Below, piece by piece: positions 1-64,000 of a stretch of 64,000 nt of DNA (positions are counted from its first letter, which is position 1; the number at the start of each line of letters is the position of its first letter). The notes beneath the pieces were generated by a model. The model saw nothing but the letters and a program-made list of their open reading frames with translations. It was not told where the DNA came from and searched no databases. The position numbers and the translations under genes were made by a program. The stretch is taken from contig CAVSDB010000001.1 of the NCBI GenBank assembly GCA_963726755.1, forward strand, positions 1,341,225-1,405,224, in the 5' to 3' direction. Source of the stretch: an uncultured Actinomycetota bacterium (lineage in GTDB: Bacteria; Actinomycetota; Actinomycetes; JAHEKZ01).

Positions 1-407
1 GCCACTGGAAACGTCCTGCATTTCCGCAGCGATCTTGATCCCGGTATCGGACTTCGCCTGCGCCGCCGCCAATGCGATCAAGTTCACTGCGTCGTATGAC
101 TCAGGGGCGTAGGAGTAGCCAACGTCGGGAAGGCTTGAGTCAATGGCATTCAACTCGTCCTTGAAGTCCGCCGTGGTGGGGGCGCCTGGAAGGCTGCCCT
201 GCACGCCGGTCATGGTTCCTGCAGGAAGCTTGCCGATCGGCCCAGTTCCCACGTTTCCGTCGACTAGGTACAACGGCGTGCCAGTCGATGCTGGCGCAGC
301 GGCGGAACTGGAACTACCGGAGTCATCACTGCCGCCACAGGCAGCCAAAATGAGTCCAGCGACACCAGCCACCGCAACGAGTCGCCATGTGGCGTTCGTA
401 CGGATCA
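1..407 (-). CDS. ABC-transporter-type substrate-binding lipoprotein, N-terminal portion (continues past window start)
   Basis: Reverse-strand frame open to the window edge, so absent from the ORF track. ATG near 405-407 has AAGGAG 7 nt upstream. N-terminus MIRTNATWRLVAVAGVAGLILAACGGSDDSGSSSS is a signal peptide plus lipobox, followed by periplasmic-binding-protein-like sequence. Confidence 0.45.
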
Positions 408-656
408 TTCAGTACTCCTTGCCGATCGGGTCCAACGACCCTCTGTTACCGGTACCGGAGGGATCCGGCACGTATGTTGATCGGAACCTAGTGGGTCTAC
501 CAGCCTCGACGCAGCCCTTGACCCCGTGTCGGAACCGGGTCGTTGTGCCATCGTGACCTTGCTAGTGGGTGATTCGAGTCGGTTCGGGGACTACCCATAG
601 AATCTGGCGCAGATTCAGGCGACCCGTCCGCCTTGGCACGCGGGTCGGCTGATTAC

Positions 657-733
657 GCCCCTGTAGACCAACCGGCAGAGTCGGTGGACTCAAAATCCAT
701 ACAGTGTGGGTTCGACTCCCACCGGGGGCACCG
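657..733 (+). tRNA. tRNA-like gene, 74-nt class-I cloverleaf; anticodon reads CAA, which is atypical for a short variable arm, so possibly a degenerate or pseudo-tRNA
   Basis: Hand-folded. Acceptor stem GCCCCTG/CGGGGGC (one G-U). T arm GTGGG-TTCGACT-CCCAC with canonical TTCGA and G53-C61. D loop has A14, G18G19 and A21. Anticodon stem GTGGA/TCCAT with loop CTCAAAA. No encoded CCA. Confidence 0.45.
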
Positions 734-783
734 CCCGGAACCTTCGAGGTTCGGCAGCTAGAGGTTCGGCGGCTGGAGGTTCA

Positions 784-1437
784 ATGCACGGCTTCACCGA
801 AGTGGCCGTGCGGTTGCGCTCCCCGCGGTCGGCCGCGATAGCCGGCATTGCGTTCGGTTTGATCCTCGGAACCGTCATCGTCTTGCTTCGGACGTCGGTG
901 ACCCACTTCACTGACGATCCGTCGAATTGGCTCAATGCGCCCTCGGGTCGAGGAACCGTGACCTTGGCCATGAACCTCATTCCGTTCGCCGGGATTGCGT
1001 TCTTGTGGTTCATCGGCGTGGTTCGCACCCGGCTCGGTGACTTGGAGGACCGGCTGTTCGCCACGGTGTTCCTCGGGTCAGGACTGCTCTTCGTCGCGAC
1101 GCTGTTCGTCGCCGCCGCCGCCATCGGGAGTTTGTTGGTACTCAGTGCCCATGGTGAGGCCCCCAGCGCCGACACTCAGCGCTTCGTCGGAGCATTCGTC
1201 GGCACCCTCATGGGAGCTTTCGGTGCGCGAATGGCAGCGGTGTTCACGTTGACGGTGACGACTCTCGGCTGGCGCACCCGGTTGATTCCCCCTTGGTTGG
1301 TGACGCTGGGTTACGCCGTCGCGATCGCGCTGCTGTTGACCCCACCCGTCAGCGGATGGTCGCAATTGTTATTTCCCTGGCTGGGTGCTGCTCCTGAGTT
1401 GCCACCTGCTGTACGTCTCGCTGCGGGACGGCGATAA
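784..1437 (+). CDS. hypothetical polytopic membrane protein
   Basis: Track ORF 706..1437, trimmed to the internal Met (MHGFTEV) to clear the tRNA-like element. Several hydrophobic helices. Stop overlaps the next start (TAATG). Confidence 0.45.
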   Translation: MHGFTEVAVRLRSPRSAAIAGIAFGLILGTVIVLLRTSVTHFTDDPSNWLNAPSGRGTVTLAMNLIPFAGIAFLWFIGVVRTRLGDLEDRLFATVFLGSGLLFVATLFVAAAAIGSLLVLSAHGEAPSADTQRFVGAFVGTLMGAFGARMAAVFTLTVTTLGWRTRLIPPWLVTLGYAVAIALLLTPPVSGWSQLLFPWLGAAPELPPAVRLAAGRR

Positions 1438-2124
1438 TGCCAACCCCGTCGGCGGATACTGTGACGTCCGCCGAGAGCATGGTGCGCGGTGAGCGTCGAT
1501 GGCCAATGGCGCTCGCGGTCATCACCGTCGGAGTCCTCCAGCAACTGCTGCCCGAAGACTTCCGAACCGCGCCGTTCTTGTTCTACCTCTACCCGATCGT
1601 GCTGACTGGGTTTCTCATCGTGCTTGATGATCGGTGACCCAGGACGGATCGACCGCGACCGCCGATGGTTACGCATCACATCGGCCTCGCTGGTCGCATT
1701 CCTCACTTTTGGCACGGCCCTAGCCACGGTACGGCTGGTCCTCGGAATCGTCCGGAACGCCTCATTCGCCAGTGCAGGCCAACTGTTGACGATCGGCGCG
1801 ATCGTCTGGGTGACCAACGTCATCGCGTTCGCGCTCTGGTACTGGGACATGGATTCCGGCGGACCTGCTGCTCGGGCGATCGGCAGGACCGACGTGAGGC
1901 CGTCGTTCGTGTTTCCTGAAATGTCGCTGCCAGAACTGGTCGGCCCAGGCTGGTACCCACACTTCGTCGACTATCTGGCGCTGTCGTTCAACACCGGACT
2001 GGCCTTCAGCCCAACGGACGTTTCAGCGATCCGACGTTGGGCCAAGGTCCTCATGATTTTGGAGTCCATGATCTCCCTGACGCTCGCCGCCCTCGTCCTC
2101 GCGCGAGCCATCAACATCCTCTAA
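1437..2124 (+). pseudogene. conserved membrane protein (DUF1345-like), reading frame broken once near 1630
   Basis: Track ORFs 1437..1637 and 1624..2124 are the N- and C-terminal parts of one membrane protein in different frames. Confidence 0.4.
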
Positions 2125-2544
2125 ATCTCGTACGTGTCGTTCGAGTTCTGGCTTCACGTCGATCAACCGTCCGAGCAGGCCGTTGACGAAGCCCGGCGAC
2201 TCATCGGTGGACAAGTCTTTCGCGAGTTCGACTGCCTCATCGACGGCGACCGCATCGGGTACGTCGTCGGACCACAAGATCTCGTAGACCCCGATCCGCA
2301 AGACTGCGCGATCGACCGCAGGCATCCGCTCGAGCGGCCAGTCGACGGAGTGTTCTTGCAGCCAGACGTCGATCTCTGACTGATGCGCGACGACGCCCTC
2401 GACCAGTTCGATCGAGTAGGGGCTGACCACCGCATCACCGCGGCTCTGTCGCTGTTCGAGTACCTCAGTTGGTGTCCGACGGCGTTGGTCTGCCTCGAAG
2501 AGCACGTCCACCGCGCGCTTGCGGGCCTTGCTGCGTGCACCCAC
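2023..2544 (-). CDS. nusB: transcription antitermination factor NusB (with acidic C-terminal extension)
   Basis: Track ORF, 173 aa. N-terminal region KARKRAVDVLFEAD...PYSIELVEGV and position directly downstream of efp are typical for NusB. Confidence 0.8.
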   Translation of the reverse strand: MGARSKARKRAVDVLFEADQRRRTPTEVLEQRQSRGDAVVSPYSIELVEGVVAHQSEIDVWLQEHSVDWPLERMPAVDRAVLRIGVYEILWSDDVPDAVAVDEAVELAKDLSTDESPGFVNGLLGRLIDVKPELERHVRDLEDVDGSREDEGGERQGDHGLQNHEDLGPTSDR

Positions 2545-2546
2545 GG

Positions 2547-3107
2547 TTAGTTGGCGCGCCCGAGGTAACTGCCGTCACGCGTATCGACCCTTACCTTCTC
2601 GTCGGGACCGATGAAGAGCGGAACCGCGATCTCATAACCGGTTTCAAGAGTGGCGGGCTTAGTGCCACCGGTCGAGCGATCCCCCTGCATGCCAGGTTCG
2701 GTGTAGGTGATGGTCAGCTCGACGGACGCGGGAAGCTCAATGTAGAGCGGGTTGCCATCGTTGGTCGCAACGACCGCCATTTGGCTCTCGAGCATGAAGT
2801 TTCGGGCATCGCCCACCGTTGCGGCTGGTACATGCAACTGGTCGTAAGTACCGGTATCCATGAACACGAAGTCGTCGCCATCGGCGTAGAGATACTGCAT
2901 CTCTCGCTTGTCCACGTTGGCGGTTTCGACCTTGACCCCGGCGTTGAACGTCTTTTCAACGACCTTGCCCGACAGCACGTTCTTCAACTTGGTACGAACG
3001 AACGCGCCGCCTTTACCGGGCTTCACGTGCTGGAACTCGACGACGGCCCACAACTGGCCGTCGATCCTGAGCACCAGGCCGTTCTTCAGATCGTTACTTG
3101 TTGCCAC
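2547..3107 (-). CDS. efp: elongation factor P
   Basis: Track ORF, 186 aa. [15 protein letters not shown] motif. GTG start. Confidence 0.95.
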
Positions 3108-3140
3108 GTGCTGTCGTCTCCTGAGGTGTGGTCACGGGCG

Positions 3141-4223
3141 TCAGTCGAGGACCAACAATTCCCGGGAGGTGTTCGTCAATACTTCGACCCGGTCGTGATG
3201 AACGACGACGGTGTCCTCGATTCGCACTCCGCCGCGCCCGGCAAGGTAGATGCCGGGCTCAACCGTCACCGGGACGGCTGCTGCCAGTCTATCGGCTGAG
3301 TTTCGCCCCAAGAATGGCGCCTCGTGGATGCGCAGCCCGACTCCGTGCCCCAAACCGTGACCGAACGCGTCGCCGAAACCTGCTTGTTCGATAACCGAAC
3401 GGGCGGCATGGTCGACATCGGCTGCCGCAGCGGTGGCCGTCAGGGCGGCACGTCCGGCCGCTTGCGCCTCAGCTACCACGGCGTAGATCTCCGATTGCCA
3501 ATCGCTGGGTCCTCGACCGACTAATACCGTGCGCGTCATATCAGCGTGGTACCCGGCGACCCGGCCCCCGAAGTCCATCTTGAGAAGGTCGCCGCGCTCG
3601 ACTTCTCGCTCGGTCGGGCTGTGGTGGGGAATCGCGCTGTTCTCCCCTGTCGCCACGATGGTTTCGAAGGCCGGTTCATCTCCGGTGAGATCACGAAGCG
3701 CATCGTCCAACCAACGAGCGATCTGGCGTTCCGTCACGCCAGGATGTACCTGCGGTAACACCAGCGCCAATGCTTGGTCAGTCGCCGCACACGCTTGGCG
3801 CAGATACGACAACTCGGTTTCGTCTTTCACCATGCGCTGCTCGGTCACGAGACCGCCGACCGGTATCAACTCGCAAGAACTCGTGGCAGCCAACTCGGCG
3901 AACTCACGAACGGAAAGGGCCTCGTCCTCGAATCCCACCGTCGAGTGTCCTTGACCGGCCGCCAGCGCAATCAGGGCTGCCGCACATTCACGAGTGATGA
4001 CGCTCGGTACGTCAGGGCATTGCTCGCTGGCCGGGATCTCGTAGCGAGAATCGGTTGCCAGCGTGCTGCCCCCGTCTGCCAGCAACATGAACGCGCCATT
4101 GGATCCGGTGAAGCCCGTTAAGTGTTGAACATTAACCAGATCGGTGACGAGAACGGCCGACATGTCTCGAGAAACCATTGCTGCGGCCAGCCGCTGTCGT
4201 CGCGCGTTCTCGATGTCAGGCAC
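3141..4223 (-). CDS. pepQ: Xaa-Pro aminopeptidase/dipeptidase, M24 family
   Basis: Track ORF, 360 aa. HGLGHGVGLRIHEAPFLG metal-binding motif. Conserved position between efp and aroQ. Confidence 0.85.
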   Translation of the reverse strand: MPDIENARRQRLAAAMVSRDMSAVLVTDLVNVQHLTGFTGSNGAFMLLADGGSTLATDSRYEIPASEQCPDVPSVITRECAAALIALAAGQGHSTVGFEDEALSVREFAELAATSSCELIPVGGLVTEQRMVKDETELSYLRQACAATDQALALVLPQVHPGVTERQIARWLDDALRDLTGDEPAFETIVATGENSAIPHHSPTEREVERGDLLKMDFGGRVAGYHADMTRTVLVGRGPSDWQSEIYAVVAEAQAAGRAALTATAAAADVDHAARSVIEQAGFGDAFGHGLGHGVGLRIHEAPFLGRNSADRLAAAVPVTVEPGIYLAGRGGVRIEDTVVVHHDRVEVLTNTSRELLVLD

Positions 4224-4253
4224 TAGGCGACGGTAGCAGCGGTCGAGTCAGTC

Positions 4254-6309
<2,056 letters not shown>

Positions 6310-6316
6310 GACGAAG

Positions 6317-7495
6317 TTAGCGGACGCGCAAATGTTGGAGGTACGAGTCGACGTTGCGTCGTGTCTCATCCACCGAGTCGCCGCCGAATTTCTCCATCAC
6401 CGCATCTGCCACGACGAGAGCGACCATCGCTTCGGCGACGATCGCCGCAGCGGGAACAGCGCAAACATCTGATCGTTGGTTGATCGCCTTTGCCGGTTCC
6501 CCCGTAACCACGTCCAAGGTCGACAACGCTCGCGGCACCGTTGAGATGGGTTTCATCGCGGCCCGAGCCCGAAGTACCTCGCCTGTGGTCATACCTCCTT
6601 CGGTGCCGCCCGAGTGGCCAGAGGTGCGCCGGACTTCTTCGATTGTTCCGGTGATCTCGTCCTGCGCCAGCGAGCCAGGAACTCCAGCGAGGGCAAACCC
6701 ATCACCAACCTCAACGCCCTTGATGGCTTGAATACCCATCAACGCCGCCGCGAGTCTCGAGTCGAGCCGACGATCCCAGTGCACATGACTACCTAGCCCT
6801 GGTGGCAGGCCGTAAACGAGTACCTCTACTACGCCGCCGAGCGTGTCGCCAGCCTTCTTGGTGGCATCGATCTCCGCCACCATTGCTGCACTCGCCGTCG
6901 AATCGAAACAACGCACCGGATCTTCATCGACGACACTCAGATCACCGGGACCGGGGATGATCCCATCGGGCGCCGTGACCGTTCCGATCTGCACGACGTG
7001 GCTGACGACGTCGGCGCCAACCGTGAGTCGCAGCAGTGACTTCGCGACACTGCCAAGTGCCACCCTGGCAGCGGTTTCGCGGGCACTCGCCCGCTCAAGT
7101 ACTGGGCGTGCATCGTCAAACCCGTACTTCTGCATACCGACCAAGTCGGCGTGACCGGGCCGAGGTCGGGTCAGTGGGGCGTTGCGTGCTTGTTCGCTGA
7201 GCACAGCTTCGTCGACCGGATCGGCCGACATCACGGTCTCCCACTTGGGCCATTCGGTGTTGCCGACCTCGAGCGCTATCGGTCCGCCCATCGTCAGGCC
7301 GTGTCGGACTCCGCCAAGGATGCGGACCTCGTCCTGCTCGAACGCCATCCGAGCGCCACGCCCGTAACCCAAACGTCGGCGAGCCAACTCACCTTGGATT
7401 TGGGGCGTCGTAACGATGACGCCGGCGGGGACTCCCTCGACGATCGCTGAAAGTGCGGGACCGTGAGACTCACCCGCAGTCAGCCATCGAAGCAT
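6317..7495 (-). CDS. aroC: chorismate synthase
   Basis: Track ORF, 392 aa. [16 protein letters not shown]-terminus. Confidence 0.95.
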
Positions 7496-7514
7496 GCGGC
7501 CAGTCTCCCAGACA

Positions 7515-7563
7515 GAAGGCGTAGAAAAGCGGCCGGGTGCTTCGTGTCGAAGCTCCCGGCCGC
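7515..7563 (-). terminator. rho-independent terminator closing the pilus operon
   Basis: On the minus strand: GGCGGCCGGG-(18 nt loop)-CCCGGCCGC followed by TTTTCT. Sits between the 7580 gene stop and the aroC start. Confidence 0.5.
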
Positions 7564-7579
7564 CTTAGCTAGTTGCGGT

Positions 7580-8260
7580 TTATTGCTGGCCGAACACCAT
7601 TCCGGCTCCCACGTTCAAGATGACCACCATGCCGCTCCCGTACTGGATTCGGGCGGAGTCCGAGTTCACACCGATCAACTGGAGTGGCCCAGTCTTCGAG
7701 TCGGGGAAGTTGTCTCCAGAAGACACGTCCTGGTCAAGTCCATTGACCTTGAACTTGGCCGTGCCTTTATTGGAGTTCACCGAAACCAACAGGACTTGGT
7801 AGGTGGTCGCTGTGCCCGTGCCGGTTGTGGTGCCGGATTGGGTACCCGTCGATGACGTGTCAGTCGACGTGCCGGTTTGGGTACCAGTTGACGTGTCAGT
7901 TGACGAGGCATCGCCCGTTGGGTCGGCTGGTGTGGTCACCAGTGCTTCAGCCGCAAGCGGCTTGAACGGGTCAACGCCTACCTTGAAGTTGTTCTGAACG
8001 TGCTTGGGGACGTGCTGGCCGTTGTTCCCTTGACCGGTCGCTTGGGTGGGCTGGCCAGTGGGCTGAGAACTCGGGACAGCGCCCAGTTGCTCGTCGGTTC
8101 CTCCCCCAGACAGGAAGAGGAAGTAGGCCGCAGCTCCGACGACGAGAACACCAGCCACAGCGGCGATGATCACCAGCAGTCGGCGGTTGCCTCCCTCGGG
8201 GCCATTGGGCGGACCCGCAATAAAGTCCTCAACAGGGGCTCCCTGCAGTGTGTCAGACAT
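7580..8260 (-). CDS. membrane-anchored pilus-assembly-associated protein (PilP-like candidate)
   Basis: Track ORF, 226 aa. One N-terminal transmembrane helix, a Thr/Gly/Ser-rich linker and a C-terminal beta-rich domain. Last gene of the pilM-pilN-pilO operon. Confidence 0.45.
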   Translation of the reverse strand: MSDTLQGAPVEDFIAGPPNGPEGGNRRLLVIIAAVAGVLVVGAAAYFLFLSGGGTDEQLGAVPSSQPTGQPTQATGQGNNGQHVPKHVQNNFKVGVDPFKPLAAEALVTTPADPTGDASSTDTSTGTQTGTSTDTSSTGTQSGTTTGTGTATTYQVLLVSVNSNKGTAKFKVNGLDQDVSSGDNFPDSKTGPLQLIGVNSDSARIQYGSGMVVILNVGAGMVFGQQ

Positions 8261-8294
8261 GACGCTCCTCGTTCCTACTTCGAAACAGTCGTGG

Positions 8295-9008
8295 TCAGGC
8301 CGCGGGAGCGGCAGTCGTTGAACCGTCAGTGGTCGTCGTGCCGGTCGTGGTGGCTGTCGCCTCCGGCATGAAGAACACCCTGATCTTCAGCGTCGCTTCG
8401 AGCGGGTTACGACCACTGGCGCAGACTCGAGCGTCACACTCGGCGACGGTCATGTCAGTGACGAGCACGTAGCGCTGCATCTTCTCCAGCGAGTTCAGAT
8501 ATCGCTGGATCTGGAAGTAGCCACCGTCCACCACAAGTTCGCTATCCACTGCGGACATCCCGGTGCTCGGCACAGTCGGCGCGACTGGCGGAGTTGTCGT
8601 CGTCCCAGTGGCCGAAGTCGGCGCGGTCGTCGTCGGCGCTAACGGTGCACCAGCGGCGAGCGCGACCGGAGCCGTCGGTGTCATCGAAACGATGAGCACG
8701 TCCGAGTCGTAGCTGTTCGTAGTGAGCGAGCGGACCAGCGGAGGCATGTCCACTTCTTGCGGGATCCGGGACTGCAATTCCGCGAGAAGTGCCTGCTGCT
8801 CAGGAAGGTCCTTCTTCTGGTCCTTGAGCACGTCCGTAGTGGTCTGCAGCGCATCGTTCTTTGCCAACTGTGCGTCGGCTTGCGCCTGCACGTCGGCCGC
8901 GTCAGTCCGCTTGGGCGAGATCAGCAGAAACCAACTACCTGCCAGGAGCGCGATTGCGGCGACTAGGGCGCCCGCGACCCACTTCTGTGCGATGGTCATC
9001 TCACTCAC
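8295..9008 (-). CDS. pilO: type IV pilus assembly protein PilO-like
   Basis: Track ORF, 237 aa. N-terminal transmembrane helix then a coiled-coil region. Directly follows the pilN-like gene with overlapping stop/start. Confidence 0.55.
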   Translation of the reverse strand: MSEMTIAQKWVAGALVAAIALLAGSWFLLISPKRTDAADVQAQADAQLAKNDALQTTTDVLKDQKKDLPEQQALLAELQSRIPQEVDMPPLVRSLTTNSYDSDVLIVSMTPTAPVALAAGAPLAPTTTAPTSATGTTTTPPVAPTVPSTGMSAVDSELVVDGGYFQIQRYLNSLEKMQRYVLVTDMTVAECDARVCASGRNPLEATLKIRVFFMPEATATTTGTTTTDGSTTAAPAA

Positions 9009-9699
9009 CTTCCAGAACTTGCTCGTAGCGATTCGATGCCGCTTCGAGCGATAGCGTTTCGCCTGAGTCCACCGTGTAAACGCGTCCGGCGGTCTCGGTG
9101 CCCGTGTCGAGAACAGCCGACGTCAACGTCGAGGTTCCGTACGAGTCTTGTCCGGTCAAGGAGTTAAGCCAGGTGGCAATGTCCTCGAACTTGTGGACCT
9201 TGCCCTCGAAGGTGACAGTCCCCATCGTTTCCACCGTTGTCGTGTCGACGGTGGTTGTTGGCGCGGTTGTCGTCGCAGCGCCAACCTGAGCGCCAGCCGC
9301 CGTGTTGGTCGCCGACCAACTCACCAGCCGCGAGGTACTCGGGATGGCCAAGCTCATGTCGTTCATGAGATAGGAGAAGCGGATTTCCGGGGTCATCGCA
9401 GTGACGAGTGCGTCCTGGGCACTCTTAACCTGCGCCTGTACCTCGGGAACCTTGGCGTAGCTGTCGACTTGCTGTTGTAGCTGAACGCCTTCGGCTTGTG
9501 CGCTGGTCAGCGAGTCGTTCGCGGTTGACACCTGAGCGTTGGCCCAGGTGAAGAGCAGCCCTACCAGGCCGAGAACGGCCAGTAGCAGCACTCCCAGCAC
9601 AACCTGCAGCTTGCGAAGTCGAGCAGCTTGCTCGATCTCCGGAGGCAGCAAGTTGATGCGCGGTAGTTCGGCAACACGTGCCACGGTCAGAGTCGTCAT
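9001..9699 (-). CDS. pilN: type IV pilus assembly protein PilN-like
   Basis: Track ORF, 232 aa. Conserved LLPPE motif (INLLPPEIEQ) followed by a transmembrane helix. Confidence 0.6.
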   Translation of the reverse strand: MTTLTVARVAELPRINLLPPEIEQAARLRKLQVVLGVLLLAVLGLVGLLFTWANAQVSTANDSLTSAQAEGVQLQQQVDSYAKVPEVQAQVKSAQDALVTAMTPEIRFSYLMNDMSLAIPSTSRLVSWSATNTAAGAQVGAATTTAPTTTVDTTTVETMGTVTFEGKVHKFEDIATWLNSLTGQDSYGTSTLTSAVLDTGTETAGRVYTVDSGETLSLEAASNRYEQVLEGE

Positions 9700-10760
9700 G
9701 ACGCAGCTCCCAATGCGAGGCCAACCGGCACGGCGGCCAGGGGTTCAACGAATTCCAACTGATCGGGCGTCAGCCCGGTCTTGCCGACGACCAGGTCACC
9801 GAAAGCGGTGCCGGCCTCGACCTTGATCCGGGTTGCAGCGTGCAGGCGGTCCACCAAGCCAGTGAGACGCGAACCGCCACCGGTGAGCACGATGCGCTCG
9901 ATGGGTCGTGCGCCAGGAGAAGCGACGTAGTAGTCGAGCGAGCCGCGGACCTGATCCACGAATGTTTGACCTGCCGCGTCCATGACGCGTCCGGCGGCGA
10001 GTTGTTCGGTGTCGCTGGACGCGTCCACCATGCCCAGTTCGTGCTTGAGCGCCTCTGCTTCAGTGGCCGTGACCGCGGTGCGCTCTGCGAGAGCGTCCGT
10101 GACGTCAGCACCACCCATGAGCAGGATGCGAACGAAGCGAGGAACGCCGCCCTCGTGCACCACGATGTTCGTGACGCGCGCGCCGACGTCGACCAACGCT
10201 TCCATCTTGCCGCCCATTCCGAGGTCATCGGTCTCGGCGAGGGAACGAAGGACTGCGAAGGCAGTGAGGTCGACCATTGTCGGCGTGAGACCGGCGCCCT
10301 GTACGGCGTCCAGTTGAGCCTGGACCATGTCGCGCGATGCGGCGATGAGCAAGCCGCGCAACATCTGCGAGCCGTTCTCCGCGCTGAACTCCTCGAGCGG
10401 GTAGAAGTCAAGAAGTGCCTGGTCGACCGGCATCGGGATGGTGTCTTGGACCTGGAAGGCCAAGGAGGCACGAAGCTCATCCATGGGCTGCCAGAGCAGA
10501 TCCACCTGACGGACGATGACCTTTTGGTTAGCAACCCCGACGATCACCTTTTTGCTGGTGAACTTTGTGAGGGTCCACAACTCCTTGATGGCCTCGGTAA
10601 CGGCCTGGGCGTTGATGACCTCACCGTCACGGACTGCGCCGTCCGGCAGGGCCACCTGGCCAAATTTCTCCAGCGTGATGCCAGACTTGCCGAACGCCAG
10701 TTCCGCGGCGCGTACGCCCGAGGTACCGATGTCCAGACCGATGGCGGTTCGTGCAGCCAC
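9696..10760 (-). CDS. pilM: type IV pilus assembly ATPase-fold protein PilM
   Basis: Track ORF, 354 aa. IGLDIGTSGVRAAEL actin-like N-terminus. GTG start with GGGAAAGGGAGA ribosome-binding site. Confidence 0.85.
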   Translation of the reverse strand: MAARTAIGLDIGTSGVRAAELAFGKSGITLEKFGQVALPDGAVRDGEVINAQAVTEAIKELWTLTKFTSKKVIVGVANQKVIVRQVDLLWQPMDELRASLAFQVQDTIPMPVDQALLDFYPLEEFSAENGSQMLRGLLIAASRDMVQAQLDAVQGAGLTPTMVDLTAFAVLRSLAETDDLGMGGKMEALVDVGARVTNIVVHEGGVPRFVRILLMGGADVTDALAERTAVTATEAEALKHELGMVDASSDTEQLAAGRVMDAAGQTFVDQVRGSLDYYVASPGARPIERIVLTGGGSRLTGLVDRLHAATRIKVEAGTAFGDLVVGKTGLTPDQLEFVEPLAAVPVGLALGAAS

Positions 10761-10778
10761 GTCGTCTCCCTTTCCCGA

Positions 10779-10794
10779 GTGGCCCTAGGGCCAC
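10779..10794. promoter_or_regulatory. 16-bp perfect palindrome GTGGCCCTAGGGCCAC just upstream of the pilM ribosome-binding site (candidate operator or pilD terminator stem)
   Basis: Read directly. An adjacent GCCCTTTTGGGC mini-hairpin and CACGTG lie in the pilD-pilM intergenic region. Confidence 0.25.
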
Positions 10795-10955
10795 GTGGGT
10801 GAGCCCTTTTGGGCTATGTCTGATGGGGCATCGGCGCAGAATGACCACCGCTTGAGTCATCACACGCAAGTCGTTCGCGCAAAGTCGCGGACGACTTCGT
10901 CGCACTACGTCGAATGGGTGATACGTCGCAGCGTCGAGGCGCTCAGGGTCGCGCT

Positions 10956-11768
10956 TTAGACACCCAAGAGACCGCGATACCAGTCCCAGATTTCGCTGCC
11001 CCACACAATCGCGATGAGGGCGCCGGCCAACATGAAGGGACCAAATGGGATCTTGGTCTTTCGTCCCGCGCGCTTGAACAGCATGAGAGGGATGCTCACC
11101 AATGCACCCAGTGCGAACCCCAGAAAGCCGCCGATCAACACGAAACTCCAGCCCAGCCAACCGAGGTACAGCCCCAGGACAGCGGCAAGTTTTACGTCGC
11201 CGAGTCCCATGCCCTTTGGATAGATAAGGACGAGGACGAAGTAGAAGGCACAGAGGGCTAGACCGCCGAGCAACGCTCGTAGATACGCGTCCCAGGAGCC
11301 GTCTGCTATCGCTGGTAGTAGCAACAACAGCGCACCAACAACCATCGAGGGATACGTCAGTGCATCAGGCAGTTTGTGGGTGTCGAGGTCGATCACCGCA
11401 AGCGCAACGCCTACCGCGCCCAGGTAGAGGTAGGCGGGAAGTTCCCAGGTGATGCCGATCGAAATCGTCAGCACTACGAAGACAACCGCTGTGAGTAGCT
11501 CGACCGCTGGGTACCGAATGGAGATTGGCTCAGAACAATGGCGGCAGCGACCACGCAAGAGCAGCCAACTCAGTACCGGAACGTTGTCCCTTGCGCCGAT
11601 CTCGGTTCCGCAGCCGGGGCAGCGTGACCGTGGTCGAACCACAGACTCGCCACGCGGCACTCGGTACGCGACGACGTTAAGGAACGAACCGACCAGGAGC
11701 CCGAATATCCCTACGAAGAGCAGCGCGAGATACACCGGACCACCGTAGTGGTCGATCTGACCGGACAC
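10956..11768 (-). CDS. pilD: prepilin peptidase (A24 family)
   Basis: Track ORF, 270 aa. N-terminal CxxC...CxxC zinc motif (CPGCGTEI...CRHCSEPI) plus polytopic membrane domain with GLGDVKL. Confidence 0.85.
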   Translation of the reverse strand: MSGQIDHYGGPVYLALLFVGIFGLLVGSFLNVVAYRVPRGESVVRPRSRCPGCGTEIGARDNVPVLSWLLLRGRCRHCSEPISIRYPAVELLTAVVFVVLTISIGITWELPAYLYLGAVGVALAVIDLDTHKLPDALTYPSMVVGALLLLLPAIADGSWDAYLRALLGGLALCAFYFVLVLIYPKGMGLGDVKLAAVLGLYLGWLGWSFVLIGGFLGFALGALVSIPLMLFKRAGRKTKIPFGPFMLAGALIAIVWGSEIWDWYRGLLGV

Positions 11769-11828
11769 CGTAACTACCGTCAGTGCTTTCAGCGTGTCTC
11801 AGGAGTCGTCAGGACTGATCAGTATCTA

Positions 11829-13474
11829 TCAGTACTGCGGCTTGAGCTCTGCCGTCGTCTTGGCGCCCCACACCGCGTTCGTCCACTGCGGGAAGTACGG
11901 CGGTGCGGAGAACTTCAACCGTGAGTCGTAGCCGTAGTCCTTGAGGTACCCGGTACCGCTGCTGGAGCCAGTACCGACGATGCCACGCCAACGCTGAGCG
12001 ATAGAGCCGCGGACTGACAGCGTTCCCATCTTGGCGCCATCGTCGTAGGACTGGACCCAGAAGCTGTGCTGCAGGGTCTGGATCGAGGCGTAGATCCAGA
12101 TGTCCGACGGCGACTTCAGGTTCGTGCCCCGAGCTGTTCACCGGGTGGGCGACGACCACCGAGTTGGCCGCCACCAGTCCAACCATGTCCGAACCGGTGG
12201 GGTTCGAACCCGATCGGCGTGCTGGCCAGTAGGAGGTCGTCGGTCACGATGATGTTGTTCTGCGCGGCCAGCGTGACCCGACCCTTCACAGTTCCCTCGA
12301 CGTAGAGGTTGCCGTTGCCGCAGTAGAACGTCGTCAGGTCGTTGGCGACGTCGCCAGCCATCGGCAGGCCATCACCGATCTGACCAGTCGTGCACTTAGA
12401 GGTCGTCGATGCGTTCTTGACGTAGACGACGCCCTCGTTCGGCACTGCCACTGTCTGCGGCCAGGCCGCGGACGGGTTACCGCAACCGGTGCCAACAACG
12501 GTGCCGGCGCTCTTGGTGCTCCAGACCGTCATGGTGCCGTTGCTGTTGAACTTGATCCGGGTGTCGCCGGTGTACTGGCAACCGGGGAAAGTGGAGAACT
12601 GGGCGCTGTTGTCGGGTAGGTAGAGCAGCGGGGCGTACTTCGCGGTGGTGCCGTTGAGGTTCGGCGTACCGCTTCCGCGCTTGCAGTTGTTGATGTTGTA
12701 CGGAGTGTTGGCGCACGTCGAGGCGGACGTCTCGTAGCCCTTCATGAACTTGACCGAGCCACCCATCAACGGCGTGTCGTTGAAGTGCACAGCTCCATCG
12801 AGTACGTCACCTGTGGCGAACTGGATTTCGACGCAGCCACGCGAAGAGTTCTGCCAGTAGTACTTGGCTTTCGTCGGTCCGCTCTTTCCGCAGGCGTCCG
12901 AAGGCGCACCCGAGGGGTAGGCCTGCTGGTTCGCCGGGTCGGCGTCCTCGAAGTCGGTGTAGTACAGGAAGTCAGTCGATCCACCACGTGACACCAGAAC
13001 CTGAATGGTGCGTGAGTGACCATTGACGCGACCGGTTGAGGTCACCCGGATCACGCCCTGGCTGAAGATGGTGCTGGGGTCGACGTCGTAGTGGAACGCT
13101 CCAGCTGCCGGGTTACCGGGCTGCAGATTCTGCCAGCCAACTGCCGTTGCCGTCGTCCAGCCGCAACTGTTCGTGCCGGCCTTCGGACCCTTAAGCGCGT
13201 TGTTGGTGCAGTCAACGGTCGTCCAGTACGAGTCGTTCTGGTTCAGTCGCGCGATGTAGTCGTCAATACCCGACTGCGCTGCGGCCAACGACGCGTTCCA
13301 GTCTTGGTCGGCGCGTGAACTGGTCTGCGCCTGCTGCGCAACCATGTACGCAGAGGTCATAAGCATGCCGAGAATCAGTGTGGCAGCCATCACCATGATG
13401 AGGGCGATGCCCTCTTCTGGGTGAGATGAACCCAGGCGGCGAGTGAAGAAACGGAACATGGTGACTCCTGTCAC
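11829..13474 (-). pseudogene. large pilus-associated protein (minor pilin/tip adhesin-like, PilX/PilY-type candidate); C-terminus split over 3 frames
   Basis: Track ORF 12116..13474 (452 aa, hydrophobic pseudopilin-like N-terminus GIALIMVMAATLILGML) continues in ORFs 11809..12186 and 11829..12029 in other frames. Confidence 0.45.
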
Positions 13475-14187
13475 GGACTCGACGAGGGCTGCGGGACGGC
13501 ATCTGCGTTCGGGAGGGAAACTCTGGTGGTGTACGAGGTGGGCGGAACTCCGTTGAGGGTGGAGGTCTGGACCGACACGTAGACATCGACACTGTCGACG
13601 GACGCGAGATCAGCAGCTGATAGGGGTCCGCCTGTTCCCAGTTTCACGCCGTCTTTGTTGTAGTACGTAAACAAGTCCGTCGTAGCAAGAACACCGGTCG
13701 CAAGCCTGCGGGTGTTGACTACGCAGCCACCGGTGCCAGGCGTGCAGTACTGGTAGTTGTAGTCCGTGGGTGCGTGAGCATTGGGCGGCTGGATCGTCTC
13801 CCACAACTCGCCATTTGTTCTACGTTCATATGTCACACGGCTCGGTCCAACGCTGTTCGAGTCGTTGTTGACGTTCGCGTAGAACTGCACCTTGCTTGGC
13901 TCAGCCTTCAAGAACGCAGCCAAGTCACACCCGGTGCACGTACCGTTCAACTGCGAAGGCAGCACAGCCGTACGAAGGTTGCGCGAGATCGCCTCCATGG
14001 AGAGGCGTCCTTGCTGGCTCTGGTCGGCGCGCGTGATGTTTGCAGTCGTCGTGCGCTGCGCCATGATCAGCGTTCCCTGAACCGCAGCCATCACGACGCC
14101 CAGGATGAACACCGCCACGAGAATTTCGACCAAGGTGAAGCCGCGGTCTGTCTCGTTGTCCCTCAACCGCTTCTGAATCCATCGCAT
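13471..14187 (-). CDS. minor pilin with prepilin-type N-terminal cleavage/methylation domain (PilV/PilW-like)
   Basis: Track ORF 13471..14292 trimmed to Met of MRWIQKRLRDNETDRGFTLVEILVAVFILGV. The GFTLVE motif marks a class III signal peptide. Start overlaps the upstream stop (TGATG). Confidence 0.7.
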   Translation of the reverse strand: MRWIQKRLRDNETDRGFTLVEILVAVFILGVVMAAVQGTLIMAQRTTTANITRADQSQQGRLSMEAISRNLRTAVLPSQLNGTCTGCDLAAFLKAEPSKVQFYANVNNDSNSVGPSRVTYERRTNGELWETIQPPNAHAPTDYNYQYCTPGTGGCVVNTRRLATGVLATTDLFTYYNKDGVKLGTGGPLSAADLASVDSVDVYVSVQTSTLNGVPPTSYTTRVSLPNADAVPQPSSSP

Positions 14188-15539
14188 CACAGAGTCACCA
14201 CCGAAAGTGCCGTTACGCCGGAGGTCGGGAGCAAGCTCGCCGTGGTTGGCCACGAACCCGACGGGCTCTTGCCGGTGACTTTGATCTGCCATTTACCGGC
14301 CGGAAGTGAGGCATTCAGAACACCCGAGGCGTTCGTCGTACCCACCGTGATCGGGTTTTCTGTCGTGCCACAGGTCGTCGTGGTCACCGGAGTGGCGGTG
14401 ACGACCGCATTCGGCACGGCGACACCGAGTGTGTTCTTCACCGTCAGCGCCATCGGGGCCAGACGAGTAGTCGTTGTCCCGGTTCCCGCTGGGGCGATGA
14501 TGATCGCTGGTGAACGTGTGCCGCCGGCCGTTGCTGGGTCGGACTGTGCGCATGAGCCGGCCCACAGGCTGTAGCCGTCGGTGAATGGCCACAGCGAGTT
14601 CACGGTTGTCGTCGCGCTGCTGGTCGTTACGACGCGAGTTCCGGTCGGCTGTAGCCCGGTGTTGGCAAGGGTCAAGGCTGGCCACGAAGCTGGTAGCGAG
14701 TATCCGCCCTCAGTGATGTACGTGACTGCCAGTGTCGCGGCCTTGTCGTAGTTAATGGTGACCTGCGACAGAGTTCCAGCGGTAACGACCACTGACTTAT
14801 CTGGTGTTTGGTCGCCATAGAAGTCCACGTAGCCCGGTTCGTTCATCGATGCCGTGTACGTACCGGGAGTGGACAGCGCGAACACCGCGCAACCGTCGAC
14901 GGCTGTGGTGTCGCTGAACGTGCCTGCGGGTCCAGTGATCGAGACCGTACGGTTCTTGCTCGGCAGGCCAGCTGCATCCAGGACCTTGACGCCGACGAAT
15001 GACAGCGTTGACGACAGCACACCCTTCGGTGGCGTCAGCACTGTGTTGGACGTCGACGGGAGGAACCGTGCCCATGTTGGGCCACGAAACCTCGACGTTC
15101 ACGGCAAGCGTTGGGTAGGTAATGGCTGCGCCACCGTCGCAACTGCTTTGACCGGTTCCGGCTGGCAGCCACTCGACATTGCGCTTGACCGTGTACGGAA
15201 TCGCCGTCCACCTTCAGGTCGGCACCGGCGCTCTGGCCAGGCAACGGATGTGGGTTCAGCACGAAGTTGGCGGCCGCCAACGCACCGGGCGCCGTCAACG
15301 ACGAGTTGAACTCATTGCGCGTGATTTCCAACTCGCGCGATGCGAGATTGGCCGCAGCTACCCGGTTCTTGTCCAGGCGCGTGGTCTTCATCGCGGCTGC
15401 CAAGCCCCATAACAATGGCGCTGGCGACGATCGAGAAAATCACCATCGCGACTACCAGCTCGATAAGCGTGAGTCCCCCCTCACCATCAAGCTGAGCACG
15501 ACGGCGAAAAGAGAGAAGATTCGGCCATGACCTCTGCAT
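14187..15539 (-). pseudogene. large pilin-like protein (FimT/PilX-like) with prepilin N-terminus; at least 3 frameshifts
   Basis: N-terminus in ORF 15312..15602 (GGLTLIELVVAMVIFSIVAS), middle in ORF 15035..15415, then a third frame (WTAIPYTVKRNVEWLPAGTGQSSCDGG...), and C-terminus in ORF 14187..15041. Traced by hand. Confidence 0.5.
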
Positions 15540-15590
15540 GGGCGTCTTATCGGCATCTGAAATAGCCGACTTGAACGGGGACGAGCAACG

Positions 15591-15624
15591 GCTCGGGGCC
15601 ACACCGTGTGGTGTGCCCCCGAGC
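15591..15624 (-). terminator. hairpin terminator downstream of pilA copy 1
   Basis: GCTCGGGGCCACACC/GGTGTGCCCCCGAGC near-perfect stem. No strong U-tract (an I-shaped terminator, common in actinobacteria). Confidence 0.4.
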
Positions 15625-15663
15625 CAGTTGCATCTGATTCACCCTGGGTAGTACAATGGGTGA

Positions 15664-16077
15664 TCAGTTGTTCACGCAAACGCCGCCGGCAGCCTGGAGG
15701 CCACCGTCGTTGCTGTCGTAGATCCAGTTGGCCTGCGAACCAGGCTGCGCACCGGCGATACGAGTGATGGTCACGCAGTAAGACGAACCGATGGTCGAAA
15801 CGGCCACCGCTGCGTTGTTACCTGGCGAAAGCTTGACTGCAGCAGGAACCGCAGCCGGGTAGGTCTGAGTGTCAGTGAACGCAGTTTCCATCTCGTTGGC
15901 CACCGCGCGAGCGTCAGCCTTCATCGATGCGTCAACAGCCTTCTGACGCTGGTTCAAGAACACCGGGATAGCAATAGCAGCAAGAATACCGATGATGATA
16001 ACGACGACCAGGAGCTCGATGAGGGTGAAGCCTTCCTCATTCTCGTCCATGGCCTTACGGATGCGAGCGAGCATCAT
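15664..16077 (-). CDS. pilA: type IV major pilin PilA, copy 1
   Basis: Track ORF 15664..16128 trimmed to the MM start with GAAGGGA ribosome-binding site. MMLARIRKAMDENEEGFTLIELLVVVIIIGILAAIAIPVF is a canonical type IVa prepilin leader plus N-methyl-Phe helix. Confidence 0.85.
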   Translation of the reverse strand: MMLARIRKAMDENEEGFTLIELLVVVIIIGILAAIAIPVFLNQRQKAVDASMKADARAVANEMETAFTDTQTYPAAVPAAVKLSPGNNAAVAVSTIGSSYCVTITRIAGAQPGSQANWIYDSNDGGLQAAGGVCVNN

Positions 16078-16317
16078 TTGTCCCTTCAGGACGTAACGGT
16101 GAGCCGTACGGCGCTCGCCCTGGACCACCCCTAAGGGCTGACCGAGGTAGCTGGGCTAACCACATGGGTCCCCTGGCTTTGCGAACCCGCCTCACGACGG
16201 GAGTGCCTTGTCTGGCCGGTTGGCTCTTTACAAGTACTGTTTCGACCCCCCACATACCCGTCTTGAGCCACGATGATCACAGACTTCACCGGCGAGTTCC
16301 ACCGCTGACAACAAGCA

Positions 16318-16351
16318 GACTCGGGGCCACACCGTGTGGTGTGACCCCGAG
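16318..16351 (-). terminator. hairpin terminator downstream of pilA copy 2
   Basis: ACTCGGGGCCACACC/GGTGTGACCCCGAGT, paralogous to the copy-1 hairpin. Confidence 0.4.
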
Positions 16352-16395
16352 TCCTGCTAGTGATAATGCGATCAGATGATCTGGTGATCAGCCGA

Positions 16396-16809
16396 TCAGT
16401 TGTTCACGCAGACCCCGCCGGCAGCCTGGAGGCCACCGTCGTTGCTGTCGTAGATCCAGTTGGCCTGCGAACCAGGCTGCGCACCGGCGATACGAGTGAT
16501 GGTCACGCAGTAAGACGAACCGATCGTCGAAACGGCCACCACTGCCTTGTTACCTGGCGAAAGCTTGACCGCAGCAGGAACCGCAGCCGGGTAGGTCTGA
16601 GTGTCAGTGAACGCAGTTTCCATCTCGTTGGCCACCGCGCGAGCGTCAGCCTTCATCGATGCGTCAACAGCCTTCTGACGCTGGTTCAAGAACACCGGGA
16701 TAGCAATAGCAGCAAGAATACCGATGATGATAACGACGACCAGGAGCTCGATGAGGGTGAAGCCTTCCTCATTCTCGTCCATGGCCTTGCGGATGCGAGC
16801 GAGCATCAT
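16396..16809 (-). CDS. pilA: type IV major pilin PilA, copy 2 (one amino-acid difference from copy 1)
   Basis: Track ORF 16396..16860. Identical 154-aa translation except SPGNNAAVAV vs SPGNKAVVAV. Confidence 0.85.
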   Translation of the reverse strand: MMLARIRKAMDENEEGFTLIELLVVVIIIGILAAIAIPVFLNQRQKAVDASMKADARAVANEMETAFTDTQTYPAAVPAAVKLSPGNKAVVAVSTIGSSYCVTITRIAGAQPGSQANWIYDSNDGGLQAAGGVCVNN

Positions 16810-17270
16810 TTGTCCCTTCAGGACGTAACGGTGAGCCGTACGGCGCTCGCCCTGGACCACCCCTAAGGGCTGACCGAGGTAGCTGGGCTAACCACTGGGT
16901 CCCCTGGCTTTGCGAACCCGCCTCACGACGGGAGTGCCTTGTCTGGCCGGTTGGCTCTTTACAAGTACTGTTTCGACCCCCCACATACCCGTCTTGAGCC
17001 ACGATGATCACGACTTGGCATCACACCCAGACGGCCCAACGTCCAGTGGCGCCTTCAAGAGCCGGCGTGCTCTGCGCGCTCCTTGATCCCATGGAACGTC
17101 CCGCGAGCCATGACAGATCGGCGGGGATGATGGCCATGAGCTGCGCAGCGAGTTCGTGTGGGGATCCACCTCACGACGGTGAAGAAGGCAGTCCCGGCCC
17201 AAATGGCTTCGGGGCTGGTGTCGATGGTGATCGCAGGGTTAGTCGCGACCTGCGGACAGGCTTCCCCTGA

Positions 17271-17694
17271 CTAGCTCTCGATCATGCTTGGGCGAAACCT
17301 CCGACCTGACACTGCATCGACCTCGACACGCACAAAGACCGGCTTAGGGCCTCGTTGCCAGGCGATGACCGGCAGACTCAAAACTGTCAAGTATTTCGTG
17401 AACGTTCGTCAGGGAACGAGCTCGTCCCTTGAGCACGACGCTCCACGCCTCGCCGGATTCTTGGTCCACTCCGTCAACCTCGAAGGCGACGCGGTGCCCA
17501 TCTGCCGCGTTGAGTTTGGTCCCGAGCGCTGTTCGGAACATCACCGTGCCGTGGTCGACCAGATGGTTGACCGGGAAGATCTCTGGCTGCTCGTCCAAGA
17601 CCACTGCCAGCCGCCCCACTTGCGCACTTCGGACTAGATCCCAACAGGTGTTATCTCGAAGCACCTCGATCGCATCGGTTCCGTCTTGTTGCAT
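17271..17694 (-). pseudogene. pyridoxamine 5'-phosphate oxidase family / F420-dependent-like small enzyme; C-terminus frameshifted near 17345
   Basis: Track ORF 17344..17694 (116 aa PPOX-like). The expected C-terminus PVFVRVEVDAVSGRRFRPSMIES* is in another frame immediately downstream. Confidence 0.5.
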
Positions 17695-17805
17695 GTCTGA
17701 CCTCCCATCGACCGTTCACCGGTTCCACCTTGGGCCGAGCGGCGGTGCCTTACCCGGGCAAGAAGTCCCGATGTTTTGCTTTCGCCCCTCCCCTAGGGTG
17801 AATTC

Positions 17806-19428
17806 GTGGATCCTGGCTCCGAGCGGATAGCGCGACTACTGGACGCCGTGCTCGCGGTCAGTTCCGATCTCGATCTGTCCCAGGTGCTGTCCCGAATCGT
17901 CCAATCTGCCTGCGATCTGGTCGACGCGAGGTATGGCGCCCTTGGTGTGCTCGCTCCGGAAGGTGAACACCTGGTCGAGTTTGTGACCCAGGGACTCTCC
18001 GACGCGAACGGCGGGCTATTGGCGACCTGCCGCACGGGCGAGGAATTCTCGGATTGCTGATCCGTGACCCTCAACCGCGACGCGTCCGCGACATCGCGAC
18101 GCATCCGGCCTCCTACGGTTTCCCGCCAAACCATCCGCCTATGCACAGCTTCCTGGGGGCGCCCATCGCCATCCGCGGAAGAGGTGTTCGGCAACCTCTA
18201 TCTGGCCAACAAGCAAGACGCACGTGGAGTTCAGCGCAAGACGATCAGGAAGTCGTCGTCGCGTTGGCCGCGGCTGCTGGCGTCGCCATCGACAACGCGC
18301 GCCTGTACGACCGATCGCGCCGGCAACGCGAACTCGCTGACGCGCTTGCCGAGATGACGCAGCATCTTCTGGAAGGCATGGAAACCGACGCGGCCCTTCG
18401 CTTGATGGCCCGGCGCAGCGCTGAGATGGCGGTTGCCGAGCTCGCCGTCGTGGCGCTGTATGACGAAGGTGGTCGACTTACCGTCCGCGCGACCAACGAC
18501 GAACGACCCTCGCATGGTGTTGGCCTTGAACTTGACCCCGACTTTCGATGGAGCGAGTTGGTCGCACGCCGGTTGCCATATCTCATTTCCGAACCCGACC
18601 AAGACTCGAACACCGAGCTGGCTGAAATCCGACAACTGGGTTCACTGGATCCCGACGGTCCCACAGCGATCGTCGCCATCGCAGTCGGTGACGCCGAGCT
18701 CGGGGTGCTTGGCGTCGCATGGAACTCTGACCAAGACGTTGCCGCCCGTCAGTCACTCGACTCTTTACACACCTTTGGGCGAACGGCTGCGCTAGCCCTC
18801 GAGGCAGCAACTGCTCAACGTGAGCGTGGGCGGGTAGCACTTCTTGAGGATCGAGACCGAATCGCTCGAGACATGCATGACCACGTGATTCAACGGCTGT
18901 TCGCCACCGGACTGTCGTTGCAGTCGACCAGGCTGATGACGTCGGATGACGCGGTGTGCCAGCGACTCGACGAGGCCGTGGACGCGATTGACGTGGCGAT
19001 CAAAGACATTCGAGAGGCGATCTTCGCGTTGCATCGTCCGATCGGAGGTCTTGGTGTTCAGGCCGAAGTCGACGAACTTGTCCGCCACGCCGGCCGCACG
19101 CTGGGGTACAACCCAGAGGTCAGCACGAGTGGATCGTGGGGCTCTCTGCCGTTCGGAGATAGAGCCGGAGTTGTTGGCAGTCGTCCGCGAGGCCCTGTCG
19201 AACGTCGTTCGCCACGCTCAGGCGAGCTGGTGTCGAGTGTCGGTCCACGTGACCGATTCGGTTGTGAGAGTCGAGGTGGAAGACGACGGAATGGGGATTC
19301 CCAAGGACGCTGAGTTGAGCGGACTCAGGAATCTCGAGCGACGAGCTGCCCGGCTCGAACGGCAGCCTGCAGTTGGCCGCTCGCCATCCAACGGGAACCG
19401 TCCTCATGTGGCAGGTGCCGGTCAAGTA
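17806..19428 (+). pseudogene. GAF-GAF-HisKA_3-HATPase sensor histidine kinase (DevS/DosT-like); at least 5 frameshifts
   Basis: ORFs 17806..18060, 18054..19313, 18064..18357 (GEEVFGNLYLANKQDARG GAF signature) and 18946..19524 (HATPase: LAVVREALSNVVRHA...VEVEDDGMGIP). HisKA_3 RDRIARDMHDHVIQRLFATGLSL. The true C-terminus LAARHPTGTVLMWQVPVK* is in yet another frame. Confidence 0.7.
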
Positions 19429-19435
19429 GGGCAGG

Positions 19436-20078
19436 TCAAGAGTCAGGTTGCTGTTGGTGGGTTACCGCAAACACCGCAGCCTGCGTTCGACGCTGCATGC
19501 CGAGCTTTCCCAGTATCGACGTGACGTAGTTCTTGACCGTCTTCTCGGCCAGCGACATCGATTCGCCGATTTGCGCGTTCGTCTGTCCGTCGGCAATGTG
19601 TTGCAGAATTCGTCGCTCCTGCGGAGTTAGCGCTGACAGTCGAGGATCTGTTCGAGTGTCGCCCCAGCGGTCGCGGATCTGCGCGCGACGCGCTTCGTCG
19701 ATCAGTGACTCACCGGCCGCCACCTTGCGTATCGAGTCGACCAGAGTGTTTCCCTTGACGTCCTTAAGTACGTACCCGGCAGCACCGGCGCGATCGCGCT
19801 TGACCAGCGCCTGCTCGTCGTCGTACGACGTCACGATGAGCGCTGCGATGCTGGGATCAACGGAACGAATGTCTCGACAGGTATCGATGCCCGACCCATC
19901 GGGCAGCCGCGCATCCAACAGCGCGACATCGGGACGAAGCGCCGGAATCCTGCGAGTTGCTTCGAGAGCCGAACCCGGACTCTCCGACCACTTCGATGTC
20001 GTCCTCGCGCTCGAACAACTCTCGGAGCCCGCGTCGGACGATCTCGTGATCGTCGAGAATGAACACCCGAATCGTCAT
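19436..20078 (-). pseudogene. NarL/LuxR-family response regulator (DevR-like); one frameshift near 19950
   Basis: Receiver N-terminus in ORF 19857..20078 (MTIRVFILDDHEIVRRGLRELFERED). Rest, including the HTH (LTPQERRILQHIADGQTNAQIGESMSLAEKTVKNYVTSILGKLG), in ORF 19436..19918. Confidence 0.75.
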
Positions 20079-20172
20079 CGTCGTCCGTCAACCCCAATCG
20101 TCTTGGCAGTCGAACGATAGTGGCCTCTCAGACTATGACGCGACCGACGGACTATCGGCAATACTCCCGTCA

Positions 20173-21395
20173 CTACTTGATGAGGTCGAAGACCTTGAAG
20201 ATGGGCATGTACAGGGCGATGATCATGCTTCCGACGAGACCACCGAGCACTGCGATCATCAGTGGCTCGATCAGCGCAGTCAGCGACTCCGTGGTCGACT
20301 CGACTTCTTGGTCGTAGAACTCACTGATCTTCTCGAGCATGGCGTCCAGCGCACCGGTGTCTTCACCGACCGCCAGCATCTGCACGACCATGGGCGGGAA
20401 GATCGCGTGGTGGGTGAGTGGTTCGGTGAGCGACTCACCATTGCGGACGCTGTCCTGGACGTCGCGAACAGCTCGTGCCACCACGACGTTGCCCGACGTG
20501 TCGGCAACGATGTCGAGGCTCTGCAGGATCGGGACACCGGCGTGGAGCATGGTGCCGAAGTTGCGAGTGAAGCGGCTGAGCGCAATCTTCTGGAACAGCG
20601 GGCCGAAGACCGGGATCTTCAACTTGATGGGGTCAAGGACGTTACGTACTTGCTCCTTGTGCTTGATCTTCTTCCAGATGATCACGAAGGCGATAAGGCC
20701 AATGGCGATAGGGATGAAGCCCATCTTCAACAGATCGCTCAACTTGACCAGCAGCAGCGTGGGAGCAGGCAGTTGCGCGCCAAGACCTTCGAACATCTTG
20801 GCGAAGATCGGCACGATGAACAGCAACATGCCGGTCACCGCGAGAAGCGCCATCACGAACACCACAACCGGGTAAGTCATGGCGCTCTTAATCTTGCCCT
20901 TGAGGCGTACTTCCTCTTCATAGTTCGCCGCAATACGAAGCAGCACACCGTCCAAGAATCCGCCGACCTCACCGGCTCGAACCATGTTCACCATGAGCGG
21001 TGGGAAGACTGCCGGGTGTTCGGCCGAGCGCGCCGGAGAGCGCGTTACCGTTTTCCACGCTGTTGCGGACCTCGCCCAGGACTCCTGCCAAGCGTCTTGT
21101 TGGGAGTCTGCTCCGAGAGAATGTTGAGGGCACGCATGAGCGACAGACCGGCACCGATCATGGTGGCGAACTGTCGCGACATGACCGCGATGTCCTTGAG
21201 CTTGACCGAACCGCCGAATCCGGGGATCTTCAGTTCGGTCTTCATCCCAGCTTTGTGCTCGGTGATGGTGACCGTCGCGTAGCCCAGGCTTGACAGTTTT
21301 TGTGCCACCGCGCCCTGGGACTCGGCCTCGATCGTCCCCGTGACGATCTTGCCCGCCTTGTCCCGGACCTGGTACTGGTACATCGTCGTTCCCAT
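20173..21395 (-). pseudogene. pilC: type IV pilus platform protein PilC (GspF family); 2 frameshifts
   Basis: N-terminus in ORF 21045..21395, a short middle piece in ORF 20969..21154 (LAGVLGEVRNSVENG), C-terminal two-thirds in ORF 20173..20994. Confidence 0.8.
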
Positions 21396-21415
21396 GTCGT
21401 AACTCCCTTGGTGGC

Positions 21416-22472
21416 TCAGCCGCGGCCGGTCAGGCGGTTGAAGTCTTCGATGTGATGAGACTTCTCAGCACCGGTTTCGTACGTGATGCGACCCTTGTTC
21501 ACCAGGTCCGCGAGGTGCTGGTCCATCGTCTGCATGCCGTACTTGGTGCCGGCCTGCATGGAGCTGTAGATCTGGTGAGTCTTGCCTTCACGAATCAGGT
21601 TCCGGATGGCTGGAGTTGCCACCATGACCTCGCAGGCCACAACGCGGCCCTTGCCGTCTGCCGTGCGAGCCAAGGTCTGGCAGACGACACCCTGGATGGC
21701 GGTCGCCAACTGAGCGCGCACCTGCTGCTGCTGGTGCGGGGGGAAGACGTCGATGACACGGTCGATGGTCTGCGCCGCGTCCTGGGTGTGCAGGGTCGCG
21801 TAGACGAGGTGACCAGTTTCAGCCGCAGTTAGCGCAACAGAGATGGTCTCGAGGTCACGCATTTCACCGACCAGGATGATGTCGGGGTCCTGACGCAGCA
21901 CGTGCTTGAGCGCGTTCTGGAAGGACTTGGTGTCCTCCCCCACTTCGCGCTGGTTGACCAGACACGACTGGTGGCGGTGCAAGAACTCAATCGGGTCCTC
22001 ACACGTCATGATGTGGTCTTTGCGGTTTCGGTTCGCCATATCCACCAAGTGAGGCCAGGGTCGTGGACTTGCCCGATCCAGTTGGTCCGGTGACCAGCAC
22101 GAAACCTCGCGGGAGCATCGAGAAGTTGGCAACCGACTTGGGAACCCCCAAGTCCTCGAGCCGCTTGATTTCGAACGGAATGATTCGGAAGGCAGCGCCG
22201 ACCGCGTCCCGCTGCCGATACATGTTGACTCGGAATCGAGCCCGACCTGGGACTGAGTAGGCGAAGTCAAGTTCGAAGACTTCTTCGAAGATCTCTCGTT
22301 GGCGCTGGGTGATCGCCGCGTACATCACGCGCTGGATGACCGGCGGAGTCAGGACCGGGTACTCATCCATCTGGAGTGAGTTCACCGTTGACGCGAATCG
22401 CGGGACGTGCCCCAGCCGTCAGGTGAAGGTCGGACGCGCCTCGCTCGAGCATGGCGAGCAGCAGGTCGACCA
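21416..22472 (-). pseudogene. pilT: twitching-motility retraction ATPase PilT; at least 2 frameshifts
   Basis: N-terminus (..DLLLAMLERGASDLHLTAGARPAIRVNGEL) found by hand at ~22380-22470, then ORF 21999..22385 (Walker A LVTGPTGSGKSTTLASL), then ORF 21416..22270 (IEFLHRHQSCLVNQREVGEDTKSF...). Confidence 0.8.
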
Positions 22473-22542
22473 AGATGATGTCTTCGCCGCCCAGCGCGGC
22501 TCGGTGCTGACTCGAGAGTAGGACTCCTCGTTCGCCTCGGAC

Positions 22543-23266
22543 TCAGCCAGCTCCATCGGCGCGCTCTCGGTGCTGCCTTCGACGACCGACATGGCAACCG
22601 GTCCCAGGCTGGTCTCGACCATGATCATGGTTCTCAGGTTCCGCGGGCTCTTCGACGGGAGGCGGAAGTACGTATTTGCTCTCGGCCGCCTCAGCGAGCT
22701 CTGACAGTGCACTGGTTGCCGGCGTCTCGGAGACCTGCGCTTCGGAGTCGCTGGATGAAGCCTCGTCCGTTGGCTGGTCGCTGTAGAACGCCTCGTACTG
22801 CGAGGTCGGCGCGTTGGGGTCCGGCAGCGAGTCAACGTCCACCGCTGCAGCTTCTTCGGCGGCGATCGCCAACGACATCGGCAGGCCAGCTGCTTCCATC
22901 GTGATCGGTGCCGAGTCATCAAAGTCGGCGAGCGCAAAGGTCGTCGGCTCGGTGTTGTCGGTTTCGGGGCTGTTGGGCTCGGGGCTGTCCGTGACCGGTG
23001 TCCGTACTCGAGTCGAGTCCCGAATCCGAGACCACGTCGCTGAAACTGTCCGTCAACGGGTCCGGCGTCGAGTCCTCCGGGACCGAAGTCGGCTCTGGTG
23101 GCTCGGTCGCGACAAAGCCATAGTCAGTAGTTGGTCGCGGGTCGTCGCCCGCGGGTGCGCCACTGAACTCTGAGGTTTCCACTGACAGGCCTCCCTTAGC
23201 CACCTTGCTGTCACGCGCGCTCGGTAGCGGCGTTCCTCCTGCGTCCCATCGGCGTACCGGGCTCAC
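22543..23266 (-). pseudogene. acidic Pro/Ser/Asp/Glu-rich low-complexity protein of unknown function, split over 2 frames
   Basis: ORFs 22919..23266 and 22543..22899 are both strongly acidic and disordered-looking. The overlapping Arg-rich ORF 22419..22937 is the alternative frame. Sits between pilB and pilT. Confidence 0.35.
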
Positions 23267-23279
23267 CCCTTGAGTCCCC

Positions 23280-24977
23280 TCACGAAGAACTAGTCCGCCA
23301 ATAGCCAGCTAGACCACGACGCGCAGGATCTCGTCGAGTGAGGTGACACCCTGCAGCACCTTGGACAGGCCGTCCTCGCGCAGCGTGACCATGCCTTCTT
23401 CGCGGGCCGCGACGGTGATGGCTGCCGACGAAGCGCGTTCGACCGCCAGCCGCTCGATGTTCTCCGAGACGGCCATCACCTCGTGCAGGGCCAGTCGGCC
23501 CTTGTAGCCGGTCTTGGAGCAGGCCGGACACCCGATGGGCCGATACAGCGTCGGCAGCGGCGTGCCCTTGCTCCCACGGGAACCGCGCGGCAACCATGGC
23601 CTCAGCGGTCGGCTCGTAGGCTTCCTTGCACTTCTTGCAGAGTCGACGGGCCAGGCGCTGGGCGAGCACACCGTCCACCGCCGATCCGACAAGGAACGGC
23701 TCCAGACCCATTTCCGTCAAGCGGGTGATGGCCGAGGGGGCGTCGTTGGTGTGCAACGTGGAGAGCACCAGGTGGCCGGTCAGGGCCGCCTCAACGGCGA
23801 TCTGGGCCGTCTCGTGGTCACGAATCTCACCGATGAGCACGATGTCGGGGTCGCATCGAAGGATCGAGCGAAGTGCCGCGGCGAACGACAGTCCAGCTTT
23901 GACGTTCGTCTGCACCTGGTTGATGCCAGCGAGTCGGTACTCAACCGGGTCCTCGACGGTGATGACGTTGACCTCAGGACGAGCGATCTGGTTCAGCGTG
24001 CCGTACAGCGTCGTGGACTTGCCAGAACCCGTTGGTCCGGTGACCAGGATCATCCCGTAGGGCTTGGTGAAACTCGACGAGTAGATCTCGTAGTTGTGGT
24101 CTGAGAACCCGAGGTCAGTCAGCGCCATCGCGGCCTGCGAGTTGTCCAGGATTCGCATGACGACCTTCTCGCCCCACACCGTTGGAAGGGTGGCGACACG
24201 AAGGTCGATCTTCTTGCCGTTGTAGTTGACCGACAAGCGGCCGTCCTGCGGTACCCGTCGTTCAGCAATGTTGATGTCCGACATGATTTTCAGTCGGCTG
24301 ATAACACCGGACTGGATGTTCTTGGGCGACTTCATCACCTGGTGCAGGACACCATCGATGCGGTACCGGACGACGAGCGAGTGCTCGCCTGGCTCGAGGT
24401 GAATATCCGATGCGCGGTCCTGAATTGCCTGCGTAATAAGCAAGTTCACGTACTTGACGATGGGGGCGTCTTCGACGACCTCTTTGACCGACGAGAGGTC
24501 TTCGTCGTCGGCGTCGTTGTCAAGAACCGCCGTGAGGTCATCGAGGTCGGAGTCAGCGCGGTAGTACCGGTCAATGGCCGAGAGAACATCCGCTCGAGTA
24601 GCGACCACTGGCTTGACGTCATAGCCAGTGATCGATCGAACGTCGTCGATCGCGAAGACGTTCGCTGGGTCAGCCATCGCCAGCAGGAGCTTGCCCTCGT
24701 CGTCGACGCGGAGCGGCATCACGCTGTACTTGCGACAGATCTCGCCCTTGACCCGGCCGACGATGCTGCCGTCAACGGGATAGTCGGCCAGGTCGACAAA
24801 CTCAAGTCGAATCTGCTGCGCCAATGCCGCCACGAGCTGGGACTCGGTGAGGAAGCCTCGATCGACCAGAATGCGGCCGAGTGCCTTGCCTTCGGTCTTG
24901 TGCATCTGGAACGCCTCGGCGAGCTGGTCTGCCGTAACCAGGCCGCTCGAAATCAAGATGTCGCCCAGTTGCGTCAC
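23280..24977 (-). pseudogene. pilB: type IV pilus assembly ATPase PilB (GspE family); C-terminal frameshift near 23600
   Basis: Track ORF 23280..24977 carries the N1 domain, Walker A VTGPTGSGKSTTLY and the CKKC zinc motif. The true C-terminus (YRPIGCPACSKTGYKGRLALHEVM...LDEILRVVV) is in ORF 23309..23692. Confidence 0.85.
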
Positions 24978-25319
24978 AGTCCCCGCCTCCCCGGGTGCGT
25001 CTTAGCGCACCGTCGTCTCAGACCACCCACAACCAAGTCGAGTGGCCTCTACTCCCATTCGGCCATTGCCGGGTTGTGCTGAAGGGAATGGGAGCTACTG
25101 CCGTCGACGAAAGCCCCTGAGAACGGGTCCGTCTGGATGAGCGCGTCCGCCAGCGCTACAAACGGTCGAGCTGGCGCCTCTGCGACGTCCCATAGCAGCG
25201 TGCTCCCGTCGCCAAAGACCAGACCGACGTGGCGCGAAGCCGTCGGGATCGCGACGGAAACTGCGCCACGATTCCGGTGCCGCCCTACTCTGGGGCAGGA
25301 ACCGCCAAGCCATCGGTGC

Positions 25320-25895
25320 CTACACGCTGGCCGGAGTGGCTTCGACCTCGTCGAGGACCGAGTAGAGCAGCGCGAGCAGCACTGACTTCACCGACTCCTT
25401 GTCGGTCGCGTCGCAGGGCACCATAGGCACCGCTGGACTGATCCCAAGGGCCTGCCGGATCCTGGCTTCCTCGACCTCGTCGACGCCTTCAGTGCGGTTC
25501 AGCGCGACAACGAAAGGCACTCGGGCCATCTTTCGGAACGCGGCCAGAATGCCAACCGCCTCCTGCAATGAGTCCGAGCGGGTGACGTCCAGCAACAGGA
25601 TGTACCCGAGCATGCCCTCACCCAGGATTTCCCACATGAAGTCGAAACGTTCCTGACCAGGGGTGCCGAACAGATACAGCACCAGTTCGCGATCAATGGT
25701 GATGCGACCGAAGTCCATCGCCACGGTGGTTTCGTTCTTCCGCGACTTGGTGTGGTCGGTGATCCCTCTCTCAGTTGAGAGCACGGTGATCTCACTGATC
25801 GTGCGAATCAGCGTGGTCTTACCAGCCGAGAACGGTCCGGTGATAACGACCTTGACGGCCTGACCACCGTGACGTCGACGCTTGTTGTTGGCCAT
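25320..25895 (-). CDS. small Ras-like GTPase (MglA/CvnD-type 'ATP/GTP-binding protein')
   Basis: Track ORF, 191 aa. P-loop GPFSAGKTT, TTVAMDFGRI, LYLFGTPGQERF (G3) and ALNRTEG (NKxD-like). Start 4 nt after the upstream stop. Confidence 0.75.
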   Translation of the reverse strand: MANNKRRRHGGQAVKVVITGPFSAGKTTLIRTISEITVLSTERGITDHTKSRKNETTVAMDFGRITIDRELVLYLFGTPGQERFDFMWEILGEGMLGYILLLDVTRSDSLQEAVGILAAFRKMARVPFVVALNRTEGVDEVEEARIRQALGISPAVPMVPCDATDKESVKSVLLALLYSVLDEVEATPASV

Positions 25896-25899
25896 GGCT

Positions 25900-27159
25900 T
25901 CAGAGCCCCCGCACGCCGGCGATGAGTCGCAGCATCAGACTGCGATTGACCGTGGGATCACGCTCGATGGCTGCTTCCCCGACGGGTTGTACCGCCGCGG
26001 CAGCCCCGCCCGATGCGGTGGCAGACACCACCGAAGAGGCCTGGGGAGCGACGGGGGCAGCCGGTGGCGCCGGGGGGGCTGGAGCGGCAGGTGACGCAAA
26101 ACTGCTCCGAGCCGGTTCCGGGTGGTCGATAGCACGTTTGGGCATGAACGGTTCGGGTCGCGGCGGAACCACATTGAGCGGATCGTGGGCTCCACCGAGG
26201 AGACCGGGGGCAGCTTGAGCAGCCGCTGGCGCCACAGCAGGTTGCTCAACGGGCGCTGGCTGAGCCGGCACCGCGGGTGTTGACGGGATCTCGGGGAGCA
26301 TGTGAGATTCGGCCGCCAACCCTGGAACCGGTGGGGCTGAGACTTGCGGTTCGGGGGGTGCGCTGGCTGGCGCCAGTGTTTCAGTGGAAGTGGTCGGGGT
26401 GATTTCAAGCGGACCCAGAAGTTGCTGACGTCGCTGAACCAACTCGATGTGATCAGGTGCTTCCTCGTCACGAATGACGAGCATCCCCCGCTGAACTAAG
26501 GCGGTCAGCGTTGCGACCACAGCGAACTGACTTGCTCCAGAAATTTCAACAATGTCGCCAACTGACCGCTGACCGTCGACCAAGGCCAGCAGCGACCATT
26601 CGTCTCGAGTAAGGCTCTGATCACCGGTAACCACGACGGGCATGGTGAGCAGCACGTCTGGCGAAGGAATGACCTTGGATACCGCATCCCAGTTTTCGCG
26701 GCGGGCAGTGGCCTCAGACACCACGTGCTCTGACGAAACCGCGAGCCCGACATCGTCTGGGTTGTCCTCGCCGACGCCGAAGGCAAAGTCCCCCTCGACC
26801 CATCGCAGCAGGTCGAAGACGGAATCGATTGCCTGCTCGAGGGCAAGCTGCTGGATCAGTTCGCCGTTGACTGCCCCGGATTCGAGGAGGGCACGGGCAA
26901 CACCGACACCCTCAGTTGTCGCTCGCTCAACGGCCCGTCGCAATGCTGCGTCGTCGCAGGCGCCAATGCCGACGAGACGACGTGCCAGGGACTGACGTGC
27001 GGCGTTGGAGCACGCACCGGTGACCACTCCGGCGTTGAAGTAGACGACGCCGGTGGCCTGGCCGTTGGCCAGGTGCAACCCCCCGGACTTCTTCGTCAGG
27101 CTCAGCAGCTGGAAGACATCCGGAAGGCTGAAGGCGTCAAGCGAACCTTCGAGCTTCAC
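25900..27159 (-). CDS. PATAN (DUF4388) domain protein with Pro/Ala-rich C-terminal half
   Basis: Track ORF, 419 aa. N-terminus MKLEGSLDAFSLPDVFQLLSLTKKSGGLHL is the PATAN/DUF4388 signature. Second PATAN-like stretch DEWSLLALVDGQRSVGDIVE. Confidence 0.65.
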   Translation of the reverse strand: MKLEGSLDAFSLPDVFQLLSLTKKSGGLHLANGQATGVVYFNAGVVTGACSNAARQSLARRLVGIGACDDAALRRAVERATTEGVGVARALLESGAVNGELIQQLALEQAIDSVFDLLRWVEGDFAFGVGEDNPDDVGLAVSSEHVVSEATARRENWDAVSKVIPSPDVLLTMPVVVTGDQSLTRDEWSLLALVDGQRSVGDIVEISGASQFAVVATLTALVQRGMLVIRDEEAPDHIELVQRRQQLLGPLEITPTTSTETLAPASAPPEPQVSAPPVPGLAAESHMLPEIPSTPAVPAQPAPVEQPAVAPAAAQAAPGLLGGAHDPLNVVPPRPEPFMPKRAIDHPEPARSSFASPAAPAPPAPPAAPVAPQASSVVSATASGGAAAAVQPVGEAAIERDPTVNRSLMLRLIAGVRGL

Positions 27160-27186
27160 GTGTGTTCTCGTTCCTCGTCGTGGTGG

Positions 27187-28008
27187 TTAGTTCCAGGAGC
27201 CGTTCTCTGGAGCGACTGACGAGCCTGCTGCCGCCACCGTTGTGCCGTTCGAGTTCGATCGATCATCACGCTCGGCACGGCCATTCCAGGCACCCGTCCC
27301 GTTCGCTACTGGCGCCGGGAGGTACGAGGTGTCATCAGGCTCAGCCAACTGCGCGACCGGCTGCACCTGGTGCACCGGCTCGGGCTGTTCCTGCTGTTCC
27401 TGATGTTCTGGCTGCTCTTGCTGGTCGACGAGGCTGTGTTCTGCCAGCAACGGAATGGTCTCCTGGGGGGCTTCCTCGACCGGCTCCAGGGTGGGCATCA
27501 CCGGGGCGATGACCGCCAGTACTGGCTCTGCGACGGTTTCGGGAGCGGCTTCTTCAGGCACTGGAGCCACGGCGACCAGCGGTGGCTGAGTCGACTCGTG
27601 CTCGACGCGAAGGCTATTCGCGACTGCTTCGGCTGCCTGCTTGACCTCGAACAGCATCAGGCCGACCTTGGCGCCGCGGCGTCCGACTGCGACCAGTACG
27701 GCCTCGTCGTCGGCGCTGACCAAGAAGACCGTCCCGTTGTCACCCTCGACGTAGACCTGGGAAAGCTCCCCGCGGCCTAGTCCTTGGGCCGCCCGCTCGC
27801 CCAGTGAGAGCAGCGCCGCCGACATCGCGGCTACCCGGTCTTCGTCCATACCCGCGGGTAGGGCCGAGGCCATGGGTAGGCCGTCGAACGACACCACCGA
27901 TGCGGCCTCAAGATCGGGGGCTTGTCTGAGCAACGTGGCGAGCACGTGGTCGAGCTGGGCCGATCGGTTGCTCGCCCCGGCTGTTGCACCGGCGTATGGG
28001 TCGGACAT
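27187..28008 (-). CDS. Roadblock/LC7 (MglB-like) domain protein with Gln/Glu-rich C-terminal tail
   Basis: Track ORF 27187..28032 trimmed to Met of MSDPYAG with GAGAGG ribosome-binding site. LDHVLATLLRQAPDLEAASVVSFDGLPMAS...GTVFLVSADDEAVLVAV is typical Roadblock/LC7. Confidence 0.65.
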   Translation of the reverse strand: MSDPYAGATAGASNRSAQLDHVLATLLRQAPDLEAASVVSFDGLPMASALPAGMDEDRVAAMSAALLSLGERAAQGLGRGELSQVYVEGDNGTVFLVSADDEAVLVAVGRRGAKVGLMLFEVKQAAEAVANSLRVEHESTQPPLVAVAPVPEEAAPETVAEPVLAVIAPVMPTLEPVEEAPQETIPLLAEHSLVDQQEQPEHQEQQEQPEPVHQVQPVAQLAEPDDTSYLPAPVANGTGAWNGRAERDDRSNSNGTTVAAAGSSVAPENGSWN

Positions 28009-28117
28009 AGTGCACCTCTCGCACGGAACCACTCAACAGAACGCACTCAAGAGAACGTCCCCGTCGACTTCAAAAGGCGTCCGTCCGCGACGGTGCCTGG
28101 GATGTGCTTCGGCGCTG

Positions 28118-28977
28118 TTACTGCTCCCCTTGAGCGATCCCGCGTTCTCGCAATGCCTGTAAACCGGCCAACCGCAGGATGTCCGGGTCCACTTCGAGAC
28201 CGGTCATCAACCGCACCTGTTCGACCGCCTGGAAGACCAGCATCTCAAGTCCCCCAGTCACCAGCCCGCCAGCCTTTTGCCACAGTCGCGCCAACGGAGA
28301 TGGCCAGGGGTCGTAGACCACGTCGACCAAGTGTCCGGGCGAACCTGGGACGTCGTCGAGGGCTAGCGGCTGGGCGTCCACGGGCAGCGTCGAGACGACT
28401 ACGGGGACCGCAATTTCCTGCGCTAACGGTGGCCAGGATCCGGTCGCAGCCGCTAATCCGAATTCTTGGGCCAGCGCCACCAATTCGGCGACGGCTGCGG
28501 AGCTGCGGGCACAGATCGTCACCGGGCCAGAATTGACCTCGGCCAGCGCGGCCACAGCTGACCGGGCCGTGGCACCAGATCCAAGGATCGTCGCTGGCGA
28601 CGCAGCGGTCGAAGCCGATGTGACGAAGCACCTCGGCCAGTCCGTAGACGTCGGTGTTCCAGCCGCGCGACCCCGCCTTACTGAAAATGACGGTGTTGAC
28701 GGATCTGAGCGCTTCGGCTCGTGAGTCGATGGAGCTCAGCAGCGGTATGACCGCTTCCTTGAGCGGCATCGTCAGCGACAGACCTACCCACCCCGCGTTC
28801 GGCGCGTCGACGATGGCCTCTGAAGAAATCGGGTAGTTGTTCGCGCGAAACGTCGACGGCTTCGTAGCTCCAGTTCAGACCGAGGTGCTCGTAGGCGGCG
28901 CGATGCAGTGCCGGTGACAACGAGTGGCTGACCGGGTGACCGAGGACAGCGGCACGTCGAGCTGCGGACGATGCCAT
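28118..28977 (-). pseudogene. aroE: shikimate 5-dehydrogenase; 2 frameshifts
   Basis: ORFs 28678..28977 (N-terminus AAVLGHPVSHSLSPALHRAAY), 28245..28769 (middle SVNTVIFSKAGSRGWNTDVYG) and 28118..28555 (C-terminus), in three frames. Confidence 0.7.
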
Positions 28978-28979
28978 CG

Positions 28980-30044
28980 TTACGGCACCGCGGCGTAGAA
29001 GTCGTTCTTGAATTGCAGGAACTCGTTGTAGTCAGCGGTGAACCTGGTGACGTTGCTGCCGGGCTTGAGCGCGACGAAGTAGAGCCAGTCCCCCGCGGGC
29101 GGTGCGAGCGCTGCCTCCATTGCCGCCTCACCAGGGCTATTGATCGGGCCAGGCGGCAGTCCAGTGTTCTGGTAGGTGTTGTACGGCGAGTCGACACCGA
29201 GTTGATCGTTGGTCAGCGTGAGGTCGTCGGAGTTCAGGGCGTAGTTGACCGTCGAGTCGAACTGCAACGGCATGCCGGCCGCCAACCGGTTCACGATCAC
29301 CCGTGAGGCCTTGCCGAAATCAGCTTCCGAAACTTCTGCCTGTACCAGACTCCCGACAGTCACGACCTCGCCTGGTGTGAGTCCGGCGTCCCCTGAGCGG
29401 GCGACCAGATGCAGATCCGATGCTGCCGTCTTGAACCGGTCGACCATTGTTTTAAGGATTCCTTTTGCCGACTCGTTCGGGTCGAAGGTGTAGGTCGCGG
29501 GGAACAGGTAGCCCTCTGGATTGCCTTCGGCGTAACTGGGGAGCCCCAGTTGCTCGGGATGTCCTAAGACTGTTGTGAAGTCTGTGCGAGGCAAGTCCGT
29601 CTCAGCGACCAGTCGATCAACGGTCTGGTCTAGTCGAAGGCCCTCGGGCACGGTCACGGTCGTCTGGACCCGCGACGCGGGGTCGAGGATCAACTCAAGC
29701 GCCTGCTTGCCCGACATATTCTTTCGCAACTGGTAGAAACCTGGCTGGATACCTAGGGATCTGTCGTCGTTGACGGCCGCGTCCACGAAGGCTGCCTCGC
29801 TCGCGACGACCCCCGTGTCATACAACGTTGTAGCAATATCACTGGCCGTGTCGCCGTCGTGGACCTCGATGGTGACGCTGCCGGTGCCCGCTCCCGCGAA
29901 GTCAGCCGGCCCGCCGGTGAGTTTCTGAAGAGCGGCGATGACGGCGAATCCACCCAAGCCCAGCACGAGAGCGACAATCAGCAGCAGGGCGACCACGCGA
30001 CCCTTGCGCACCCGCCCACGTCGGACTTCGGTCGTCGCCGTCAC
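28980..30044 (-). CDS. mltG: endolytic murein transglycosylase MltG (YceG family)
   Basis: Track ORF, 354 aa. YNTYQNTGLPPGPI motif and N-terminal transmembrane helix. Confidence 0.85.
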   Translation of the reverse strand: MTATTEVRRGRVRKGRVVALLLIVALVLGLGGFAVIAALQKLTGGPADFAGAGTGSVTIEVHDGDTASDIATTLYDTGVVASEAAFVDAAVNDDRSLGIQPGFYQLRKNMSGKQALELILDPASRVQTTVTVPEGLRLDQTVDRLVAETDLPRTDFTTVLGHPEQLGLPSYAEGNPEGYLFPATYTFDPNESAKGILKTMVDRFKTAASDLHLVARSGDAGLTPGEVVTVGSLVQAEVSEADFGKASRVIVNRLAAGMPLQFDSTVNYALNSDDLTLTNDQLGVDSPYNTYQNTGLPPGPINSPGEAAMEAALAPPAGDWLYFVALKPGSNVTRFTADYNEFLQFKNDFYAAVP

Positions 30045-30511
30045 GACTGCCCCTCTGCCTCGGGGGGCACTGATTCCCCAACAGCCGTGCCCTTCGCAGA
30101 ACGTGCATCCAAAGCTGACTGCAAGATCACTACTGCCGCCACCTGGTCAACCACTTGACGACTGCTTCGACTACTTCGACCAGCCTCTTGTAACTGACGC
30201 GTCGCCGACACTGTCGTCATCCGCTCGTCGAGAAGACAAACGGGGATGCTGGTGGCGCTCGCCAGCCGAATGGCGAAACTTCGACTGCGCTGCGCGGCCG
30301 AGCCTTCTTCACCGGAAAGTGATCGGGGTAAGCCGACCACGATGAGCACCACGTCGCGCTCGCTCGCTAGCCCAACGAGCGTCTGGATCGCCGCTTTGTC
30401 AGAGTTGATCGTCTCGACGGGCACCGCCAGCACGCCTTGGGGATCGCTGATGGCGACACCGATCCTGACCTCGCCAGGGTCAACACCCAGCCATACGCCG
30501 GAACCGGTCAC
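30041..30511 (-). CDS. ruvX: Holliday-junction resolvase-like RuvX/YqgF
   Basis: Track ORF, 156 aa. [18 protein letters not shown]-terminus. Conserved position between mltG and alaS. Confidence 0.8.
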
Positions 30512-33189
30512 TGTTGCCCTGACGCCGAGTTGCCCAACGCGGTCTGCGCTGCCGCAAGAGCGGACTCGACACCGGACGGATCGCTACCGCCGCCTTGGGC
30601 AACGTCCGCCTTTCCGCCGCCCCGACCGCTGACTGCGGGGAGCGCTGACGCGAGAACGTCTTTGGCGAGCACACCTTGAGCCTGGCCCTGATCGTTGACC
30701 GCGGCCACCATCGCGACCTTGCCATCACTTACCGCAGCACCGAGTACGACGACCGGTTGCTCGCCGTCGCCGCGTCCTCGAATCTGCAGCACTAGTTCGC
30801 GGAGGTGATCCGCAGCGACGTCGTCAGGTGCTCGGAACCCGAAGTACCGGATGTTGTCGACCAGCACTCCTGGACCGGCGACGTCACCCACCGACGCCGA
30901 CATCTGTTCTTTGCGCGCGCGTTCGATCTCCTTCTCGGCGTCACGCAGTCGCTGCACCAACGACGCTACCCGGTCGGGGAGTTCGTCGGCCGGTGCCTTG
31001 AGTTGTTCGGTGAGCAGATGCACAAGGGTGTGCTCACGAGCGAGGTAGCGGTAGGCGTCGATCCCCACGAGCGCTTCGATGCGTCGCACACCCGCCCCGA
31101 TCGATGATTCGGCAAGCAGTTTGACGACGCCGAGTTGCCCGGTGCGACCTGCGTGAGTGCCACCGCAAAGTTCACGCGTCCAGTCACCGACACTGACGAC
31201 CCGAACCACGTCGCCATACTTCTCACCGAAGAGTGCCATCGCGCCGGACGCACGGGCTTCGTCGATGGGCATCAGTTCAGCCTCGACGCTGAGGTCGTCA
31301 ACCAGGATCTCGTTGACCCGCTGCTCGACGTCGGCAAGCACTGTCTTGGGGACGGCTCCCGCGTTGGGGAAGTCGAAGCGGAACCGACCAGGCGCATTCT
31401 CAGAACCTGCCTGCGTAGCCGTGTCGCCGAGCAACTCTCGCATCGCCTTATGAACCATGTGAGTCGCAGTGTGCGCGCGAGAAATGGCACGACGGCGTTC
31501 TACGTCAACCTCGCCGATCGCGGCCAGCCCGGTGTTGATCTCACCGTCAATAACTCGAGCACGGTGGACGTAGAGTCCCTCGACAGGTTGCTGCACGTCG
31601 TCAACCTCAAGGGTGGCGCCGTTGCTTAGGGTGACGAGGCCGGCGTCTGCGAGCTGACCGCCACCCTCAGCGTAGAACGGTGTGCGGTCGAGAACGAGTT
31701 CGACCTCGTCGCCAGCTGTAGCTGCGGGAACCACTCCGCCGTCGCGAAGGATGCCTTTGACGATGCCCTCGGAACGCAATTCGGTGTAGCCGGTGAAGTC
31801 GGTGCGGCCAGCGACGTCCGCGAGTTCGCGATACGCGGCAACGTCGACGTGCCCAGACTTCTTCGCGCGGGAATCGGCCTTTGCGCGCTCGCGCTGCTCA
31901 GCCATCAGCCGACGGAAACCGTCTTGGTCGACCTCGAGTCCTTGCTCAGCGGCCATCTCGAGCGTGAGATCAATCGGGAATCCGTAGGTGTCGTGCAGTT
32001 TGAACGCTGCGTCGCCGCCAAGGCGGGTTTCTCCGGACTGCTTGGCGCCAACCGCCGCGAGATCGAAGATCTGTGTGCCGGCCTTGAGGGTCTGCAGGAA
32101 CGAGGCTTCCTCGGCTTCGGCGACTGTGTGAATGCGCGCACGTTCAAGTTCTAGTTCGGGGTACTGAGGTCCCATTGCCTCGATCGACGCCGACACCAGT
32201 TCGCGCATCGTCTCGTCGGGACCGCCGATGAGACGCATGGATCGGATGACTCGTCGCATGATGCGGCGCAGCACGTAGCCGCGACCCTCGTTGCCCGGGA
32301 CGACCTGATCGCCGATCAACATGACGGCAGTGCGAGCGTGATCAGCGACGACTCGGTAGCGCACGTCGTTGTCATGGTCGACGCCGTATGGCTTGCCAGT
32401 CAGGGCGACCGCGCGATCGAGAATGTGGCGCGTCGTGTCGATCTCGTAGAGGTTGTCGACGCCCTGCAACACCGTGGCCACTCGTTCCAAGCCCATGCCG
32501 GTATCGATGTTCTTAGCAGGAAGTTCGCCAACGACGTCGAAGTCCTCCTTGGTGCGGACCTCTCCTAGTGATTCCTGCATGAAGACTAAGTTCCAGATCT
32601 CCATGTAACGCTCTTCGTCGGCGATCGGGCCACCTTCGGCACCGTACTTGGGACCGCGGTCGTAATAGATCTCCGAGCAAGGTCCGCCTGGGCCAGCAAC
32701 GCCCATGTGCCAATAGTTATCGCTGTAACCGCGACGCTGAATGCGTTCCAGGGGAACGCCCACGTCGCGGTGCCAGATGTCGACGGCCTCGTCATCGGTA
32801 TCGAAGACCGTCACCCAAAGCCGGTCAGGGTCAAGCCCATAGCCGCCGTCTGTTGTCGGCATCGTTACCAGTTCCCACGCGAAGGGGATGGCGCCCTCTT
32901 TGAAGTAGTCGCCGAACGAGAAGTTGCCTGCCATTTGGAAGAACGACGCGTGCCGCGCTGTCTTGCCGACCTCTTCGATGTCAAGAGTCCGGACACACTT
33001 TTGGACGCTGACCGCGCGCGGGAACGGAGGCGTTTGCTCACCGAGAAAGTACGGCTTGAAGGGCACCATTCCGGCGTTCACAAGCAGCAACGTGGGATCA
33101 GGCAGCGGGAGGGGCGCCGATGGCACGACCGAGTGCCCACGCTCCTCGAAGAAGCGCAAGAATCTGCTACGAATCTCGGCCGACTGCAT
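30508..33189 (-). CDS. alaS: alanine--tRNA ligase
   Basis: Track ORF 30508..33240 trimmed to [19 protein letters not shown]. Length and [13 protein letters not shown] motifs. Confidence 0.95.
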
Positions 33190-33294
33190 GGGTGATGACT
33201 CCTCGTTGGGTGCCTCTGGCAGTGGCCAGGGCGGTCCCATCAGCCTATCGAAGGACCGTGGCTGTCCTCGGTACCTACGTCGCGCCGTCGAAGG

Positions 33295-34644
33295 TCAGGA
33301 GTCTTCGTCGGCCGTCAGATGCTGTCGAAGTCGAGCCACTCGCTCGGTGAGTTCGCGCTCGTAGCCATGATTCGACGGCTCGTAGTAGTGACGTCCGACG
33401 AGCTGATCCGGCGCGTACTGCTGGGCCACGACCCCCAGCTCGTCGTCGTGGGGATATCGATACGTCGTGCCATGACCCAGGGACTCGGCGCCGCGGTAGT
33501 GCGCGTCGCGCAGGTGCGCCGGGACAGGTCCAGCGCGACCGGCACGCACATCTGCCAACGCCGAATCAATCGCCACGATGATCGCGTTGGACTTCGGCGC
33601 CGTCGCGAGGTGGACGACTGCCTGTGCCAACGGGATCCGCGCCTCGGGCAGTCCAACGAACTGCGAGGCATGAAGCGCCGCGACGGCCGACTGCAGCGCG
33701 GTTGGGTCGGCCATCCCGATGTCCTCGCTGGCGTGGATGACCAACCGTCTCGCGATGAATCGTGGGTCCTCGCCGGCTTCGACCATGCGCGCGAGGTAGT
33801 GCAATGCAGCGTCCACGTCGCTGCCGCGGATGCTCTTGATGAACGCGCTGGCAACGTCGTAGTGCTGGTCACCTTGCCGGTCGTAGCGCACCGACGCCCG
33901 ATCGACGGCCTCGGCGACCATCTCAACGTCGATGACCGCGCCGTCGACGTCCCGGCCGGCGGCGACGGCTTCGATCGCGGTTAGTGCGCGTCGGGCGTCC
34001 CCGCCAGAGAATCGCACGATGGCCGCACGCGCCTCGTCGTCGAGGGTGACGCGTCCACCGAGGCCGCGTTCGTCGGTGATCGCACGGTCGATCAGCTGTT
34101 CGATCGCGGCGTCGTCGAGCGTGCGTAGGGTGAGGAGCAACGAACGCGATAGCAGCGGCGACACGATCGCGAAGTGCGGATTCTCGGTTGTGGCTGCGAT
34201 GAGAGTGACCCAGCCATTTTCGACCGCGGGCAGCAGCGCGTCCTGCTGGGTCTTAGAGAACCTGTGGACCTCGTCCACGAACAGGACAGTCTCTGAGTCG
34301 CCGGTCGCCAGTCGTCGCCGGGCAGAGTCGATCACCTGTCGGACGTCCTTGACACCAGCCGTCACCGCGGAGAGTTCGACGAAACGTCGACCACCGGCGT
34401 AGCTGACGAGGTGAGCCAGCGTCGTCTTTCCGGTACCAGGTGGTCCCCAGAGGATGACTGAGACAGCTCCCCCGCTCTGGCCGTCCGCGCTGGCGTCGAC
34501 CAGCCTGCGTAACGGACCGCCGGGGCCGAGCAGGTGGTCCTGGCCGACCACCTCGTCCAGCGTGCGAGGTCTCATCCGTACCGCGAGCGGTCCGCCGACG
34601 ACGTCTTCAGCAGCCGCATCGAACAGGTCCGGTTCGTTCACCAC
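33295..34644 (-). CDS. rarA: replication-associated recombination protein A (AAA+ ATPase RarA/MgsA)
   Basis: Track ORF, 449 aa. Walker [12 protein letters not shown] and sensor motifs. Confidence 0.85.
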
Positions 34645-34717
34645 GCCCTCACCCTAGGTCCGCCCTTCCCAACGCCCCCAACGCAACCTCCAACCCCCAA
34701 GAGCCAGAACCAGAATC

Positions 34718-35057
34718 CTAAGAACGACGCGTTCTCCCACACTGGTGCAACAAACTCCGCATTCATCCTGTGGATCCCGCGGCATCCACAGGAACCGTGA
34801 GGTGTGGATGTAGGACGTTCGCACCACGATGCGCTGACTTGGCCAGGGCGCACTGTCGCTTCCGGCCAGGTTCGCAGCCGCCCACCGCGTCAATGGTGTC
34901 CGCTCACTGTCACTGCCTCGAACACGACGCCTCCTCGCGCTGAGGCGGCAAGTCGTCCGCGCCCGAGCGGAGCCTGACTGACCTTGTGGATCCCGCGGGA
35001 TCCACAGGATGAATACGGAGTTTGTTGCACCAGTGTGGGAGAACGCGTCGTTCTTAG
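34718..35057. mobile_element. MITE-like element: two ~75-bp terminal inverted repeats flanking a ~190-bp core
   Basis: Arm A 34718..34792 and arm B 34983..35057 are reverse complements with ~3 mismatches. Each arm carries an internal palindrome GTGGATCCCGCGGGATCCAC. Possible TA flanks. Lies in the rarA-aspS intergenic region. Confidence 0.4.
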
Positions 35058-35088
35058 AATTTTGTTCTCAGGCTTCTGGGTGTTGGGT

Positions 35089-36849
35089 TCAGGTTTTGCG
35101 GGTTTCGGGTTTTGGTGGTGTGGGGTCGATGCCGGCTTCGGCTCGTTGGGCCGCAGTGATCGGCGTCGGGGCTCCGGTCAAGGGGTCGCCGCCCGAGGCG
35201 GTCTTGGGGAACGCGATGACCTCACGAATCGACTCCGCTCCACCGAGCAACGCGACGAGTCGGTCAAGCCCGAAGGCGATCCCACCATGTGGCGGGGGGC
35301 CGTACTTGAACGCTTCGAGCAGGAATCCGAACTTGCTCTCGGCTTCTTCTTCAGAGAAACCGATCACATCGAATACTCGACGCTGTACGTCTGACCGGTG
35401 GATACGAATCGAGCCGCCACCGATCTCGTTCCCGTTCAGCACCATGTCGTACGCAAACCCGAGGGCCTCCGCCGGTGACTTATCGAACGACTCGAGCCAG
35501 TCAGTGTGCGGTGACGTGAACATGTGGTGGACAGCAGTCCAGCCACCCTCACCGTCGGCCTCGAACAACGGCGCGTCAACGATCCATAGAAACGCCCACT
35601 GCGACTCGTCGATCAAATCGCAGCGTTGACCGATCTCGAGTCGAGCAGCACCCAATAGAGGCAGCGCTTCGGACCGCTCCCCGGCAGCAAAGAACACCGC
35701 ATCCCCAGGGGTGGCGCCAACCGCGGAAGCTAACCCATCGCGCTCCGCATCGGACAGGTTCTTCGCCACCGGACCACTCAGTGAGCCGTCTGGCTGCAGC
35801 AGGACGTACGCCAACCCACGTGCACCCCGAGCCTTCGCCCAGTCCTGCCAACCATCGAGTTCCTTGCGGGACTGGCTGGCTCCCCCTGGCATGACCACCG
35901 CGCCGACGTGCCACGAGTCTGACTGCCGCTGAAACACCCGGAACGTCGTCTCGGCGAAGTAGTCGGTCAACTCAACCAGTTCGCAGTCGAACCGGACGTC
36001 GGGCTTGTCCGAGCCGTAACGCTTCATCGCCTCCGCGTACGTCAACTGCGGCAGCGGCAGAGGGACCTCGTACGCATGGATGTCGCGCCACAACGCGGCG
36101 ACGATCTCTTCACCAAGCGTCAGTACGTCAGCCTGCTCGACGAACGACATCTCGATGTCTAGCTGTGTGAACTCCGGCTGCCGATCCGCACGAAAGTCCT
36201 CGTCACGAAAACAGCGCGCGATCTGGTAATAGCGCTCCATGCCCGCGACCATCAGCAGTTGCTTGAACAACTGCGGCGACTGCGGCAGCGCGTACCAAGA
36301 ACCTGGCTGCAGGCGTACTGGGACCAGAAAGTCGCGCGCACCCTCGGGCGTTGACCGCGTCAGGTACGGAGTCTCGATCTCTAGGAAGTCGTGCTCGTCC
36401 ATGACGTCGCGAATCACCTTGGTCGCCCGTGCCCGCAATCGGATCAAGCGACCAGGCTCTTCACGACGCAGATCGAGGTAGCGATGCCGCAACCGCGCGT
36501 CTTCGCCAACGGTTAGATGCTCGTCGATCGGGAACGGGAGTGGCGCGGCCTCTGACAGCACTTCGACCTCAGAGACGATGACCTCGACGCCGCCACTCGG
36601 CAACTCCGGATTCTCGTTACCCGCCGGGCGTTCGACAACTTCTCCGACGACTTTCAGGCAGTACTCACTACGCAGGTCGCCAGCAACCGCCGAGTCGCGG
36701 ATCACCACCTGCGCCACACCTGAGGAGTCGCGCAGATCCAAGAACGCCACCCCACCGTGGTCGCGACGACGCGCAATCCACCCAGCCAGGACCACCTGCT
36801 CGCCCGCATCTGCGGTGCGCAGCGTCCCAGCCCCTCGGGTGCGGATCAC
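35089..36849 (-). CDS. aspS: aspartate--tRNA ligase
   Basis: Track ORF, 586 aa. Class II aaRS motifs ([26 protein letters not shown]). Confidence 0.95.
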
Positions 36850-38107
36850 GACAGTCGTCCCTTCAACGTGGCAACTAACTCGGTCAACTTCACCGGCTGC
36901 TGGTCACCAGACTCCATCTCTTTGACTCCGGCGACGCCGTCAGCCATGTCACGCTCCCCCAGTACGACGGTGTACCGCGCGCCAGAGCGGTCCGCCGACT
37001 TCATTGCGCCCTTGAGTCCCTTGCCTCCGTACTCGAGGTCGGCGCGCACTCCAGCTTGACGCAACTCCGCGAGCAGTTTGACCAAGTACGTCTTCGCTTC
37101 GTCACCCAGCGGCACCAAGAACACCTCGACGCGCGCCGCCGACCCCGGCTCGACTTCCTCCGCGACACACGCCAGCAACGTGCGATCGACTCCCAGACCA
37201 AAGCCAATGCCAGGAAGTGATTGACCGCCCAACATTTCAAGCAACCCGTCGTACCGACCGCCGCCACCGATCGCGGACTGCGCCCCGAGCCCGTCGTGCG
37301 CGAACTCGAAGAGCGTGCGCGTGTAGTAGTCGAGGCCCCGGACCAAGCGCGGTTCGTCTTCCCAGGTGACGCCAAGCAGTCGCAGGTACTCCTTGAGCGA
37401 ATCGTGATGTGCCTGGCACGCCTCACATAAGTGGTCTGAGATAAGCGGTGCGTCGACGAGTTGCGCCTGCACCTCAGGACGCTTGTCGTCAAGCACACGC
37501 AACGGGTTCACGGCCGCGCGCTCGCGCGTTGGCTCGTCCAGGTCCAACGTCGCCAGGAACTCCTGCAGCACGCGCACGATACGCGGGACGGCACTCAGCG
37601 CAGCCCAGCGAGTTAAGCAGTAACCGAACGCGACTCAATCCGAGCGCCCGATACGACGTCCACGCCAGCCAGATGACCTCGGCATCGATGGCCGGGTCTG
37701 ACGATCCGACGGTCTCGACACCGACCTGCGTGTGCTGTCGGTAGCGACCAGACTGTGGCCGTTCGTACCGGAAGTTGGGGCCGGTGTACCAGACCTTGAC
37801 CGGCAGTTGGCCCGCGGTCGAGCCCGTTCTCCGCGATGGCCCGCAACACTCCAGCCGTGCCTTCGGGACGAAGGGTCAACGATCGCCCACCGCGATCCTC
37901 GAAGGTGTACATCTCTTTGGTGACGACGTCCGTGGACTCTCCGACGCCTCGGACGAAGAGCGCGGTGTCCTCGAACATCGGGGTGTCGATGAATCCGTAG
38001 CCAGCCGAACGAGGGGGCGCAGACAGTGCCTCACGCACGGCAAGCCAGGAAGCAGACTGCGGCGGGACGACGTCGTACGTTCCCTTAGGCGCGCGAAATA
38101 CCGTCAC
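36846..38107 (-). pseudogene. hisS: histidine--tRNA ligase; 2 frameshifts near 37825 and 37580
   Basis: N-terminus in ORF 37613..38107 ([13 protein letters not shown]...[11 protein letters not shown]). Middle ([34 protein letters not shown]) in another frame. C-terminus in ORF 36846..37577. Confidence 0.8.
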
Positions 38108-38112
38108 GGCAC

Positions 38113-38844
38113 CTACAACCCCCGCCCGCGAGCTTGACTGGGAGTCGGCTCGGCGAGGAATGGGTTGCTCGCTCGCTCACGTCCGATCGTCGTCGCTTCT
38201 CCATGCCCCGGAAGCACCAACGTGTCGTCGGACAGTGGGAGCACCTTGCTCGCTAGTGACTGCAGCATCTGCTCGTGCGATCCACCGGGCAGATCGGTTC
38301 GCCCGATCGATCCCGCAAACAGCACATCACCGGACAACAAGGTCTGCGTCGGCTGCTGGTCCAGACCATTCGCACCGTCTGGCGCCCCGGGTAGCCGGAA
38401 CATCACCGACCCAGGGGTGTGTCCGGGCGCGTGGTCGACTTCGATCCGCAGACCGGCCATCTCTAATGGCTCTTCACCGATCAGGCGGACGTCGTCAGGC
38501 TCAACCCAGGTCAGTCGCCCGCCGAACATTGCCGCCGTCTCGGGGCTGATCCCCTTCATCGGGTCGGCGAGCAACTCGCGGTCCCCCGGGTGGATGTAGG
38601 CGGGCAAACCTCGGGCCGTCCCGACCGGGCACCACCGAGAACGTGTGATCAATGTGCCCGTGCGTCAACAACACCGCCACGGGCTCAAGGCGGTGCTCTC
38701 GAAGCAGGGCAGTCCACACCGTCGGCCACTTCGATACCGGGGTCGACCACGATGCACTGTTCCCCAGCAGCTGGGGCCACGACGTAGACGTTGGTCCCGA
38801 ACGCCACCGAGGGGAAGCCAGCGATCAGCACGTGGATCAGCCTC
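38113..38844 (-). pseudogene. MBL-fold metallo-hydrolase (hydroxyacylglutathione hydrolase-like); 2 frameshifts
   Basis: C-terminus in ORF 38113..38652, middle (LLTHGHIDHTFS) in ORF 38501..38719, N-terminus (GTG with AGGAGG; LIAGFPSVAFGTNVYVVAP) at ~38720-38844. Confidence 0.6.
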
Positions 38845-39021
38845 CTGTTGACTCGATGGACCGGTTGAGCCTACCTGGGATGCCAGGGCGACTACCTGGG
38901 CGTCAGCGCCTGGGTAGGGACGTTTCTGGCCACCACGGTCTGGACCGCTCCAGAACGTTCCTACACTGGTGCGGCCGACTTCGCCCTGGAGTCTCGGCGC
39001 TGGGTATGACGAGGAGAGTTC

Positions 39022-39801
39022 GTGGCGACCAAGAAGAAGCAGCGCAAGGCAGCGGCCCGTGCGAACTACGAGGCCTATCTCACACGCAAGGCAGAGCAGG
39101 CGCGCCGTCGTAAGCGCAGGGACATCATCATCGGCGTGGTTGTCGCGGTGGCGATCGTCGTTGGGTTCGGAGTCTGGACCTCGGTCCAGGGTGACGACAC
39201 CCCAGCGCCCGCGGCCGAGCCGGCTGCCAGCCCTTCCGCAACTCCGTCCGCATCCACGTCGCCCAAGAGCTATGACAAACCCGAACAAGTGCTCAACGAC
39301 AAGACTCCTGCCACGGCCACCCTCAAAACCAACCAGGGCACCATCACGATCGACCTTGATGTGAAGAACGCCCCGAAGAACAGCAACTCCATCGCGTTCC
39401 TGGCCGGAGAGGGCTACTTCGACAACACGTCGTGCCACCGCCTCACGACCAGTGATTCACTGTCGGTCCTGCAGTGCGGTGACCCAACGGGTACCGGTAG
39501 CGGCGGCCCCGGCTACACCGTCGCTGACGAAAACCTGCCGAAGGCGGGCAAGAACAACTACCCAGCCGGGACGGTCGCGATGGCCGAGCCGCAGGGCGGC
39601 CAAGCTGGTAGCCAGTTCTTCTTGGTCTACGAGGACTCGACGCTTCCGCCTGACTACACGATCGTTGGTCACATCGATTCGGGACTCGACATCTTGCGGC
39701 AAGTCGCCCAAGGTGGAGTCGCTGCTGGGAGCCCCAACGTCGACGACGGTGCCCCCGCGACGCCAGTCACAATCAAGTCCGTCACGATTAACCAGAGTTG
39801 A
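39022..39801 (+). CDS. ppiB: membrane-anchored cyclophilin-type peptidyl-prolyl cis-trans isomerase
   Basis: Track ORF, 259 aa. N-terminal transmembrane helix then cyclophilin domain (HRLTTSDSLSVLQCGDPTGTGSGGPGYT...FFLVYED). Confidence 0.8.
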   Translation: MATKKKQRKAAARANYEAYLTRKAEQARRRKRRDIIIGVVVAVAIVVGFGVWTSVQGDDTPAPAAEPAASPSATPSASTSPKSYDKPEQVLNDKTPATATLKTNQGTITIDLDVKNAPKNSNSIAFLAGEGYFDNTSCHRLTTSDSLSVLQCGDPTGTGSGGPGYTVADENLPKAGKNNYPAGTVAMAEPQGGQAGSQFFLVYEDSTLPPDYTIVGHIDSGLDILRQVAQGGVAAGSPNVDDGAPATPVTIKSVTINQS

Positions 39802-41099
39802 TGAACACCATGAGCCAGACCCCGCATCCCACCCCGCCGCGCCCGACACCACCGAGTGGCCCGGCGGTGCCATCGACACAGTCGTGGGGTCGGGTTGACG
39901 ACCAGGGGGCAGTCTTCGTTCGTACTGCGGACGGCGAATGAAGGTTGGCGAATGGCTCGCCGGCGATCCAGCGGCAGGACTGGCGTACTACCAGCGTCGC
40001 TACGCCGCACTCGCGGTCGATGTCGACCTCCTTGAGCATCGACTCACCGACGCAGGATTGGCGCCTGACGACGCCATGGTCAAAATCGGGAAGATCCGCT
40101 CGCAGGTCGACGAACCCCACTGCGTCGGCGATCTACAAGCACTGCGGACGCGGCTGGACGCCTTGGTCGTCATTGTCGATCAACGTCGGGCCGATCTCGA
40201 CGCCGAGAGGGTAGCCAGTCGAGAGCGGGCGAAAGCGTCGCGATACGCCCTCGTCGATGAGGCCGAAAAGCTTGGCTGATTCGACGCAGTGGAAGTCCGG
40301 CGGCGAACGCTTCCGCGCGATCGTCGAGGAGTGGAAGCACCTCCCCCACGTCGAGCGATCAGTTGAGCAAGACCTGTGGAAGCGACTGAGCCACAGTCGC
40401 GGAATCTTTGAGAAGCGTCGCCGGGCATGGTTCGCCGAGCGCGACAGCAAACGTCACGAGGCCGAAGCCAGTAAAGAAAAGCTCATCAAAGAGGCTGAGG
40501 CATTGGCCGACAGCAAAGACTGGGGTCCGACGACAACCGCCTTCCGCTCTCTGATGACCAAGTGGAAAGCCGCCGGTCATGCCCCCCGAGGCGTCGATGA
40601 CGAGTTGTGGACTCGGTTCAAAGCCGCACAAGACAAGTTCTTCGCAGCGCGCACGGAGGCGTTCACCGAACGCGACGCTCACCTCGATGAGAACCTCAAA
40701 GCCAAACAGGCACTGCTAACCGAAGCCGAGGCGTTGCTTCCGGTCACTGACCCCAAAGCTGCTCGTTCATCGCTACGGACGATTCAAGATAAGTGGGCTG
40801 CGATCGGACACGTCCCGCGCAACGACCGCGATCGGATCGAAAAGCGACTGCAAAAGGTTGAGCAGGAAGTCCGCAACTTCGAGGAGAGCCGCTGGCGTCG
40901 CAGCAACCCCGAAGCGCGAGCACGAGCTACTGCAACGGTCGAACAGCTGACCAAATCGATCGCCAAACTGGAAAAGGAACTGGCGGCCGCCGAACAATCC
41001 GGCAACCGCGACGCAGCTACGAAAGCACGCGAGGCCATCACGGCCCGGCAGGAGTGGCTGGCGCAGGCTCAGCAGTCGCTAGAAGAGTTCAGCGTCTGA
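39801..41099 (+). pseudogene. DUF349 repeat protein; 2 frameshifts near 39940 and 40270
   Basis: Three consecutive frames: MNTMSQ...WGRVDDQGAVFVRTADGE, then ORF 39938..40279, then ORF 40257..41099 with repeated DUF349-like W/K motifs. ATG overlaps the ppiB stop. Confidence 0.55.
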
Positions 41100-41102
41100 G
41101 GA

Positions 41103-43388
41103 TTAGCCGTTTGTGATGCGGTAGACGTCGAAGACTCCCTCGACGTTGCGAACCGCAGAAAGTACGTGCCCGAGGTGACGCGTGTCGCCCATCTCGAAGG
41201 TAAAGCGCGAAACTGCAACCCGATCCCGCGTTGTCGTCACCGACGCATTGAGGATGTTGACGTGCTGATCGGACAGGACCCGAGTCACGTCCGATAGCAG
41301 CCGGGCGCGGTCAAGCGCCTCAACCTGGATCGACACCAAGAAGACACTGGACGCTGTTGGCGCCCACTCGACGTCAACGAAACGATCGGGCTCCATGGTC
41401 TTGACGTTCGTGCAGTCTGCACGGTGCACCGATACTCCGCTCCCCCGCGTGACGAACCCAACGACCTCGTCGCGAGGCACCGGCGTGCAACAACGAGCCA
41501 ACTTAACCCAAACGTCGTCGACTCCCTTGACTGTTACGCCAGGGTCGCCGTGCGTACGTACCCGCGCCGGCCGGGTCGCCGTGGTCGCTTCAGCCAGATC
41601 CTCGGTCGCGCCTTCTTCTCCGCCAAGTGAGTCGACGATGCGCCGGACAACGGTGTGCGCGCTGACATGGCCCTCGCCTACAGCTCCGTACAACGCGGTG
41701 ATGTCCTTAAGGCGGAGGTCTGAGGCGACCGACATGAGCACCGGCCCGCTCATCACACGCTGGATCGGCAACCCCTGCTTGCGCATGGCGCGCGCGATGC
41801 GGTCTTTGCCAATCTCAACGGCACCCTCACGACGTTCCTTGGAGAACCAGGCACGAATCTTGTTGCGCGCCCTCGCGGACTTGACGAAGTTGATCCAGTC
41901 CTGACTCGGACCTGCGCCTTCGGCCTTACTGGTGATGACCTCGATGACGTCACCGTTCTCGAGCAACGAGTCCAGCGGCACCAATCGGCCGTTGACGCGC
42001 GCGCCGACGGTCCGGTGACCAACTTCGGTGTGAACGGCATAAGCGAAGTCGACGGGAGTGGCGCCGGCGGTCAGCGCAATTACGTCGCCTTTGGGTGTGA
42101 AGACGAAGACTTCGGCGGCATTGATCTCAAAGCGCAGCGAGTCGAGGAACTCACCTGGATCTGACGTCTCTTGCTGCCAGTCGAGGAGTTGACGAAGCCA
42201 CGTCATGTCGTCCTCGCCCGACGAACTCGAGCCATCTTCCTTGTACTTCCAGTGCGCGGCTACGCCGTACTCCGCTCGACGGTGCATGGCGTGAGTGCGG
42301 ATCTGCATCTCGACGGGTTTGCCCTCGGGACCGATCACGGTGGTGTGTAGCGACTGGTAGAGGTTGAACTTGGGCATCGCGATGTAATCCTTGAACCGCC
42401 CTGGCACCGGGTTCCACCGCGAGTGGATGATGCCGAGTGCGGCGTAGCAGTCGCGGACCGAGTCGACCAGAATGCGGATCCCGACAAGGTCGTAGATGTC
42501 GGTGAAGTCACGACCGCGGACGATCATCTTTTGGTAGACGCTGTAGTAGTGCTTCGGTCGACCTGTGACGACGCCATCGATGCGTGACTGGTGCAGCGAC
42601 TCGCTGACTTGTGCTGACACGTCTTGCAAGTACTGCTCGCGGCTCGGTGCACGACGCTCGACCAAGTCGACGATCTCGTCGTACATCTTCGGGTAAAGCG
42701 TGCCGAACGACAGATCCTCAAGTTCCCACTTGATGGCGTTCATACCGAGTCGGTGCGCCAGAGGTGCGTAGATCTCTAACGTTTCTCGCGCCTTTGACTG
42801 TTGCTTTTCTTCGGGCAGAAAGCTCAGAGTGCGCATGTTGTGCAGCCGGTCACACAACTTGATGACCAGTACCCGAATGTCGCGGGCCATCGCGACGACC
42901 ATCTTGCGCGTGGTTTCGGCTTGCGCCGCCTGCCCGTACTTGACCTTGTCGAGTTTGGTAACGCCGTCGACGAGCAGCGCGATCTCATCGCCGAAGTCTG
43001 CCGTCAGTTCTTGCAGGCTGTAGTCGGTGTCTTCGACCGTGTCGTGCAACAACGCCGCACACAACGTCGCGGCCGTCATTCCCAATTCGGCGAGGATCTG
43101 CGCCACTGCCAGGGGATGAGTGATGTACGGATCCCCGCTGCGTCGCAACTGTCCCCGATGGGCCTCTTCGGCGACCTCATAGGCGTGTTCGATCTGCCGC
43201 AGATCAGTCTTGGGATGCGAGGACTTGACGATTCGAAACAGCGGCTCGAGTTCGGGATAACTCGATCGGTGCGCTCCGCTCAGTCGCGCGAAGGCGGCGC
43301 GCATTCGAGTCGGCGGCTCAGGCGTGCTCGGTGGACGTGGCGTCGTGCGGTCAGGCTTGACCGCTCCGATGGCACCATCGTCGGGCAC
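41103..43388 (-). CDS. relA: bifunctional (p)ppGpp synthetase/hydrolase RelA/SpoT
   Basis: Track ORF, 761 aa. HD domain [13 protein letters not shown], synthetase, TGS and ACT regions. Confidence 0.9.
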
Positions 43389-43463
43389 ATTGGCTCCTGA
43401 AGGACGCAGACATTCCCCCGGTCCATCGACCGCGAGACAGTTCCAGTCTACGCAATCGGGTGT

Positions 43464-44591
43464 CTAACGCCGTTTACGCTTCTTGTTGCGCTTTGGCTGG
43501 TTGCGTGGACCTGCCTTCGCGGGTGCCCCAGAAGCAACTGTCACCGCCTCGTCGGTTTCGTCAGGCGCAGCCACAACCGGTGCCTTGGTTCCGGTGGGTG
43601 CGCTCTCCCCACGACTCTCGCGTCGGGCGGCCACCCGCTTGGACAGCGCCTGCATCGCTGGCTCCCGCTCCTTCAACTGAGCGACGACCGGAGTCGCGAC
43701 GAAGATCGACGAGTAGGTGCCAACAGCGATACCGACGAAGAGCGCCAACGCCAGGTCCTTGAGCGTCCCTGCCCCCAGGATGTACGCCCCAACGAACAGC
43801 AGCGCCGCCACCGGGAGCAGTCCCACGATCGAGGTGTTGATCGACCTGACAAGAGTCTGGTTGATCGCGAGGTTGGCGGCCTCGCTGTAGGTCATGCGAC
43901 TGCCGCCAGCCAATCCCTTGGTGTTCTCTTTCACCTTGTCGAACACCACGACGGTGTCGTACAGCGAATATCCCAAGATCGTGAGCACACCGATCACGGT
44001 CGCGGGTGTGACCTCGAAGCCGACCAGCGCGTAGACACCCACCGTGATGATGACGTCGTGCGCCAAGGCGATCAGCGCGGCGATAGCCATCCGCCATTCA
44101 AAGATGATCGACAAGTACACAACAACCGCGACCAGGAAGACGATCAGCCCGGTCAATGCCTTCTTGGTGATCTGTTCGCCCCATGTCGGGCCGATGATCT
44201 GATTAGAAACGTCAGTCTCTGATACGCCACAGGCCTTCGCGAGCGCGTTCGAAACCTCGGTGGTCTGTTTGGGGTCAAGCGCCTCAGTCTGGATCCGCAA
44301 CCCTCGGCCACTTGAACTGTTGACCTCGGTGACTGTCGGCTCGACCGGGGACTGCAGCACTGCGGACGTCGCGTCACGCGCCGTCTCGATGGAACAGGTT
44401 TCGCTCGGGACGGCGAAGATCGAGCCACCGTCGAACTCCACACCGAACTTCAGCCCGTTGACCGCCAAGGCACCAATCGAGACGAACAACAAGACCGCCG
44501 AGACGATGTACCAAAGGCGCCGGCGACCGACAAAGTCAAACGAGACGTCTCCGCGATAAAGACCAGCGGCCATCTCGGGGATGCGCGCCAT
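43464..44591 (-). CDS. secF: protein translocase subunit SecF
   Basis: Track ORF, 375 aa. Typical SecF topology with Lys/Arg-rich C-terminus. Confidence 0.9.
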   Translation of the reverse strand: MARIPEMAAGLYRGDVSFDFVGRRRLWYIVSAVLLFVSIGALAVNGLKFGVEFDGGSIFAVPSETCSIETARDATSAVLQSPVEPTVTEVNSSSGRGLRIQTEALDPKQTTEVSNALAKACGVSETDVSNQIIGPTWGEQITKKALTGLIVFLVAVVVYLSIIFEWRMAIAALIALAHDVIITVGVYALVGFEVTPATVIGVLTILGYSLYDTVVVFDKVKENTKGLAGGSRMTYSEAANLAINQTLVRSINTSIVGLLPVAALLFVGAYILGAGTLKDLALALFVGIAVGTYSSIFVATPVVAQLKEREPAMQALSKRVAARRESRGESAPTGTKAPVVAAPDETDEAVTVASGAPAKAGPRNQPKRNKKRKRR

Positions 44592-44592
44592 G

Positions 44593-46355
44593 TCATGCCT
44601 CCTTTGCCGAGGCGCGACGTCTGCTCGCGACGGTTGTCTGTTCGGTGCGTGGTCGCGCTCCGAGCCGTTCAGGCGACAACCCCGACCAGGGGCTTCCGCT
44701 GTTGAAGAACTTGGTGCGCGACAGCAGGCTGATCACCGGCTTGGTGAAGAAGAACACCACTACCAAGTCGATCGCGGTCGTCAATCCCAAAGTGAACGCG
44801 AAGCCTCGGACGCTACCCACCGACAAGAAGTACAAGACGGCAGATGCGATCAGCGAGATGGCGTCCGCGGTGACGATCGTTCGCCTGGCTCGTACCCAGC
44901 CAGACTCCAAGGCCACGCGCAGCGTTCTTCCCTCGCGCACTTCGTCACGGATTCGCTCGAAGTAGACGATGAAGGAGTCGGCCGTAATACCGATCGCGAC
45001 AATCAAACCGGCGACACCGGCGAGCGTCAGCGTGAATCCCATCGTCTGACCGAGCAGGATTACCGTGCCGTAGACCAATGCACCGGCGACCACCAGGCTG
45101 AGGATCGCGACGAAGGCCAGCGCGCGATAGTAGACCAGCAGGTAGATCACCACGAGGATCAGCCCCAATGCGCCGGCGATTAGGCCAGCTTGAAGTTGAT
45201 CGGCCCCCAGCGTCGGCGAGATGGTTTGCCGTTCGACGATGGTGAAGTTCAGTGGCAGTGCACCGAACTTCAAGACGTTGGCTAGGTCAGTGGCCTGCTG
45301 CTGCGTAAACGACCCGGTAATTTGCGCTTGCCCACCGAGGATTGGTCCGTTGTTCAGACCGGGCGCCGAGACCACCAACCCGTCCAGCACGATGGCGAAT
45401 CGGTTCAGTGGATCCTGCAGACTCGCCAGCCTGGTGGTGGTGTCCGCGAACGCCTTTGTTCCGTCGGCGTCAAAGTTGAGGTTAACTGCCCAGCTCGCGC
45501 CGTTCTGCGGAATGCCCGCAGTGGCGCTGTCGATGTTCGCGCCATCAACCTCGACCGGAGCCAGCAGGTACTTCTCGGCGCCATCGTCGCTGCACGCGAT
45601 CGCCGGTTCGGTCTTCTTGAACGTCTGTCCGATGTTCTTCTGCTTGGGATCAGAACAGTCGAGTTGAGCGAACTGCTGCTGCAGCGCTGGGCTGACGTCG
45701 GACGGTGAAGTCGGCGTCGTCGTCGGTGCAGTGGACGTCGCGGTAGGTGTCGGGGTTGCCGAAGGAGTTGGCGTCTGCGAGCCACCCTGACCGTTGCCAC
45801 CCTGGCCATTGCCACTCGTTGCACTGACTCGAGGCAGCACACCACCGTTGTTCTGACCGTTGCCGATTCTGCTCATGAACCGTTGCCCCCGCCGTTGCCT
45901 TGCCCACCGTTGTTGCCGGTCTTCGATGGAGTAGGTGACGGGCTCGGAGTGGGAGTCGCGGTTCCTGGCGCTGCGGCGAGGACCGGTCGGAACGTCAGGC
46001 TGGCGGTCTGGCCAAGTTGTGAAACCAACTCGTCCTGTCCGACATCTGGTACCGAAACCACGATCACGGCCTGCGATCCGCTGCCCTGAGAAGTGACGGA
46101 CGCTTCGGCCACACCACTGCCGTTCACGCGCTGCTCGATGATCGAGACGGCCTGGTTGATCGCCTCAGTAGTGATCTGGCCTTCTTCGCCGGGAGCCGGA
46201 CTGGGCTGCAAGGTGACCGTGGTGCCGCCCTTGAGGTCCAGGCCGAGTTTCGGCGTGGTGTTGCCAGTGATCACGATCCACGCGCCAAGCGCCACCATGA
46301 CGATCAACAGCACCAGTAACGACCTGCCGGGTCGTCCTGAAGTCGATGAAGCCAC
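44593..46355 (-). pseudogene. secD: protein translocase subunit SecD; one frameshift in the Gly/Asn-rich linker near 45875
   Basis: N-terminus in ORF 45873..46355 (LGLDLKGGTTVTLQP). Rest in ORF 44593..45876. Confidence 0.85.
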
Positions 46356-46456
46356 TCGTTGTCCCTTCGATGAACAGTGCTGGCAGGCGCTCGGCTGCGG
46401 TCACTGGATGCCGCAGGCAGTATCCCCGACGCAGGTCCAGGTTCAGACCACCAGGG

Positions 46457-46762
46457 TCAGGTGTCGCTGGTCGATTCGCCGGCCGAGTCAGCCGGTGGGG
46501 GGTCGTCCGCCAGTACCTGTCCGATCGCTCGTCGAGCGAATCGCACGACAACACCGTCGCTGACCTGCAGTTCAACCGTGTCGCCCTCGACTCCGACCAC
46601 AGTCCCGAACAGGCCGCTGGTGGTGATCACCCGCTGCCCTGGTTGCAGCGAATCGACCACCTGCTGGGTGCGCCGGTTTCGCGCTTGGGCCGGCCGAAGC
46701 ACCAGGAAGTACAGCGCTATGAACGGCACGAGCAAAACGAAGATCAACACTCCGTTGTCCAC
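46457..46762 (-). CDS. yajC: preprotein translocase subunit YajC
   Basis: Track ORF, 101 aa. Single transmembrane helix plus QPGQRVITTSGLFGTVV. Confidence 0.8.
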   Translation of the reverse strand: MDNGVLIFVLLVPFIALYFLVLRPAQARNRRTQQVVDSLQPGQRVITTSGLFGTVVGVEGDTVELQVSDGVVVRFARRAIGQVLADDPPPADSAGESTSDT

Positions 46763-46785
46763 GTCTACTCCGTTCCGCCGTTCGC

Positions 46786-47832
46786 CTACTCAGTTGAGTC
46801 GGGGTCGAACAGCGTACCTGGCATACCGGGGACGGCCGGTGGCGTGAGACCAAGGTGAGCCCAGGCGGCCGGGGTGGCCACCCTTCCCCGCGGGGTTCGC
46901 GCTAAGAGTCCACGGCGAACCAGAAACGGTTCGGCAACTTCCTCGACGGTCTCGCGCTCTTCACCCACCGAGACCGCAAGGGTGCTTACACCAACCGGGC
47001 CACCACCGAACCGTCGAACCAGTGCTTCGAGTACCCCCCGGTCAAGGCGGTCCAACCCGATCGCGTCGACCTCGTATACCTCAAGGGCTGCGCAGGCCGT
47101 TTCGTAGTCGACCGCACCGGTGCCACGCACCTCGGCGAAGTCCCGCACTCGACGCAACAACCGGTTGGCCACTCGCGGTGTACCGCGCGACCGCCCGGCA
47201 ATCTCGGTCGCCCCCTCAGGACGCAGATCGACCCCGAGCAACGCAGCCGACCGAGTGAGCACCTGCTCGAGTTCGTCGGGTTCGTAGAAGTCGAGGTGGC
47301 CAGTAAAACCGAACCGGTCACGCAACGGTCCTGGTAGTAGTCCGGCACGCGTCGTTGCTCCCACCAAGGTGAACGGTGGTAATTCCAACGGGATCGCAGC
47401 AGCGCCGGGACCTTTGCCCACCACGACGTCGACACGAAAGTCTTCCATCGCGAGGTACAGCATCTCTTCGGCTGGTCGAGCCATGCGATGGATCTCGTCG
47501 AGGAACAGCACCTCGCCTTCGACCAGCGATGACAACAAGGCCGCGAGATCACCTGCGTGCTGAATGGCCGGACCACTGGTGATTCGAATCGGCTGCTCAA
47601 GCTCAGCAGCGATGATCATGGCCAACGTCGTCTTGCCGAGGCCAGGCGGCCCTGACATCAGAACGTGGTCGGGGGCTCCCCCGCGGGCCTTGGCAGCTTG
47701 CAATACGAGCGCGATTTGCTCGCGGACCCTTGCCTGTCCCACGAACTCGGACAGTCGCTTCGGACGCAGCGCTGCCTCGATCGCGCGGTCGTCACCGGTC
47801 TGCGTGGGGTCGAGCAGATGGTCCTCGGTCAT
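46786..47832 (-). CDS. ruvB: Holliday junction ATP-dependent DNA helicase RuvB
   Basis: Track ORF, 348 aa. [11 protein letters not shown] Walker A. Confidence 0.95.
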
Positions 47833-48447
47833 CGCGGACCCAGCAGTCGCAACGCGGCTCGAAGCAGCGATCCGGTGTCGTCGACGTTGATCCCCGCTTC
47901 ACCACGGGCGACCTCCGACGACACTTGAGACACCGCGTCGTCGGCTTCGCGCACGTTCCAACCCAACCCAATGAGTGCGGCGTGGACATCGGCCTGCCAC
48001 GAACCGGTCGGGGCCGCAGCGGAGGAACCAGTCGGACCGGCAGCGATGCCGGTGAGCCGATCCTTGAGCTCTAGGACGATGCGCTGCGCGCCCTTACGTC
48101 CGATCCCCGGCACCTTGGTCAGCGCGGCAAGATCCTCAGTGGCCACGATCGTGCGCAATGCGTCCGGCGAATGGACCGCCAACATTTGTTGCGCCAACCT
48201 CGGACCAATGCCGCTGACGGTTTGCACGAGGTCGAACACCTGACGCTCGTCGTCATCGGCGAAGCCGTAGAGGGTCAGCGAGTCTTCGCGAACCACCAGG
48301 GACGTGGCCAGCATCGCCGCCTGCCCCACGCGCAACCCGGCGCTGGTCGTTGGGCGTGCACTGCACGGTCAGACCTACGCCACCAACCTCGATCACCGCC
48401 GAGTCCCCGCTGACTGACGCCACTCTGCCGTGGACCGACGAGATCAC
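47829..48447 (-). pseudogene. ruvA: Holliday junction DNA helicase RuvA; one frameshift near 48330
   Basis: N-terminus ([33 protein letters not shown]) lies in the frame of ORF 48253..48960. Rest in ORF 47829..48335. GTG start overlaps the ruvC stop (GTGA). Confidence 0.8.
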
Positions 48448-48960
48448 CGCCGAGCTCCCGCTGCTGCGGCAGCCAATCGATCCATCGCGGCACCACGCCA
48501 GACGTGACAAATGGCCAACGCCAGCGCGTCTGCTGCGTCGGCCGGTTTCGGCACCTCCGATAACCGGAGCAGCCTGGCAACCATCGCCCCAACCTGTGCC
48601 TTGTCGGCCCTGACCGTGTCCGGTCACAGCGGCCTTGACTTCGCTCGGCGTGTGAAGCGCCACCGGCAAGCCTCGACGGGTGGCAGCAGCGATCACCACG
48701 CCACTGACCTGCGCAACCCCCATCACCGTGCGGACGTTGTGCTGACTGAAGACTCGCTCCACGGCCACCGCGTCGGGGCGATGCTCCTCGAGCCACCGAT
48801 CGACCTCGACTTCGATCGCCACCAGCCGTTCACCCAGCGGGGCATCGGTGGCAGTGCGGACGACCGAGACCGCGACTAGCTGGAGGGAACGACCGGGAGC
48901 GCCATCCACGATGCCCAACCCACAGCGAGTCAGCCCGGGATCGATCCCGAGTACGCGCAC
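48444..48960 (-). pseudogene. ruvC: crossover junction endodeoxyribonuclease RuvC; one frameshift near 48590
   Basis: ORF 48253..48960 begins [18 protein letters not shown]...[10 protein letters not shown]. The C-terminus [38 protein letters not shown] is in another frame. Confidence 0.8.
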
Positions 48961-49057
48961 GTCGCCTCCGGTCGTTTTCCGAACAAGTGTTCGGGTCCGA
49001 CACTAACTTAGCCAAAGCGGCGGCTGTGAGACCGCCACGCCGGGCATCGACCGGCCG

Positions 49058-51728
49058 CTAGTCCTCGAGCAGGGAGCGCAAGACGAACGGCAAGATCCCA
49101 CCGTGGCGGTAGTAGTCGGCTTCCCCGGGAGTATCGATTCGGACGACCCCGTCGAACTGAATCGAAGTCCCGTCGGGGCGCGTTGCAATTACCGACACGG
49201 CGCGTGGAGTGACGTCATCGTTGAGTTCAGTGATGCCGCTGACGTCGAACACCTCGTCCCCGGTTAGTCCCAACGTCGCAGCGCTCTGGCCTTGCGGGAA
49301 CTGAAGGGGCAACACCCCCATGCCAATCAGGTTGCTGCGGTGAATGCGCTCATACGACTCAGCGATGACCACGCGCACGCCGAGTAGCGCCGTCCCCTTT
49401 GCGGCCCAGTCTCGAGACGAACCTGATCCGTACTCCTTGCCGACCAGGACGACGAGGGGCACTTCCTGCGATCGGTAGTGCTCGGCGGCATCGAAGATCG
49501 GGACAACCGGTTGCGCGGGGTCAAGCAAGTCCTTGGTAAAGCCGCCCTCGACACCCGGCACCATCGCGTTGCGAAGCCGGATGTTCGCGAAGGTGCCGCG
49601 AATCATCACCTCGTGGTTGCCGCGTCGAGACCCGTATGAGTTGAAGTCTGAACGTGCGACCCCGTGATCTGTCAGGAACTTCCCAGCCGGGCTGTCCGTC
49701 TTGATCGCTCCGGCCGGCGAGATGTGGTCGGTCGTGACGGAGTCGCCAAGCACTGCCAGTACGCGTGCACCTTGCACATCGGTCACTGGGGACGGTTGTT
49801 GTTGCATGCCGTCGAAGTACGGGGGCTTACGAACGTACGTCGACGCGTCATCCCACGCGAAGATGTCACCGGTCGGCGTCGACAATTCCTGCCAACGTTG
49901 GTCACCAGCAAACACGTCTGCGTACTCGCGCGTGAACGTCTCGCTAGCGATGGTTTGCGATACGACGTCCTGGATCTCTTGAGCTGTCGGCCAGATATCG
50001 GAGAGCATCACCGGAGTTCCATCTCCGTCGACGCCCAGTGGCTCGGTGAGCAGATCCAGATCCATCGTCCCCGCAAGGGCGTACGCCACAACAAGCGGCG
50101 GGGAGGCGAGGTAGTTCATCTTGACCTCGGGGTTGATCCGACCCTCGAAGTTTCGGTTACCCGACAGCACCGAAACCACGGTCACGTCGTGCTCGTTCAC
50201 GGCGGCCGAAACCTCGGGCAGCAGCGGCCCGGAGTTTCCGATGCACGTCGTACAGCCATACCCGACGAGGTTGAAGCCCAGCTTGTCGAGGTACGGGGTC
50301 AGACCGGCTCGGTCGTAGTAGTCCATAACGACCTTCGAGCCGGGCGCAAGGGTGGTCTTGACCCACGGCTTGCGAGTCAGTCCCTTCTCGACGGCATTCT
50401 TCGCAACCAACGCAGCGCCGATCATGACCGAGGGGTTCGACGTGTTCGTGCACGAGGTGATGGCCGCGATCGCCACCGCCCCGTGCTCGAGTTGAACGTC
50501 TTGACCGCCGACGTTGACCGCGACCGCCGCTCGATCGGCGCCCGGTCCTGCGAAGTCGGGAAGCGCCTGCTCAAACATGGTCTTGGCCTGACGCAGCGGA
50601 ACCCTGTCCTGCGGTCGCTTCGGCCCGGCCAACGACGCCTCGATCGATCCGAGGTCCAGTTCGAGGCGCTCTGAGTAGTCAGGCTCTGCGTCCGGGTCGA
50701 GCCACAGCCCCTGGGTTTTGGCATAGGCCTCGACGAGCGCAACCTGCTCGACCGAACGTCCGGTCAGCGACAGGTAGTCCAACGTTCCCTGATCGACCGG
50801 GAAGATCGCCACCGTCGAGCCGTATTCCGGGCTCATATTTCCGATCGTTGCACGGTTCGCGAGCGGCACCGCTGAAACGCCGCTGCCGTAGAACTCCACA
50901 AACTTTCCGACGACCCCGTGGTGGCGCAACATCTCGGTGATGGTCAGAACCAGGTCGGTGGCGGTCGTGCCCTCGGGCAACTCCCCCGTCAACTTCACAC
51001 CGACGACGCGAGGCACCAGCATGCTCACGGGTTGACCGAGCATCGCGGCCTCTGCCTCGATCCCTCCGACACCCCAGCCGAGCACTCCCAAGCCGTTGAC
51101 CATCGTGGTGTGGGAGTCAGTGCCGACGACAGTGTCGGGGTACGCCTGCCCGCCTCGATCCATCACGACGCGTGCCAAGTGCTCGATGTTTACCTGATGC
51201 ACGATGCCGGTACCGGGAGGCACCACCCGGAACTCCGCAAACGCGGTCTGCCCCCAGCGCAGCAACTGATAGCGCTCAATGTTTCGCTGGTACTCCAACT
51301 CAACATTGCGTTCGAAGGAATCTGGCGCACCGAAGAAATCCGCGATCACTGAATGATCGATAACAAGCTCTGCAGGAGCCAGTGGGTTGATCCGCGAAGG
51401 ATCACCGCCGAGATCGCGTACCGCCTCGCGCATTGTCGCCAGGTCGACCACAGCAGGTACTCCGGTGAAGTCCTGCATGATGACGCGGGCGGGCGTGAAT
51501 TGAATCTCGGTGTTTGGCTCAGCCTGCGACTGCCATTGCCCAAGCGCGTGGACGTGGTCGCCGGTGACGTTGGCGCCGTCTTCGGTCCGTAAGTTGGTTC
51601 TCGAGCAGCACCTTCAAACTCATCGGGAGTCGATCGGAGCCGGGCACGGCGTCAATCCGGAAGATCTCGTAGGTGCTACCGCCAACCGACAGGTCCGCAC
51701 GAGCACCAAAACTGTTCGCCTGTGCCAT
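49058..51728 (-). pseudogene. acnA: aconitate hydratase A; frameshift(s) between ~51480 and 51600 near the N-terminus
   Basis: N-terminus in ORF 51519..51728 ([28 protein letters not shown]...LKVLLENQL). Remaining ~806 aa in ORF 49058..51478. Confidence 0.9.
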
Positions 51729-51771
51729 CAGAGCCTCCTACCGACCGGCGTGAGCCTACTCAAAGGATGAT

Positions 51772-51791
51772 TTATCTTGATATCAAGATAA
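51772..51791. promoter_or_regulatory. 20-bp AT-rich perfect palindrome TTATCTTGATATCAAGATAA, ~45-65 nt upstream of the acn start (candidate operator)
   Basis: Read directly. Stands out in a GC-rich genome. Followed by AGGAGG and the acn ATG. Confidence 0.35.
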
Positions 51792-51807
51792 CACGAGGGA
51801 ATGGAAT

Positions 51808-53001
51808 TCACCCAGGACCCTGCTCGCCCATCGGCGACAGCAGCGCCACGCATTCGACGTGGTGGGTCATCGGGAACAGATCGAACGCCCGCAACTGCTG
51901 GAGTCCATACCCGAGGTCGGCGGCAGTTGCGACGTCGCGAGCCAGCGCGGCCGGGTCACACGCGACATAACTGATCGCGCGCGGTTTCATCCGAGCAAGA
52001 GCGGTCAGCACGCGACGACCCGCGCCGGCTCGCGGAGGGTCGAGCACCACCAGGTCGCAGTGACGCAGCGGCGTCCGCTGCAAGAACCGCTCGACCGAGA
52101 CGCCTTGGATGCGCACCGTGACGTCGTCGGCCAAGTTGACCTCGGCATCGTCGACGGCCACTCGGTGCGCTTCGACGACGTCGACGCGTCCGCCGACACC
52201 GAGTCGCTCGCGCGAGCGGTCCCGCGAACAGTCCAACACCGGCATACAGATCCAACGCATGCTCGCCCGCGCGCGGCTGCAGTTGATCCATGACGGCGCC
52301 GACCAGAGCGTCTGCGGCCGCCGGATGCACCTGCCAAAAGCCCCCGCCGCTCACTCGCCAGTCGCGACCGGCTGCCCGCTCCACGGTGCCAGGCGTGGCG
52401 GAACCGTCGACCGACACCTGCACGTCGCCATTGGTGGTTGCAGCCGTGACGTCGACCGTTGACGCTCCGGGGAATTGTTCGGTGGTGACTTCGGACTGCT
52501 GAATCAGCGGATGGGAGATGACGCAGCGATCGATCGCAACGACGTCGTGCGAGCGATGACGTCGCAATCCGGGGTGACCAGACTCGTCAACCGCGAACGA
52601 CATCCGGGTGCGCCAACCGAGCCCAGATTCGTCAGCGGTGAGTGGTTCGACGACGACGTCACGATCAACGCCAGCCAGTCGACGAAGTTGCTCAGCAACA
52701 ACGCTGGCCTTTAGCTCACGCTGAAACGCCAGGTCGACATGCTGGAAGTCGCAACCGCCACATTCGCCGGCGTATTGGCACGGAGCAGTGACACGCTCGG
52801 GTGCGGCCTTCTCCACCGAACGAACGTCGGCGCGCAGGTAGCGGCCCTTCGGACCGATGTCGGTGACCTACCGCGAGCTACGTCCTCGCCCGGTAGCCCG
52901 TGGCGGACGAACACCACTTGACCCTCGAGGCGACCGACGAAGTGCCCGCCGTGTGCAACTGGACCGACCGTGAGCCTGATGACATCGCCGACATCGGGCA
53001 C
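51808..53001 (-). pseudogene. TRAM-domain class I SAM-dependent RNA (uracil-5-)-methyltransferase (RlmD/TrmA family); 2 frameshifts
   Basis: TRAM N-terminus in ORF 52711..53220 (GDVIRLTVGPVAHGGHFVGRLEGQVVFVRHGLPGEDV), middle in ORF 51956..52816, C-terminus in ORF 51808..52260 (VLDPPRAG...YVACDPAALARD). Confidence 0.7.
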
Positions 53002-53003
53002 GG

Positions 53004-55025
53004 TTAGTTTTCCATCTCCTCGGCGACCGTACGCTCGGCTTCTTCTGGCGTCGGCTCCCCTCGGCGCACTGCACCAGGAGCGAAGTTCTCCGGCCGTGAC
53101 TCCAGTCCCTGGCTCGACCGCAACTGGTACGGCACCGAAACGACGACGACGCCGGGCGTGAGCCGCAGTCGAGTCTTCAACCGGAGCGCGCTTTGGTTGT
53201 GCAGCAGCGTCTCCCACCAACGGCCAACCACATACTCGGGTACGTAGACGTCGACGATGTCGCGCGGGCTGTTCTCCCGCTTGGTCTTTACGTAGTCGAC
53301 GATCGGTCGCGTGACTTCACGGAACGGCGAGTCCAAGACCTTCAGCGGAACCGGAACCTTTGCCGCTTCCCACTCGGCCAGCAGCGCATCGGTCTCTACG
53401 GGATCGACGCGAACGGTCAGTGCCTCAAGCGACGCAGGGCGAGACGCTCTCGCATACGCCAGGGCACGCAGTGCTGGCTTGTGCAGTTTGGAGACCAACA
53501 CGACGGCGTGAATCCTCGACGGCAACATCTCGACGGAGGTGTCTGCCAGCAGTTCGGCTGACACCGACGCATAGTGACGTCTGATCGCCTTCATCAACAC
53601 GAAAAGTGCAGCCATCGCCAAGATCGCCAAGTAGGCACCGTGCGTGAACTTCGTCAGCAGCACGATGATGAGCACAGTTCCCGTGAGCACCAGGCCAATG
53701 GAGTTGATGACACGGGAGCGCCTCATCTGCCGACGGACTGCCGGGTCTTGCTCAGTCGACAGCAGCCGGGTCCAGTGGCGCACCATTCCGGTCTGACTCA
53801 TCGTGAACGACACAAAGACGCCGACGATGTACAACTGAATCAACTTGGAGACGTCGGCATCGAAGATGTAGATGAGGAAGATCGCCGTCGAAGCCAGCGC
53901 GATGATGCCGTTGCTGAAGGCCAGTCGATCCCCGCGGGTGTGCAACTGGCGCGGCAAGTAGCCGTCCCTTGCCAGGATCGAACCGAGTACCGGGAAACCG
54001 TTGAACGCCGTGTTAGCTGCCAGCACCAAGATGAGCGCAGTCACCGTCGCGACGATGACCGCCAAGACCGGCACAGTTGCTGAACACCGTTTCGGCGATC
54101 TGCGAGATGACCGTCTTCTGCTCCTCGCCGGGCGGCAATCCGATCAGGTCCGAGTTCTTCTCGGCCACCTTCACGCCCGTGTACATGGCCAGCCAGGTGA
54201 TCGAGGCGAACATCGCCATCGAGATCACACCGAGCAGCAACAGGGTCGTCGCCGCGTTACGTGATTTTGGCTTCTGGAACGCGGGTACGCCGTTGCTGAT
54301 CGCCTCGACACCGGTGAGCGCGGTAGTACCAGATGAGAAGGCCCGCGCAATCAGGTAGAGCACTGCGAACCCAGCGACCGAGTTCTCCGCGACCAGATGC
54401 CAGTTCGCACTCTCGGCGACTAGTTGATCGCCCATCGCGATCCGCACTAGCGCCCAACCGACCATGAAGAAGATGGAGAACATGAAGGCATACGTTGGGA
54501 TCGCGAAGCGCAGTTCCAGACTCGCGCACGCCGCGCAGATTCATCAGCGTGATGATGACGATCAGCGCGATCGCCACGGCGACGCTGTGGTCGATCACCG
54601 GAGCGAAACGCGGAGCCGATGTTGTCGACGGCTGCTGCGATGGACACCGCCACCGTCATCACGTAGTCGACGAGAAGCGCGCTAGCGACGACGACCCCAG
54701 CGTTGGGACCAAGGTTGACGGTTGCGACCTCGTAGTCGCCACCACCACTGGGGTACGCGTGCACATTTTGCCGGTAAGAAGCGACGACGACGAAGAACAC
54801 GAGCACGACGCCAGCCGCGACCCACGGCGTATAACTCAAGAAGGCAGCGCCACCGATGGAGAGGACGACCAGGATCTCCTGTGTCGCATACGCGTTGGAC
54901 GATAGAGCGTCGCTGGCGAAGACCGGCAACGCAATTCTCTTGGGCAGCAGAGTCTCGCCAAGCTTGGCGCTCGACTGTGGACGCCCTACCAGTGCACGCT
55001 TGAATAAGGACGTCACATTGGCCAC
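53004..55025 (-). pseudogene. APC-family amino acid permease with large C-terminal cytoplasmic domain; 2 frameshifts
   Basis: N-terminus in ORF 54447..55025, middle in ORF 54013..54483, C-terminus in ORF 53004..54074. Consecutive transmembrane segments throughout. Confidence 0.65.
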
Positions 55026-55068
55026 GGCCGCCGATAGTACGCGCCCCCTGGACCGCTACCGTTACCCC

Positions 55069-55731
55069 GTGCACATCGTGATCATGGGATGCGGCCGGGT
55101 TGGGTCAGCCCTGGCGCACCAACTTGACGACTGGGGTCACACCGTAATCGTCGTCGACCAAGACCCCGACTCATTTCGACGACTCGGCGGCACCTTCTCC
55201 GGCAAGACGGTCACCGGTGTGGGCTTCGACAAGGACACTCTGCTTGAGGCCGAGATCGAGCAAGCTGATGCATTTGCTGCCGTGAGTAGCGGAGACAACT
55301 CCAACATCGTCGCCGCTCGAGTTGCTCGCGAGAACTTCGGCGTCGACAACGTGGTCGCCCGGATCTACGACCCGCGCCGAGCCGAGATCTACCAGCGCCT
55401 GGGTATCCCGACGGTTGCCACCGTTCGGTGGACCACCGACCAAATGTTGCGTCACCTGGTCCCGGGGGAACTGAACGAGGACTATCGCGACCCCAGCGGC
55501 AAGGTGCTGTTGGCTCAGGTTCATCTGAACCCGGGCTGGATCGGTCACACCCACCGGAAGATCGAGGACGACTGCTCGGTGCGCGTTGCATTCGTCACCC
55601 GGTTCGGTGAGGGCATGCTGGCGACTTCACAGTCGGTCCATCAAGAGGGTGACCTCGTGCACATCCTGCTGACTGAGTCCGACTCAGATCGAGTTCAGGT
55701 GGCGCTGAACTCCGCCCCCGAGGTTTCCTGA
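55069..55731 (+). CDS. trkA: TrkA-family K+ transport NAD-binding protein (CeoB-like)
   Basis: Track ORF 54856..55731 trimmed to GTG (VHIVIMGCGRVGSALAHQL). Rossmann GxGxxG plus TrkA-C. Confidence 0.8.
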   Translation: MHIVIMGCGRVGSALAHQLDDWGHTVIVVDQDPDSFRRLGGTFSGKTVTGVGFDKDTLLEAEIEQADAFAAVSSGDNSNIVAARVARENFGVDNVVARIYDPRRAEIYQRLGIPTVATVRWTTDQMLRHLVPGELNEDYRDPSGKVLLAQVHLNPGWIGHTHRKIEDDCSVRVAFVTRFGEGMLATSQSVHQEGDLVHILLTESDSDRVQVALNSAPEVS

Positions 55732-56408
55732 TGCGCATCGCAATCGCGGGTGCCGGCAAGGTCGGCCGGTCCATCGCCGCCGAGTTGCTCGACCACGACC
55801 ACCAGATCCTGCTGATCGACCAAGACCCCAGCAACTTTCGCGCGGACCTCGGAGCGGTCTGGCTGCAGGGCGATGCCTGCGAGATCTCGACGCTTGAAGA
55901 AGCCCAACTTCAGACGTGCCAAGTGGTCATCGCAGCGACGGGTGACGACAAGGTCAACCTCGTCATCTCGTTGCTGGCGAAAACTGAGTACGGCGTCCCC
56001 CGAGTGGTCGCACGCGTGAATCACCCGAAGAACGAATGGCTGTTCAACGAGGCTTGGGGCGTTGACGTCGCGGTATCGACGCCGCGAATGCTGTCGGCCC
56101 TCGTCGAAGAAGCCGTCAGCGTCGGCGACATCGTCCGGCTCATGGAGTTCGAACAGGGTGCGGCAAACCTGGTCGAGATCACCCTGCCACCGCAGTCTCC
56201 GGTAGTGGGGGATCGAGTGGGGAACGTGAGTTTGCCCGACGACACCGCGTTGGTGACGATCGTTCGTGACGGACGCGTCATCGTCCCGTCGAGCGACGAT
56301 CCACTCGAGGCCGGCGACGAGCTGCTCTTTGTGACGACAGTGTCAGGTGAGGATCAACTGCAAGAGATCCTTAGCCCCTACGTCGAAGACGACGGCCAAC
56401 ACAACTAG
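55731..56408 (+). CDS. trkA: TrkA-family K+ transport NAD-binding protein (CeoC-like)
   Basis: Track ORF, 225 aa. MRIAIAGAGKVGRSIAAEL. Start overlaps the previous stop. Confidence 0.8.
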   Translation: MRIAIAGAGKVGRSIAAELLDHDHQILLIDQDPSNFRADLGAVWLQGDACEISTLEEAQLQTCQVVIAATGDDKVNLVISLLAKTEYGVPRVVARVNHPKNEWLFNEAWGVDVAVSTPRMLSALVEEAVSVGDIVRLMEFEQGAANLVEITLPPQSPVVGDRVGNVSLPDDTALVTIVRDGRVIVPSSDDPLEAGDELLFVTTVSGEDQLQEILSPYVEDDGQHN

Positions 56409-57130
56409 TCGTCGGGCACTTCGGCTTCGTCGGCTGGTTCGTCATCATCGTCGGAGGCGACCACCTCCGGAGGCGGCGCGGCTCGCAGGACCAGGTACGA
56501 CAACCAGGCGGCCAGCGCCACCAGCGGCCACCCCATCGCCAGCTTCACGTAGCCGAGCGCTACCGGTTTGTCGAGCAGGTACAGCGGTAGTTGGACAGCA
56601 AGGCGCACCGCGAACATTGCGCACCAGATCAACGTCATGGTCGCGTACGCCCTGCGTCGGCCCGGATTGCTGCGCCACGTCATGCCCTCGCCGATCAGCG
56701 GTCCAACGATGACCCCGATGATGGGCCAGCCGACCACGACCGACACCAGGTAGAGCGTGGCGTACCCAGCCTGCAAGAACAGGCCGGGCAGGAAGAAGTT
56801 CTTCGCACTGCCCGTCCGCGACGCGATGAACGCGGATATCGCCACGCCAACCAGACCAGCGATCGCAAACTGCAACTGTTGACGTCGGACCAGTCGAATC
56901 CCAGTCAGTACTCCAGCGACGGCCAGAGCTGACCACAGTGCTGGTGACAAGTTCTGACCAGTGACCGTGTAGACGGTCACGAAGACTGCGCCAGGCAATC
57001 CACCGTCGGCCATACCTTGCTTGCCGCCCATGGCCTGCATCAGGTTGACGCCTGCACTGCTCGCAGCTAAGTCTGGCGCTGACTCGACGTCGTCGGGGTC
57101 TAGCCGATCCTCGTCTTGGTGCTCGGTCAC
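56405..57130 (-). CDS. conserved actinobacterial integral membrane protein (DUF3159-like)
   Basis: Track ORF, 241 aa. Multiple transmembrane helices and acidic C-terminal tail. Confidence 0.55.
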   Translation of the reverse strand: MTEHQDEDRLDPDDVESAPDLAASSAGVNLMQAMGGKQGMADGGLPGAVFVTVYTVTGQNLSPALWSALAVAGVLTGIRLVRRQQLQFAIAGLVGVAISAFIASRTGSAKNFFLPGLFLQAGYATLYLVSVVVGWPIIGVIVGPLIGEGMTWRSNPGRRRAYATMTLIWCAMFAVRLAVQLPLYLLDKPVALGYVKLAMGWPLVALAAWLSYLVLRAAPPPEVVASDDDDEPADEAEVPDD

Positions 57131-57134
57131 GGCG

Positions 57135-57527
57135 TCAGGAGCGATCGGGCAACAACTCGTACAGCGGGTTGAACATGACCCGTCGATCGCCGCGTTTGGT
57201 GATTCGGCCAGTACCCGTCAACGTGCGACCTGGGTTGATCCCCCTAATAGAACGTCGGCCGAGCCAGATCAGCGTCAACGCGCCAGAGCCGTCGTAGATG
57301 TCAGCTTCGAGCGCTGGAATTTGACCGTGTGGGCGCAGTGTCACGGCCCGAACCGTTCCGCAGACCGTCACCGGAACCGCGAGCGGAGCATCGCAGACCG
57401 GGGTCGCCGCTTGATCCTTCGACTGCTCGCGAAGTTCGTCAGCCTCGACGGTGCCTGCGGAGGGGAGAAACCGATCCACAAAGCGGTTCCAACGCCGATC
57501 CGGCCGCTGGTCGTCGATCGAACTCAT
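57135..57527 (-). CDS. small OB-fold domain protein
   Basis: Track ORF, 130 aa. Conserved partner of the flanking hypothetical genes in actinobacterial dut neighbourhoods. Confidence 0.5.
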   Translation of the reverse strand: MSSIDDQRPDRRWNRFVDRFLPSAGTVEADELREQSKDQAATPVCDAPLAVPVTVCGTVRAVTLRPHGQIPALEADIYDGSGALTLIWLGRRSIRGINPGRTLTGTGRITKRGDRRVMFNPLYELLPDRS

Positions 57528-57561
57528 GAGGGCAGGTTACTCAACGCCGGGCACTGGAACG

Positions 57562-58236
57562 TCACCCCGGCTGGTCGTCATCGGAGTCACGTACCAGGTT
57601 CGGCGACTCGGGCACCGTCAGGGCAAGTGGCTGTCGCGGCGCGGCAGCTTCGGTCCCACGGTCGACGGCCACTTCGGCGAAAAGCGCCTCGGCCATCTTT
57701 GCGCTCGAATCGTCTGTGGCACCGGCGCCACTGATCAAGCCGCGTAGGAACCAGCGTGGTCCGTCTGCGCCCAAGAAGCGGACCCGTTGCACATTGGTGT
57801 TCCCGTCAGGACCGGTGATCGAGACGTCGGCGCGCACCTCGCGACCGAACGGTCCTTCGGCCTCTGTTGCTCTCCCCCGGTCGCTGCGAATGCCTTCGGC
57901 GATTTCTTGACGCACTTCGTCCCAGATGCCCTCGGACCGAGGGGCCGCGAACGCCTGAAGTTGGAGCGCAGTGTCGCCCAGCAGCACGGTGATGGCGGTG
58001 ATTTGCTCGGCTTCATCCAACTCGACCCGGACCTGCATACCTTCCACCGCCGGCACCAGGACGGAACCGAAATTCACCCGCTCTTGTCCTTCGGGGATTT
58101 CGCTGACGTCCCACGGACCGGATGTCTTCGGACCCTTCGGAAGGGTGATCGTGACAGGGGCTTCGGCATCGTCGCCGTCTTGCGTCACGTTCTCGCCATC
58201 GACGTCTTCACCCTTGTTGCGCTTGAACAATGCCAT
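57562..58236 (-). CDS. conserved hypothetical protein (DUF3710-like)
   Basis: Track ORF 57562..58362 trimmed to the internal Met (MALFKRNKGED) that overlaps the dut stop. Confidence 0.5.
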   Translation of the reverse strand: MALFKRNKGEDVDGENVTQDGDDAEAPVTITLPKGPKTSGPWDVSEIPEGQERVNFGSVLVPAVEGMQVRVELDEAEQITAITVLLGDTALQLQAFAAPRSEGIWDEVRQEIAEGIRSDRGRATEAEGPFGREVRADVSITGPDGNTNVQRVRFLGADGPRWFLRGLISGAGATDDSSAKMAEALFAEVAVDRGTEAAAPRQPLALTVPESPNLVRDSDDDQPG

Positions 58237-58240
58237 GACG

Positions 58241-58747
58241 TCATCCACCTGATTCGTTGTTCGTGGCAGCCTCGCTCGTTGCGCCCTCACTTGTTGCAAG
58301 GGCTGTGCGACCGCTTGATCCAAAGCCACCCGTTGATCTCGCTGAGCCGGGAAGTCGTTCAACCGTATGCAGTCGGACGCTTTCCACTCGCTGCACCACG
58401 AGTTGCGCGATGCGATCGCCTCGTTCGATGGTCACGCTCGACTCAGTATCGAGATTCACCAGGCCAACCTTGATCTCCCCCCTGTAACCCGCGTCGATTG
58501 TGCCCGGCGCGTTCACGACCGTCACACCGTCGCGAATCGCCAGCCCGCTTCTTGGGTGTACGAACGCGGCGTACCCGTTGGGCAACGCAATCGCCAAGCC
58601 CGTGGGTACAAGTCCGCGAGCACCCGGCACTAGAACGCACTGCTCCGATGCGTACAAGTCGACTCCGGCATCACCAGGGTGGGCCTGTGCGGGAAGCGGG
58701 AGGTCCGGGTCGAGCCGAACCACTAGTACGTCTACTGGTTCGGTCAT
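58241..58747 (-). CDS. dut: dUTP diphosphatase
   Basis: Track ORF, 168 aa. [22 protein letters not shown] motifs. Confidence 0.9.
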
Positions 58748-59349
58748 GGGTTCACCTCGAAGGCGTGGTGCACATCCTCTTCAGTGCTGTCGGCAACGAA
58801 CTCGGCTATGTCCTCACTTCGACCATGCGCTCGGAAGTGCTCGAGTGGTACTTGGACGAAGACTGCACGTGCCTCGACAGCGATCGGATTCGGATCGTCA
58901 GGAGTTCCGCCCACCTGTGCACCCAACAGTCGACCAGTGGCACGTGAGTAGATCTTGCGGCCAGCAACCGCGAAGCACTCGGCGTCGATGCTCAACACGG
59001 ACCCAACAGGCACCGGGAGTCGGTAGTCGGTCTCGAGGTGAACAGTCACCACCGGCTGTCGCAGTAGCCAGGTCACGGTGCCAAGCGCCTCGTCGAATGC
59101 GGCAGCCAACAAGCCTCCGTGTGCCAGCCCTGGAGCCCCTTGATGGTGCTCAGTGACCCGAAGCTCAGCGTGAATCGTGCAGCCTTCGCCAGCGGTCAAA
59201 CTCAAGTGCAAACCGGTGGGATGTTCAGGCCCGCAACCGAAGCAACGGCGGTAGTGCGAGCCCAGTTGAGATCCGGGCGGTGGGGCATCGAGATGACGGA
59301 CCGGGGGGGTCGCATGATCCGGCGGATCAGTACGTCTGCGCGCTGTCAC
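58744..59349 (-). CDS. hotdog-fold thioesterase-like protein (PaaI/4HBT superfamily)
   Basis: Track ORF, 201 aa. CxxC then [14 protein letters not shown] hotdog signature. Confidence 0.5.
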
Positions 59350-59915
59350 GATCGGACCCTACCCACCACGCCGTCTCCCATGGGTGCGAGGCTGATCCCG
59401 TGGTCGAGTTTCGCGAACGAATTCGCGCCCCCTGGTGGGCTTGGCTGTTGATCTGGTCATGGACCGCCATGCTGGGAATCGCCTACGGCTACGCGACTGT
59501 CCCCCTCGTCGGCCTTGCGATCACCCTGGTCTTCGGTGGCTTGGCAACGGTGGCGCTGGCTCGAAACGCTCCCCTGGTCACCGTCGATGCCTCCGGAATC
59601 CACGCAGGACGGGCATTTCTTGAGTCCGCCTACCTGGGCCAAGCCGAAGCTCTCGACCGCGAGGCTGCCCGCCGACTTCGTGGCGTCGACGCCGACTCCC
59701 GGGCATATGTTCTGCTTCGCGGCTGGATCGCAACCGCCGTCCGACTCGAAGTAAGCGACGAGCGTGACCCGACGCCGTACTGGTACGTCTCCACTCGTCA
59801 TCCCAACGCGCTGGCGATGGCGCTGACGCAGGCCAGAGATGGGGCCGGATCAGGCGTGACAAGATCCAGCGTGGAAGGATCGTCCAGTGACGCCTCAGCG
59901 GCGCACGATCTGTGA
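59280..59915 (+). CDS. Ala-rich membrane protein (DUF3093-like); true start probably downstream of the track start
   Basis: Track ORF, 211 aa. Two transmembrane helices (WWAWLLIWSWTAMLGIAYGY...). 5' end overlaps the convergent thioesterase gene, so an internal GTG start is likely. Confidence 0.4.
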   Translation: MGHRDDGPGGSHDPADQYVCALSRSDPTHHAVSHGCEADPVVEFRERIRAPWWAWLLIWSWTAMLGIAYGYATVPLVGLAITLVFGGLATVALARNAPLVTVDASGIHAGRAFLESAYLGQAEALDREAARRLRGVDADSRAYVLLRGWIATAVRLEVSDERDPTPYWYVSTRHPNALAMALTQARDGAGSGVTRSSVEGSSSDASAAHDL

Positions 59916-59942
59916 GTACCCACCGCAAGGCCAGGAGGATTC

Positions 59943-60200
59943 ATGGCTACTGATGACAACGAAGGCCCGAACAAGGCGGTCGTTACCGCAGCAGCGCTAC
60001 TGGCCGGGCTGATCGCGTCCAAGGCTTTCGGTGCCGTCTGGCATATGGTTCGCGGACAGACACCAGACGATGAGGACGACAACTCACTCTTGGAAACCAT
60101 CATTTTCGCCGCGGCTAGTGCTGCGGCCATGGCGGCCGCCCGCAACCTGGTGACCTACCGCGCAGAACAGCACGCCAAGAGTCGGACGTCGGAGTCCTGA
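59943..60200 (+). CDS. small membrane-associated protein (DUF4235-like)
   Basis: Track ORF, 85 aa. Ala-rich amphipathic segments. Confidence 0.45.
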   Translation: MATDDNEGPNKAVVTAAALLAGLIASKAFGAVWHMVRGQTPDDEDDNSLLETIIFAAASAAAMAAARNLVTYRAEQHAKSRTSES

Positions 60201-60219
60201 CCGCAGTTATTTCTTCGGA

Positions 60220-60265
60220 GTTGCTAGACGGGGCGGGCGCTATAGCGCCCGCCCCGTCTAGCAAC
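60220..60265. terminator. bidirectional hairpin terminator, 21-bp perfect stem with TATA loop
   Basis: GTTGCTAGACGGGGCGGGCGC-TATA-GCGCCCGCCCCGTCTAGCAAC. Lies between convergent genes ending at 60200 (+) and 60303 (-). Confidence 0.6.
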
Positions 60266-60302
60266 TGCTCTAGTTAATGGAATGTGTGGGTGTTGAACGA
60301 CC

Positions 60303-60599
60303 TTAGGCGCAGTCTTTGCACACTGGCTGGTTCTTAACCTGCTTAGCCAATTGGCTGCGGTGGTGGACCAAGAAGCAGCGTGAGCAGGTGAATTCGTCCT
60401 CCTGCTTGGGAACCACGCGGAAGGTCAGTTCTTCGTTGGACAGATCTGCCCCGGGCAGCTCGTGCGACTCGGCCAGCTCGGTCTCATCAACGTCAATCGT
60501 CGACGCTGCCAGATCGGCACGTCGAGCCTTCAACTCCTCGAGGCTGTCCTCGTTGAGTTCGTCGTCGGTCTTGCGTGGGGTGTCATAGTCGGTCGCCAT
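60303..60599 (-). CDS. DUF4193-family small zinc-ribbon protein
   Basis: Track ORF 60303..60668 trimmed to MATDYDTPRKTDDELNEDSLEELKARR. C-terminal CSRC...CKDC. Confidence 0.6.
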   Translation of the reverse strand: MATDYDTPRKTDDELNEDSLEELKARRADLAASTIDVDETELAESHELPGADLSNEELTFRVVPKQEDEFTCSRCFLVHHRSQLAKQVKNQPVCKDCA

Positions 60600-60869
60600 A
60601 GGTGCAGGACCCCTCCCTGAGGCCCGAACATCGGGTGGCTGGGAACGCCGGTTCGCCGGTACTAACACTCACCGGGCCTAGTTTGTGCCCGTCCCGGTGG
60701 GACTCCGAGTGGCAGATTGTGCCTTAGCCACCCCGATATGGCACATCGAGGACGTTTCCCCAGGTCAGCGCGTTGCTGCCGCACCATACAGACTGGCCCT
60801 GACGCCTGGGCCTTACGCTAGGCGCCGGCTGGCCAAGATCGGCCCAGCGACCGCCGGAAAGGCCCGATC

Positions 60870-61388
60870 ATGACCTTGTACGCCCTGGGCGAACACGTCC
60901 CCTCGGTGCATCCCGACGCCTTCGTCCACCCAGATGCGGTCGTCATCGGCGACGTCACCATCGGTGCTGAGAGCACCATCTGGCCCGCTGCGGTGCTACG
61001 CGGCGACTACGGCAGCATCCGAATCGGCGCGAGAACCTCGATCCAGGACGGTTCGGTGATTCACGCGACCGCCGAGCTGCCAACCCACATCGGCGACGAC
61101 TGCGTCGTTGGCCATCTGGCCCATCTCGAAGGCTGCGTCGTCGAGGACAACTGCCTGATCGGAAGCGGCTCGGTCGTGCTGCATCGAGCAGTCGTACGGT
61201 CAGGCGCTCTGGTTGGGGCGGGTGCAGTCGTTGCCAACGACCAGGAGGTACCGGGCTTCGCGATGGCCCTTGGCGTGCCGGCGAAGATCCGACCAGACGC
61301 AATGGCGGCTGGGGCGTTCGACGACTCTGTGGCCGCGTACGTCGCAAATGGCCACCGCTACCGCGCTGAACTTCGACGGCTGGATTAG
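60870..61388 (+). CDS. gamma-class carbonic anhydrase / hexapeptide-repeat family protein
   Basis: Track ORF, 172 aa. Left-handed beta-helix hexapeptide repeats with His ligands (HATAELPTHIGDDCVVGHLAHLEGC). Confidence 0.8.
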   Translation: MTLYALGEHVPSVHPDAFVHPDAVVIGDVTIGAESTIWPAAVLRGDYGSIRIGARTSIQDGSVIHATAELPTHIGDDCVVGHLAHLEGCVVEDNCLIGSGSVVLHRAVVRSGALVGAGAVVANDQEVPGFAMALGVPAKIRPDAMAAGAFDDSVAAYVANGHRYRAELRRLD

Positions 61389-62188
61389 ACGGAACGGCGA
61401 TCGACGGCAGCCGCCAAGGCTGACCAAAGATCGGAGTTCGCGGCTATCACCGACCCATCAGAGGCGACATCAACTCGGGCGCCCGCCTCCCGCGCAATCA
61501 GGACGCCCGCTGCTCGGTCCCACGGTTGGAGCCCTGCCTCGTAGAAAGCATCCACGCGTCCGGCTGCTAATGCGCAGAAGTCGGAAGCCGCTGAACCGAA
61601 GCGACGGATGTCGCGGACCTGCGGAAGCAAAGCCCCCACGATCTCTCCCTGCCGTTGGCGCACCTCGGGGTCATACGAGAAGCCGGTAGCCACCAGGGCT
61701 TGCGACAACTCGTCACACGATCCGACCGAGATCGAGCGACCGTTGCAGGTGGCACCACCACCCCGCGTCGCCCCAAAGGTCTCACCCGCCTTCGCGATAA
61801 TCACGCACCCGGCCACAACTTCGCCGTTCTGCTCACTGGCGACACTCACCGCCCAGCCGGGCAGGTCGTAGAGGTAGTTCACCGTGCCGTCCAGCGGATC
61901 CACGATCCACCGGATGGAATCAGCGTCCAACGCTTGTCCACCTGCGTCGGTGCCTGACTCTTCCCCTAGCCAGCTGTCACCGCGTTCGCGGTTGAACAAC
62001 CGAGACTTCAGCAGGTCCTCTGCGGCGGCATCAGCGTTGGTCACGATGTCGGTCGGCGAAGACTTCGTGGCTGTCACATCAACGTCGCCGGATCGTCGAA
62101 GGTCCAGTAGCAACTCCGCTGCTTCGCCGGCCGCATCGACGCATGCAGTCAGCAACTCGGTACGACTCGGAGTCGGTTGCGCGGCCAC
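61385..62188 (-). CDS. suhB: inositol monophosphatase family protein
   Basis: Track ORF, 267 aa. WIVDPLDGTVNY and motif B. Confidence 0.85.
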   Translation of the reverse strand: MAAQPTPSRTELLTACVDAAGEAAELLLDLRRSGDVDVTATKSSPTDIVTNADAAAEDLLKSRLFNRERGDSWLGEESGTDAGGQALDADSIRWIVDPLDGTVNYLYDLPGWAVSVASEQNGEVVAGCVIIAKAGETFGATRGGGATCNGRSISVGSCDELSQALVATGFSYDPEVRQRQGEIVGALLPQVRDIRRFGSAASDFCALAAGRVDAFYEAGLQPWDRAAGVLIAREAGARVDVASDGSVIAANSDLWSALAAAVDRRSV

Positions 62189-62197
62189 GTGCCGACG

Positions 62198-63268
62198 CTA
62201 GTCCTCGCCGCCGATAGCGGGCAGCGCCTTGCGGGGGTTCGGACAGCATCCAGCCAAACAGCGGTCCGGGCTCGCCCCCGCCGAACCAACGCGAGGTCTG
62301 TCACTGCGCGGAACGCCGGAGAGTCGCTCCACCACCAAATCGGCGAGCATGGACACGAAACGCGAGTCGGTGCCGGGAGTTGCCGCTCGCGCCCACACCA
62401 GCCCCAGTTCATTCGCTCGAGCTGCCGCTTGCGTGTCCAAGTCCCAAACCACTTCCAGGTGGTCTGAGACGAAGCCGATCGGAACCACGACGACCGCCGC
62501 GGCTCCGTCGAGCGCGAGCGACTCTAGGTGATCCTCGATGTCTGGTTCGAGCCACGGGATGCCCGGTCGTCCGCTGCGCGATTGGTAGACCAAGTCCCAG
62601 TGATAGGTGTGGCCGGTTGATTCCTCGACGCCAGAGGTGACCAGTGCGGCGACCTCTGCGTGCTGGCGGACGTAAGCGCCTCCCGGTACGCCGCTGGAGT
62701 CCGCCATCGACTCGGGGATCGAGTGCGTGGTGAACACCAATCGGGCACTGGCTCGTAGCGGTTCAGGAATCTCACCTAACGCCGAGATGGTCGAATCCAC
62801 GAACGGCGCGATAAATCCCGCATGGTTGAAAAACGGACCGATCCGCTCGATCGCTGGAGCCGAATCACCCACGACCGATCGTGCGGCCGCGACGTTTTCG
62901 CGGTACTGCCGGCACCCGCTGTACGAGCTGTACGCCGACGTGAAGATGGCTAGCGCCGACTCGATGCCGTCGTTCGTCATCTCCTGCACGGTGTCGGGCA
63001 GCAACGGTGCCCAGTTGCGGTTCCCCCAGTAGACCGGCAGGTCCAACTCCCGCCTCGAAAGCTCTTCGCGCAATGCCGCAACCAGCGCTCGGTTCTGACC
63101 GTTGATTGGGCTGACACCACCGAACTTCAGGTAGTGCTGAGCGACCTCCCGCAACCTTTCCGGTGGCACGCCACGCCCCTTCGTCACGTTCTCGAGGAAG
63201 GGCAGCACATCGTCTGGACCTTCGGGACCGCCGAACGAGACGAGCAGCAGTGCGTCGAATGCGGTCAC
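62198..63268 (-). CDS. hemH: ferrochelatase
   Basis: Track ORF 62198..63328 trimmed to VTAFDALLLVSFGGPE. YQSRSGRPGIPWLEPD and VVVVPIGFVSDHLE motifs. Confidence 0.85.
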   Translation of the reverse strand: MTAFDALLLVSFGGPEGPDDVLPFLENVTKGRGVPPERLREVAQHYLKFGGVSPINGQNRALVAALREELSRRELDLPVYWGNRNWAPLLPDTVQEMTNDGIESALAIFTSAYSSYSGCRQYRENVAAARSVVGDSAPAIERIGPFFNHAGFIAPFVDSTISALGEIPEPLRASARLVFTTHSIPESMADSSGVPGGAYVRQHAEVAALVTSGVEESTGHTYHWDLVYQSRSGRPGIPWLEPDIEDHLESLALDGAAAVVVVPIGFVSDHLEVVWDLDTQAAARANELGLVWARAATPGTDSRFVSMLADLVVERLSGVPRSDRPRVGSAGASPDRCLAGCCPNPRKALPAIGGED

Positions 63269-63363
63269 TGACGTTCCCTCCTGATCCTGTCGGACTGATC
63301 CTGACAGCCCCTCACTTGTCGCGCACACCAGGCACTAGCGTCTGTTCGGTGACCAGCCCGTAC

Positions 63364-64000
63364 ATGCAGCTCCTGCGTGTGCGTGGTGGTTGGCAGTTCT
63401 CCGCCGCCGGATTCGTCGCTCGACTGCCGCTCTCGATGGCCGCCGTCGCGCTGATTCTGCTGATGGTCGAGCTCACTGACTCGTACTTCACTGCTGGAGC
63501 CGTCGTGGCCACGCTCACGTTGGCCGGTGCGGTCGTCGCGCCAACGATCGGAGCGCTTACCGACCGGTTCGGCCAAACCCGGGTCATCGGGCCACAGATC
63601 TTCGTCAACATCCTGGGCTACCTCGCAATTCTCATTCTGGCTGCAGCGGACGCCCCGACTTGGACGTTCTTCGTCGCTGCAGTTGTGACCGGTGCCGCCA
63701 CCCCCGTCATCGGATCAGTGGTCCGTGCGCGATGGAGTTACCTGCTGCCGAAGTCACCGTTGCTGCGGACCGCCTTTAGTTGGGAATCGGTCGTCGACGA
63801 GTTCGTGTTCATCGTCGGACCGCCGTTGGCTGCGATCGCGGCGGCAACGTGGAGCGGCTCGGTTGCCGTGGGACTGACGGCGTTCATCGCCGCCGTGGGA
63901 ACGGTCGGACTGCTCGCCCAGCGCCGGACAGAGCCTCCGGCCTCAGGAGCTGCGGCACACACTGGCTCAGGCGTGCTGCGCTACCCGGGGATGCCCGCCC
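63364..64000 (+). CDS. MFS-type transporter, N-terminal part (runs past window end)
   Basis: Forward-strand frame open from ATG ~63364 to the end of the window, so not in the track. Consecutive transmembrane helices (LPLSMAAVALILLMVELTDS...). Confidence 0.55.
   Translation, partial: MQLLRVRGGWQFSAAGFVARLPLSMAAVALILLMVELTDSYFTAGAVVATLTLAGAVVAPTIGALTDRFGQTRVIGPQIFVNILGYLAILILAAADAPTWTFFVAAVVTGAATPVIGSVVRARWSYLLPKSPLLRTAFSWESVVDEFVFIVGPPLAAIAAATWSGSVAVGLTAFIAAVGTVGLLAQRRTEPPASGAAAHTGSGVLRYPGMPA

Follow-up and report, generated by a model that had tools for sequence, protein, structure and literature searches.

Pilus, signalling and housekeeping genes with broken frames

The window, a stretch of 64,000 nucleotides from a contig of an uncultured actinobacterium, carries a pilus locus with signalling genes as well as metabolic, translation, recombination and membrane genes. 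Frameshift-aware alignment to homologues locates 39 frame breaks in 19 of these genes, spanning positions 1626 to 54603; the preliminary description of this DNA had counted at least 35, in line with this result. Homologous proteins from 164 related loci, together with about 500 database proteins, were compared with the window by a frameshift-aware dynamic programme, and a break is a frame change that is consistent among homologues. Positions are accurate to a few bases given close relatives, and to tens of bases for the breaks at about 22650 and 22940 and for that in secD. The affected genes and their breaks are listed below.

1440-2121, plus strand, DUF1345-like membrane protein: extra base at about 1626; frames read directly, with a homologous open reading frame (L011) spanning the repaired join
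11832-13460, minus strand, large pilus-associated protein: extra bases at about 12136 and 12219; supported by 3-4 of 4 homologues
14190-15540, minus strand, pilin-like protein with an N-terminal methylation motif: extra bases at about 15052, 15197 and 15413; 3-5 of 5 homologues agree
17274-17694, minus strand, Pyridox_ox_2 (PPOX-like) protein: extra base at about 17383; frames read directly
17797-19426, plus strand, GAF-GAF-HisKA_3-HATPase sensor kinase: missing base at 18006; extra bases at 18177, 18223, 18238, 19152 and 19353
19439-20078, minus strand, NarL/LuxR-type response regulator: extra base at 19973
20173-21395, minus strand, pilC: extra T at 21091 and extra G at 21025; supported by 6 of 6 homologues
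21416-23180, minus strand, pilT with an acidic N-terminal extension: extra bases at 22049, 22376, about 22650 and about 22940; missing base at 22497
23312-24977, minus strand, pilB: extra base at about 23562; tblastn matches split over two frames
28121-28975, minus strand, aroE (shikimate dehydrogenase): extra bases at about 28609 and 28822; tblastn in three frames and the dynamic programme
36849-38107, minus strand, hisS: extra bases at about 37570 and 37812; supported by 6 of 6 homologues
38116-38830, minus strand, metallo-beta-lactamase-fold hydrolase: extra bases at about 38631 (3-5 of 5 homologues) and 38710 (5 of 5)
39800-41096, plus strand, DUF349 protein: a base is missing at about 39940, and an AAAA run at about 40267 has one too many; supported by 5 of 5 homologues
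44596-46355, minus strand, secD: one missing base within 45876-45990, a low-complexity linker
47832-48446, minus strand, ruvA: extra base at about 48348; dynamic programme with database homologues
48447-48960, minus strand, ruvC: extra base at about 48612; same event from four proteins (P0253, P0254, P0255 and P0257)
49061-51728, minus strand, acn (aconitase): extra base at about 51592; two related loci (L161 and L162, 77-84% amino-acid identity) concur
51811-53010, minus strand, TRAM/tRNA(U5)-methyltransferase-like protein (trmA-like): extra base at about 52210 and missing base at about 52868; the same two loci concur, with DNA alignment
53007-55037, minus strand, APC-family permease: extra bases at 54075, 54508 and 54603; 6 of 6 relatives (83-88% identity) agree

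All 39 lesions are single-base events, 34 with an extra base and 5 with a missing one. Deleting the 34 bases and adding the 5 restores one open frame of normal length in each of the 19 genes; the 19 repaired genes contain no nonsense codons, and none of the 39 events is a multi-base or larger lesion. Profile matches to Pfam families run continuously over the former breaks. In the pilus and signalling genes these include GAF_2 in the kinase (2-136 of 136), Response_reg in the regulator (1-110 of 111, with a BLASTP alignment unbroken over the join), T2SSE in pilB (3-370 of 370) and N_methyl in the 482-codon frame of the pilin-like protein. Elsewhere they comprise Pyridox_ox_2 (3-140 of 140), Shikimate_dh_N in aroE (1-83 of 83), tRNA-synt_His in hisS (1-306 of 308), a continuous Lactamase_B match in the hydrolase, RuvA_N (2-61 of 61), RuvC (1-148 of 148), Aconitase (4-463 of 463), TRAM and tRNA_U5-meth_tr in the trmA-like gene, and AA_permease_2 (16-404 of 427). 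DUF349 repeats are detected once that gene is repaired, and secD, the N-terminal domain of which lies in a different frame from the remainder, then shows SecD_1st, the P1 head and SecD_SecF_C. The DUF1345 match is weak, scoring 21 bits where the cut-off is 31.8, and the large pilus-associated protein, a single open frame of 592 codons after repair, matches no Pfam family. Other database proteins labelled RuvC are themselves frameshifted read-throughs.

Several genes are hit repeatedly. Sixteen homologues give the same six events in the kinase, for which at least five had been proposed, and no in-frame stops; residue-level alignment places three of its extra bases within 62 nucleotides, around the conserved VFGNLYL motif. 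In the response regulator, VVGESG and SALEATRR lie one base apart. The three events in the ATPase body of pilT are backed by 6 of 6 homologues and by DNA alignments with two related loci (L081 and L082); a long open reading frame of L081 aligns end to end (79% identity), and repair yields a frame of 629 codons. What had been described as a separate acidic protein is the N-terminal extension of this pilT, and the permease has three breaks rather than the two first assigned to it, each visible in DNA alignments as one extra base. DNA alignment likewise reveals an extra A in acn, and residue-level alignment of pilB was made to relatives of 78-85% identity.

In the public record, 19 of roughly 60 genes of the window (about 30%) are split, including the window copies of the housekeeping genes hisS, secD, aroE, acn, ruvA and ruvC. 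Intact genes comprise nusB, efp, pepQ, aroQ/B/K/C, pilM, pilD, alaS, aspS, relA, secF, ruvB and all of 55.1 to 64 kb; efp, the aro genes, pilM, pilD, alaS, aspS and relA, earlier named as undamaged neighbours, do read through without breaks. Amino-acid similarity to relatives is alike in broken and intact genes (identity to one related locus, L001, is 64% for hisS, 63% for alaS and 66% for aspS).

Direction, context and clustering of the lesions

The lesions are strongly biased towards insertion (34 versus 5, about 87% with an extra base; binomial P = 2.4 × 10−6). It had been suggested to check whether the breaks sit at homopolymers, and they do not: the longest run within 10 nucleotides averages 2.72 both at breaks and in the background, none of the 39 breaks has a run of 5 or more bases nearby, and the 84 runs of that length in the window are all in frame. 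The breaks are therefore not ordinary homopolymer-length errors, the kind typical of ONT, PacBio, 454 and Ion Torrent. Several inserted bases differ from both neighbouring bases in DNA alignments. Insertion bias without homopolymer association is the opposite of slippage mutations and is at odds with the natural indel spectrum.

The breaks are also clustered. Counts per 4-kb bin are 1, 0, 0, 5, 8, 8, 0, 2, 0, 5, 1, 1, 3, 5, 0 and 0, with a variance-to-mean ratio of 3.18 compared with 0.94 in simulations, none of which reached the observed value (P < 10−4). Three blocks have densities of 1.2-2.0 breaks per kb; elsewhere the density is 0-0.15 per kb, and more than 40 kb is almost clean. The blocks follow position, regardless of gene function.

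pilC in a related strain

An independent comparison comes from a 1,785-bp contig (L163; k141_3510124 in the ENA metagenome assembly ERZ27248970), the k141_ prefix of which suggests a MEGAHIT short-read assembly. It aligns to window positions 19989-21765 with 93.2% DNA identity, as a relative of a different strain, and covers 2 of the 39 sites. The contig encodes an intact PilC of 406 amino acids (P0248) that is 98.3% identical to the product of the repaired window gene. Within the coding sequence the alignment has exactly two gap columns, the extra T at 21091 and the extra G at 21025 of the window. Differences between the two genes are 12 synonymous and 3 nonsynonymous upstream of the breaks; downstream, the codon differences are 54 synonymous and 3 nonsynonymous, with 6, 0 and 53 differences at the first, second and third codon positions, respectively (53 of 59 at the third). 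The repaired frame of pilC, the one gene so tested, is thus under purifying selection upstream as well as downstream of the breaks, and strongly so downstream.

Origin of the breaks and its consequences

From these sequence comparisons, we consider the frame breaks to be most probably consensus errors in the deposited assembly rather than mutations of the organism (probability about 0.9). The preliminary description had also judged assembly indels likelier than decay, arguing that real decay was unlikely because essential genes are affected. That judgement gains from the exclusively single-base lesions, the lack of stops after repair and the selection on pilC, and further from the intact pilC of the related strain, the insertion bias and the indifference of the blocks to function. 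In three stretches of the window, single-base errors would then have entered the consensus at 1.2-2 per kb, an extra base in about 87% of cases, and because each error shifts the reading frame, gene callers would have cut a single real gene into anything from two to seven pieces. The genes themselves would be intact and functional in the cell. The blocks may stem from low read depth, from patches left unpolished or from a consensus built over mixed strains. The 37 lesions outside pilC are probably errors as well. Judged by size alone, the contig (1.5 Mb) is most likely a long-read metagenome assembly. Public protein collections hold eleven fragments of the broken genes as well as the intact relA and aspS, all from one contig of 1,516,276 bp.

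Frameshift fragmentation of genomes from long-read metagenome assemblies is well documented, with a severity linked to low coverage; it has been measured by IDEEL and corrected by proovframe, Kastor and frameshift-aware DIAMOND/MEGAN (PMC8103633, PMC13087279, PMC12007338, 10.1101/2021.08.23.457338). The window resembles such assemblies in that single-base indels split conserved genes, essential ones included, fragments have entered protein databases, some parts of the assembly are hit harder than others, and the contig is of great length. However, the errors described for long-read consensus sequences mainly concern homopolymer length, and in G+C-rich genomes most of them take the form of homopolymer deletions (PMC8574707, PMC8812927, PMC9262707), whereas those of the window are 87% insertions with none at a long homopolymer. 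This signature is atypical for long-read error and counts against assembly error as the explanation.

Genuine, ongoing gene decay, in a lineage undergoing reductive evolution like Mycobacterium leprae, is very improbable. The breaks do exist in the deposited record, and they affect an entire pilus locus. As in M. leprae, many genes of an actinobacterial chromosome are disrupted and a gene can bear several lesions; the kinase has 6 and pilT has 5, which is how dead genes look. Pseudogenes of recently host-restricted bacteria such as M. leprae mix frameshifts, nonsense codons and deletions, evolve under relaxed selection and spare essential genes. By contrast, the window has neither nonsense codons nor deletions of that kind, pilC remains under selection, and essential hisS, secD and aroE are broken. 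Because about 3.3% of random substitutions in the 23.9 kb of affected genes would yield a stop, real decay with 39 indels should also have left stops. Bacterial genomes have a deletional bias, to which the excess of insertions and its detachment from homopolymers run contrary; moreover, the breaks group by position rather than function, and pilC is intact in a 93%-identical relative.

Less probable still is that the insertions are real and extremely recent, arising in a mutator clone with an insertion-prone polymerase or through damage or amplification artefacts of the template DNA before sequencing. Recency would account for the kept codon-level conservation and the absence of stops, and local hypermutation could give blocks. 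However, a cell with two frameshifts in hisS and with secD, aroE, acn, ruvA and ruvC broken would be inviable, and such a genotype therefore could not dominate a population. Mismatch-repair mutators produce indels in homopolymers, a pattern not seen here, and no known process would insert single bases at random, 2 per kb, over blocks several kb long. We give very little credence to the notion that the extra bases are real, whether decay is just setting in through a replication or repair defect that favours insertions, or translation in the lineage copes with +1 shifts, or corrects them, at many sites unrelated to one another.

Programmed recoding, in which the ribosome would shift by +1 past each extra base and make full-length proteins from the sequence as it stands, would fit the shared direction of correction in 34 of 39 events and recalls prfB in having an extra DNA base relative to the protein, but is effectively refuted by the lack of a conserved shift site. 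In frameshifting of the prfB type, a gene has a single conserved site where a slippery codon adjoins a stop, and homologues share that site; the window instead has 34 unrelated extra-base sites that homologues, including the 93%-identical pilC, lack. No motif or k-mer is enriched at the sites after multiple-test correction (best P = 0.006 over 256 tests), no stop directly follows in the frame being read (median distance, 20-46 codons), and three kinase events fall within 62 nucleotides.

As an assembly artefact, the finding is of practical rather than biological value. Its blocked, insertion-biased and homopolymer-free signature may help to diagnose a fault in an assembly pipeline. Were the bases real, they would be a remarkable example of insertional decay on a massive scale and of very recent date, against which the evidence is strong. 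The lineage is poorly sampled, the closest AlaS in the reference genomes searched being 64% identical, and its annotation, completeness estimates, pseudogene counts and metabolic reconstruction would be misled by the sequence as deposited.

Identification and repair of the frame breaks

The window, with a G+C content of 62%, is an actinobacterial chromosome segment that carries a type IV pilus cluster, aroE-mltG-ruvX-alaS, aspS-hisS, relA, secDF and, in the usual order, nusB-efp-pepQ-aroQBKC; ruvCAB followed by acn, a trmA-like gene, an APC-family permease, trkA and further genes lie toward its right. Among 185,579 species-representative genomes scanned, the closest AlaS is only 64% identical, and nanopore MAGs from soil are frequent among the nearest relatives (PMC12313526). 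ARAGORN predicted a tRNA-Leu(CAA) just 76 nt long at 657–732 (+) and a tRNA-Phe(GAA) at 35311–35383 (−); the latter lies within the coding sequence of aspS, in the same orientation, and is probably a false positive.

Frames were called by homology, since at this G+C content noise prevented frame calling with either a GC3 frame plot or a 3-periodic Markov model of coding sequence. In tblastn searches with ORFs of related loci, single homologues matched two or three window frames in pilB, aroE, hisS, the metallo-beta-lactamase-fold (MBL) hydrolase, DUF349 and secD. We defined breaks as events consistent among homologues (at most eight per gene) in a protein-to-DNA aligner that permits frame changes, written for the purpose. 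A search for APC permease homologues, followed by two contig look-ups, yielded the right-hand relatives (contigs L161 and L162; synteny from 49 to 64 kb); a chimeric kinase, APC and trmA protein query returned APC matches only and led to these contigs. Homologues of RuvC/RuvA and of the GAF histidine kinase were taken from database proteins. The Pyridox_ox_2 (PPOX) protein, response regulator, DUF1345 and secD linker had no good homologues, and their breaks were read from the three-frame translation; all four were confirmed after repair by BLASTP or Pfam. X-masked frame translations served for Pfam searches of reference DNA containing stops. Frame-aware alignment and direct reading together identified 39 breaks in 19 genes, between positions 1626 and 54603; the preliminary description, which had reported at least 35, was right in its gene list and counts to within three events. 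One pilC event was placed at 21082 by protein alignment and at 21091 by DNA alignment. Fine-mapping of extra bases from protein alignments is thus unreliable, and base-level claims are made only where aligned DNA of close relatives exists.

Deleting 34 bases and inserting 5 gave every affected gene an uninterrupted reading frame of normal length (542 codons for the kinase, 442 for hisS, 602 for secD, 892 for acn and 682 for the APC permease), with no in-frame stops left in any of the 19 genes. Pfam domains then match end to end over the former breaks.

Pfam matches over former breaks after repair (Pfam positions)
GAF_2, 2–136 of 136
tRNA-synt_His, 1–306 of 308
RuvC, 1–148 of 148
T2SSE, 3–370 of 370
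AA_permease_2, 16–404 of 427

In repaired PilT (21416–23180, −) the same ORF encodes an N-terminal acidic extension, about 200 amino acids long, and what had been taken for a separate acidic protein is this extension. The same long ORF occurs in a metagenome contig (L081, 3599–5206), 79% identical end to end.

Character and distribution of the lesions

An extra base is present at 34 breaks and a base is missing at 5 (binomial P = 2.4 × 10−6). The longest run within 10 nt has a mean length of 2.72 both at breaks and at random positions, no break lies near a homopolymer run of at least 5 bases, and all 84 such runs in the window are in frame; the breaks do not, therefore, sit at homopolymers, a location that had been proposed as a check. 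We found no k-mer or GATC enrichment at the lesions and no stop codon directly after them. Alignments with close-relative DNA show one extra base per site, which at several sites differs from both neighbours (C at 54508, T at 54075, A at 51592 and G at 52210). Many sites fit the idea that the consensus had taken in both SNP alleles; this fit was dropped as evidence, because the aligner always puts the skipped base between codons and the fit is therefore not a test.

Breaks are strongly clustered (1, 0, 0, 5, 8, 8, 0, 2, 0, 5, 1, 1, 3, 5, 0 and 0 per 4-kb bin), with a variance-to-mean ratio of 3.18 compared with 0.94 in simulations, none of which reached the observed value (P < 10−4). Densities are 1.8 per kb at 12.0–23.7 kb, 2.0 at 37.4–40.4 kb and 1.2 at 48.2–54.7 kb, and 0–0.15 per kb outside these three blocks; the kinase GAF domain alone has 3 extra bases inside 62 nt. 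The most error-dense block also contains a tandem duplication (15662–17011, period 731–732 nt) that could be real or an assembly artefact, with two pilA genes that are 98–100% identical, including the upstream DNA:
15664..16128 (−), pilA, 154 aa
16396..16860 (−), pilA, 154 aa

Constraint on the broken genes

The window pilC fragment clusters at 90% identity with a full-length PilC (P0248, 406 aa), encoded on a 1785-bp contig (L163; ENA ERZ27248970, k141_3510124) whose name suggests a MEGAHIT short-read assembly. This contig, from a relative and not the same strain, is 93.2% identical to window positions 19989–21765 and spans 2 of the 39 sites. The only gaps in the pilC coding sequence are the extra T at 21091 and the extra G at 21025 of the window, and the repaired PilC is 98.3% identical to P0248. 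Downstream of the breaks there are 54 synonymous and 3 nonsynonymous codon differences (6, 0 and 53 nucleotide differences at codon positions 1, 2 and 3), and translation of the unrepaired gene would end at codon 117; the repaired frame is therefore the one preserved by selection. Broken genes have diverged no more from relatives than intact genes: identity to the related locus L001 is 64% for hisS (broken), and 63% and 66% for alaS and aspS (intact).

In the spacer between pilC and the response regulator (20085–20147), the window is without five bases present in L163, at four places; these noncoding gaps could be natural variation or more consensus errors. A scaffold from a second metagenome (L164; ENA ERZ28653468 scaffold_1700506, 1032 bp) is 98.6% identical to 277 nt at the hisS 3′ end (36785–37061), indicating that the species is present in other public samples; the overlap spans no break and the remainder of the scaffold is unrelated. 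A 1318-aa chimera of repaired proteins retrieved no same-species sequences, only distant multi-domain proteins, and none of the intact neighbouring genes, PPIase, ruvB and trkA, was matched by exact look-up.

Genuine gene decay is very improbable given the selection still seen, the essential genes among those broken, the bias toward insertions and the lack of stops. About 3.3% of random substitutions in the 23.9 kb of affected genes would create a stop, so that decay long enough for 39 indels should have left several. Very recent real insertions, slightly less probable again, would be lethal in combination, and we know of no mechanism for them. Programmed +1 recoding is highly implausible, as no site is common to the breaks and homologues show no such recoding.

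Probable consensus errors in the deposited record

Thirteen window ORFs occur verbatim in public protein collections, all from one NCBI/ENA contig; 11 are fragments of broken genes (P0121, P0243, P0245, P0246, P0247, P0249 and P0400–P0404) and the others are the intact relA (P0241) and aspS (P0242). The breaks were thus already present at deposition, and the public occurrence of these fragments rules out synthetic corruption of the window.

We consider it about 90% probable that the frame breaks are consensus errors in the assembly rather than part of the organism's biology, because the lesions are single-base only, affect essential genes and leave codon-level constraint in place, because a near relative has pilC intact, and because their block-wise distribution is independent of gene function. 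Their spectrum is also opposite to that of natural indels, which favour homopolymer slippage and deletions. Repair, selection on pilC and the involvement of essential genes support the preliminary description in preferring assembly indels to pseudogenisation. The length of the deposited contig (1,516,276 bp), which is from an uncultured soil-type actinobacterium, is suggestive of a long-read origin. MAGs built from long reads are well known to carry frameshift errors, particularly where coverage is low (PMC8103633, PMC13087279, PMC12007338, proovframe preprint). In G+C-rich genomes, the consensus errors published for ONT and PacBio are mainly deletions in homopolymers (PMC8574707, PMC8812927, PMC9262707), whereas the window lesions are insertions outside homopolymers, grouped in blocks; candidate sources of such block-wise errors are low depth, patches left unpolished or a mixed-strain consensus.

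Among 50%-identity cluster representatives with a RuvC match, many are read-throughs from RuvC into RuvA, 285–381 aa long, with Arg-rich out-of-frame stretches (P0251, P0299, P0323, P0332, P0340 and P0378), indicating that the same type of frameshift artefact occurs in other public assemblies. Long database proteins among P0405–P0436 join HisS and AspS domains (about 1025 aa), HisS and MBL (P0406, P0413) or HisS and RelA (P0405), and could have arisen by natural fusion or as artefacts of read-through between adjacent genes. In practical terms, for the organism studied here, roughly one in three window genes is mis-annotated in the public record.

Follow-up and report, generated by a model that had tools for sequence, protein, structure and literature searches.

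GEMM riboswitches were already linked to pilus genes in 2007, and the survey of that year listed delta- and gamma-proteobacteria, Firmicutes and Planctomycetes as hosts (PMC1950547). Here, we describe a locus from an uncultured Actinomycetes lineage, located in a stretch of DNA of 64,000 nucleotides (the window), in which two tandem pilA genes encoding the major pilin of a monoderm type IV pilus each carry a leader of this kind. The leaders share with members of family RF01051, such as Vc2 of Vibrio cholerae and Bc1/Bc2 of Bacillus thuringiensis, the GNRA-capped first hairpin, the junction nucleotides, the second hairpin and the position in the 5' UTR. They differ from them in host and target gene, and in displaying a short P3, a terminator-free platform, an extra helix (P0) and a segment able to pair with the start site.

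The pilA1 gene of C. difficile (Bordeleau et al. 2015, as cited in PMC6916266) likewise has a c-di-GMP riboswitch in the leader of a Gram-positive major pilin; according to that citation, it is of class II, uses a transcription terminator and switches ON, whereas the aptamers of the window belong to class I, are followed by a translational-looking platform and are part of a duplicated cassette. In Rubrobacter, Actinoplanes and other actinobacteria, transcription of type IV pilus genes is known or predicted to depend on WhiG-family sigma factors, and in the RsiG-(c-di-GMP)-WhiG system of Rubrobacter radiotolerans and for FliA of Actinoplanes missouriensis the same promoter consensus as in the window precedes pilus genes (PMC8325347, PMC12871210). 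To these systems the window adds a predicted c-di-GMP sensor in the mRNA, downstream of the promoter; the term riboswitch has no occurrence in either of the two papers. Two adjacent major pilins, which could co-assemble in one fibre, are also found in Streptococcus sanguinis (pilE1/pilE2, PMC6916266). Control of pilins by riboswitches is already of a known kind; the host and the duplicated arrangement are unusual.

Taking all lines of evidence together, we consider it probable that the locus consists of two complete, independently transcribed, riboswitch-controlled pilin cassettes with sigma-28-type promoters and translational control, arising from an old duplication under gene conversion. Each cassette would comprise a sigma-28-family (WhiG/FliA-type) promoter, a riboswitch leader of about 155 nt, a gene for a prepilin of 137 aa and a very stable terminator hairpin (Table 1).

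The tandem pilA units and their history

A repeat search revealed direct repeats with a period of 731-732 nt in the window, including the pairs 15662-15961/16394-16693 (98% identity) and 16165-16280/16896-17011 (100%) and the hairpin pair 15592-15623/16320-16351 (97%). Both pilA genes lie on the minus strand in units of 731-732 bp, placed back to back, and these repeats and hairpins confirmed the original prediction of a tandem duplication in which each gene comes with a leader and a terminator hairpin of its own. The two proteins are separate records on one public contig of 1,516,276 bp. They had been thought to differ at a single residue, but two differences were found, N88K and A90V. The view that the coding parts are about 99% identical and the intergenic parts diverged by indels holds in part: the coding sequences show 7 nt differences in 414 (98.3% identity), and divergence between the units is confined to the inter-unit junction and a spacer of about 45 nt between stop codon and hairpin, with an identity of about 55% between flanks of 97-100%, but does not extend to the promoter and leader (about 200 nt), which are the same in both copies except for one 1-nt indel. 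Where the copies differ by one base only, as in the 1-nt indel of the P3 loop, a sequencing error may be the cause.

Table 1. Coordinates of the features of the two pilA cassettes and the neighbouring promoter
Feature	Position in the window	Strand	Remarks
Copy B -35-like TCAA	16994..16997	-	motif match; block conserved in relatives
Copy B -10-like GTCGAAAC	16970..16977	-	central CGA intact
Copy B c-di-GMP-I aptamer	16875..16948	-	RF01051 42.5 bits, E 6e-05; own covariance model 106.5 bits
Copy B predicted platform	16810..16874	-	P1 3' strand, HP1, X 16842-16854, P0 3' strand GGCTC 16833-16837, anti-SD/SD hairpin 16812-24
pilA copy B, 137-aa prepilin, K88/V90	16396..16809	-	sequence identical to P0243
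Copy B terminator hairpin, then UCUGCUUGUUGUC	16318..16353	-	-40.2 kcal/mol, z -6.1 vs shuffles
Copy A -35-like TCAA	16263..16266	-	motif match
Copy A -10-like GTCGAAAC	16239..16246	-	motif match
Copy A P0 5' strand GAGCC	16222..16226	-	partner GGCTC 16101-16105
Copy A c-di-GMP-I aptamer	16143..16217	-	RF01051 42.4 bits, E 6.4e-05; own covariance model 109.2 bits
Copy A predicted platform	16078..16142	-	P1 3' strand, HP1 16127-38, X 16110-22, P0 3' strand 16101-05, anti-SD/SD hairpin GTCCTGAAGGGAC 16080-92
pilA copy A, 137-aa prepilin, N88/A90	15664..16077	-	sequence identical to P0244
Copy A terminator hairpin	15590..15625	-	-42.9 kcal/mol, z -6.0 vs shuffles
Minor-pilin operon promoter TCAA-N16-GCCGATAA	15547..15574	-	perfect WhiG/FliA consensus; operon downstream of copy A

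Both proteins begin with MMLARIRKAMDENEEG followed by FTLIELL, revealing the prepilin cleavage motif MMLARIRKAMDENEEG/FTLIELLVVVIIIGILAAIAIPVF with a leader ending in G, a Glu at +5 and a hydrophobic start of alpha-1. The pilin matches the Pfam family N_methyl (E 2.3e-07), and G16-F17-T18-L19-I20-E21 is unchanged throughout 51 homologues. The AlphaFold2 model of the copy A pilin (pLDDT 82.6) has a helix at residues 19-70 and strands at 87-93, 100-106 and 118-121, forming the lollipop fold of a long alpha-1 helix on a beta-sheet, and its best matches in the PDB are type IV pilins, with weak E-values of 0.02-0.3. In this model, N88K and A90V sit on strand beta-1 and on the same face. The cassettes are surrounded by pilB (MshEN + T2SSE), pilT, pilC (T2SSF), pilM, pilO and N_methyl minor pilins, and the prepilin peptidase pilD (A24_N_bact + Peptidase_A24) is encoded in the same cluster, supporting the classification of copies A and B as type IV (pre)pilin genes within a full pilus cluster. 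The N-terminus of PilB reads QLGDILISSGLVTADQLAEAFQMH - KTEGK - ALGRILVDRGFLTESQLVAALAQQ; compared with the motif of MshEN-type c-di-GMP receptors (PMC5013675), the spacing and most hydrophobic positions are preserved, while Q and A stand in place of the two leading Arg and His in place of the first closing Gln. Many genes in the window are frameshifted, among them hisS, pilT and pilC, and at a GC content of 62.7% a GC3 filter was useless for picking genes.

A collapsed or expanded repeat in the assembly had also been considered. That the second copy is a falsely expanded repeat, or represents two strain haplotypes set in tandem, could be argued from the numerous frameshifts, typical of an error-prone long-read MAG, and from a short-read contig (L164) that joins the upstream flank of B, a single unit and the tail of A, and that may reflect either collapse during assembly or a genuine variant with one copy. 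This explanation is extremely improbable in view of the differences between the copies in their 3' spacers and flanks and of the same arrangement in independent assemblies from other samples, where the B unit with the B tail was recovered in L166, L168 and L084 and the A unit with the A tail in L165, and where the A- and B-unit contigs of a related population share an overlap of 126 nt with 100% identity. Furthermore, a genome of 82% identity (L082) has the same two-unit layout with a period of 732-734 nt.

The orthologous loci are also informative about the age of the duplication. The two-unit layout recurs in L082 and in a population of about 95% identity, pieced together from contigs of different samples, in which both units carry the same A-type and B-type 3' tails. 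Persistence of both tails in a population separated by 21-28 substitutions per unit places the duplication before the split of the populations. Nevertheless, the two close populations reveal a pattern of concerted evolution: 20 informative sites (derived or lineage-specific) unite the paralogues, against 2 that unite the orthologues and are located at the 3' edge of the tract. At three sites of the patch at nt 241-286, copy A agrees with the outgroup, and the derived state is common to copy B and the other population. Of the two histories offered by the original prediction, shared tails and grouping of sites favour the first, namely a duplication that is probably old relative to strain divergence and whose paralogues were kept alike by gene conversion. 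Conversion would homogenise the cassette from its promoter to a point shortly before the stop codon, and one unconverted patch would yield the two pilin isoforms.

The second history, a recent duplication without gene conversion in which the spacers differ by local indels, would fit the nearly identical promoters, leaders and coding sequences, and also the observation that, of the 8 substitutions separating A from B over the 620-nt unit, 5 are found in copy A alone. We regard it as improbable, because it leaves a strongly diverged spacer between nearly identical flanks unexplained, and because conserved tails go together with an excess of paralogue-shared sites and with a patch in which copy A is ancestral-like and copy B is not. 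The same contrast is found in L082, whose leaders are 79% identical to each other and whose coding sequences are 97.3% identical.

With gene conversion between near-identical copies that differ only in a short beta-strand patch, with both residues on one face, the tandem pilins could be taken for a phase- or antigenic-variation system, a role that the original prediction had brought up. No silent cassettes, invertase, invertible element, promoter-flanking inverted repeats, homopolymers or short tandem repeats in the coding sequences were found, however, and both copies are complete, have a promoter of their own and differ in two amino acids, in a host that is an environmental bacterium. Such a system is thus very unlikely.

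Aptamers and promoters of the pilA leaders

Each pilA leader contains a c-di-GMP-I (GEMM-I) riboswitch aptamer, predicted to bind c-di-GMP. Both aptamers match the full-length RF01051 model on the coding strand, about 7 bits over the gathering score of 35 bits, and their 3' ends lie 65 nt upstream of each pilA ATG, in the 5' UTR and on the same strand; leaders of relatives score 45.7-54.4 bits. The first hairpin is capped by a GNRA tetraloop (GUGA, GCGA or GCAA), as RF01051 requires together with a 3-nt internal loop. P2 and P3 show compensatory changes across sets of 9 and 29 sequences, with 90.5% of their cells paired versus 26-44% when the partners are slid, and neither GGCA, CGCAAAGCC (the CAAAG block) nor the CC preceding P1 varies among 29 leaders. 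An invariant core between covarying stems indicates purifying selection on the binding core. Based on the Vc2 structure, we take the invariant G to be the G20 position and the C before P1 the C92 position, which together with the intercalating A in CAAAG contact the ligand; an A at the G20 position is the mark of the cGAMP-binding GEMM-Ib.

P3 has a length of about 10 bp with a loop of 5 nt, Rfam leaves out 13-17 model positions, and the window aptamers show no tetraloop receptor in this second hairpin. Being present in about half of GEMM members, the receptor is optional (PMC1950547), and its lack does not exclude membership in the family. A whole leader folded alone displayed no stability signal (z -0.24), and RNAalifold on a MAFFT alignment of full leaders recovered the aptamer only, not the platform.

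The truncated P3, the receptor that is not obvious and the modest Rfam scores would also suit a degenerate or re-targeted leader, sensing another dinucleotide or having only a structural or stability role, and the pilin leaders of Solirubrobacterales, which match best to the c-di-GMP-I-GGC variant, are evidence that drift of the binding site is possible in front of such genes. We consider this unlikely: clan competition in Rfam retains RF01051 and not a variant model, and 29 distinct leaders combine covarying stems with an unchanging G20-equivalent, CAAAG and CC.

The pairing of riboswitch and pilin is conserved. Close relatives were drawn from a protein search and a metagenome scan; among the matches listed in a scan of genome contigs none was close, the top one being a Kineosporiaceae MAG with 55% identity. 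Our covariance model found the element at 31 of 80 metagenome loci encoding relatives of the window pilin, and also in the closer relatives L081-L083. Automatic assignment gave a start codon for 35 leaders; in 33 of these, 46-68 nt lie between the end of the match and the downstream pilin ATG, the two exceptions being a deletion variant (L083) and a weak match (L152). Further c-di-GMP-I elements precede pilins in Solirubrobacterales MAGs and an Egicoccus MAG. Tandem pilin paralogues are frequent among relatives of the window pilin; in those with diverged tandem pilins (40-55% identity) the riboswitch is found on the first gene only, whereas in the window, where the two coding sequences are almost the same, and in L082 the whole cassette of promoter, riboswitch, gene and terminator is repeated.

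The promoters were compared with the WhiG/FliA consensus (PMC8325347, PMC12871210). According to the search rule for WhiG, T(A/C)AA-N16-GCCGA or CTCA-N16-17-GCCGA is expected at most 200 bp upstream of the start, with an intact CGA and no more than one mismatch (PMC12871210). Both pilA promoters, TCAA-N16-GTCGAAAC, contain TCAA-N16-GTCGA and fit this rule with one mismatch (position 2), the -10 element being located about 160 nt upstream of the ATG owing to the long leader. The promoter of the minor-pilin operon, TCAA-N16-GCCGATAA, is kept in L083, L081 and L164. A sigma-70 promoter scan gave no match. The pilA promoters are therefore likely to be of the sigma-28 family (WhiG/FliA-type), an assignment taken from the motif, since neither whiG, rsiG, GGDEF/EAL nor any sigma factor gene is located within the 64-kb window. 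Riboswitch and WhiG/FliA-type promoter, both overlooked by the original prediction, form the functional core of the unit.

Expression platform and direction of the switch

The 5' end of the leader pairs with a GGCUC block, located some 45 nt past the aptamer, in an outer helix, P0, for which compensatory changes were observed among 29 leaders (columns 16/167: CG 13, UA 7, UG 4; columns 18/165: AU 7, CG 7). Inside the domain closed by P0, a G-rich segment, X, is complementary to the start-codon region, and a small hairpin pairs the Shine-Dalgarno sequence. The duplex of X with the start region has a mean energy of -14.6 kcal/mol and is better than shuffles (z < -1.64) in 12 of 28 leaders, the same outcome being reached with different sequences, GCGAGCG:CGCUCGC in the window and AUCUGCC:GGCAGAU elsewhere. 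X also pairs with the aptamer flanks in unconstrained ensembles (mean 5.5 bp); as an isolated duplex, this pairing is no better than shuffled controls. We suggest that X re-pairs between the aptamer flanks and the start site and would in this way gate translation initiation. A relay between X and the anti-Shine-Dalgarno strand, read by eye, was not above shuffles (mean z -0.52, significant in 4 of 28) and was rejected.

In none of the leaders examined does a hairpin with a trailing U-tract lie between aptamer and ATG, and no terminator-like site was found inside the leaders. Together with the pairing of start codon and Shine-Dalgarno sequence, this makes c-di-GMP-dependent control of translation initiation most likely. 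Action on transcription, through Rho-dependent or intrinsic termination, or on mRNA stability is a possible alternative, though a clearly less probable one. Many characterised c-di-GMP-I and -II switches use terminators, including the class II switch of C. difficile pilA1, some actinobacterial terminators have no U-tails, and both HP1 and the GCC-GUAC-GGC hairpin are stable stem-loops. On the other hand, apart from the missing U-tract, the complementarities that are conserved engage the Shine-Dalgarno sequence and the start codon, and, according to a published survey, platforms in Actinomycetota tend to be translational (PMC12452182).

For translational control, the direction of the switch leans weakly towards OFF at high c-di-GMP, with roughly even chances for ON. 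When the ligand-bound aptamer was forced, the pairing of X with the start region went up in 8 and down in 4 of 29 leaders. The window's own leaders showed strong pairing with and without the forced aptamer and no clean thermodynamic switch. Constraint folding caused no mean change in the accessibility of the Shine-Dalgarno sequence, and accessibility of the AUG went up in 11 of 27 leaders, a value confounded by a local hairpin of the coding sequence.

Implications for pilus regulation in Actinomycetota

To our knowledge, few c-di-GMP effectors are known in Actinomycetota; BldD and RsiG are protein effectors of this phylum. The literature searched contained no mention of a c-di-GMP riboswitch on actinobacterial pilus genes. 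As a tentative and rather doubtful proposal, the mRNA sensor on top of a WhiG-type promoter would be the first such riboswitch regulon described in Actinomycetota, with an undescribed translational platform (P0 and a start-sequestering X) that is OFF at high c-di-GMP, and with a gene-converted duplicate that would double the output and let two surface isoforms coexist. The OFF direction, if true, would be opposite to that of clostridial pilA1 and consistent with the logic of RsiG-WhiG.

The sites compared across populations present a clean, small case of concerted evolution that includes a whole regulatory cassette of promoter, riboswitch and gene. For annotation, the locus illustrates that long conserved leaders in front of actinobacterial pilins should be compared with Rfam. 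Provided that the leader binds c-di-GMP, it would offer a compact and testable model of a translational c-di-GMP-I platform, and it would add a second input, at the level of RNA, to a pilus regulon that has been assigned to WhiG-family sigma factors.

Tandem pilA units and their history

A repeat search of the window gave direct repeats spaced 731-732 nt, and the terminator hairpins have folding energies of -42.9 and -40.2 kcal/mol (z ~ -6), bearing out the original prediction of a tandem pilA duplication with leaders and hairpins. In pairwise alignment, unit A (the downstream copy) and unit B match from GTGATCATCGTGGCTCAAG to the stop codon, followed by a ~45-nt stretch without convincing similarity and then by the common hairpin. 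The coding sequences, differing at 7 of 414 nt (98.3% identity), are near-identical as described; the divergence claimed for the intergenic parts holds for the post-stop stretch and the inter-unit junction only, as the promoter-plus-leader (~200 nt) shows a single difference, a 1-nt indel. The pilins differ at two residues, N88K and A90V, not at one as first read. An AlphaFold2 model (51-sequence alignment, pLDDT 82.6) displays a lollipop fold with a helix at 19-70 and strands at 87-93, 100-106 and 118-121; its best-matching PDB entries, weak in score, are type IV pilins. The variable residues 88 and 90, i and i+2 on modelled strand beta-1, would therefore face one side.

Directly 3' of the stop codon, copy B and both copies of L082 (an 82% identical genome) carry TGATC(A/G) repeats with a period of ~8 nt (GGTGATCA / GCCGATCA); copy A has one such motif only. 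The hairpin, CGGGGyCrCAsC…GsUGyGGCCCCG, is kept among genomes with coding sequences only ~80% identical, a conservation that appears to exceed the need of a generic terminator.

An assembly artefact, also considered at the outset, is contradicted by related genomes. In a ~95%-identical population (L084, L166 and L168-L171, from JGI and ENA samples), a PNPOx-like gene is followed by a B unit with B-type spacer and hairpin, and in L165 and L164 a unit with an A-type tail precedes the minor-pilin operon; since the first 126 nt of L165 equal the last 126 nt of L166 (100% identity), this population also has B then A. L082 reveals the two-unit layout too (period 732-734 nt), with leaders 79% identical versus 97.3% for the coding sequences and an upstream copy frameshifted in its assembly. 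The duplication is genuine. L164, joining the upstream flank of B to one unit with an A tail, may stem from a collapse in assembly or from natural recombination to one unit. The inter-unit spacer spans ~200 nt in the related population, with a direct repeat GTGCGGAATTGAACG(A/T)CTGA…CAATTTCGCAC (L166 1652-1775, L165 1-198), versus ~40 nt in the window, and the junction is thus a probable indel hot spot.

With orthology of the copies between both populations set by their tails, sites were counted over the 620-nt unit: 20 group the two copies within each population, and two, both at the far 3' edge (positions 602 and 620), group the orthologues; singletons number five in window copy A and two in copy A of the related population. 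Together with the tails common to both populations, this supports the suggested old duplication homogenised by gene conversion, whose signature extends over promoter, riboswitch and almost the whole coding sequence, the tract boundary adjoining the copy-specific tails. Four of the five window A singletons fall in coding nt 241-286, a patch that includes N88K and A90V; window copy A has the outgroup state at three of these sites, and the patch looks like ancestral A sequence still unconverted. Nothing was found in favour of a phase-variation system, for which near-identical tandem pilins had been named as a classic substrate.

Promoter and riboswitch of the pilA leaders

An Rfam scan of the entire window gave three matches above the gathering score, one tRNA and two c-di-GMP-I riboswitch aptamers (RF01051), whose 3' ends lie 65 nt from the pilin ATG on the coding strand in both copies. 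The GNRA loop of the first hairpin (GUGA), the CGCAAAGCC junction, CC 5' of helix P1 and a G at the position discriminating c-di-GMP from cGAMP, presumably G20 of Vc2, are invariant in 29 distinct leaders, and the stems covary. From these features we classify the core of each pilA leader as a c-di-GMP-I aptamer. P3 is short in both and has no tetraloop receptor, an optional element of the family (PMC1950547).

At the corresponding site in close relatives, L081 has a single aptamer with pilC directly upstream, L082 two, and L083 one at the contig edge. A covariance model from nine aptamers detected the element in 31 of 80 metagenome loci encoding relatives of the window pilin; in 33 of 35 leaders with an automatically assigned start, the match ends 46-68 nt from the ATG, the exceptions being deletion variant L083 and a weak match (L152). 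Aptamers also precede pilins in Solirubrobacterales MAGs, where some leaders best match the c-di-GMP-I-GGC variant, and in one Egicoccus MAG; none was found at sampled loci of cultured Kineococcus, Nocardioides, Cellulomonas, Actinotalea, Actinoplanes, Leifsonia and Bifidobacterium. Judged by these comparisons, the riboswitch-pilin pairing is a family trait. Diverged tandem pilins of relatives (40-55% identity) carry the riboswitch on the first gene only. Thermoleophilia pilin arrays (Solirubrobacterales MAGs) display several riboswitches per locus, some scoring 59-61 bits with RF03167, the GGC variant, which beats the canonical model; to our knowledge, this variant has no established ligand.

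Upstream, a GCTCAAG-N-(G/A)nCGAAAC block is conserved 5' of every leader. Both pilA copies have TCAA-N16-GTCGAAAC, and the operon immediately downstream of copy A has TCAA-N16-GCCGATAA; the actinobacterial WhiG/FliA consensus is T(A/C)AA-N16-GCCGATAA or CTCA-N16-17-GCCGAACT, one mismatch being tolerated outside the central CGA (PMC12871210; PMC8325347). From this motif match we infer WhiG/FliA-class promoters. The window holds no sigma factor gene. WhiG-family control of type IV pilus genes has been shown or predicted in Rubrobacter, Actinoplanes, Cellulomonadaceae and others, in two papers that mention no riboswitch (PMC8325347, PMC12871210).

The pilus cluster and its surroundings

A complete minus-strand cluster of type IV pilus genes encloses the cassettes; its other flank (mltG, ruvX, alaS, aspS, hisS, relA, secDF, ruvB) indicates core chromosome. 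AlaS matches, at 100% identity, a protein of a public contig also carrying both pilins (P0243, B; P0244, A). Among named relatives, "Actinomycetes bacterium" MAGs come nearest, and AlaS shares 66-68% identity with its counterparts in Frankiales, Sporichthyaceae, Nanopelagicales and Longivirga.

Features of the pilA locus and related loci
Feature	Coordinates	Strand	Remarks
pilA copy A	15664-16077	minus	137 aa, from MMLARIRKAMDENEEG/FTLIELL
pilA copy B	16396-16809	minus	137 aa, from MMLARIRKAMDENEEG/FTLIELL
RF01051 aptamer, copy A	16143-16217	minus	42.4 bits (cut-off 35)
RF01051 aptamer, copy B	16875-16948	minus	42.5 bits (cut-off 35)
Direct repeat	15662-15961 / 16394-16693		98%
Direct repeat	16165-16280 / 16896-17011		100%
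32-nt palindromic blocks	15592-15623 / 16320-16351		97%
Conserved terminator hairpin	15590-15625, 16318-16353		also tails of L081, L082, L083
TGATC(A/G) repeats	16355-16398	minus	window
TGATC(A/G) repeats	2790-2840, 3522-3545		L082
pilD	10956-11768	minus	pilus cluster
pilC	20173-21395	minus	frameshift-split
pilT	21416-22385	minus	frameshift-split
pilB	23280-24977	minus	MshEN + T2SSE
N_methyl minor pilins		minus	pilus cluster
pilM, pilO, then aroC/aroK/aroB		minus	pilus cluster
Pyridox_ox_2 gene	17344-17694	minus	~3.1-kb segment
GAF-HisKA_3-HATPase kinase		plus	~3.1-kb segment
ORF without Pfam match	19533-20120		~3.1-kb segment
Solirubrobacterales riboswitches	L007 3602-3700; L012 2208-2291; L019 2802-2882

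Many window genes are split into neighbouring ORFs, including essential hisS (36846-38107), a GAF histidine kinase (18054-19524) and the first minor pilin (14187-15602, three ORFs), which is unbroken (~430-460 aa) in L164 and L082. Splits in essential genes argue for indel errors from long-read assembly and against pseudogenes, so single-base indels in the window call for caution. A segment of ~3.1 kb (17012-20172) separates pilC from pilA copy B; L081 and L082 lack it, their pilC directly adjoining the pilA leader. A 218-aa gene, intact in L166 and L084, has apparently left deletion remnants at 17139-17265.

At the PilB N-terminus (24800-24977), the MshEN c-di-GMP site retains its layout of two motifs and a 5-residue linker; both leading Arg are replaced (Q, A) and the first Gln by His, which makes c-di-GMP binding by PilB doubtful. 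The last ~100 aa of the pilB ORF are apparently out of frame (Arg/Gly/Pro-rich). Directly upstream of pilB (25320-28032, minus) are genes for a small Ras-like/ATP_bind_1 GTPase, a DUF4388 protein and a Roadblock/LC7 protein; the corresponding GTPase adjoins pilB in L081. The GTPase/Roadblock genes may be an MglA/MglB-like polarity module of the pilus cluster.

Expression platform and possible direction of the switch

Between aptamer and ATG, no hairpin with a U-tract is present. The platform shows three conserved features. An outer helix, P0, pairs GAGCC near the leader 5' end with GGCUC ~45 nt 3' of the aptamer, with compensatory changes at columns 16/167 (CG 13, UA 7, UG 4), 18/165 (AU 7, CG 7) and 17/166 (GC 8, AU 2). 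Immediately 5' of the P0 3' strand, G-rich segment X is complementary to the start region (GCGAGCG x CGCUCGC, codons 2-4, in the window; AUCUGCC x GGCAGAU, across AUG, in another subgroup), the X:START duplex averaging -14.6 kcal/mol and outdoing shuffles (z < -1.64) in 12 of 28 leaders. The Shine-Dalgarno (SD) sequence is paired in a small hairpin, GUCCU-GAA-GGGAC. In L083 (52-137), the aptamer is joined straight to the SD (…GGUUACC/UGAAGGGAAGAAAGAUG), ~67 nt between two CCU repeats being gone (P1 3' strand, platform element HP1, X, P0 3' strand, anti-SD); the shortened leader may be a deregulated natural variant or result from faulty assembly.

In unconstrained ensembles, the aptamer flanks pair with X (mean 5.5 bp). 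When the bound aptamer is forced, at a cost of 5-16 kcal/mol, X:START pairing rises in 8 of 29 leaders and falls in 4, with SD accessibility unchanged on average. The window's own leaders are modelled as X:START-paired in either state, which leaves the thermodynamic picture incomplete.

GEMM-I riboswitches beside pilus genes have been known since 2007 (PMC1950547), as are WhiG-type promoters on actinobacterial pilus genes (PMC8325347, PMC12871210), tandem major pilins (PMC6916266) and the class II c-di-GMP switch of C. difficile pilA1 (cited in PMC6916266). The literature searched does not describe their combination in an actinobacterial lineage, the P0/X platform or whole-cassette duplication with clear concerted evolution. 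The cassettes belong to known kinds, with one structural detail that is modestly new.

We conclude that pilA is most likely controlled at the translation level, in agreement with the translational bias reported for Actinomycetota riboswitches (PMC12452182). In an OFF switch, ligand binding would release X, which would then block the start site. This OFF direction is slightly favoured by the modelling; an ON switch, which would resemble that of C. difficile pilA1, is about equally likely. The proposed OFF switch would agree with the RsiG-WhiG logic, in which pilus genes are silenced by high c-di-GMP.

Follow-up and report, generated by a model that had tools for sequence, protein, structure and literature searches.

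Predicted class-I c-di-GMP riboswitches in the leaders of two tandem type IVa pilin genes of an uncultured actinobacterium

Signalling by c-di-GMP in Actinomycetota proceeds mainly through protein effectors (BldD, RsiG-WhiG). According to a preprint on the WhiG sigma factors of this phylum (PMC12871210), WhiG2 is sequestered by RsiG together with c-di-GMP, and type IV pilus clusters are among the predicted or confirmed WhiG targets; the promoter consensus is CTCA-N16-17-GCCGAACT for WhiG1 and T(A/C)AA-N16-GCCGATAA for WhiG2, with an invariant central CGA in both cases, and riboswitches go unmentioned. Type IVa pili have barely been studied in Actinomycetota, where only pili of the Tad/Flp type have been examined (review PMC6916266). 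Outside this phylum, a direct link between c-di-GMP and a pilin mRNA is reported for Clostridioides difficile, in which the c-di-GMP-II riboswitch Cdi2_4 precedes pilA1 (Bordeleau et al. 2015, as summarised in PMC6916266).

The pilin genes analysed here belong to a complete type IVa pilus cluster in the window, that is, the whole analysed stretch of 64,000 nucleotides. The cluster opens with genes for a Roadblock/MglB-like protein, a DUF4388 protein, a Ras-like GTPase, PilB (MshEN and T2SSE domains) and a PilT-like ATPase, continues with a frameshifted DevS/DevR-like two-component pair, two pilA genes and minor pilins, and ends with PilD and PilM/N/O, after which comes aroC; it is flanked by core chromosomal genes (alaS, aspS, relA, secDF, ruvB). 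The two pilA genes form near-identical tandem units on the minus strand (15300-17400), each of which consists of ~226 nt of upstream DNA, the ORF and a terminator-like hairpin:

16396-16806, minus strand: copy A, major pilin ORF, like that of copy B apart from a few codons
16317-16354, minus strand: copy A, terminator, a 17-bp hairpin with a U-rich tail (terminator scan)
15664-16074, minus strand: copy B, major type IV pilin ORF, 136 aa (Pfam N_methyl, E 2.3e-7; homologues named PilA)
15590-15625, minus strand: copy B, terminator-like hairpin GGCUCGGGGGCACACC-ACAC-GGUGUGGCCCCGAGCC (aligned with the copy A terminator)

Comparison with 80 related loci (see below) places the start codon of copy B at the second ATG (16074), and the prepilin reads MLARIRKAMDENEEG followed by FTLIELLVV... 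The copy B leader spans ~157 nt, from an inferred transcription start near 16231 to this start codon. Each pilA gene appears to be a transcription unit of its own, with a sigma-28-type promoter, a leader of ~157 nt, the ORF and a terminator.

A scan of the entire window with Rfam at the gathering thresholds returned only one tRNA and two matches to RF01051 (c-di-GMP-I), one in each pilA leader: 42.4 bits for copy B (16143-16217, minus strand) and 42.5 bits for copy A (16875-16948, minus strand), against a gathering score of 35 bits. Both matches are full length (model positions 1-87 of 87; E about 6e-5), the covariance model built from the family yields 91.3 bits for copy B and 89.9 bits for copy A, and all 23 homologous copies that were run against Rfam are above a gathering score. 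The original prediction, which had tentatively proposed half of a c-di-GMP-I aptamer in these leaders, is thus borne out with respect to the class, and the minus-strand leader sequence that it quoted is present in both copies; the supposed half-site, however, turns out to be a complete aptamer, in which P3 and the closing strand of P1 are both found. The class II model (RF01786), which had been named as a second candidate to check, has no match in 15600-17400 even at E<=10. Judged from the sequence, each pilA leader is thus equipped with a complete class-I c-di-GMP (GEMM-I) aptamer, a known RNA class. Its elements are the following:

16872-16948, minus strand: copy A, c-di-GMP-I aptamer (RF01051, 42.5 bits), with a P3 loop 1 nt shorter than in copy B
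16140-16217, minus strand: copy B, c-di-GMP-I aptamer, bounded by the two strands of P1 (RF01051, family covariance model, covariation)
16212-16217 with 16140-16146, minus strand: copy B, P1, closing stem of the aptamer
16181-16206, minus strand: copy B, P2, GNRA-capped hairpin with the GUGA loop at 16192-16195
16149-16178, minus strand: copy B, P3, the 3' half of the aptamer
G16207, A16180 and C16147, minus strand: copy B, presumed ligand-contact bases, equivalents of G20, A47 and C92 of Vc2

In P1, the 3' strand CU-C-GGUC pairs with GGCCAG. The GNRA-capped hairpin described in the original prediction is present as P2, with a stem of 6 bp (CCCGUC/GGCGGG) rather than 5 and a GUGA loop, and the sequence given for it contained one C too many. 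The replacement of AAA by ACU, which had been taken for a change in the junction, is seen as well, but it affects an internal loop of P2 that varies among the family members (ACA, ACU, AUU, AAA) and makes no ligand contact. P3 has the sequence AGCC-A-GGGGACC...GGUU-AG-CCC-A-GCU; upon inspection of this sequence for a docking site of the GNRA loop, no canonical 11-nt tetraloop receptor was recognisable. Three bases of copy B occupy positions that we take to be equivalent to G20, A47 and C92 of Vc2, on the strength of the Rfam alignment and of the Vc2 structure. Copy A likewise has G, A and C at these positions; a 1-nt indel in the P3 loop is the sole difference between the two leaders. Because the aptamer is a complete GEMM-I with the canonical ligand-contacting bases, it most likely binds c-di-GMP, and we have great confidence that it is a genuine c-di-GMP-binding member of this class.

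To assess conservation, we collected 80 pilin loci from representative genomes with the window pilin as the query, and searched them for the aptamer with a regular expression and then with the family-built covariance model. The exact window pilin is not on record in the public assemblies in which it was looked up; its nearest relative, with 82% identity, comes from an uncultured Actinomycetota MAG. In 29 of the 80 actinobacterial loci, an aptamer is present upstream of the major pilin gene, always on the pilin strand and 135-160 nt before the pilin start, in line with the expectation that pilin genes are typical targets of c-di-GMP riboswitches. Tandem pilin arrays carry one aptamer per copy (two in L014, three in L031, two in L076). 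At least one carrier, Aquipuribacter hungaricus, is a culturable species, whereas the Kineococcus, Cellulomonas and Nocardioides loci among the 80 have no aptamer.

A MAFFT alignment of 28 leaders served as the basis for the counts of invariance and pairing. The blocks GGCA, GNRA, CGCAAAGC and CCU are invariant in this alignment and the stems vary; the G, A and C at the equivalents of G20, A47 and C92 are invariant across the 28 leaders (22 other genomes), and a GNRA loop caps P2 in all aligned sequences, with constant G and A (GUGA, GAGA, GCGA, GCAA, GUAA, GGGA). Standard pairs occupy 94% of the pair cells of P0 (a long-range stem discussed below), P1, P2 and P3, compared to 22-47% in slid controls, and double-sided (compensatory) changes are seen at 14 pairs, with 0 of 500 shuffles matching the observed values. 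RNAalifold, given the 28 leaders without any structure input, predicts P1, P2 and P3. The covarying 3' pairing partner that could not be folded when the element was originally proposed is thus identified in homologous leaders. We consider it very likely that this RNA regulates pilA in cis.

The 75 nt preceding all aptamers, when aligned, contain a conserved (G)CTCAAG (or CTAAAG) separated by N15-16 from nCCGA(A/T), which resembles a sigma-28-type promoter. The corresponding elements of the window are:

16993-16998, minus strand: copy A, -35-like element CTCAAG, the same motif as in copy B
16970-16977, minus strand: copy A, -10-like element GTCGAAAC, the same motif as in copy B
16262-16267, minus strand: copy B, -35-like element CTCAAG, which holds both CTCA and TCAA (WhiG1/WhiG2 consensus, PMC12871210)
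16239-16246, minus strand: copy B, -10-like element GTCGAAAC (consensus GCCGAWNN with central CGA; rule of PMC12871210)

Under the rule derived from PMC12871210, the -35 element is exactly T(A/C)AA or CTCA, the spacer is N16-17, and the -10 element is GCCGA, with CGA exact and at most one mismatch in positions 1-2. Both pilA promoters match this rule (CTCA-N17-GTCGA, which is the same as TCAA-N16-GTCGA, at 16267-16242 and 16998-16973): the -10 element keeps CGA and has a single mismatch, in position 2. In the 64 kb of the window, a stricter form of the motif occurs eight times on the minus strand and never on the plus strand, with 1.5 occurrences expected; five of these eight matches are intergenic within the pilus cluster (28134, 23274, 16998, 16267, 10856), and the minor-pilin operon is preceded by a perfect TCAA-N16-GCCGATAA at 15574-15547. 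Among the related loci, the strict motif is found 5' of the pilin gene in 50 of 75 overall, namely, at -191 to -217 in 25 of the 27 riboswitch-bearing loci and at -89 to -124 in 25 of the 48 riboswitch-free ones; the shift of ~100 nt between the two groups equals the length of the aptamer. A scan for sigma-70-type promoters found nothing, and the conserved promoter is of the sigma-28 type. These patterns suggest that both pilA copies are transcribed from WhiG/FliA (sigma-28)-type promoters, as are, apparently, other operons of the pilus cluster. A search of the 64-kb window for whiG, rsiG, GGDEF genes and any sigma or anti-sigma factor genes found none.

In each leader, the aptamer is embedded in a larger predicted architecture:

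16953-16957, minus strand: copy A, 5' box GAGCC (5' strand of P0), identical to copy B
16812-16879, minus strand: copy A, expression platform (anti-P1/H1, GCGAGCG, P0 3' box at 16833-16837, Shine-Dalgarno hairpin), identical to copy B
16222-16226, minus strand: copy B, 5' box GAGCC (5' strand of P0), which pairs with GGCUC at 16101-16105
16119-16147, minus strand: copy B, extended anti-P1 hairpin (unconstrained and P1-forbidden minimum-energy folds)
16112-16118, minus strand: copy B, GCGAGCG box, the complement of CGCUCGC at codons 2-4 (predicted ensembles)
16101-16105, minus strand: copy B, 3' box GGCUC (3' strand of P0; pair counts, duplex search)
16080-16092, minus strand: copy B, Shine-Dalgarno (SD) hairpin GUCCU-GAA-GGGAC (predicted folds)

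The outermost helix, P0, starts with the GAGCC box about 5 nt 3' of the inferred transcription start. In the MAFFT columns of the 28 leaders, P0 is 94% paired, with double changes in three of its five pairs, and in 22 of 24 leaders the best duplex partner of the 5' box is found 25-31 nt upstream of the AUG; covariant forms include GAGCU/AGCUC, AGCAGC/GCUGCU, GAACCGC/GCGGUUU and UGCUGCG/CGCGGCA. The same helix (GAGCCGC/GCGGCUC) is also present in the riboswitch-free leaders of the Kineococcus type, where it encloses just one or two small hairpins. Because riboswitch-free relatives have P0 too, this stem seems to be ancestral, with the aptamer and a hairpin downstream of it, H1, located at its tip. 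P0 is predicted in both states of the switch and may insulate the latter from the ribosome-binding site.

Inside P0 and immediately 3' of the aptamer, the invariant 3' strand of P1 (CCUCGG) has an alternative partner in a purine-rich stretch beyond H1. In the window leader, this partner is GGUCCAGG, and the small hairpin H1 (GCCCUUAGGGGU) is enclosed between the two predicted strands; across the leaders, the purine-rich partners are CGAGG, CCAGG, CAAGG and the like, and an equivalent CCUCG...CGAGG hairpin recurs in other clades. Anti-P1 and P1 are mutually exclusive; for most leaders, folding without constraints or with P1 forbidden yields anti-P1. The ensemble energies of the P1-enforced and P1-forbidden states are ~0.5-5 kcal/mol apart; such near-isoenergetic bound-like and apo-like ensembles are what one would expect of a poised switch. 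Further downstream, the SD sequence AAGGGA is located 6 nt 5' of the start codon in copy B, and hairpins similar to that of the SD (GUCCU/AGGAC) are found in many homologous leaders. Every ensemble predicted for the window leader has the GCGAGCG box paired with the start region; the box is common to the clade of L001, L064, L068 and L070 and to the Kineococcus-type leaders. All leaders show strong predicted structure around the ribosome-binding region, which would take 9-20 kcal/mol to open.

The best overall explanation of these observations, and in our view a likely one, is that each pilA leader contains a GEMM-I aptamer that responds to c-di-GMP through the P1/anti-P1 alternative. Binding of c-di-GMP would lock P1 and dissolve the anti-P1 hairpin inside the domain closed by P0, and the locking of P1 would then remodel the leader ahead of the structured ribosome-binding region, that is, the SD hairpin and the pairing of GCGAGCG with codons 2-4. 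A scan for terminators between the aptamer and the start codon detected no terminator-like site. Since the leader lacks a U-tract terminator, classical intrinsic termination is disfavoured, and translation initiation or mRNA fate is the most likely point of output on pilA; that control acts after transcription initiation and without a classical terminator seems somewhat more likely than not.

Two alternatives concern the aptamer itself. An RNA of the GEMM-I fold could respond to another ligand, either 3'3'-cGAMP or that of the 'GGC' variant class. In the E-value mode, the top clan member is indeed RF03167, with 47.3 and 45.4 bits for the two copies, the relatives L031a and L074 exceed the gathering score of this family, and four related pilA leaders (L059, L093, L136 and L145) have A at the G20 position. 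The window copies themselves, however, carry G at this position, and their RF03167 scores are below the gathering value of 59. Furthermore, they have A instead of the G of ACGCGAAGC that defines RF03167 at the position of the A47-type A of RF01051, and CGCAAAGCC rather than CGCGAAGCC; in other words, the window RNA reads ACGCAAAGC, like RF01051 (ACGCAAAgC), at the point where the RF03167 consensus (ACGCGAAgC) departs from it. As G, A and C are also retained at the three contact positions in all 28 aligned leaders, a different ligand appears improbable. The window RNA apparently fits all defining features of GEMM-I that are testable at this level and fails those of the GGC variant, GEMM-Ib and class II. 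It is also conceivable that the aptamer is decayed or non-functional, or that the structure of the leader is conserved for another role, such as mRNA stabilisation or protein binding. P0 and the structured ribosome-binding region exist in relatives without the aptamer and, therefore, the leader must have functions that are independent of the riboswitch; yet divergent genomes strictly conserve the contact bases, the GNRA loop and the CGCAAAGCC junction, the stems covary, and every copy in the tandem arrays retains the aptamer, which makes decay or a purely structural role highly improbable.

The remaining alternatives concern the output of a c-di-GMP-responsive leader. A transcriptional ON switch, in which anti-P1/H1 terminates transcription as long as no ligand is bound, either as an I-shaped terminator (one without a U-tract) or with the help of a factor, and ligand-stabilised P1 prevents its formation, is compatible with the fact that the 3' strand of P1 is the 5' arm of a GC-rich hairpin of 10-17 bp, a geometry typical of classical antitermination riboswitches such as that of C. 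difficile pilA1. It would also fit the lack of a consistent predicted change at the ribosome-binding site, the decision being made upstream of that site. A U-run 3' of the hairpin is, however, found in none of the 28 leaders, the host's own pilA terminators do carry U-rich tails, and U-tract-less intrinsic termination by actinobacterial RNA polymerase is disputed; we regard this mechanism as rather unlikely. As regards the sign of the switch, the evidence points both ways: the pilin riboswitches known elsewhere suggest ON, and the sigma-28/RsiG logic suggests OFF. When aptamer-forced and P1-forbidden ensembles were compared, the accessibility of the SD and start codon showed no consistent ligand-dependent change: the ddG of opening of the -18 to +12 region averages close to 0 and varies between -6.6 and +3.1, and the SD unpaired probabilities are the same in both modelled states. 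In an OFF switch, c-di-GMP would act on the mRNA to stop the synthesis of pilin, alongside the sequestration of WhiG by RsiG:c-di-GMP. Such a coherent arrangement would agree with the WhiG/FliA type of the pilA promoter and with the sequestration of WhiG2 by RsiG and c-di-GMP in Actinomycetota (PMC12871210). The formation of P1 would also free the purine-rich segment (seg2/GCGAG), which could pair with CUCGC of codons 2-4 (mean duplex energy of -12.4 kcal/mol), but this pairing of the start region is predicted in both states. There is a precedent for either sign: Cd1, which controls the flagellar (sigD) operon of C. difficile, is of the OFF type, whereas ON control is reported for the c-di-GMP riboswitches examined to date on pilin genes (C. 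difficile pilA1). Taken together, an OFF switch has, in our estimate, somewhat less than an even chance, and we lean slightly towards ON, with a chance of about one half or barely above.

Several other clues to the mechanism were considered and set aside. A relay of four segments, running from the 3' strand of P1 through the purine-rich seg2 and the anti-SD to the SD, would release the SD once the ligand binds and hence result in an ON switch. The window leader forms a strong relay of this kind (7 bp, CAGGGCG:CGUCCUG; z of -3.2), and so do L014a, L023 and L040 from three other clades (z about -3); across the family, it is not significant (mean z of -0.5; permutation p about 0.1 for SD mimicry), and for the window leader the relay conformation lies 5.8 kcal/mol above the dominant bound fold. 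Synonymous-site conservation in codons 1-7 (ATG CTC GCT CGC ATC CGC AAG) is equal in riboswitch-free loci and was rejected as evidence for the riboswitch. The MshEN domain of PilB, with tandem 24-residue motifs and a 5-residue spacer, is uninformative with regard to the sign because both leading Arg residues are replaced (Q, A).

The aptamer itself is not a discovery because these loci would already be labelled c-di-GMP-I in any automated annotation with Rfam. What appears to be new is the setting, namely an actinobacterial pilA with a promoter of the sigma-28 type and an aptamer placed inside an ancestral stem of the leader; our literature searches found nothing specific on c-di-GMP riboswitches of actinobacterial type IVa pilin genes or on the combination of a WhiG promoter with a riboswitch. 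The association of a WhiG-type promoter with a riboswitch suggests that protein and RNA sensing of one messenger are layered on one gene. Tentatively, and with some doubt, one can envisage a two-tier control of the pilin by c-di-GMP, through a WhiG-type promoter (whose sigma factor is sequestered by RsiG together with c-di-GMP in many Actinomycetota) and a riboswitch grafted onto the tip of a stem. With an ON switch, pilin mRNA would already be produced while c-di-GMP is low, but be expressed only once it rises, for example, upon surface contact, and the two tiers together would amount to an incoherent feed-forward, band-pass or 'pre-loaded mRNA' circuit; with an OFF switch, they would constitute a coherent double lock. 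The conserved GEMM-I aptamers of pilin genes offer a direct, testable link between c-di-GMP and the pilus at the RNA level in many uncultured soil and freshwater actinobacteria, and related leaders with and without the aptamer that share P0 provide a view of how an aptamer can be grafted onto an existing leader.

Among the described systems, Cdi2_4 of C. difficile resembles what is proposed for the window locus in that a c-di-GMP riboswitch directly controls the gene for the major type IV pilin in a monoderm bacterium, and differs in its class II aptamer of unrelated fold and in its canonical antitermination (ON) mechanism. Vc2 of Vibrio cholerae and other RF01051 members share with the window RNA the three-helix aptamer with a GNRA-capped hairpin, the CGCAAAGCC junction, the contacts of the G20, A47 and C92 type and the location in the 5'-UTR of a surface or motility gene. 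Unlike Vc2, the window aptamer belongs to a high-GC actinobacterium, its family has variable GNRA loops in P2 and a P3 without a recognisable 11-nt tetraloop receptor, and it is nested in the ancestral long-range stem P0, behind a sigma-28-type promoter and ahead of an expression platform that lacks a terminator. The GEMM-Ib riboswitches of Geobacter, which sense 3'3'-cGAMP and are often associated with pilin or extracellular electron-transfer genes, have the same fold as the window RNA, but A in place of the G that both window copies have at the G20 position; this A is reportedly the hallmark of cGAMP-sensing GEMM-Ib. A metagenome scan for the A20 variant retrieved many unrelated GEMM-I/Ib elements together with the pilA leaders L093, L136 and L145, and the related leader L059 has A at this position as well; judging from the sequences, the sub-lineage with this base may have rewired the pilA leader to cGAMP. 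RF03167 (c-di-GMP-I-GGC) gives the highest raw score with the window RNA (47.3 bits, below its gathering score) and has GC-rich helices of the same shape. Finally, the WhiG/FliA-RsiG system (PMC12871210) has in common with the window pilA genes the promoter (CTCA or T(A/C)AA, N16-17, GCCGA) and, as proposed here, c-di-GMP as the controlling signal and the pilus cluster as the target, the difference being that it employs a protein anti-sigma factor that acts on transcription initiation rather than a riboswitch.

The WhiG/FliA-type motif CTCAAG-N-nCCGA is found not only at the two pilA genes (16998 and 16267) but also, on the minus strand of the window, upstream of the remaining operons of the pilus cluster:
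28134-28109, minus strand, upstream of the Roadblock/DUF4388/GTPase/pilB operon
23274-23249, minus strand, upstream of the pilT region
15574-15547, minus strand, upstream of the minor-pilin operon; a perfect TCAA-N16-GCCGATAA
10856-10831, minus strand, upstream of pilMNO
Judging by these motifs, the entire pilus cluster looks like a sigma-28 regulon, within which the riboswitch is present only at the two pilA genes.

Arrays of two or three tandem major-pilin paralogues, each with its own promoter, leader and terminator, recur in related actinobacterial loci (L014, L031, L059 and L076) and in the window (15664-16998), where the copies are ~99% identical, leader included; this level of identity indicates recent duplication or gene conversion. 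In most of the 80 related loci, the nucleotide sequence of the first seven pilin codons (ATG CTC GCT CGC ATC CGC AAG) is conserved even at synonymous sites, for example that of the GCT alanine codon, which is rare in high-GC genomes. In the window, this stretch occupies:
16053-16074, minus strand, pilin start
16785-16806, minus strand, pilin start
The conservation extends to pilins with and without the riboswitch alike, and several GAGC boxes of the pilA leaders are complementary to these codons. The riboswitch-free pilA leaders of Kineococcus/Kineosporiaceae (L006, L007, L008, L032, L038, L051 and L062; some 110 nt ahead of the pilin, which lies at about 3001 in these loci) retain the WhiG-type promoter, the long-range P0 stem GAGCCGC/GCGGCUC with small hairpins inside, and the Shine-Dalgarno/start hairpin GAGCAU-NNN-AUGCUC.

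Four pilA-leader aptamers of the same family, one from a representative genome (L059) and three from a metagenome scan, carry A at the position of Vc2 G20 (...AAGAGCAC...):
L059, 912-1003, which additionally carries CGCAGAGCC
L093, ~5516-5600
L136, ~6-90
L145, ~435-520
Because G20A is the change that characterises GEMM-Ib, the cGAMP-sensing type, these aptamers may represent a sub-lineage of altered ligand specificity upstream of actinobacterial pilins. Two other aptamers, L031:1374-1449 and L074:2843-2926, score 64.1 and 59.5 bits, respectively, against a gathering score of 59 with the Rfam c-di-GMP-I-GGC variant model; both have the canonical A47 and lack the defining G of that variant, and automated annotation is expected to mislabel them.

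Three neighbouring genes, encoding one minor pilin, a DevS-like GAF-GAF-HisKA_3 kinase and the LuxR-type response regulator of this kinase, are each broken across at least two reading frames, and are either pseudogenes or products of homopolymer errors in a long-read assembly:
17806-19524, plus strand, kinase
19436-20078, minus strand, response regulator
~15400, minus strand, minor pilin
The PilB N-terminus (24780-24977, minus strand) is an MshEN domain with tandem 24-residue motifs separated by a 5-residue spacer; the leading Arg is substituted in both (QLGDIL..., ALGRIL...), so that c-di-GMP binding by this PilB is uncertain. Immediately upstream of pilB (25320-28032, minus strand) are genes for a Ras-like small GTPase, a DUF4388 protein and a Roadblock/LC7 (MglB-like) protein, an arrangement reminiscent of the Myxococcus MglA/MglB polarity module.

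Follow-up and report, generated by a model that had tools for sequence, protein, structure and literature searches.

An uncultured actinomycete has, between its pilC and pilA genes, a sensor kinase gene and a response regulator gene, both with broken reading frames in the deposited sequence. Is this pair a working gas-sensing module, a decaying one, or a control device for the pili? We analysed it within the surrounding 64 kb of DNA, here called the window. Judged from domain matches and alignments, we consider it likely that the locus holds a genuine and probably intact DevS/DosT-DevR module together with a PNPOx/FDOR-like gene, that this module was inserted between pilC and the riboswitch-pilA unit, and that its indels are assembly errors. 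The features are collected in Table 1.

Table 1. Features of the locus; positions are those of the window.
Feature	Position	Strand	Basis or type
DevS/DosT-type sensor histidine kinase gene	17806..19429	+	Pfam, PDB matches, homologue alignment
DevR/DosR-type NarL-family response regulator gene (REC + GerE)	19436..20078	-	Pfam, PDB, alignment
PNPOx-like/FDOR-type small flavoprotein gene (Pyridox_ox_2), putative	17271..17694	-	Pfam PF12900, PDB 6eci
Candidate Dos/OsdR-type box GGGCAAGAAGTCCC	17756..17769		one mismatch to GGGMCNNNNGKCCC; motif from PMC5069765
pilC (context)	20173..21395	-	Pfam T2SSF x2; stitched protein vs intact PilC
pilA copy 2	16860-16396	-	flanking gene
pilA copy 1	16128-15664	-	flanking gene
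Lineage-specific insertion	16981..20172		blastn/alignment of pilC-downstream DNA and gene tables, L081, L082, L085, L086
c-di-GMP-I riboswitch aptamer, pilA copy 2 leader	16875..16948	-	Rfam RF01051, 42.5 bits
c-di-GMP-I riboswitch aptamer, pilA copy 1 leader	16143..16217	-	Rfam RF01051, 42.4 bits
Kinase indel	~18004		1-nt deletion; frameshift-aware alignment
Kinase indels	~18180, 18226, 18237 (18236-9), 19152, 19356 (19354-7)		each +1 nt; frameshift-aware alignment
Regulator indel	~19976		+1 nt; homologue-guided alignment
pilC indels	~21092, 21025		two +1 nt insertions

The kinase, the regulator and the flavoprotein gene

With its six frame-disrupting indels removed, the kinase gene reads from a GTG start to a TAG stop (19427-19429) and encodes 538 amino acids. 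The frame-stitched protein matches the Pfam families GAF_2 (residues 22-164), GAF_3 (204-334), HisKA_3 (351-412) and HATPase_c (455-536), in agreement with the GAF-GAF-HisKA_3-HATPase architecture read by the earlier note. The best PDB matches of GAF-A are the GAF-A domains of DosT (2vzw, E 3e-44) and DosS (2w3d, E 1e-38), and the ATP-binding domain has matches in 3zxq and 3zxo. At the level of the alignment, the similarity to DosT is far above chance.

The DevS/DosT likeness that had been proposed is borne out by aligning GAF-A to DosS and DosT, where the haem-ligating His is found and most of the haem-pocket contacts are kept. The proximal His (DosT H147, DosS H149) lies in NHPPM, opposite HHPPM of DosT, and the distal Tyr (DosT Y169, DosS Y171) in FGNLYL, in register with the same motif of DosT; the former is the haem ligand and the latter forms the hydrogen bond to the bound ligand (PMC4082495). 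Like DosT, the kinase has a Gly at the position of DosS Glu87. Among the other haem contacts of DosT, Ile109, Gly110, Leu112, Gly115, Arg116 and Gly117 are kept. Tyr98 is replaced by Thr, as also in the close homologues aligned, and Glu114 by His. These two substitutions in the DosT contact list (PMC4082495), and the many different ligands that GAF domains bind, would fit a kinase that is DevS-like by descent but in which GAF-A senses something other than diatomic gases via haem, be it another ligand or none. With 59% identity to the GAF-A of M. tuberculosis DosT, and with both the His-Tyr pair and the six contacts in place, we regard this as very improbable and continue with a haem-binding GAF-A as the expected state.

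The catalytic residues are intact as well. The phospho-accepting H-box His (DosS H395) is assigned from the HisKA_3 match, DRIARDMHDHVIQRLFATGLSLQ is invariant in the kinase and its close homologues in guided alignments, and the repaired protein has the H, N, G1 and G2 boxes and zero in-frame stops. Homologues with an intact frame (544-600 aa) are numerous, the closest of them being 63-66% identical; they include Angustibacter, the closest named relative (63-64%). An N-terminal extension of about 40 aa, found in most homologues, is missing here and is also missing in the intact protein of Angustibacter luteus P0008. A remnant of this extension 5' of GTG 17806 was considered but is unproven, as it needs two further frame changes and the similarity is weak.

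The regulator starts at an ATG (20078) and ends at a TGA read on the reverse complement (19436-19438). Its Pfam domains are Response_reg and GerE, and among solved structures it comes closest to full-length M. tuberculosis DevR (3c3w, E 2.4e-62), with VraR as the next match (3e-36). The similarity to DevR is, again on the alignment, far above chance. The Asp of VALLDARLPDG, the Thr of TSY and the Lys of YVLKD are all present, that is, the phospho-acceptor Asp54 (LDARLPDG) is kept, and the DNA-recognition stretch AEKTVKNYV is identical in the two proteins. Within this stretch lie Lys179, Lys182 and Asn183 of DevR, which we take to be the DNA contacts of the DosR-DNA structure. The kinase-adjoining regulators of the two closest loci (L001 and L002) are 79-82% identical to the one described here. 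The earlier note's reading of a DevR-like LuxR-family regulator is supported.

The third gene is divergent from the kinase and has its stop at 17271-17273. It contains one +1 nt insertion, near 17400, and only when both frames are stitched does the PF12900 match cover positions 3-140 of the 140 in the profile (E 1e-25). The protein also matches PDB 6eci (E 3e-22), and of the 80 related loci about 10 have homologues close to the kinase. An adjacent PPOX/F420-type gene of a class typical of dormancy regulons had been claimed, and the Pyridox_ox_2 match fits such a regulon, since the DosR regulon includes FDOR proteins, among them Rv0080, Rv3129 and M. smegmatis Fsq (PMC13284343). Our search for literature on PDB 6ECI found nothing, so we do not claim that the protein is identical with Fsq.

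Origin of the frame disruptions

An uninterrupted kinase frame is absent from the deposited sequence. The six indels were mapped by frameshift-aware alignment to four intact homologues (544-576 aa), and the regulator has one; at least five and one had been counted before. The earlier note took both genes to be possibly non-functional in the strain or in the assembly. To separate these, the remaining genes of the window are informative. As GC3 filtering is too weak at 62% GC, they were called by Viterbi segmentation on codon usage, for which intact housekeeping genes served as the training set.

Approximately 34 frame-disrupting events are spread over the 64 kb, including hisS, aroE, ruvA, ruvC, secD and acn. 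All but one of the 24 well-supported events are +1 nt, and no stop codon accompanies them. Single Pfam domain matches cross the frame junctions in hisS (2), an MBL hydrolase (2), aroE, ruvC and ruvA, as well as in an amino-acid permease (3), pilT, pilB and the PNPOx-like gene. Homologue-guided alignment gives two events in aroE, one in pilB, two in pilT, two in pilC and one in the regulator, all of them +1 nt. The aroE events lie near 28821 and 28622, those of hisS near 37824 and 37602. The repaired PilT, PilB and PilC are 90%, 83% and 80% identical to intact proteins, and the stitched PilC, at 406 aa, is 80-88% identical to intact PilC proteins of 406-407 aa. Split housekeeping genes are seen in a related long-contig assembly (L081) too, and the kinase fragment of the window derives from an unannotated contig of 1.5 Mb.

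The events are overdispersed: six fall in the 1.6 kb of the kinase, although the window as a whole averages about 0.5 per kb, and none in the combined 6.5 kb of alaS, relA and aspS. Some of the kinase indels could therefore be real. Of 176 columns with at least 95% conservation, the repaired kinase deviates at 8 and its nearest relatives at 1-4; the changes are mostly conservative, and we do not count this mild excess as evidence of decay, since the branch to those relatives is long and confounds the comparison. Among the k-mers at the frame junctions none is convincingly enriched after multiple testing. CGAACGG/CCGTTCG was rejected as a general error hotspot, as it occurs at three of the six kinase events but at none of the 15 other such sites in the window.

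From these observations it can be argued that the two genes are true pseudogenes, a module that decayed after it had entered the pilus cluster. The kinase has the highest local indel density of the window, the raised deviation at conserved columns, a short N-terminus and three events on a motif that is not a hotspot elsewhere. However, natural decay would mix indel sizes and directions and add stop codons, while the events here run in one direction, come without nonsense codons or larger deletions, also hit essential or highly conserved genes (hisS, aroE, ruvA, ruvC, pilT and pilB), and leave the catalytic and haem-pocket residues intact. We find decay unlikely. That the dense +1 nt breaks are real and rescued by recoding is scarcely credible.

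Since hisS, aroE, ruvA, ruvC and the pil genes show +1 nt events of the same kind, the seven indels of the pair are most likely consensus errors of the assembly and not gene decay, and the dead-looking pair is probably alive. Of the two possibilities left by the earlier note, a defect of the assembly is the one favoured, and a defect of the strain is not. A caution follows for the use of this contig: with about one single-base insertion per 2 kb, "pseudogene" calls from this assembly are unsafe.

Position in the pilus cluster

The kinase, the regulator and the PNPOx-like gene all lie between pilC and pilA, and the kinase and the regulator converge, as stated before, with 6 nt between their stop codons and not the 8 bp given earlier. 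The same convergent layout recurs in the two closest loci. In five syntenic relatives, pilC is instead directly followed by a conserved c-di-GMP-I riboswitch and pilA; RF01051, with a gathering score of 35, scores 50-55 bits directly 3' of pilC in L081, L082, L083, L085 and L086. Compared with L081, L082, L085 and L086, the window has about 3-3.2 kb of additional DNA, which begins just past the pilC stop and extends as far as the conserved leader with the riboswitch in front of pilA. By this alignment, the kinase-regulator-PNPOx module is a lineage-specific insertion. A 732-bp tandem duplication in the window includes the leader aptamer of pilA copy 1. The riboswitch is the control element observed for pilA; it does not depend on the DevS/DevR-type module, and it is older than the insertion.

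Redox or gas control of piliation had been suggested from this position, and the module would then couple O2, NO or redox sensing to the expression of type IV pili. Two routes can be imagined: the regulator could be co-transcribed with pilB-pilT-pilC, or a DevR-type protein could bind at the pil promoters. The first is helped by the location of the module physically inside the pil cluster and by the short distance between the pilC stop and the regulator start, 94 nt downstream on the same strand, with no terminator-like site predicted in the spacer. For the second, the box motifs of the Dos/OsdR type, including GGGMC-N4-GKCCC (PMC5069765), were searched. With up to one mismatch allowed, no such box was found 5' of pilA, of pilB or of the regulator gene, and boxes at this cut-off are not enriched in the window. 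The M. tuberculosis Dos core with at most two mismatches has 37 matches in the window against 62 expected, and the 20-mer Dos consensus at 14/20 or better has 8 against 10.5; neither is enriched, and neither has a match at the pil promoters. The sole perfect OsdR-like palindrome (23488-23501) is set aside as a chance match: it lies in the pilB coding sequence, where it encodes the conserved KGRLAL, about 1.5 are expected, and it is absent from the relatives.

Further, pilA retains its conserved c-di-GMP-I riboswitch leader just as in the module-free relatives, and pil genes occur within 10 kb of the kinase relatives in 0 of 80 loci. As the adjacency is known from a single lineage, conservation gives no functional link to the pil genes. 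Coupling of the module to pilus expression is distinctly unlikely, and its control over the pilus genes is not supported, as nothing beyond adjacency speaks for it. Less likely still is the fuller version, a hypoxia/NO module within the pilus operon in which the regulator is read through from pilB-pilT-pilC with the pilin leader downstream of the module, so that pili and gas or redox sensing are linked at the level of transcription beside a c-di-GMP riboswitch. If the link were true, it would be a first case of a Dos-type gas sensor connected with type IV pili in actinobacteria.

A more local target can be proposed. The candidate box of Table 1 falls within the 111 bp that separate the PNPOx-like gene from the kinase gene divergent to it, and it is one of only seven matches with at most one mismatch in the 64 kb. 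In the 80 related loci, perfect boxes of the GGGMCNNNNGKCCC form show a 3.7-fold enrichment in front of the kinase. This box is a lead for a regulator target, with a chance match at about 1-3%; it could be chance.

Proposed mechanism and known systems

We suggest, by analogy with the mycobacterial homologues, that the inserted module would work as follows. GAF-A of the kinase would bind haem through the conserved His, and O2 on this haem, hydrogen-bonded to the conserved Tyr, would keep the kinase off. In the deoxy, NO- or CO-bound state the kinase would phosphorylate itself on the H-box His (RDMHDHVIQ), and the phosphate would pass from there to the Asp of the regulator. The regulator could then bind GGGMC-N4-GKCCC boxes, a likely target being the one-mismatch candidate in the divergent promoter region of the kinase and the PNPOx-like gene. 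The biological weight of such a module is small. It would be an ordinary haem gas-sensing two-component system of the DevS/DevR type, systems found widely among Actinomycetota (the kinase has over 8000 relatives in the database at E <= 1e-30), and only its unusual chromosomal position is new.

The order GAF-A/GAF-B/HisKA_3/HATPase_c is shared with M. tuberculosis DosT (Rv2027c) and DevS/DosS (Rv3132c). However, the kinase described here comes from a non-mycobacterial uncultured actinomycete, has a shorter N-terminus, Thr in place of Tyr98 and six frame disruptions in the assembly, and is convergent with its regulator and not in the same operon. The small flavoprotein resembles Rv0080, Rv3129 and Fsq, as it is likewise a split-barrel PNPOx-like protein of about 140 aa, encoded beside a Dos-type system; PF12900 alone does not tell apart FAD, FMN, F420 and haem as its cofactor. 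A further likeness to the DevR and OsdR systems may lie in the candidate GGGMC-N4-GKCCC box (motif from PMC5069765) that adjoins the kinase with one mismatch; in relatives, perfect boxes occur in front of the kinase. The regulator has the full-length alignment, the phospho-acceptor Asp and the recognition stretch in common with DevR/DosR (3c3w). In contrast to DevR/DosR and to OsdR (SCO0204) of Streptomyces coelicolor, no cluster of universal stress protein, nitroreductase and nitrate reductase genes surrounds the module, and a single FDOR-type gene adjoins it. The pilin genes next to it belong to another known type of control. c-di-GMP riboswitches govern major pilin genes such as pilA1 of Clostridioides difficile, and a c-di-GMP-I aptamer likewise lies in the pilA leader both in the window and in the five related loci.

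Organisation of the module

In a six-frame reading, the plus-strand gene is split over all three frames, while the minus-strand gene is split once. After stitching, the plus-strand product (538 aa) contains the Pfam domains of a GAF-GAF-HisKA_3-HATPase kinase, the architecture proposed in the earlier note. The pair does lie between pilA and pilC and is convergent, as described there; however, the gap from stop to stop is 6 nt, not 8 bp. The PNPOx-like gene is divergent from the kinase, with a spacer of 111 bp, and its product matches 140 of the 140 Pyridox_ox_2 profile positions once the frames are joined across a single shift near 17400. Among solved structures, 6eci is closest to it (E 3e-22). 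Rv0080, Rv3129 and Fsq, which are FDOR-superfamily proteins, belong to mycobacterial dormancy regulons (PMC13284343), so the earlier note's remark on a gene class typical of dormancy regulons is reasonable, with this gene as a putative F420-type member.

At 17704-17806, the sequence weakly resembles, with jumps between frames, the N-terminal extension (AWPQLGAL...) found upstream of GAF-A in most homologues. This may be a decayed remnant of the extension or a chance match. The extension is also missing in the intact Angustibacter luteus P0008 homologue.

Coordinates of features in the window and of aptamers in related loci with pilC followed by pilA (L081, L082, L083, L085, L086)
Feature	Position	Strand	Remark
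Kinase gene	17806 (GTG) to 19427-19429 (TAG)	+	
GAF_2/GAF	residues 22-164 of stitched kinase		Pfam
GAF_3	residues 204-334 of stitched kinase		Pfam
HisKA_3	residues 351-412 of stitched kinase		Pfam
HATPase_c	residues 455-536 of stitched kinase		Pfam
1-nt deletion	~18004		kinase
1-nt insertions (n=5)	~18180, ~18226, ~18236-9, ~19152, ~19354-7		kinase
Regulator gene	20078 (ATG) to 19436-19438 (stop)	-	
Response_reg + GerE	stitched minus-strand product, 213 aa		Pfam
PNPOx-like gene	17694-17271	-	Pyridox_ox_2 (Pfam)
Candidate box GGGCAAGAAGTCCC	17756-17769		111-bp kinase/PNPOx-like spacer; GGGMCN4GKCCC, <=1 mismatch
Lineage-specific insertion	~16981-20172		regulator, kinase, PNPOx-like gene and ~300 nt more
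pilC	21395-20173	-	flanks module
pilA copies (n=2)	16860-16396 and 16128-15664	-	flank module on other side
c-di-GMP-I riboswitch aptamer	16875-16948	-	RF01051, pilA leader, 42.5 bits
c-di-GMP-I riboswitch aptamer	16143-16217	-	RF01051, other pilA leader, 42.4 bits
Related aptamers	L081 11292-11366, L082 11290-11364, L083 1667-1741, L085 5027-5101, L086 1839-1913		RF01051

Frame breaks in the window

The kinase DNA was aligned to four intact homologues by a frameshift-aware dynamic programme, and all four alignments agree on six events. The regulator has a single +1 nt event, at ~19976. Both counts fit the at least five and one frameshifts claimed before. The repaired kinase has no in-frame stops and keeps its H, N, G1 and G2 boxes.

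The whole window was segmented by a codon-usage Viterbi model, and the stitched translations were then tested against Pfam. In hisS, the tRNA-synt_His match (1-306 of 308) spans two frame junctions (~37824, ~37602), and a single domain match in an MBL hydrolase also spans two (~38709, ~38628). An amino-acid permease match crosses three junctions (~54606, ~54519, ~54075), while aroE, ruvC (~48606), ruvA (~48333), pilT, pilB and the PNPOx-like gene each have a domain match across one. Inspection by eye adds splits in secD, the minor pilins, pilC, a TrmA-like methyltransferase and the N-terminus of acn (~51582).

Using intact proteins of the syntenic relative L082 as guides, we count two events in aroE (~28821, ~28622), one in pilB (~23561), two in pilT (~22374, ~22049) and two in pilC (~21092, ~21025). 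All are +1 nt, no stop codons are found, and the repaired proteins are full length and 52%, 83%, 90% and 80% identical to their guides, respectively. Stitched PilC has 406 aa; among the 120 matches listed, relatives have 406-408 aa and are 71-88% identical. In total, the window contains ~34 events per 64 kb, almost all +1 nt (23 of the 24 best-supported) and without stop codons. An acidic coding stretch of low complexity, read over several frames, separates pilB from the PilT ATPase core (22414-23266, minus strand). As PilT of L081 and L085 has 547-565 aa, it probably represents a long N-terminal PilT extension that further insertions have broken.

The frame breaks are best explained as assembly-wide single-base insertions from consensus or basecalling error, and not as natural decay, because essential single-copy genes are broken, the single-base signature is one-directional and nonsense mutations are absent. 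The window's own 419-aa kinase fragment is an unannotated singleton from a 1.5 Mb NCBI/ENA contig, in agreement with this reading. In L081, a relative on a long contig (2.9 Mb, ENA ERZ25039503), the YceG/MltG and chorismate synthase genes are split (1724-2472, 20134-21166), which suggests that this sister assembly has the same kind of error.

True pseudogenisation of the kinase and regulator is improbable. It would fit the overdispersion of events, with six per 1.6 kb in the kinase against none in alaS, relA and aspS (6.5 kb), and the departure of the repaired kinase at 8 of the 176 columns that are highly conserved, where its nearest relatives have 1-4 departures. However, these departures are mostly conservative and the window kinase sits on a long branch; moreover, essential genes share the +1 nt breaks and there are no nonsense mutations. 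Three of the six kinase events (18005, 19149, 19356) coincide with CGAACGG/CCGTTCG sites, a further point for pseudogenisation; the motif also occurs without a frame change at a fourth kinase site (18780) and 15 others in the window. Consensus error remains our preferred reading, and the module is probably intact in the organism. It had been proposed that both genes may be non-functional in the strain or assembly: the same +1 nt events in essential genes favour the assembly, and dead genes are not favoured. Given this signature, pseudogene calls from contig CAVSDB010000001.1 are unreliable.

Insertion site and proposed control of the pilus genes

Gene order in the window is that of a block conserved in actinobacteria: nusB-efp-pepP-aroQBKC ... 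pilMNO ... minor pilins ... pilA ... pilC-pilT-pilB ... aroE-mltG-ruvX-alaS-rarA-aspS-hisS ... relA ... secFD-yajC-ruvBAC ... acn. In L081, L082, L085 and L086, where PilC is 80-83% identical, the order is alaS-ruvX-mltG-aroE-...-pilB-pilT-pilC, with pilA directly after. From ~40 nt past the pilC stop, the relatives' DNA aligns to the window from ~16980 downward, skipping the module, and also to a duplicate at ~16250. From this alignment, the module segment is a lineage-specific insertion into the type IV pilus cluster of one uncultured actinomycete lineage. Base composition across it is not unusual. Among 80 loci with kinase relatives, none has pilA, pilB, pilC or pilT homologues within 10 kb and ~10 have a PNPOx-like homologue near the kinase; the two closest (L001, L002) share the convergent layout.

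Both pilA leaders contain a c-di-GMP-I aptamer scoring above the RF01051 gathering score of 35, and in five related loci without the module, one (50-55 bits) immediately follows pilC. Based on this conservation, a c-di-GMP riboswitch appears to control the major pilin of the lineage. A 732-bp unit, made up of the riboswitch leader, pilA and a hairpin terminator of 16-17 bp, is present as a tandem duplicate (15592-16323 and 16320-17055, 98-100% identity). The two PilA copies differ by two residues, while the two pilin genes of relatives at this site are distinct. The duplication may be a genuine, recent event or may stem from the assembly.

The best solved relative of the regulator is full-length DevR (3c3w, E 2.4e-62), with VraR at 3e-36. 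The acceptor Asp (LDARLPDG) and the receiver-site Thr and Lys are present, and the recognition stretch AEKTVKNYV is identical to DevR's, bearing out the proposed DevR-like LuxR-family regulator. No NCBIfam equivalog cut-off is reached. Since the recognition helix is identical, Dos-type boxes were searched. In the window, the M. tuberculosis core GGGACN4GTCCC gives 37 matches at <=2 mismatches (62 expected), the 20-mer consensus eight at >=14/20 (10.5 expected), and GGGMCN4GKCCC, widened to take in the Streptomyces OsdR consensus (PMC5069765), seven at <=1 mismatch (17 expected). The upstream regions of pilA, pilB and the regulator contain none of these matches. The sole perfect palindrome in the window, GGGCCAGTCGGCCC (23488-23501), lies over the KGRLAL codons inside pilB; it was rejected as a regulatory site, as ~1.5 matches would arise by chance and the relatives' pilB lacks it.

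Across the 80 relatives, perfect GGGMCN4GKCCC boxes are 3.7-fold enriched in the 350-nt region upstream of the kinase (13 in 27.9 kb; the rate elsewhere is 0.128 per kb). Together with the candidate box in the kinase/PNPOx-like spacer, this makes autoregulation of the module plausible.

The suggestion of redox or gas control of piliation finds no support, as boxes are absent upstream of pilA and pilB and the kinase loci lack pil genes. On the same strand, the regulator follows pilC after 94 nt, and no terminator-like site is predicted in this gap. This proximity is the sole point favouring pilus coupling, and it is adjacency, not evidence.

Comparison with DosS, DosT and DevR

Among solved structures, the kinase is closest to the haem-binding GAF-A domains of M. 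tuberculosis DosT (2vzw, E 3e-44) and DevS/DosS (2w3d and mutants, ~1e-39), and the C-terminus resembles the ATP-binding domains of DosT and DosS (3zxq, 3zxo). Over 145 residues, frame-corrected GAF-A and DosT GAF-A share 59% identity (residues are numbered as 2vzw chain index + 59). NHPPM, which is HHPPM in DosT, contains the proximal ligand His147 (DosS His149), and FGNLYL, with the distal Tyr169 (DosS Tyr171), is the same in both; the roles of these pocket residues are reviewed in PMC4082495. At the position of DosS Glu87, the kinase has Gly, as does DosT. DosT haem contacts are mostly conserved (Ile109, Gly110, Leu112, Gly115, Arg116, Gly117), while Tyr98 is replaced by Thr and Glu114 by His. 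GAF-A thus retains its haem-pocket residues, as expected of the DosS/DosT-like sensor first proposed.

The kinase family is very large, with at least 8000 relatives at E <= 1e-30 (all 8000 candidates scored). Intact relatives range from 544 to 600 aa; identity is 63-66% for the closest, among them Angustibacter peucedani and A. luteus. The module is a bona fide DevS/DosT-DevR-type system, a new example within a well-known family.

Follow-up and report, generated by a model that had tools for sequence, protein, structure and literature searches.

Four co-oriented, closely spaced genes open the pil gene block between aroE and aroC in the window, a 64,000-nt stretch of DNA from an uncultured Actinomycetota bacterium, and many actinobacterial genomes share this arrangement. 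The order is Roadblock, PATAN, GTPase and small ORF, followed by pilB-pilT-pilC, all on the minus strand; the first three genes are referred to here as the triad. We infer that the locus is probably an accessory, kinase-less small-G-protein switch that acts on PilB and PilC through the PATAN protein, by which the triad would exert on/off or polarity control over the pili. No new kind of system is revealed, and the novelty attributed to the triad in an earlier, sequence-only reading was overstated, because the order MglB>PATAN>MglA had already been tabulated as MglA Group 5 (Wuichet and Sogaard-Andersen, 2014).

Gene order and reading frames at the head of the pil block

27187–28008, minus strand: Roadblock/LC7 (MglB/CvnB-like) gene (Pfam Robl_LC7); alternative GTG start at 28032
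25900–27159, minus strand: PATAN(DUF4388)-winged-helix scaffold gene, 419 aa (Pfam DUF4388)
25320–25895, minus strand: small Ras-superfamily GTPase gene, 191 aa, CvnD-like and of the "MglA Group 5" type (Pfam/TIGRFAM)
25049–25313, minus strand: small conserved ORF, fourth of the module (tblastn, jackhmmer, gene tables of three relatives)
23280–24977, minus strand: pilB, T4P extension ATPase (T2SSE, MshEN, TIGR02538)
21416–22937, minus strand: pilT, retraction ATPase, start uncertain (tblastn with intact relatives)
20173–21395, minus strand: pilC, platform protein (tblastn; T2SSF in orthologues)

The triad genes lie at the positions assigned to them by the sequence-only reading, co-oriented on the minus strand and with no internal stop, and their description as intact holds in that the reading frames are unbroken in this assembly. 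The ATG at 28008 proposed as the Roadblock start is the likelier one, because GAGAGG precedes it. The triad genes are closely packed with no overlap, 27 nt separating the Roadblock stop from the GTG start of the PATAN gene and 4 nt the PATAN stop from the ATG of the GTPase gene. The triad had been placed immediately upstream of pilB; the small conserved ORF at 25049–25313 in fact intervenes, with a spacer of 6 nt after the GTPase gene and one of approximately 70 nt before pilB. The hairpin at 25040–25095 that had been named as a possible transcript boundary lies inside this ORF and is not terminator-like, since a pattern scan for terminators was empty there and the RNA fold was no better than that of shuffled sequences (z = 0.08). 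The triad belongs to the pil island and not to the aro backbone, aroC, aroK and aroB together with pilM and pilO being at the far end, and pilB, pilT, pilC, PilM_2 (E = 1.2e-46), PilO and N_methyl are encoded together, as in a T4P cluster.

The small ORF directly follows the GTPase gene in 60 of approximately 74 genome loci (tblastn and jackhmmer). Its orthologues are 58–102 aa long and share the core V.L.F.DGS...L....P.AR.F..VA..L after a basic GRHR patch; genes of this size are called at the same position in three relatives, and these three have no Pfam match. In the window, the conserved core is out of frame with the ATG at 25313, and the frame of the core (25387–25049) has no start codon ahead of it.

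PilB is identified by T2SSE (E = 3.9e-120), MshEN (E = 6.1e-23), TIGR02538 (E = 3.7e-166) and NF053729 (E = 8.8e-18), and the MshEN c-di-GMP motif is located at its N-terminus. Its frame is lost near 23600, after about residue 470, and tblastn recovers two segments, in frames −3 and −1. The pilT gene, whose T2SSE annotation is taken from orthologues, changes frame near 22047 (tblastn segments 22562–22047 in frame −3 and 22048–21419 in frame −1), and pilC changes frame near 21090 and again near 21010, giving three tblastn segments in three frames. In total, at least nine frame changes affect aroE, the small ORF, pilB, pilT, pilC and a minor pilin, all within 15–29 kb, and a two-component pair at 18054–19918 is likewise disrupted. 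This clustering, together with the lack of frame changes in the upstream genes aspS, rarA, alaS, ruvX and mltG and the position of the sites outside homopolymers of five or more, is in favor of the module here being a relic that has yet to decay, left by a dying pilus island and devoid of current function. Such a relic is nevertheless very unlikely: at approximately one frame change per kb nearby, the chance of none in the 2.7-kb triad is about 0.07, and its intactness is mildly non-random; a real aroE pseudogene would be odd because aroB, aroK, aroC, pilM and pilO are intact; and frame breaks occur even in alaS and mltG of sister long-read metagenome assemblies, which makes local consensus error a plausible alternative. 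Where they align, the pil proteins show no clear acceleration in the window relative to relatives, which also speaks against the relic, and for the same reason this rate comparison cannot decide whether the frame changes are real. If the decay is real, the intact triad beside frame-changed pilB, pilT and pilC hints at a pilus-independent role.

The encoded proteins and their known relatives

Profile searches agree with the family assignments of the earlier reading, matching the first protein to Robl_LC7 (Pfam, E = 2.7e-17), the second to DUF4388/PATAN (Pfam, E = 8.8e-22) and the third to ATP_bind_1 (E = 4e-20), Ras (E = 1.2e-7) and TIGR00231 small_GTP (E = 1.8e-12). The nucleotide motifs of the GTPase are intact (G1 GPFSAGKT, G2 TTVAMDFG, G3 FGTPGQ, G4 NR, G5 CDATD), and GPFaAGKTT, TTVAMDFG, FGTPGQ, lNR and CDATD are conserved at 95% or more among 73 orthologues; G4 is without the canonical Asp (NRxE/x). 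With G1–G5 and the catalytic Gln conserved, the protein is predicted from these motifs to be a functional small GTPase that binds and hydrolyzes GTP. Its PDB sequence matches are Rab/Sec4 (E = 1e-4) and MglA (E = 6e-3), and a fold search with its AlphaFold2 model, which is of low confidence (pLDDT 61.5, switch regions below 50), gave generic Ras/Rab matches that do not discriminate MglA from other small GTPases. The Roadblock domain occupies approximately residues 25–135 and is followed by a disordered, Pro/Glu/Gln-rich tail of approximately 140 residues ending in a conserved SW(S/N/T) motif, the C-terminal SWS being kept across orthologues. In a PDB sequence search, the Roadblock protein matches 7f8m (E = 4e-20), and the E-values for the CvnB5 structure 3leq, Rv3364c/MfpD and MglB are 2.3e-10, 3.7e-10 and about 0.3, respectively.

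In Myxococcus xanthus, a Ras-like GTPase and a Roadblock protein, MglA and MglB (with SofG and SgmX), decide where PilB and PilT act and whether pili form. The parallel drawn with this system by the sequence-only reading stands as an analogy and does not extend to membership, because the window sequences are nearer to CvnD/CvnB (E = 2e-10) than to MglA (E = 6e-3) and MglB (E = 0.3). Similarity to the Myxococcus type (Group 1) is marginal and the G3 motif in the window is F-G-T-P-G-Q, whereas MglA is reported to carry Thr78 instead of the canonical Asp (PMC3000849). Moreover, the Myxococcus mgl genes lie away from the pil genes, and their products act via RomR/RomX, SgmX and FrzS and not via a PATAN protein.

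Conservons and the Mfp operon have the same order of Roadblock, middle gene and small GTPase (CvnB-CvnC-CvnD), and the triad has both a CvnB-type Roadblock and a CvnD-type GTPase. Streptomyces CvnD has the same FGTPGQ motif as the window GTPase and is 36–44% identical to it, similar to the 38–43% found with the PATAN-linked Deinococcus type; a switch-I insertion of 9–10 residues in two CvnD sequences is missing from both the window and the Deinococcus GTPases. This relatedness, the very strong conservation of the GTPase (orthologues 72–95% identical) and the intact triad beside frame-shifted pilB, pilT and pilC are in favor of a general conservon-like G-protein regulator of development, envelope or stress, which would lie beside the pil genes by inherited gene order and would not act on pili; the known outputs of conservons are likewise development and gyrase protection or drug resistance, not pili. 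We consider such a regulator unlikely. Reference conservons consist of HK-Robl-DUF742-GTPase, whereas the triad has no CvnA histidine kinase at the operon head, aroE being the upstream gene here and in almost every relative, and Pfam gives DUF4388 and no DUF742 for its middle gene. The winged-helix part of that gene product, considered as a possible fused CvnC, aligned to DUF742 with an hhalign probability of 4.9% (P = 0.008); the DUF742 alignment had little depth, as the final search for homologues gave only sequences 79% or more identical.

The PATAN protein has the following parts:

26671–27159, minus strand: PATAN domain, aa 1–163 (AlphaFold2; pLDDT above 90 for residues 1–160)
26806–26991, minus strand: helical insertion within the PATAN domain, aa 57–118 (AlphaFold2)
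26491–26607, minus strand: winged-helix-like domain of three helices, aa 185–223 (AlphaFold2; weak HTH_47/MarR_2 matches)
25903–25968, minus strand: near-invariant C-terminal helix IERDPxVNRSLMLRLIAGVRGL (orthologue comparison; modelled helix 402–413)

The protein had been described as two PATAN repeats, an architecture ruled out by the single Pfam match (residues 4–157) and by the AlphaFold2 model, in which a single PATAN fold and the winged-helix domain are followed by a disordered Pro/Ala linker. Sequence and fold searches gave no solved structure of a PATAN domain or of any relative of the protein, the best matches being a MarR protein by sequence (E = 0.019) and a Foldseek match with E = 0.035 by fold. 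As in the cyanobacterial PatA-type regulators (PixG, PixE and PilG; PATAN-REC), the PATAN domain contains a helical insertion. The window protein differs in having no receiver domain (no Response_reg match in Pfam), in being flanked by GTPase and Roadblock genes instead, and in its additional winged helix, disordered linker and C-terminal helix. The helical insertion (residues 62–109) aligns in register with residues 8–55 of the PilB N-terminus, the MshEN tandem helices (hhalign, P = 3.5e-4), a signal obtained by profile comparison only, as BLASTP between the two gave no match. The C-terminal helix is near-invariant among the orthologues, those of PATAN-only loci included. Its hydrophobic moment of 0.35 is moderate and presumably falls between those of the MinD and FtsA sequences; its sequence is no more than suggestive of membrane targeting. 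A mid-linker motif, VVPPRPEPFLPKR, was rejected as a candidate Roadblock docking site, being missing in 38 of 92 full-triad proteins with no clean correlation.

The winged-helix domain raises another possibility, that the PATAN protein is a DNA-binding transcription factor set by the GTPase and Roadblock and that the module controls transcription of the pil operon and not the motor. The module is immediately upstream of the genes that would be regulated, residues 185–230 give weak winged-helix/MarR-type matches, PF12802 is precomputed for some homologues, and MarR-family structures are among the weak fold matches. However, the HTH_47 and MarR_2 matches (E = 7e-4 and 2e-3) are below the Pfam thresholds, and the segment is, from its sequence, net acidic with a hydrophobic third helix, which argues against DNA binding. 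The long disordered linker and conserved amphipathic helix fit tethering to a membrane or partner better, CvnC/MfpC, which holds the same position in its operon, is likely a GEF and not a DNA binder, and cyanobacterial PATAN domains act post-translationally on PilB and PilC; control of transcription is therefore distinctly unlikely.

Conservation of the module with pilB

Two sets of loci, all from one actinobacterial clade, were compared: 80 species-level genomes recovered via the PATAN protein, for which the evaluable denominators differ by gene, and 49 classifiable metagenome loci anchored on PilB, without dereplication. Co-occurrence with Tfp genes was confirmed in both, the triad preceding pilB-pilT-pilC in 42 of 47 genomes and in 30 of the 49 PilB-anchored loci, counts that are inflated by shared ancestry because of the one-clade sampling. 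In the PATAN-anchored set, which includes Acidothermaceae genomes carrying an orthologous triad and in which PATAN identity is as low as 40%, the Roadblock gene is upstream of the PATAN gene in 73 of 73 evaluable genomes and the GTPase gene flanks it in 72 of 72; pilB is on the same strand and within 11 kb of the triad in the 42 genomes mentioned above. The arrangement recurs in more than 70 other genomes, far beyond chance, and gene tables of three relatives give aroE, Robl, PATAN, GTPase, small ORF, pilB, pilT, pilC and pilins.

The remaining five of the 47 genomes lack pilB in the 11 kb next to the triad, which is in favor of a conservon-like regulator that only neighbors the pil genes. In those of the five that were examined, glycosyltransferase genes are found there, the same type of insert as stands between the triad and pilB in other genomes (Wzy_C or GT4/DUF1972 glycosyltransferases), and pilB may be located past the end of the retrieved flank. 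Wzy_C and GT4/DUF1972-type glycosyltransferases are enzyme families used in pilin glycosylation. Moreover, in three loci with genes inserted between aroE and the triad (L051, L062 and L081), pilB still follows, within approximately 2–2.5 kb of the PATAN start.

The PilB-anchored loci form a reductive series: the full triad is present in 30, PATAN and GTPase without Roadblock in 3, PATAN only, directly upstream of pilB, in 6, and none of the three in 10, in 6 of which aroE abuts pilB. Because close relatives of the window PilB occur without the triad, the module is accessory. PATAN is ahead of pilB in 39 of 49 loci and outlasts the other two genes, which makes PATAN the core linked to pilB and the G-protein pair an add-on that can be lost. 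Retention of PATAN alone upstream of pilB after loss of the GTPase and Roadblock genes is hard to explain by synteny alone, which further argues against the conservon-like regulator and for a switch acting on the pilus motor.

A putative G-protein input to the pilus motor

In the model that we favor, the GTPase, whose nucleotide-binding motifs and catalytic Gln are intact, would cycle between GTP and GDP, and the Roadblock protein, probably a dimer, would be its GAP, by analogy with its relatives MfpD/Rv3364c and MglB, which have been tested experimentally; the GAP activity of MfpD toward the CvnD-type GTPase MfpB is proven. The PATAN-winged-helix protein, in the position that CvnC, a likely GEF, has in conservons, may serve both as the partner of the GTPase and as the output element. 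[quoted passage not shown] Engagement of the extension motor, and possibly its site, would then depend on which nucleotide the GTPase carries. The presumed input is thus a nucleotide switch in trans, whereas that of the cyanobacterial PatA-type regulators is phosphorylation in cis, and the G protein would take the place of the phosphorylatable receiver domain.

MglA Group 5 modules contain the same three families in the same order, and in the window and its relatives the GTPase gene is likewise beside PATAN and MglB-type Roadblock genes. Table S2 of Wuichet and Sogaard-Andersen (2014) includes Acel_1323 (193 aa) of Acidothermus cellulolyticus 11B in this group and gives MglB>PATAN>MglA also in Aquificae, Roseiflexus and others, and the main text states that Group 5 neighborhoods "vary widely." Beyond what is described there, the module here has a conserved, operon-like connection to pilB-pilT-pilC, a fourth small ORF, a PATAN protein with a winged-helix domain and a C-terminal helix, and a Roadblock protein with a long tail, and its loci form a reductive series that ends in PATAN alone. 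No experimental characterization of an MglA Group 5/PATAN/MglB module was found in the literature searched, and this linkage is not described in that on Acel_1319–1324, actinobacterial pilB with DUF4388, or Actinoplanes pili; PATAN, GTPases and Actinobacteria all go unmentioned in a 2024 review of PilB cofactors.

Cooperation of PATAN with MglA/MglB-type proteins in pilus-based motility has been predicted since 2006 (Makarova et al., 2006, for the PATAN/MglB link, as described by citing papers), and the cases that have been tested are scattered, MglA acting without PATAN in Myxococcus and PATAN without a GTPase in cyanobacteria. We tentatively suggest that the locus could be the first clear small-G-protein module wired to the T4P machine in monoderm Actinomycetota, in which the Ras-like GTPase, with the Roadblock protein as its GAP, stands in for the receiver as the PATAN input gating PilB/PilC, PATAN being the ancestral motor adaptor to which a G-protein layer was added and from which it was repeatedly lost. 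All the players and their presumed target, pilBTC, are in one compact, widely conserved operon-like block, of which natural variants lack one or two components, so the prediction is directly testable in cultured relatives, for example Acidothermus cellulolyticus 11B or Acidothermaceae strain B102. If true, the block would provide a simple operon-encoded model of the control of pilus motors by PATAN and a prokaryotic Ras-like GTPase, and would link the poorly understood conservon-type G proteins of actinobacteria to a concrete molecular machine.

The triad within its pilus island

The families to which the sequence-only reading had assigned the three triad genes are borne out by profile searches, and all three genes lie without internal stops on the minus strand of the window, the G+C content of which is ~62%.

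Triad genes, the fourth small ORF and pilB
27187-28032, minus strand: Roadblock ORF, no internal stop (Robl_LC7, E 2.7e-17, profile search)
25900-27159, minus strand: PATAN protein, no internal stop (DUF4388/PATAN, E 8.8e-22, profile search)
25320-25895, minus strand: small GTPase, no internal stop (ATP_bind_1, E 4e-20; Ras, E 1.2e-7; TIGR00231 small_GTP, E 1.8e-12)
25049-25313, minus strand: fourth small ORF, 58-102 aa in orthologues, without Pfam family
23280-24977, minus strand: pilB (T2SSE, E 3.9e-120; MshEN, E 6.1e-23; type IV-A PilB equivalog, E 3.7e-166)

The genes are closely packed with no overlap, the spacers being 27 nt between Roadblock and PATAN and 4 nt between PATAN and GTPase; the likeliest start of the Roadblock gene is the ATG at 28008, which is preceded by GAGAGG. 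The pilB profile match stops near residue 470 because the reading frame is lost. The order of the triad relative to pilB was read correctly from the sequence, but the two are not strictly adjacent, because the fourth small ORF separates the GTPase gene from pilB. This small gene is real: it directly follows the GTPase gene in 60 of ~74 genome loci (jackhmmer) and has the conserved core V.L.F.DGS...L....P.AR.F..VA..L, which in the window is in a different frame from the ATG (25313). The hairpin formerly placed at 25040-25095 falls inside the 3′ end of this ORF; the RNA fold of the region is no better than that of shuffled sequence (z 0.08), and a search for terminator-like sites found none in it.

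Upstream of the triad, on the same strand, are aspS, rarA, alaS, ruvX, mltG and aroE, and downstream are pilB, pilT and pilC, followed by a GAF histidine kinase and a NarL-type regulator, two tandem pilin genes, minor pilins, pilM, pilO and then aroC, aroK and aroB. From this gene order, the triad opens a pilus island of ~20 kb that is inserted between aroE and aroC. The gene tables of three relatives give the order found in the window (aroE, Roadblock, PATAN, GTPase, a gene of 58-102 aa, pilB, pilT, pilC, pilins). A tandem duplication covers the major pilin gene (154 aa) together with its flank (15662-15961 and 16394-16693, 98-100% identity, 732 nt spacing; flank at 16165-16280 and 16896-17011). 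Between pilC and the pilins, 18054-19918 contains a GAF-HisKA_3-HATPase histidine kinase on the plus strand, split over two frames, and a NarL/GerE-type response regulator on the minus strand with a truncated receiver domain; close relatives, locus L009 among them, lack the pair here.

At least nine frame changes occur in aroE (two), the small ORF, pilB, pilT, pilC (two) and a minor pilin (two), and the two-component pair at 18054-19918 is disrupted too. All breaks fall between 15 and 29 kb, at sites outside homopolymers of five or more; there are none in ~9.5 kb of upstream housekeeping genes (aspS, rarA, alaS, ruvX and mltG) or in aroB, aroK, aroC, pilM and pilO. This distribution would be expected if the triad in this genome were a relic of a decaying pilus island. 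Real decay, however, would leave a broken aroE beside intact aroB, aroK and aroC, which is odd, sister long-read assemblies carry breaks even in alaS and mltG, and the pil proteins show no clear sign of fast evolution. A relic is very improbable. The frame changes themselves may reflect either real decay or local consensus error; at the local rate, the chance of zero frame changes across the 2.7 kb triad is ~0.07.

Association with pilB among relatives

With one genome taken for each species, the PATAN-anchored scan gave 80 loci, all from Actinomycetes (labelled Nanopelagicales, Sporichthyaceae, Acidothermaceae, Frankiales or Mycobacteriales) and all from MAGs save the complete genome of Acidothermaceae strain B102. 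The Roadblock gene is upstream of PATAN in 73 of 73 evaluable loci and the GTPase gene downstream in 72 of 72. Within 11 kb after the triad, pilB follows on the same strand in 42 of the 47 loci with full flanks, so the triad does co-occur with type IV pilus genes in related genomes; the absence of such co-occurrence was what the sequence-only reading had named as refuting its interpretation. Because PATAN identity falls to 40% across the 80 loci, the arrangement is old.

Five loci (L054, L057, L060, L064 and L067) have no pilB within 11 kb. One of these, L057 (AP028633.1), has GT4 glycosyltransferases after the triad, and the DNA downstream of the triad in L054 and L067 includes a large DUF1972/GT4 gene, the one that stands between triad and pilB in L046, L066 and L073; in L002, a Wzy_C (O-antigen-ligase/PilO-like) gene lies between the GTPase gene and pilB (12111-13997). 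Wzy_C proteins and GT4/DUF1972 glycosyltransferases are enzyme families used for pilin glycosylation, and the inserted genes may constitute a pilin glycosylation island in a subset of relatives. Given these inserts, pilB at the exceptional loci may lie beyond the fetched flank, after the glycosyltransferase genes.

A metagenome scan anchored on PilB (query residues 1-457) returned 80 loci with PilB 72-79% identical, 49 of them classifiable; these loci are not dereplicated, and the data of both scans belong to a single clade, so that the counts are indicative and do not represent independent events.

Genes upstream of pilB in the 49 classifiable PilB-anchored loci
Full triad: 30
PATAN and GTPase, Roadblock missing or degenerate: 3 (L146, L151, L164)
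PATAN protein alone, between aroE and pilB: 6 (L117, L123, L125, L130, L157, L160)
aroE adjoining pilB: 6 (including L103, L104, L109, L116, L153)
None of the triad within 5-10 kb of pilB: 4

PATAN is ahead of pilB in 39 of the 49 loci and is the last component lost; at the PATAN-only loci, the protein still has its winged helix and its terminal ..LRLIxGVxGL helix. The G-protein pair thus forms a layer that can be removed, and pilB also occurs where all three triad genes are missing. The metagenome relatives form a reductive series (full triad, PATAN and GTPase, PATAN alone, nothing), always directly upstream of pilB; the Roadblock and/or GTPase genes of L139, L146 and L164 appear truncated.

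The five loci without nearby pilB, the sequence kinship to conservon proteins and the intactness of the triad beside frame-shifted pil genes in the window could all be accommodated by a pilus-independent, conservon-like regulator that is simply located next to pil genes. Such a regulator is nevertheless unlikely, in view of the PATAN-only loci upstream of pilB and the glycosyltransferase inserts at the exceptional loci.

Protein architecture and known relatives

The AlphaFold2 model of the PATAN protein (mean pLDDT 74.5; residues 1-160 above 90) has one PATAN fold, and Pfam gives one match, instead of the two repeats first proposed. The fold carries a helical insertion at 57-118. C-terminal to it come a winged-helix-like unit of three helices (185-223), ~150 disordered Pro/Ala residues and, at 402-413, a last helix. 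Sub-threshold winged-helix matches are the sole observation pointing to a transcription factor that would control the pil operon; the acidic character of the winged-helix segment and its hydrophobic third helix speak against DNA binding, and such a factor is quite unlikely. The disordered tail ends (25903-25968) in a conserved ..RDPxxN(R/K)SL(L/M)LRLIAGVRGL, a motif retained even in loci that have lost GTPase and Roadblock. The Roadblock protein also has a long disordered tail (27187-27600), with the conserved short end ..SW(S/N/T).

The PATAN insertion (protein residues 62-109) can be aligned in register to the MshEN tandem helices at residues 8-55 of PilB (hhalign P 3.5e-4), a likeness already remarked in the literature; the alignment is consistent with a PATAN-PilB adaptor model. 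The PilB N-terminus (24813-24977, residues 3-55) matches the MshEN-type c-di-GMP-binding motif model NF053729 (E 8.8e-18), from which pilus assembly in this organism is probably also under c-di-GMP control.

The GTPase has intact motifs (GPFSAGKT, TTVAMDFG, FGTPGQ, NR and CDATD), and its orthologues are 72-95% identical. A search of annotated plasmids gave 36-44% identity to Streptomyces "ATP/GTP-binding proteins", which sit in classical conservons (kinase, Roadblock, DUF742, GTPase), and 38% to a GTPase from Deinococcus, the neighbours of which are a weak-PATAN/HTH protein and a Roadblock protein. Locus L085 (Deinococcus sp. NW-56 plasmid, NZ_CP026518.1 148565-151461) encodes a weak-PATAN and HTH protein of 220 aa, then a GTPase (38% identical to that of the window), then Roadblock; this module adjoins an HD-GYP phosphodiesterase, and there are no pil genes within 5 kb. 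Among solved structures, the GTPase has distant matches only (Rab/Sec4, E 1e-4; MglA, E 6e-3), and the Roadblock domain matches 7f8m (E 4e-20), CvnB5 (E 2.3e-10), Rv3364c/MfpD (E 3.7e-10), but MglB only at E 0.3.

The order MglB>PATAN>MglA is listed for Aquificae and Roseiflexus and also for Acidothermus cellulolyticus (Acel_1323) (Wuichet and Sogaard-Andersen, 2014, Table S2), and the triad is therefore a catalogued, though uncharacterized, module type, of the known MglA-Group-5/PATAN/MglB kind; the association of PATAN with MglB goes back to Makarova et al. (2006), as noted in Wuichet and Sogaard-Andersen (2014). The text of the latter, a 2011 survey of Gram-positive pili and a 2024 review of PilB cofactors do not mention pil linkage. 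Apparently undescribed in the searched literature are the conserved, operon-like association with a type IV pilus cluster in an actinobacterial setting, the fourth small gene, the PATAN-winged-helix-tail architecture and the natural reductive series.

A possible GTPase switch on the pilus

Gene content, order, packing, conservation and intact GTPase motifs are directly established at the locus. The GTPase switch on type IV pili proposed in the sequence-only reading is a reasonable inference from them and the likeliest explanation, the novelty of which was overstated in light of Table S2. MfpD (Rv3364c), a relative of the Roadblock protein of the window, acts as GAP on MfpB, a GTPase of the CvnD type, and MfpC, which is homologous to CvnC, is likely a GEF; by analogy, the Roadblock protein would be the GAP of the triad GTPase. 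[quoted passage not shown] The PATAN-winged-helix protein, which occupies the CvnC position, may thus be both the partner of the GTPase and its adaptor to PilB/PilC, and its near-invariant terminal helix might tether it at the membrane or the pilus base, a role to which the hydrophobic moment of 0.35 lends weak support. The GTP/GDP state of the GTPase would then gate pilus extension. For a test of the old PATAN/GTPase/pilus prediction, the locus offers the most compact genomic context.
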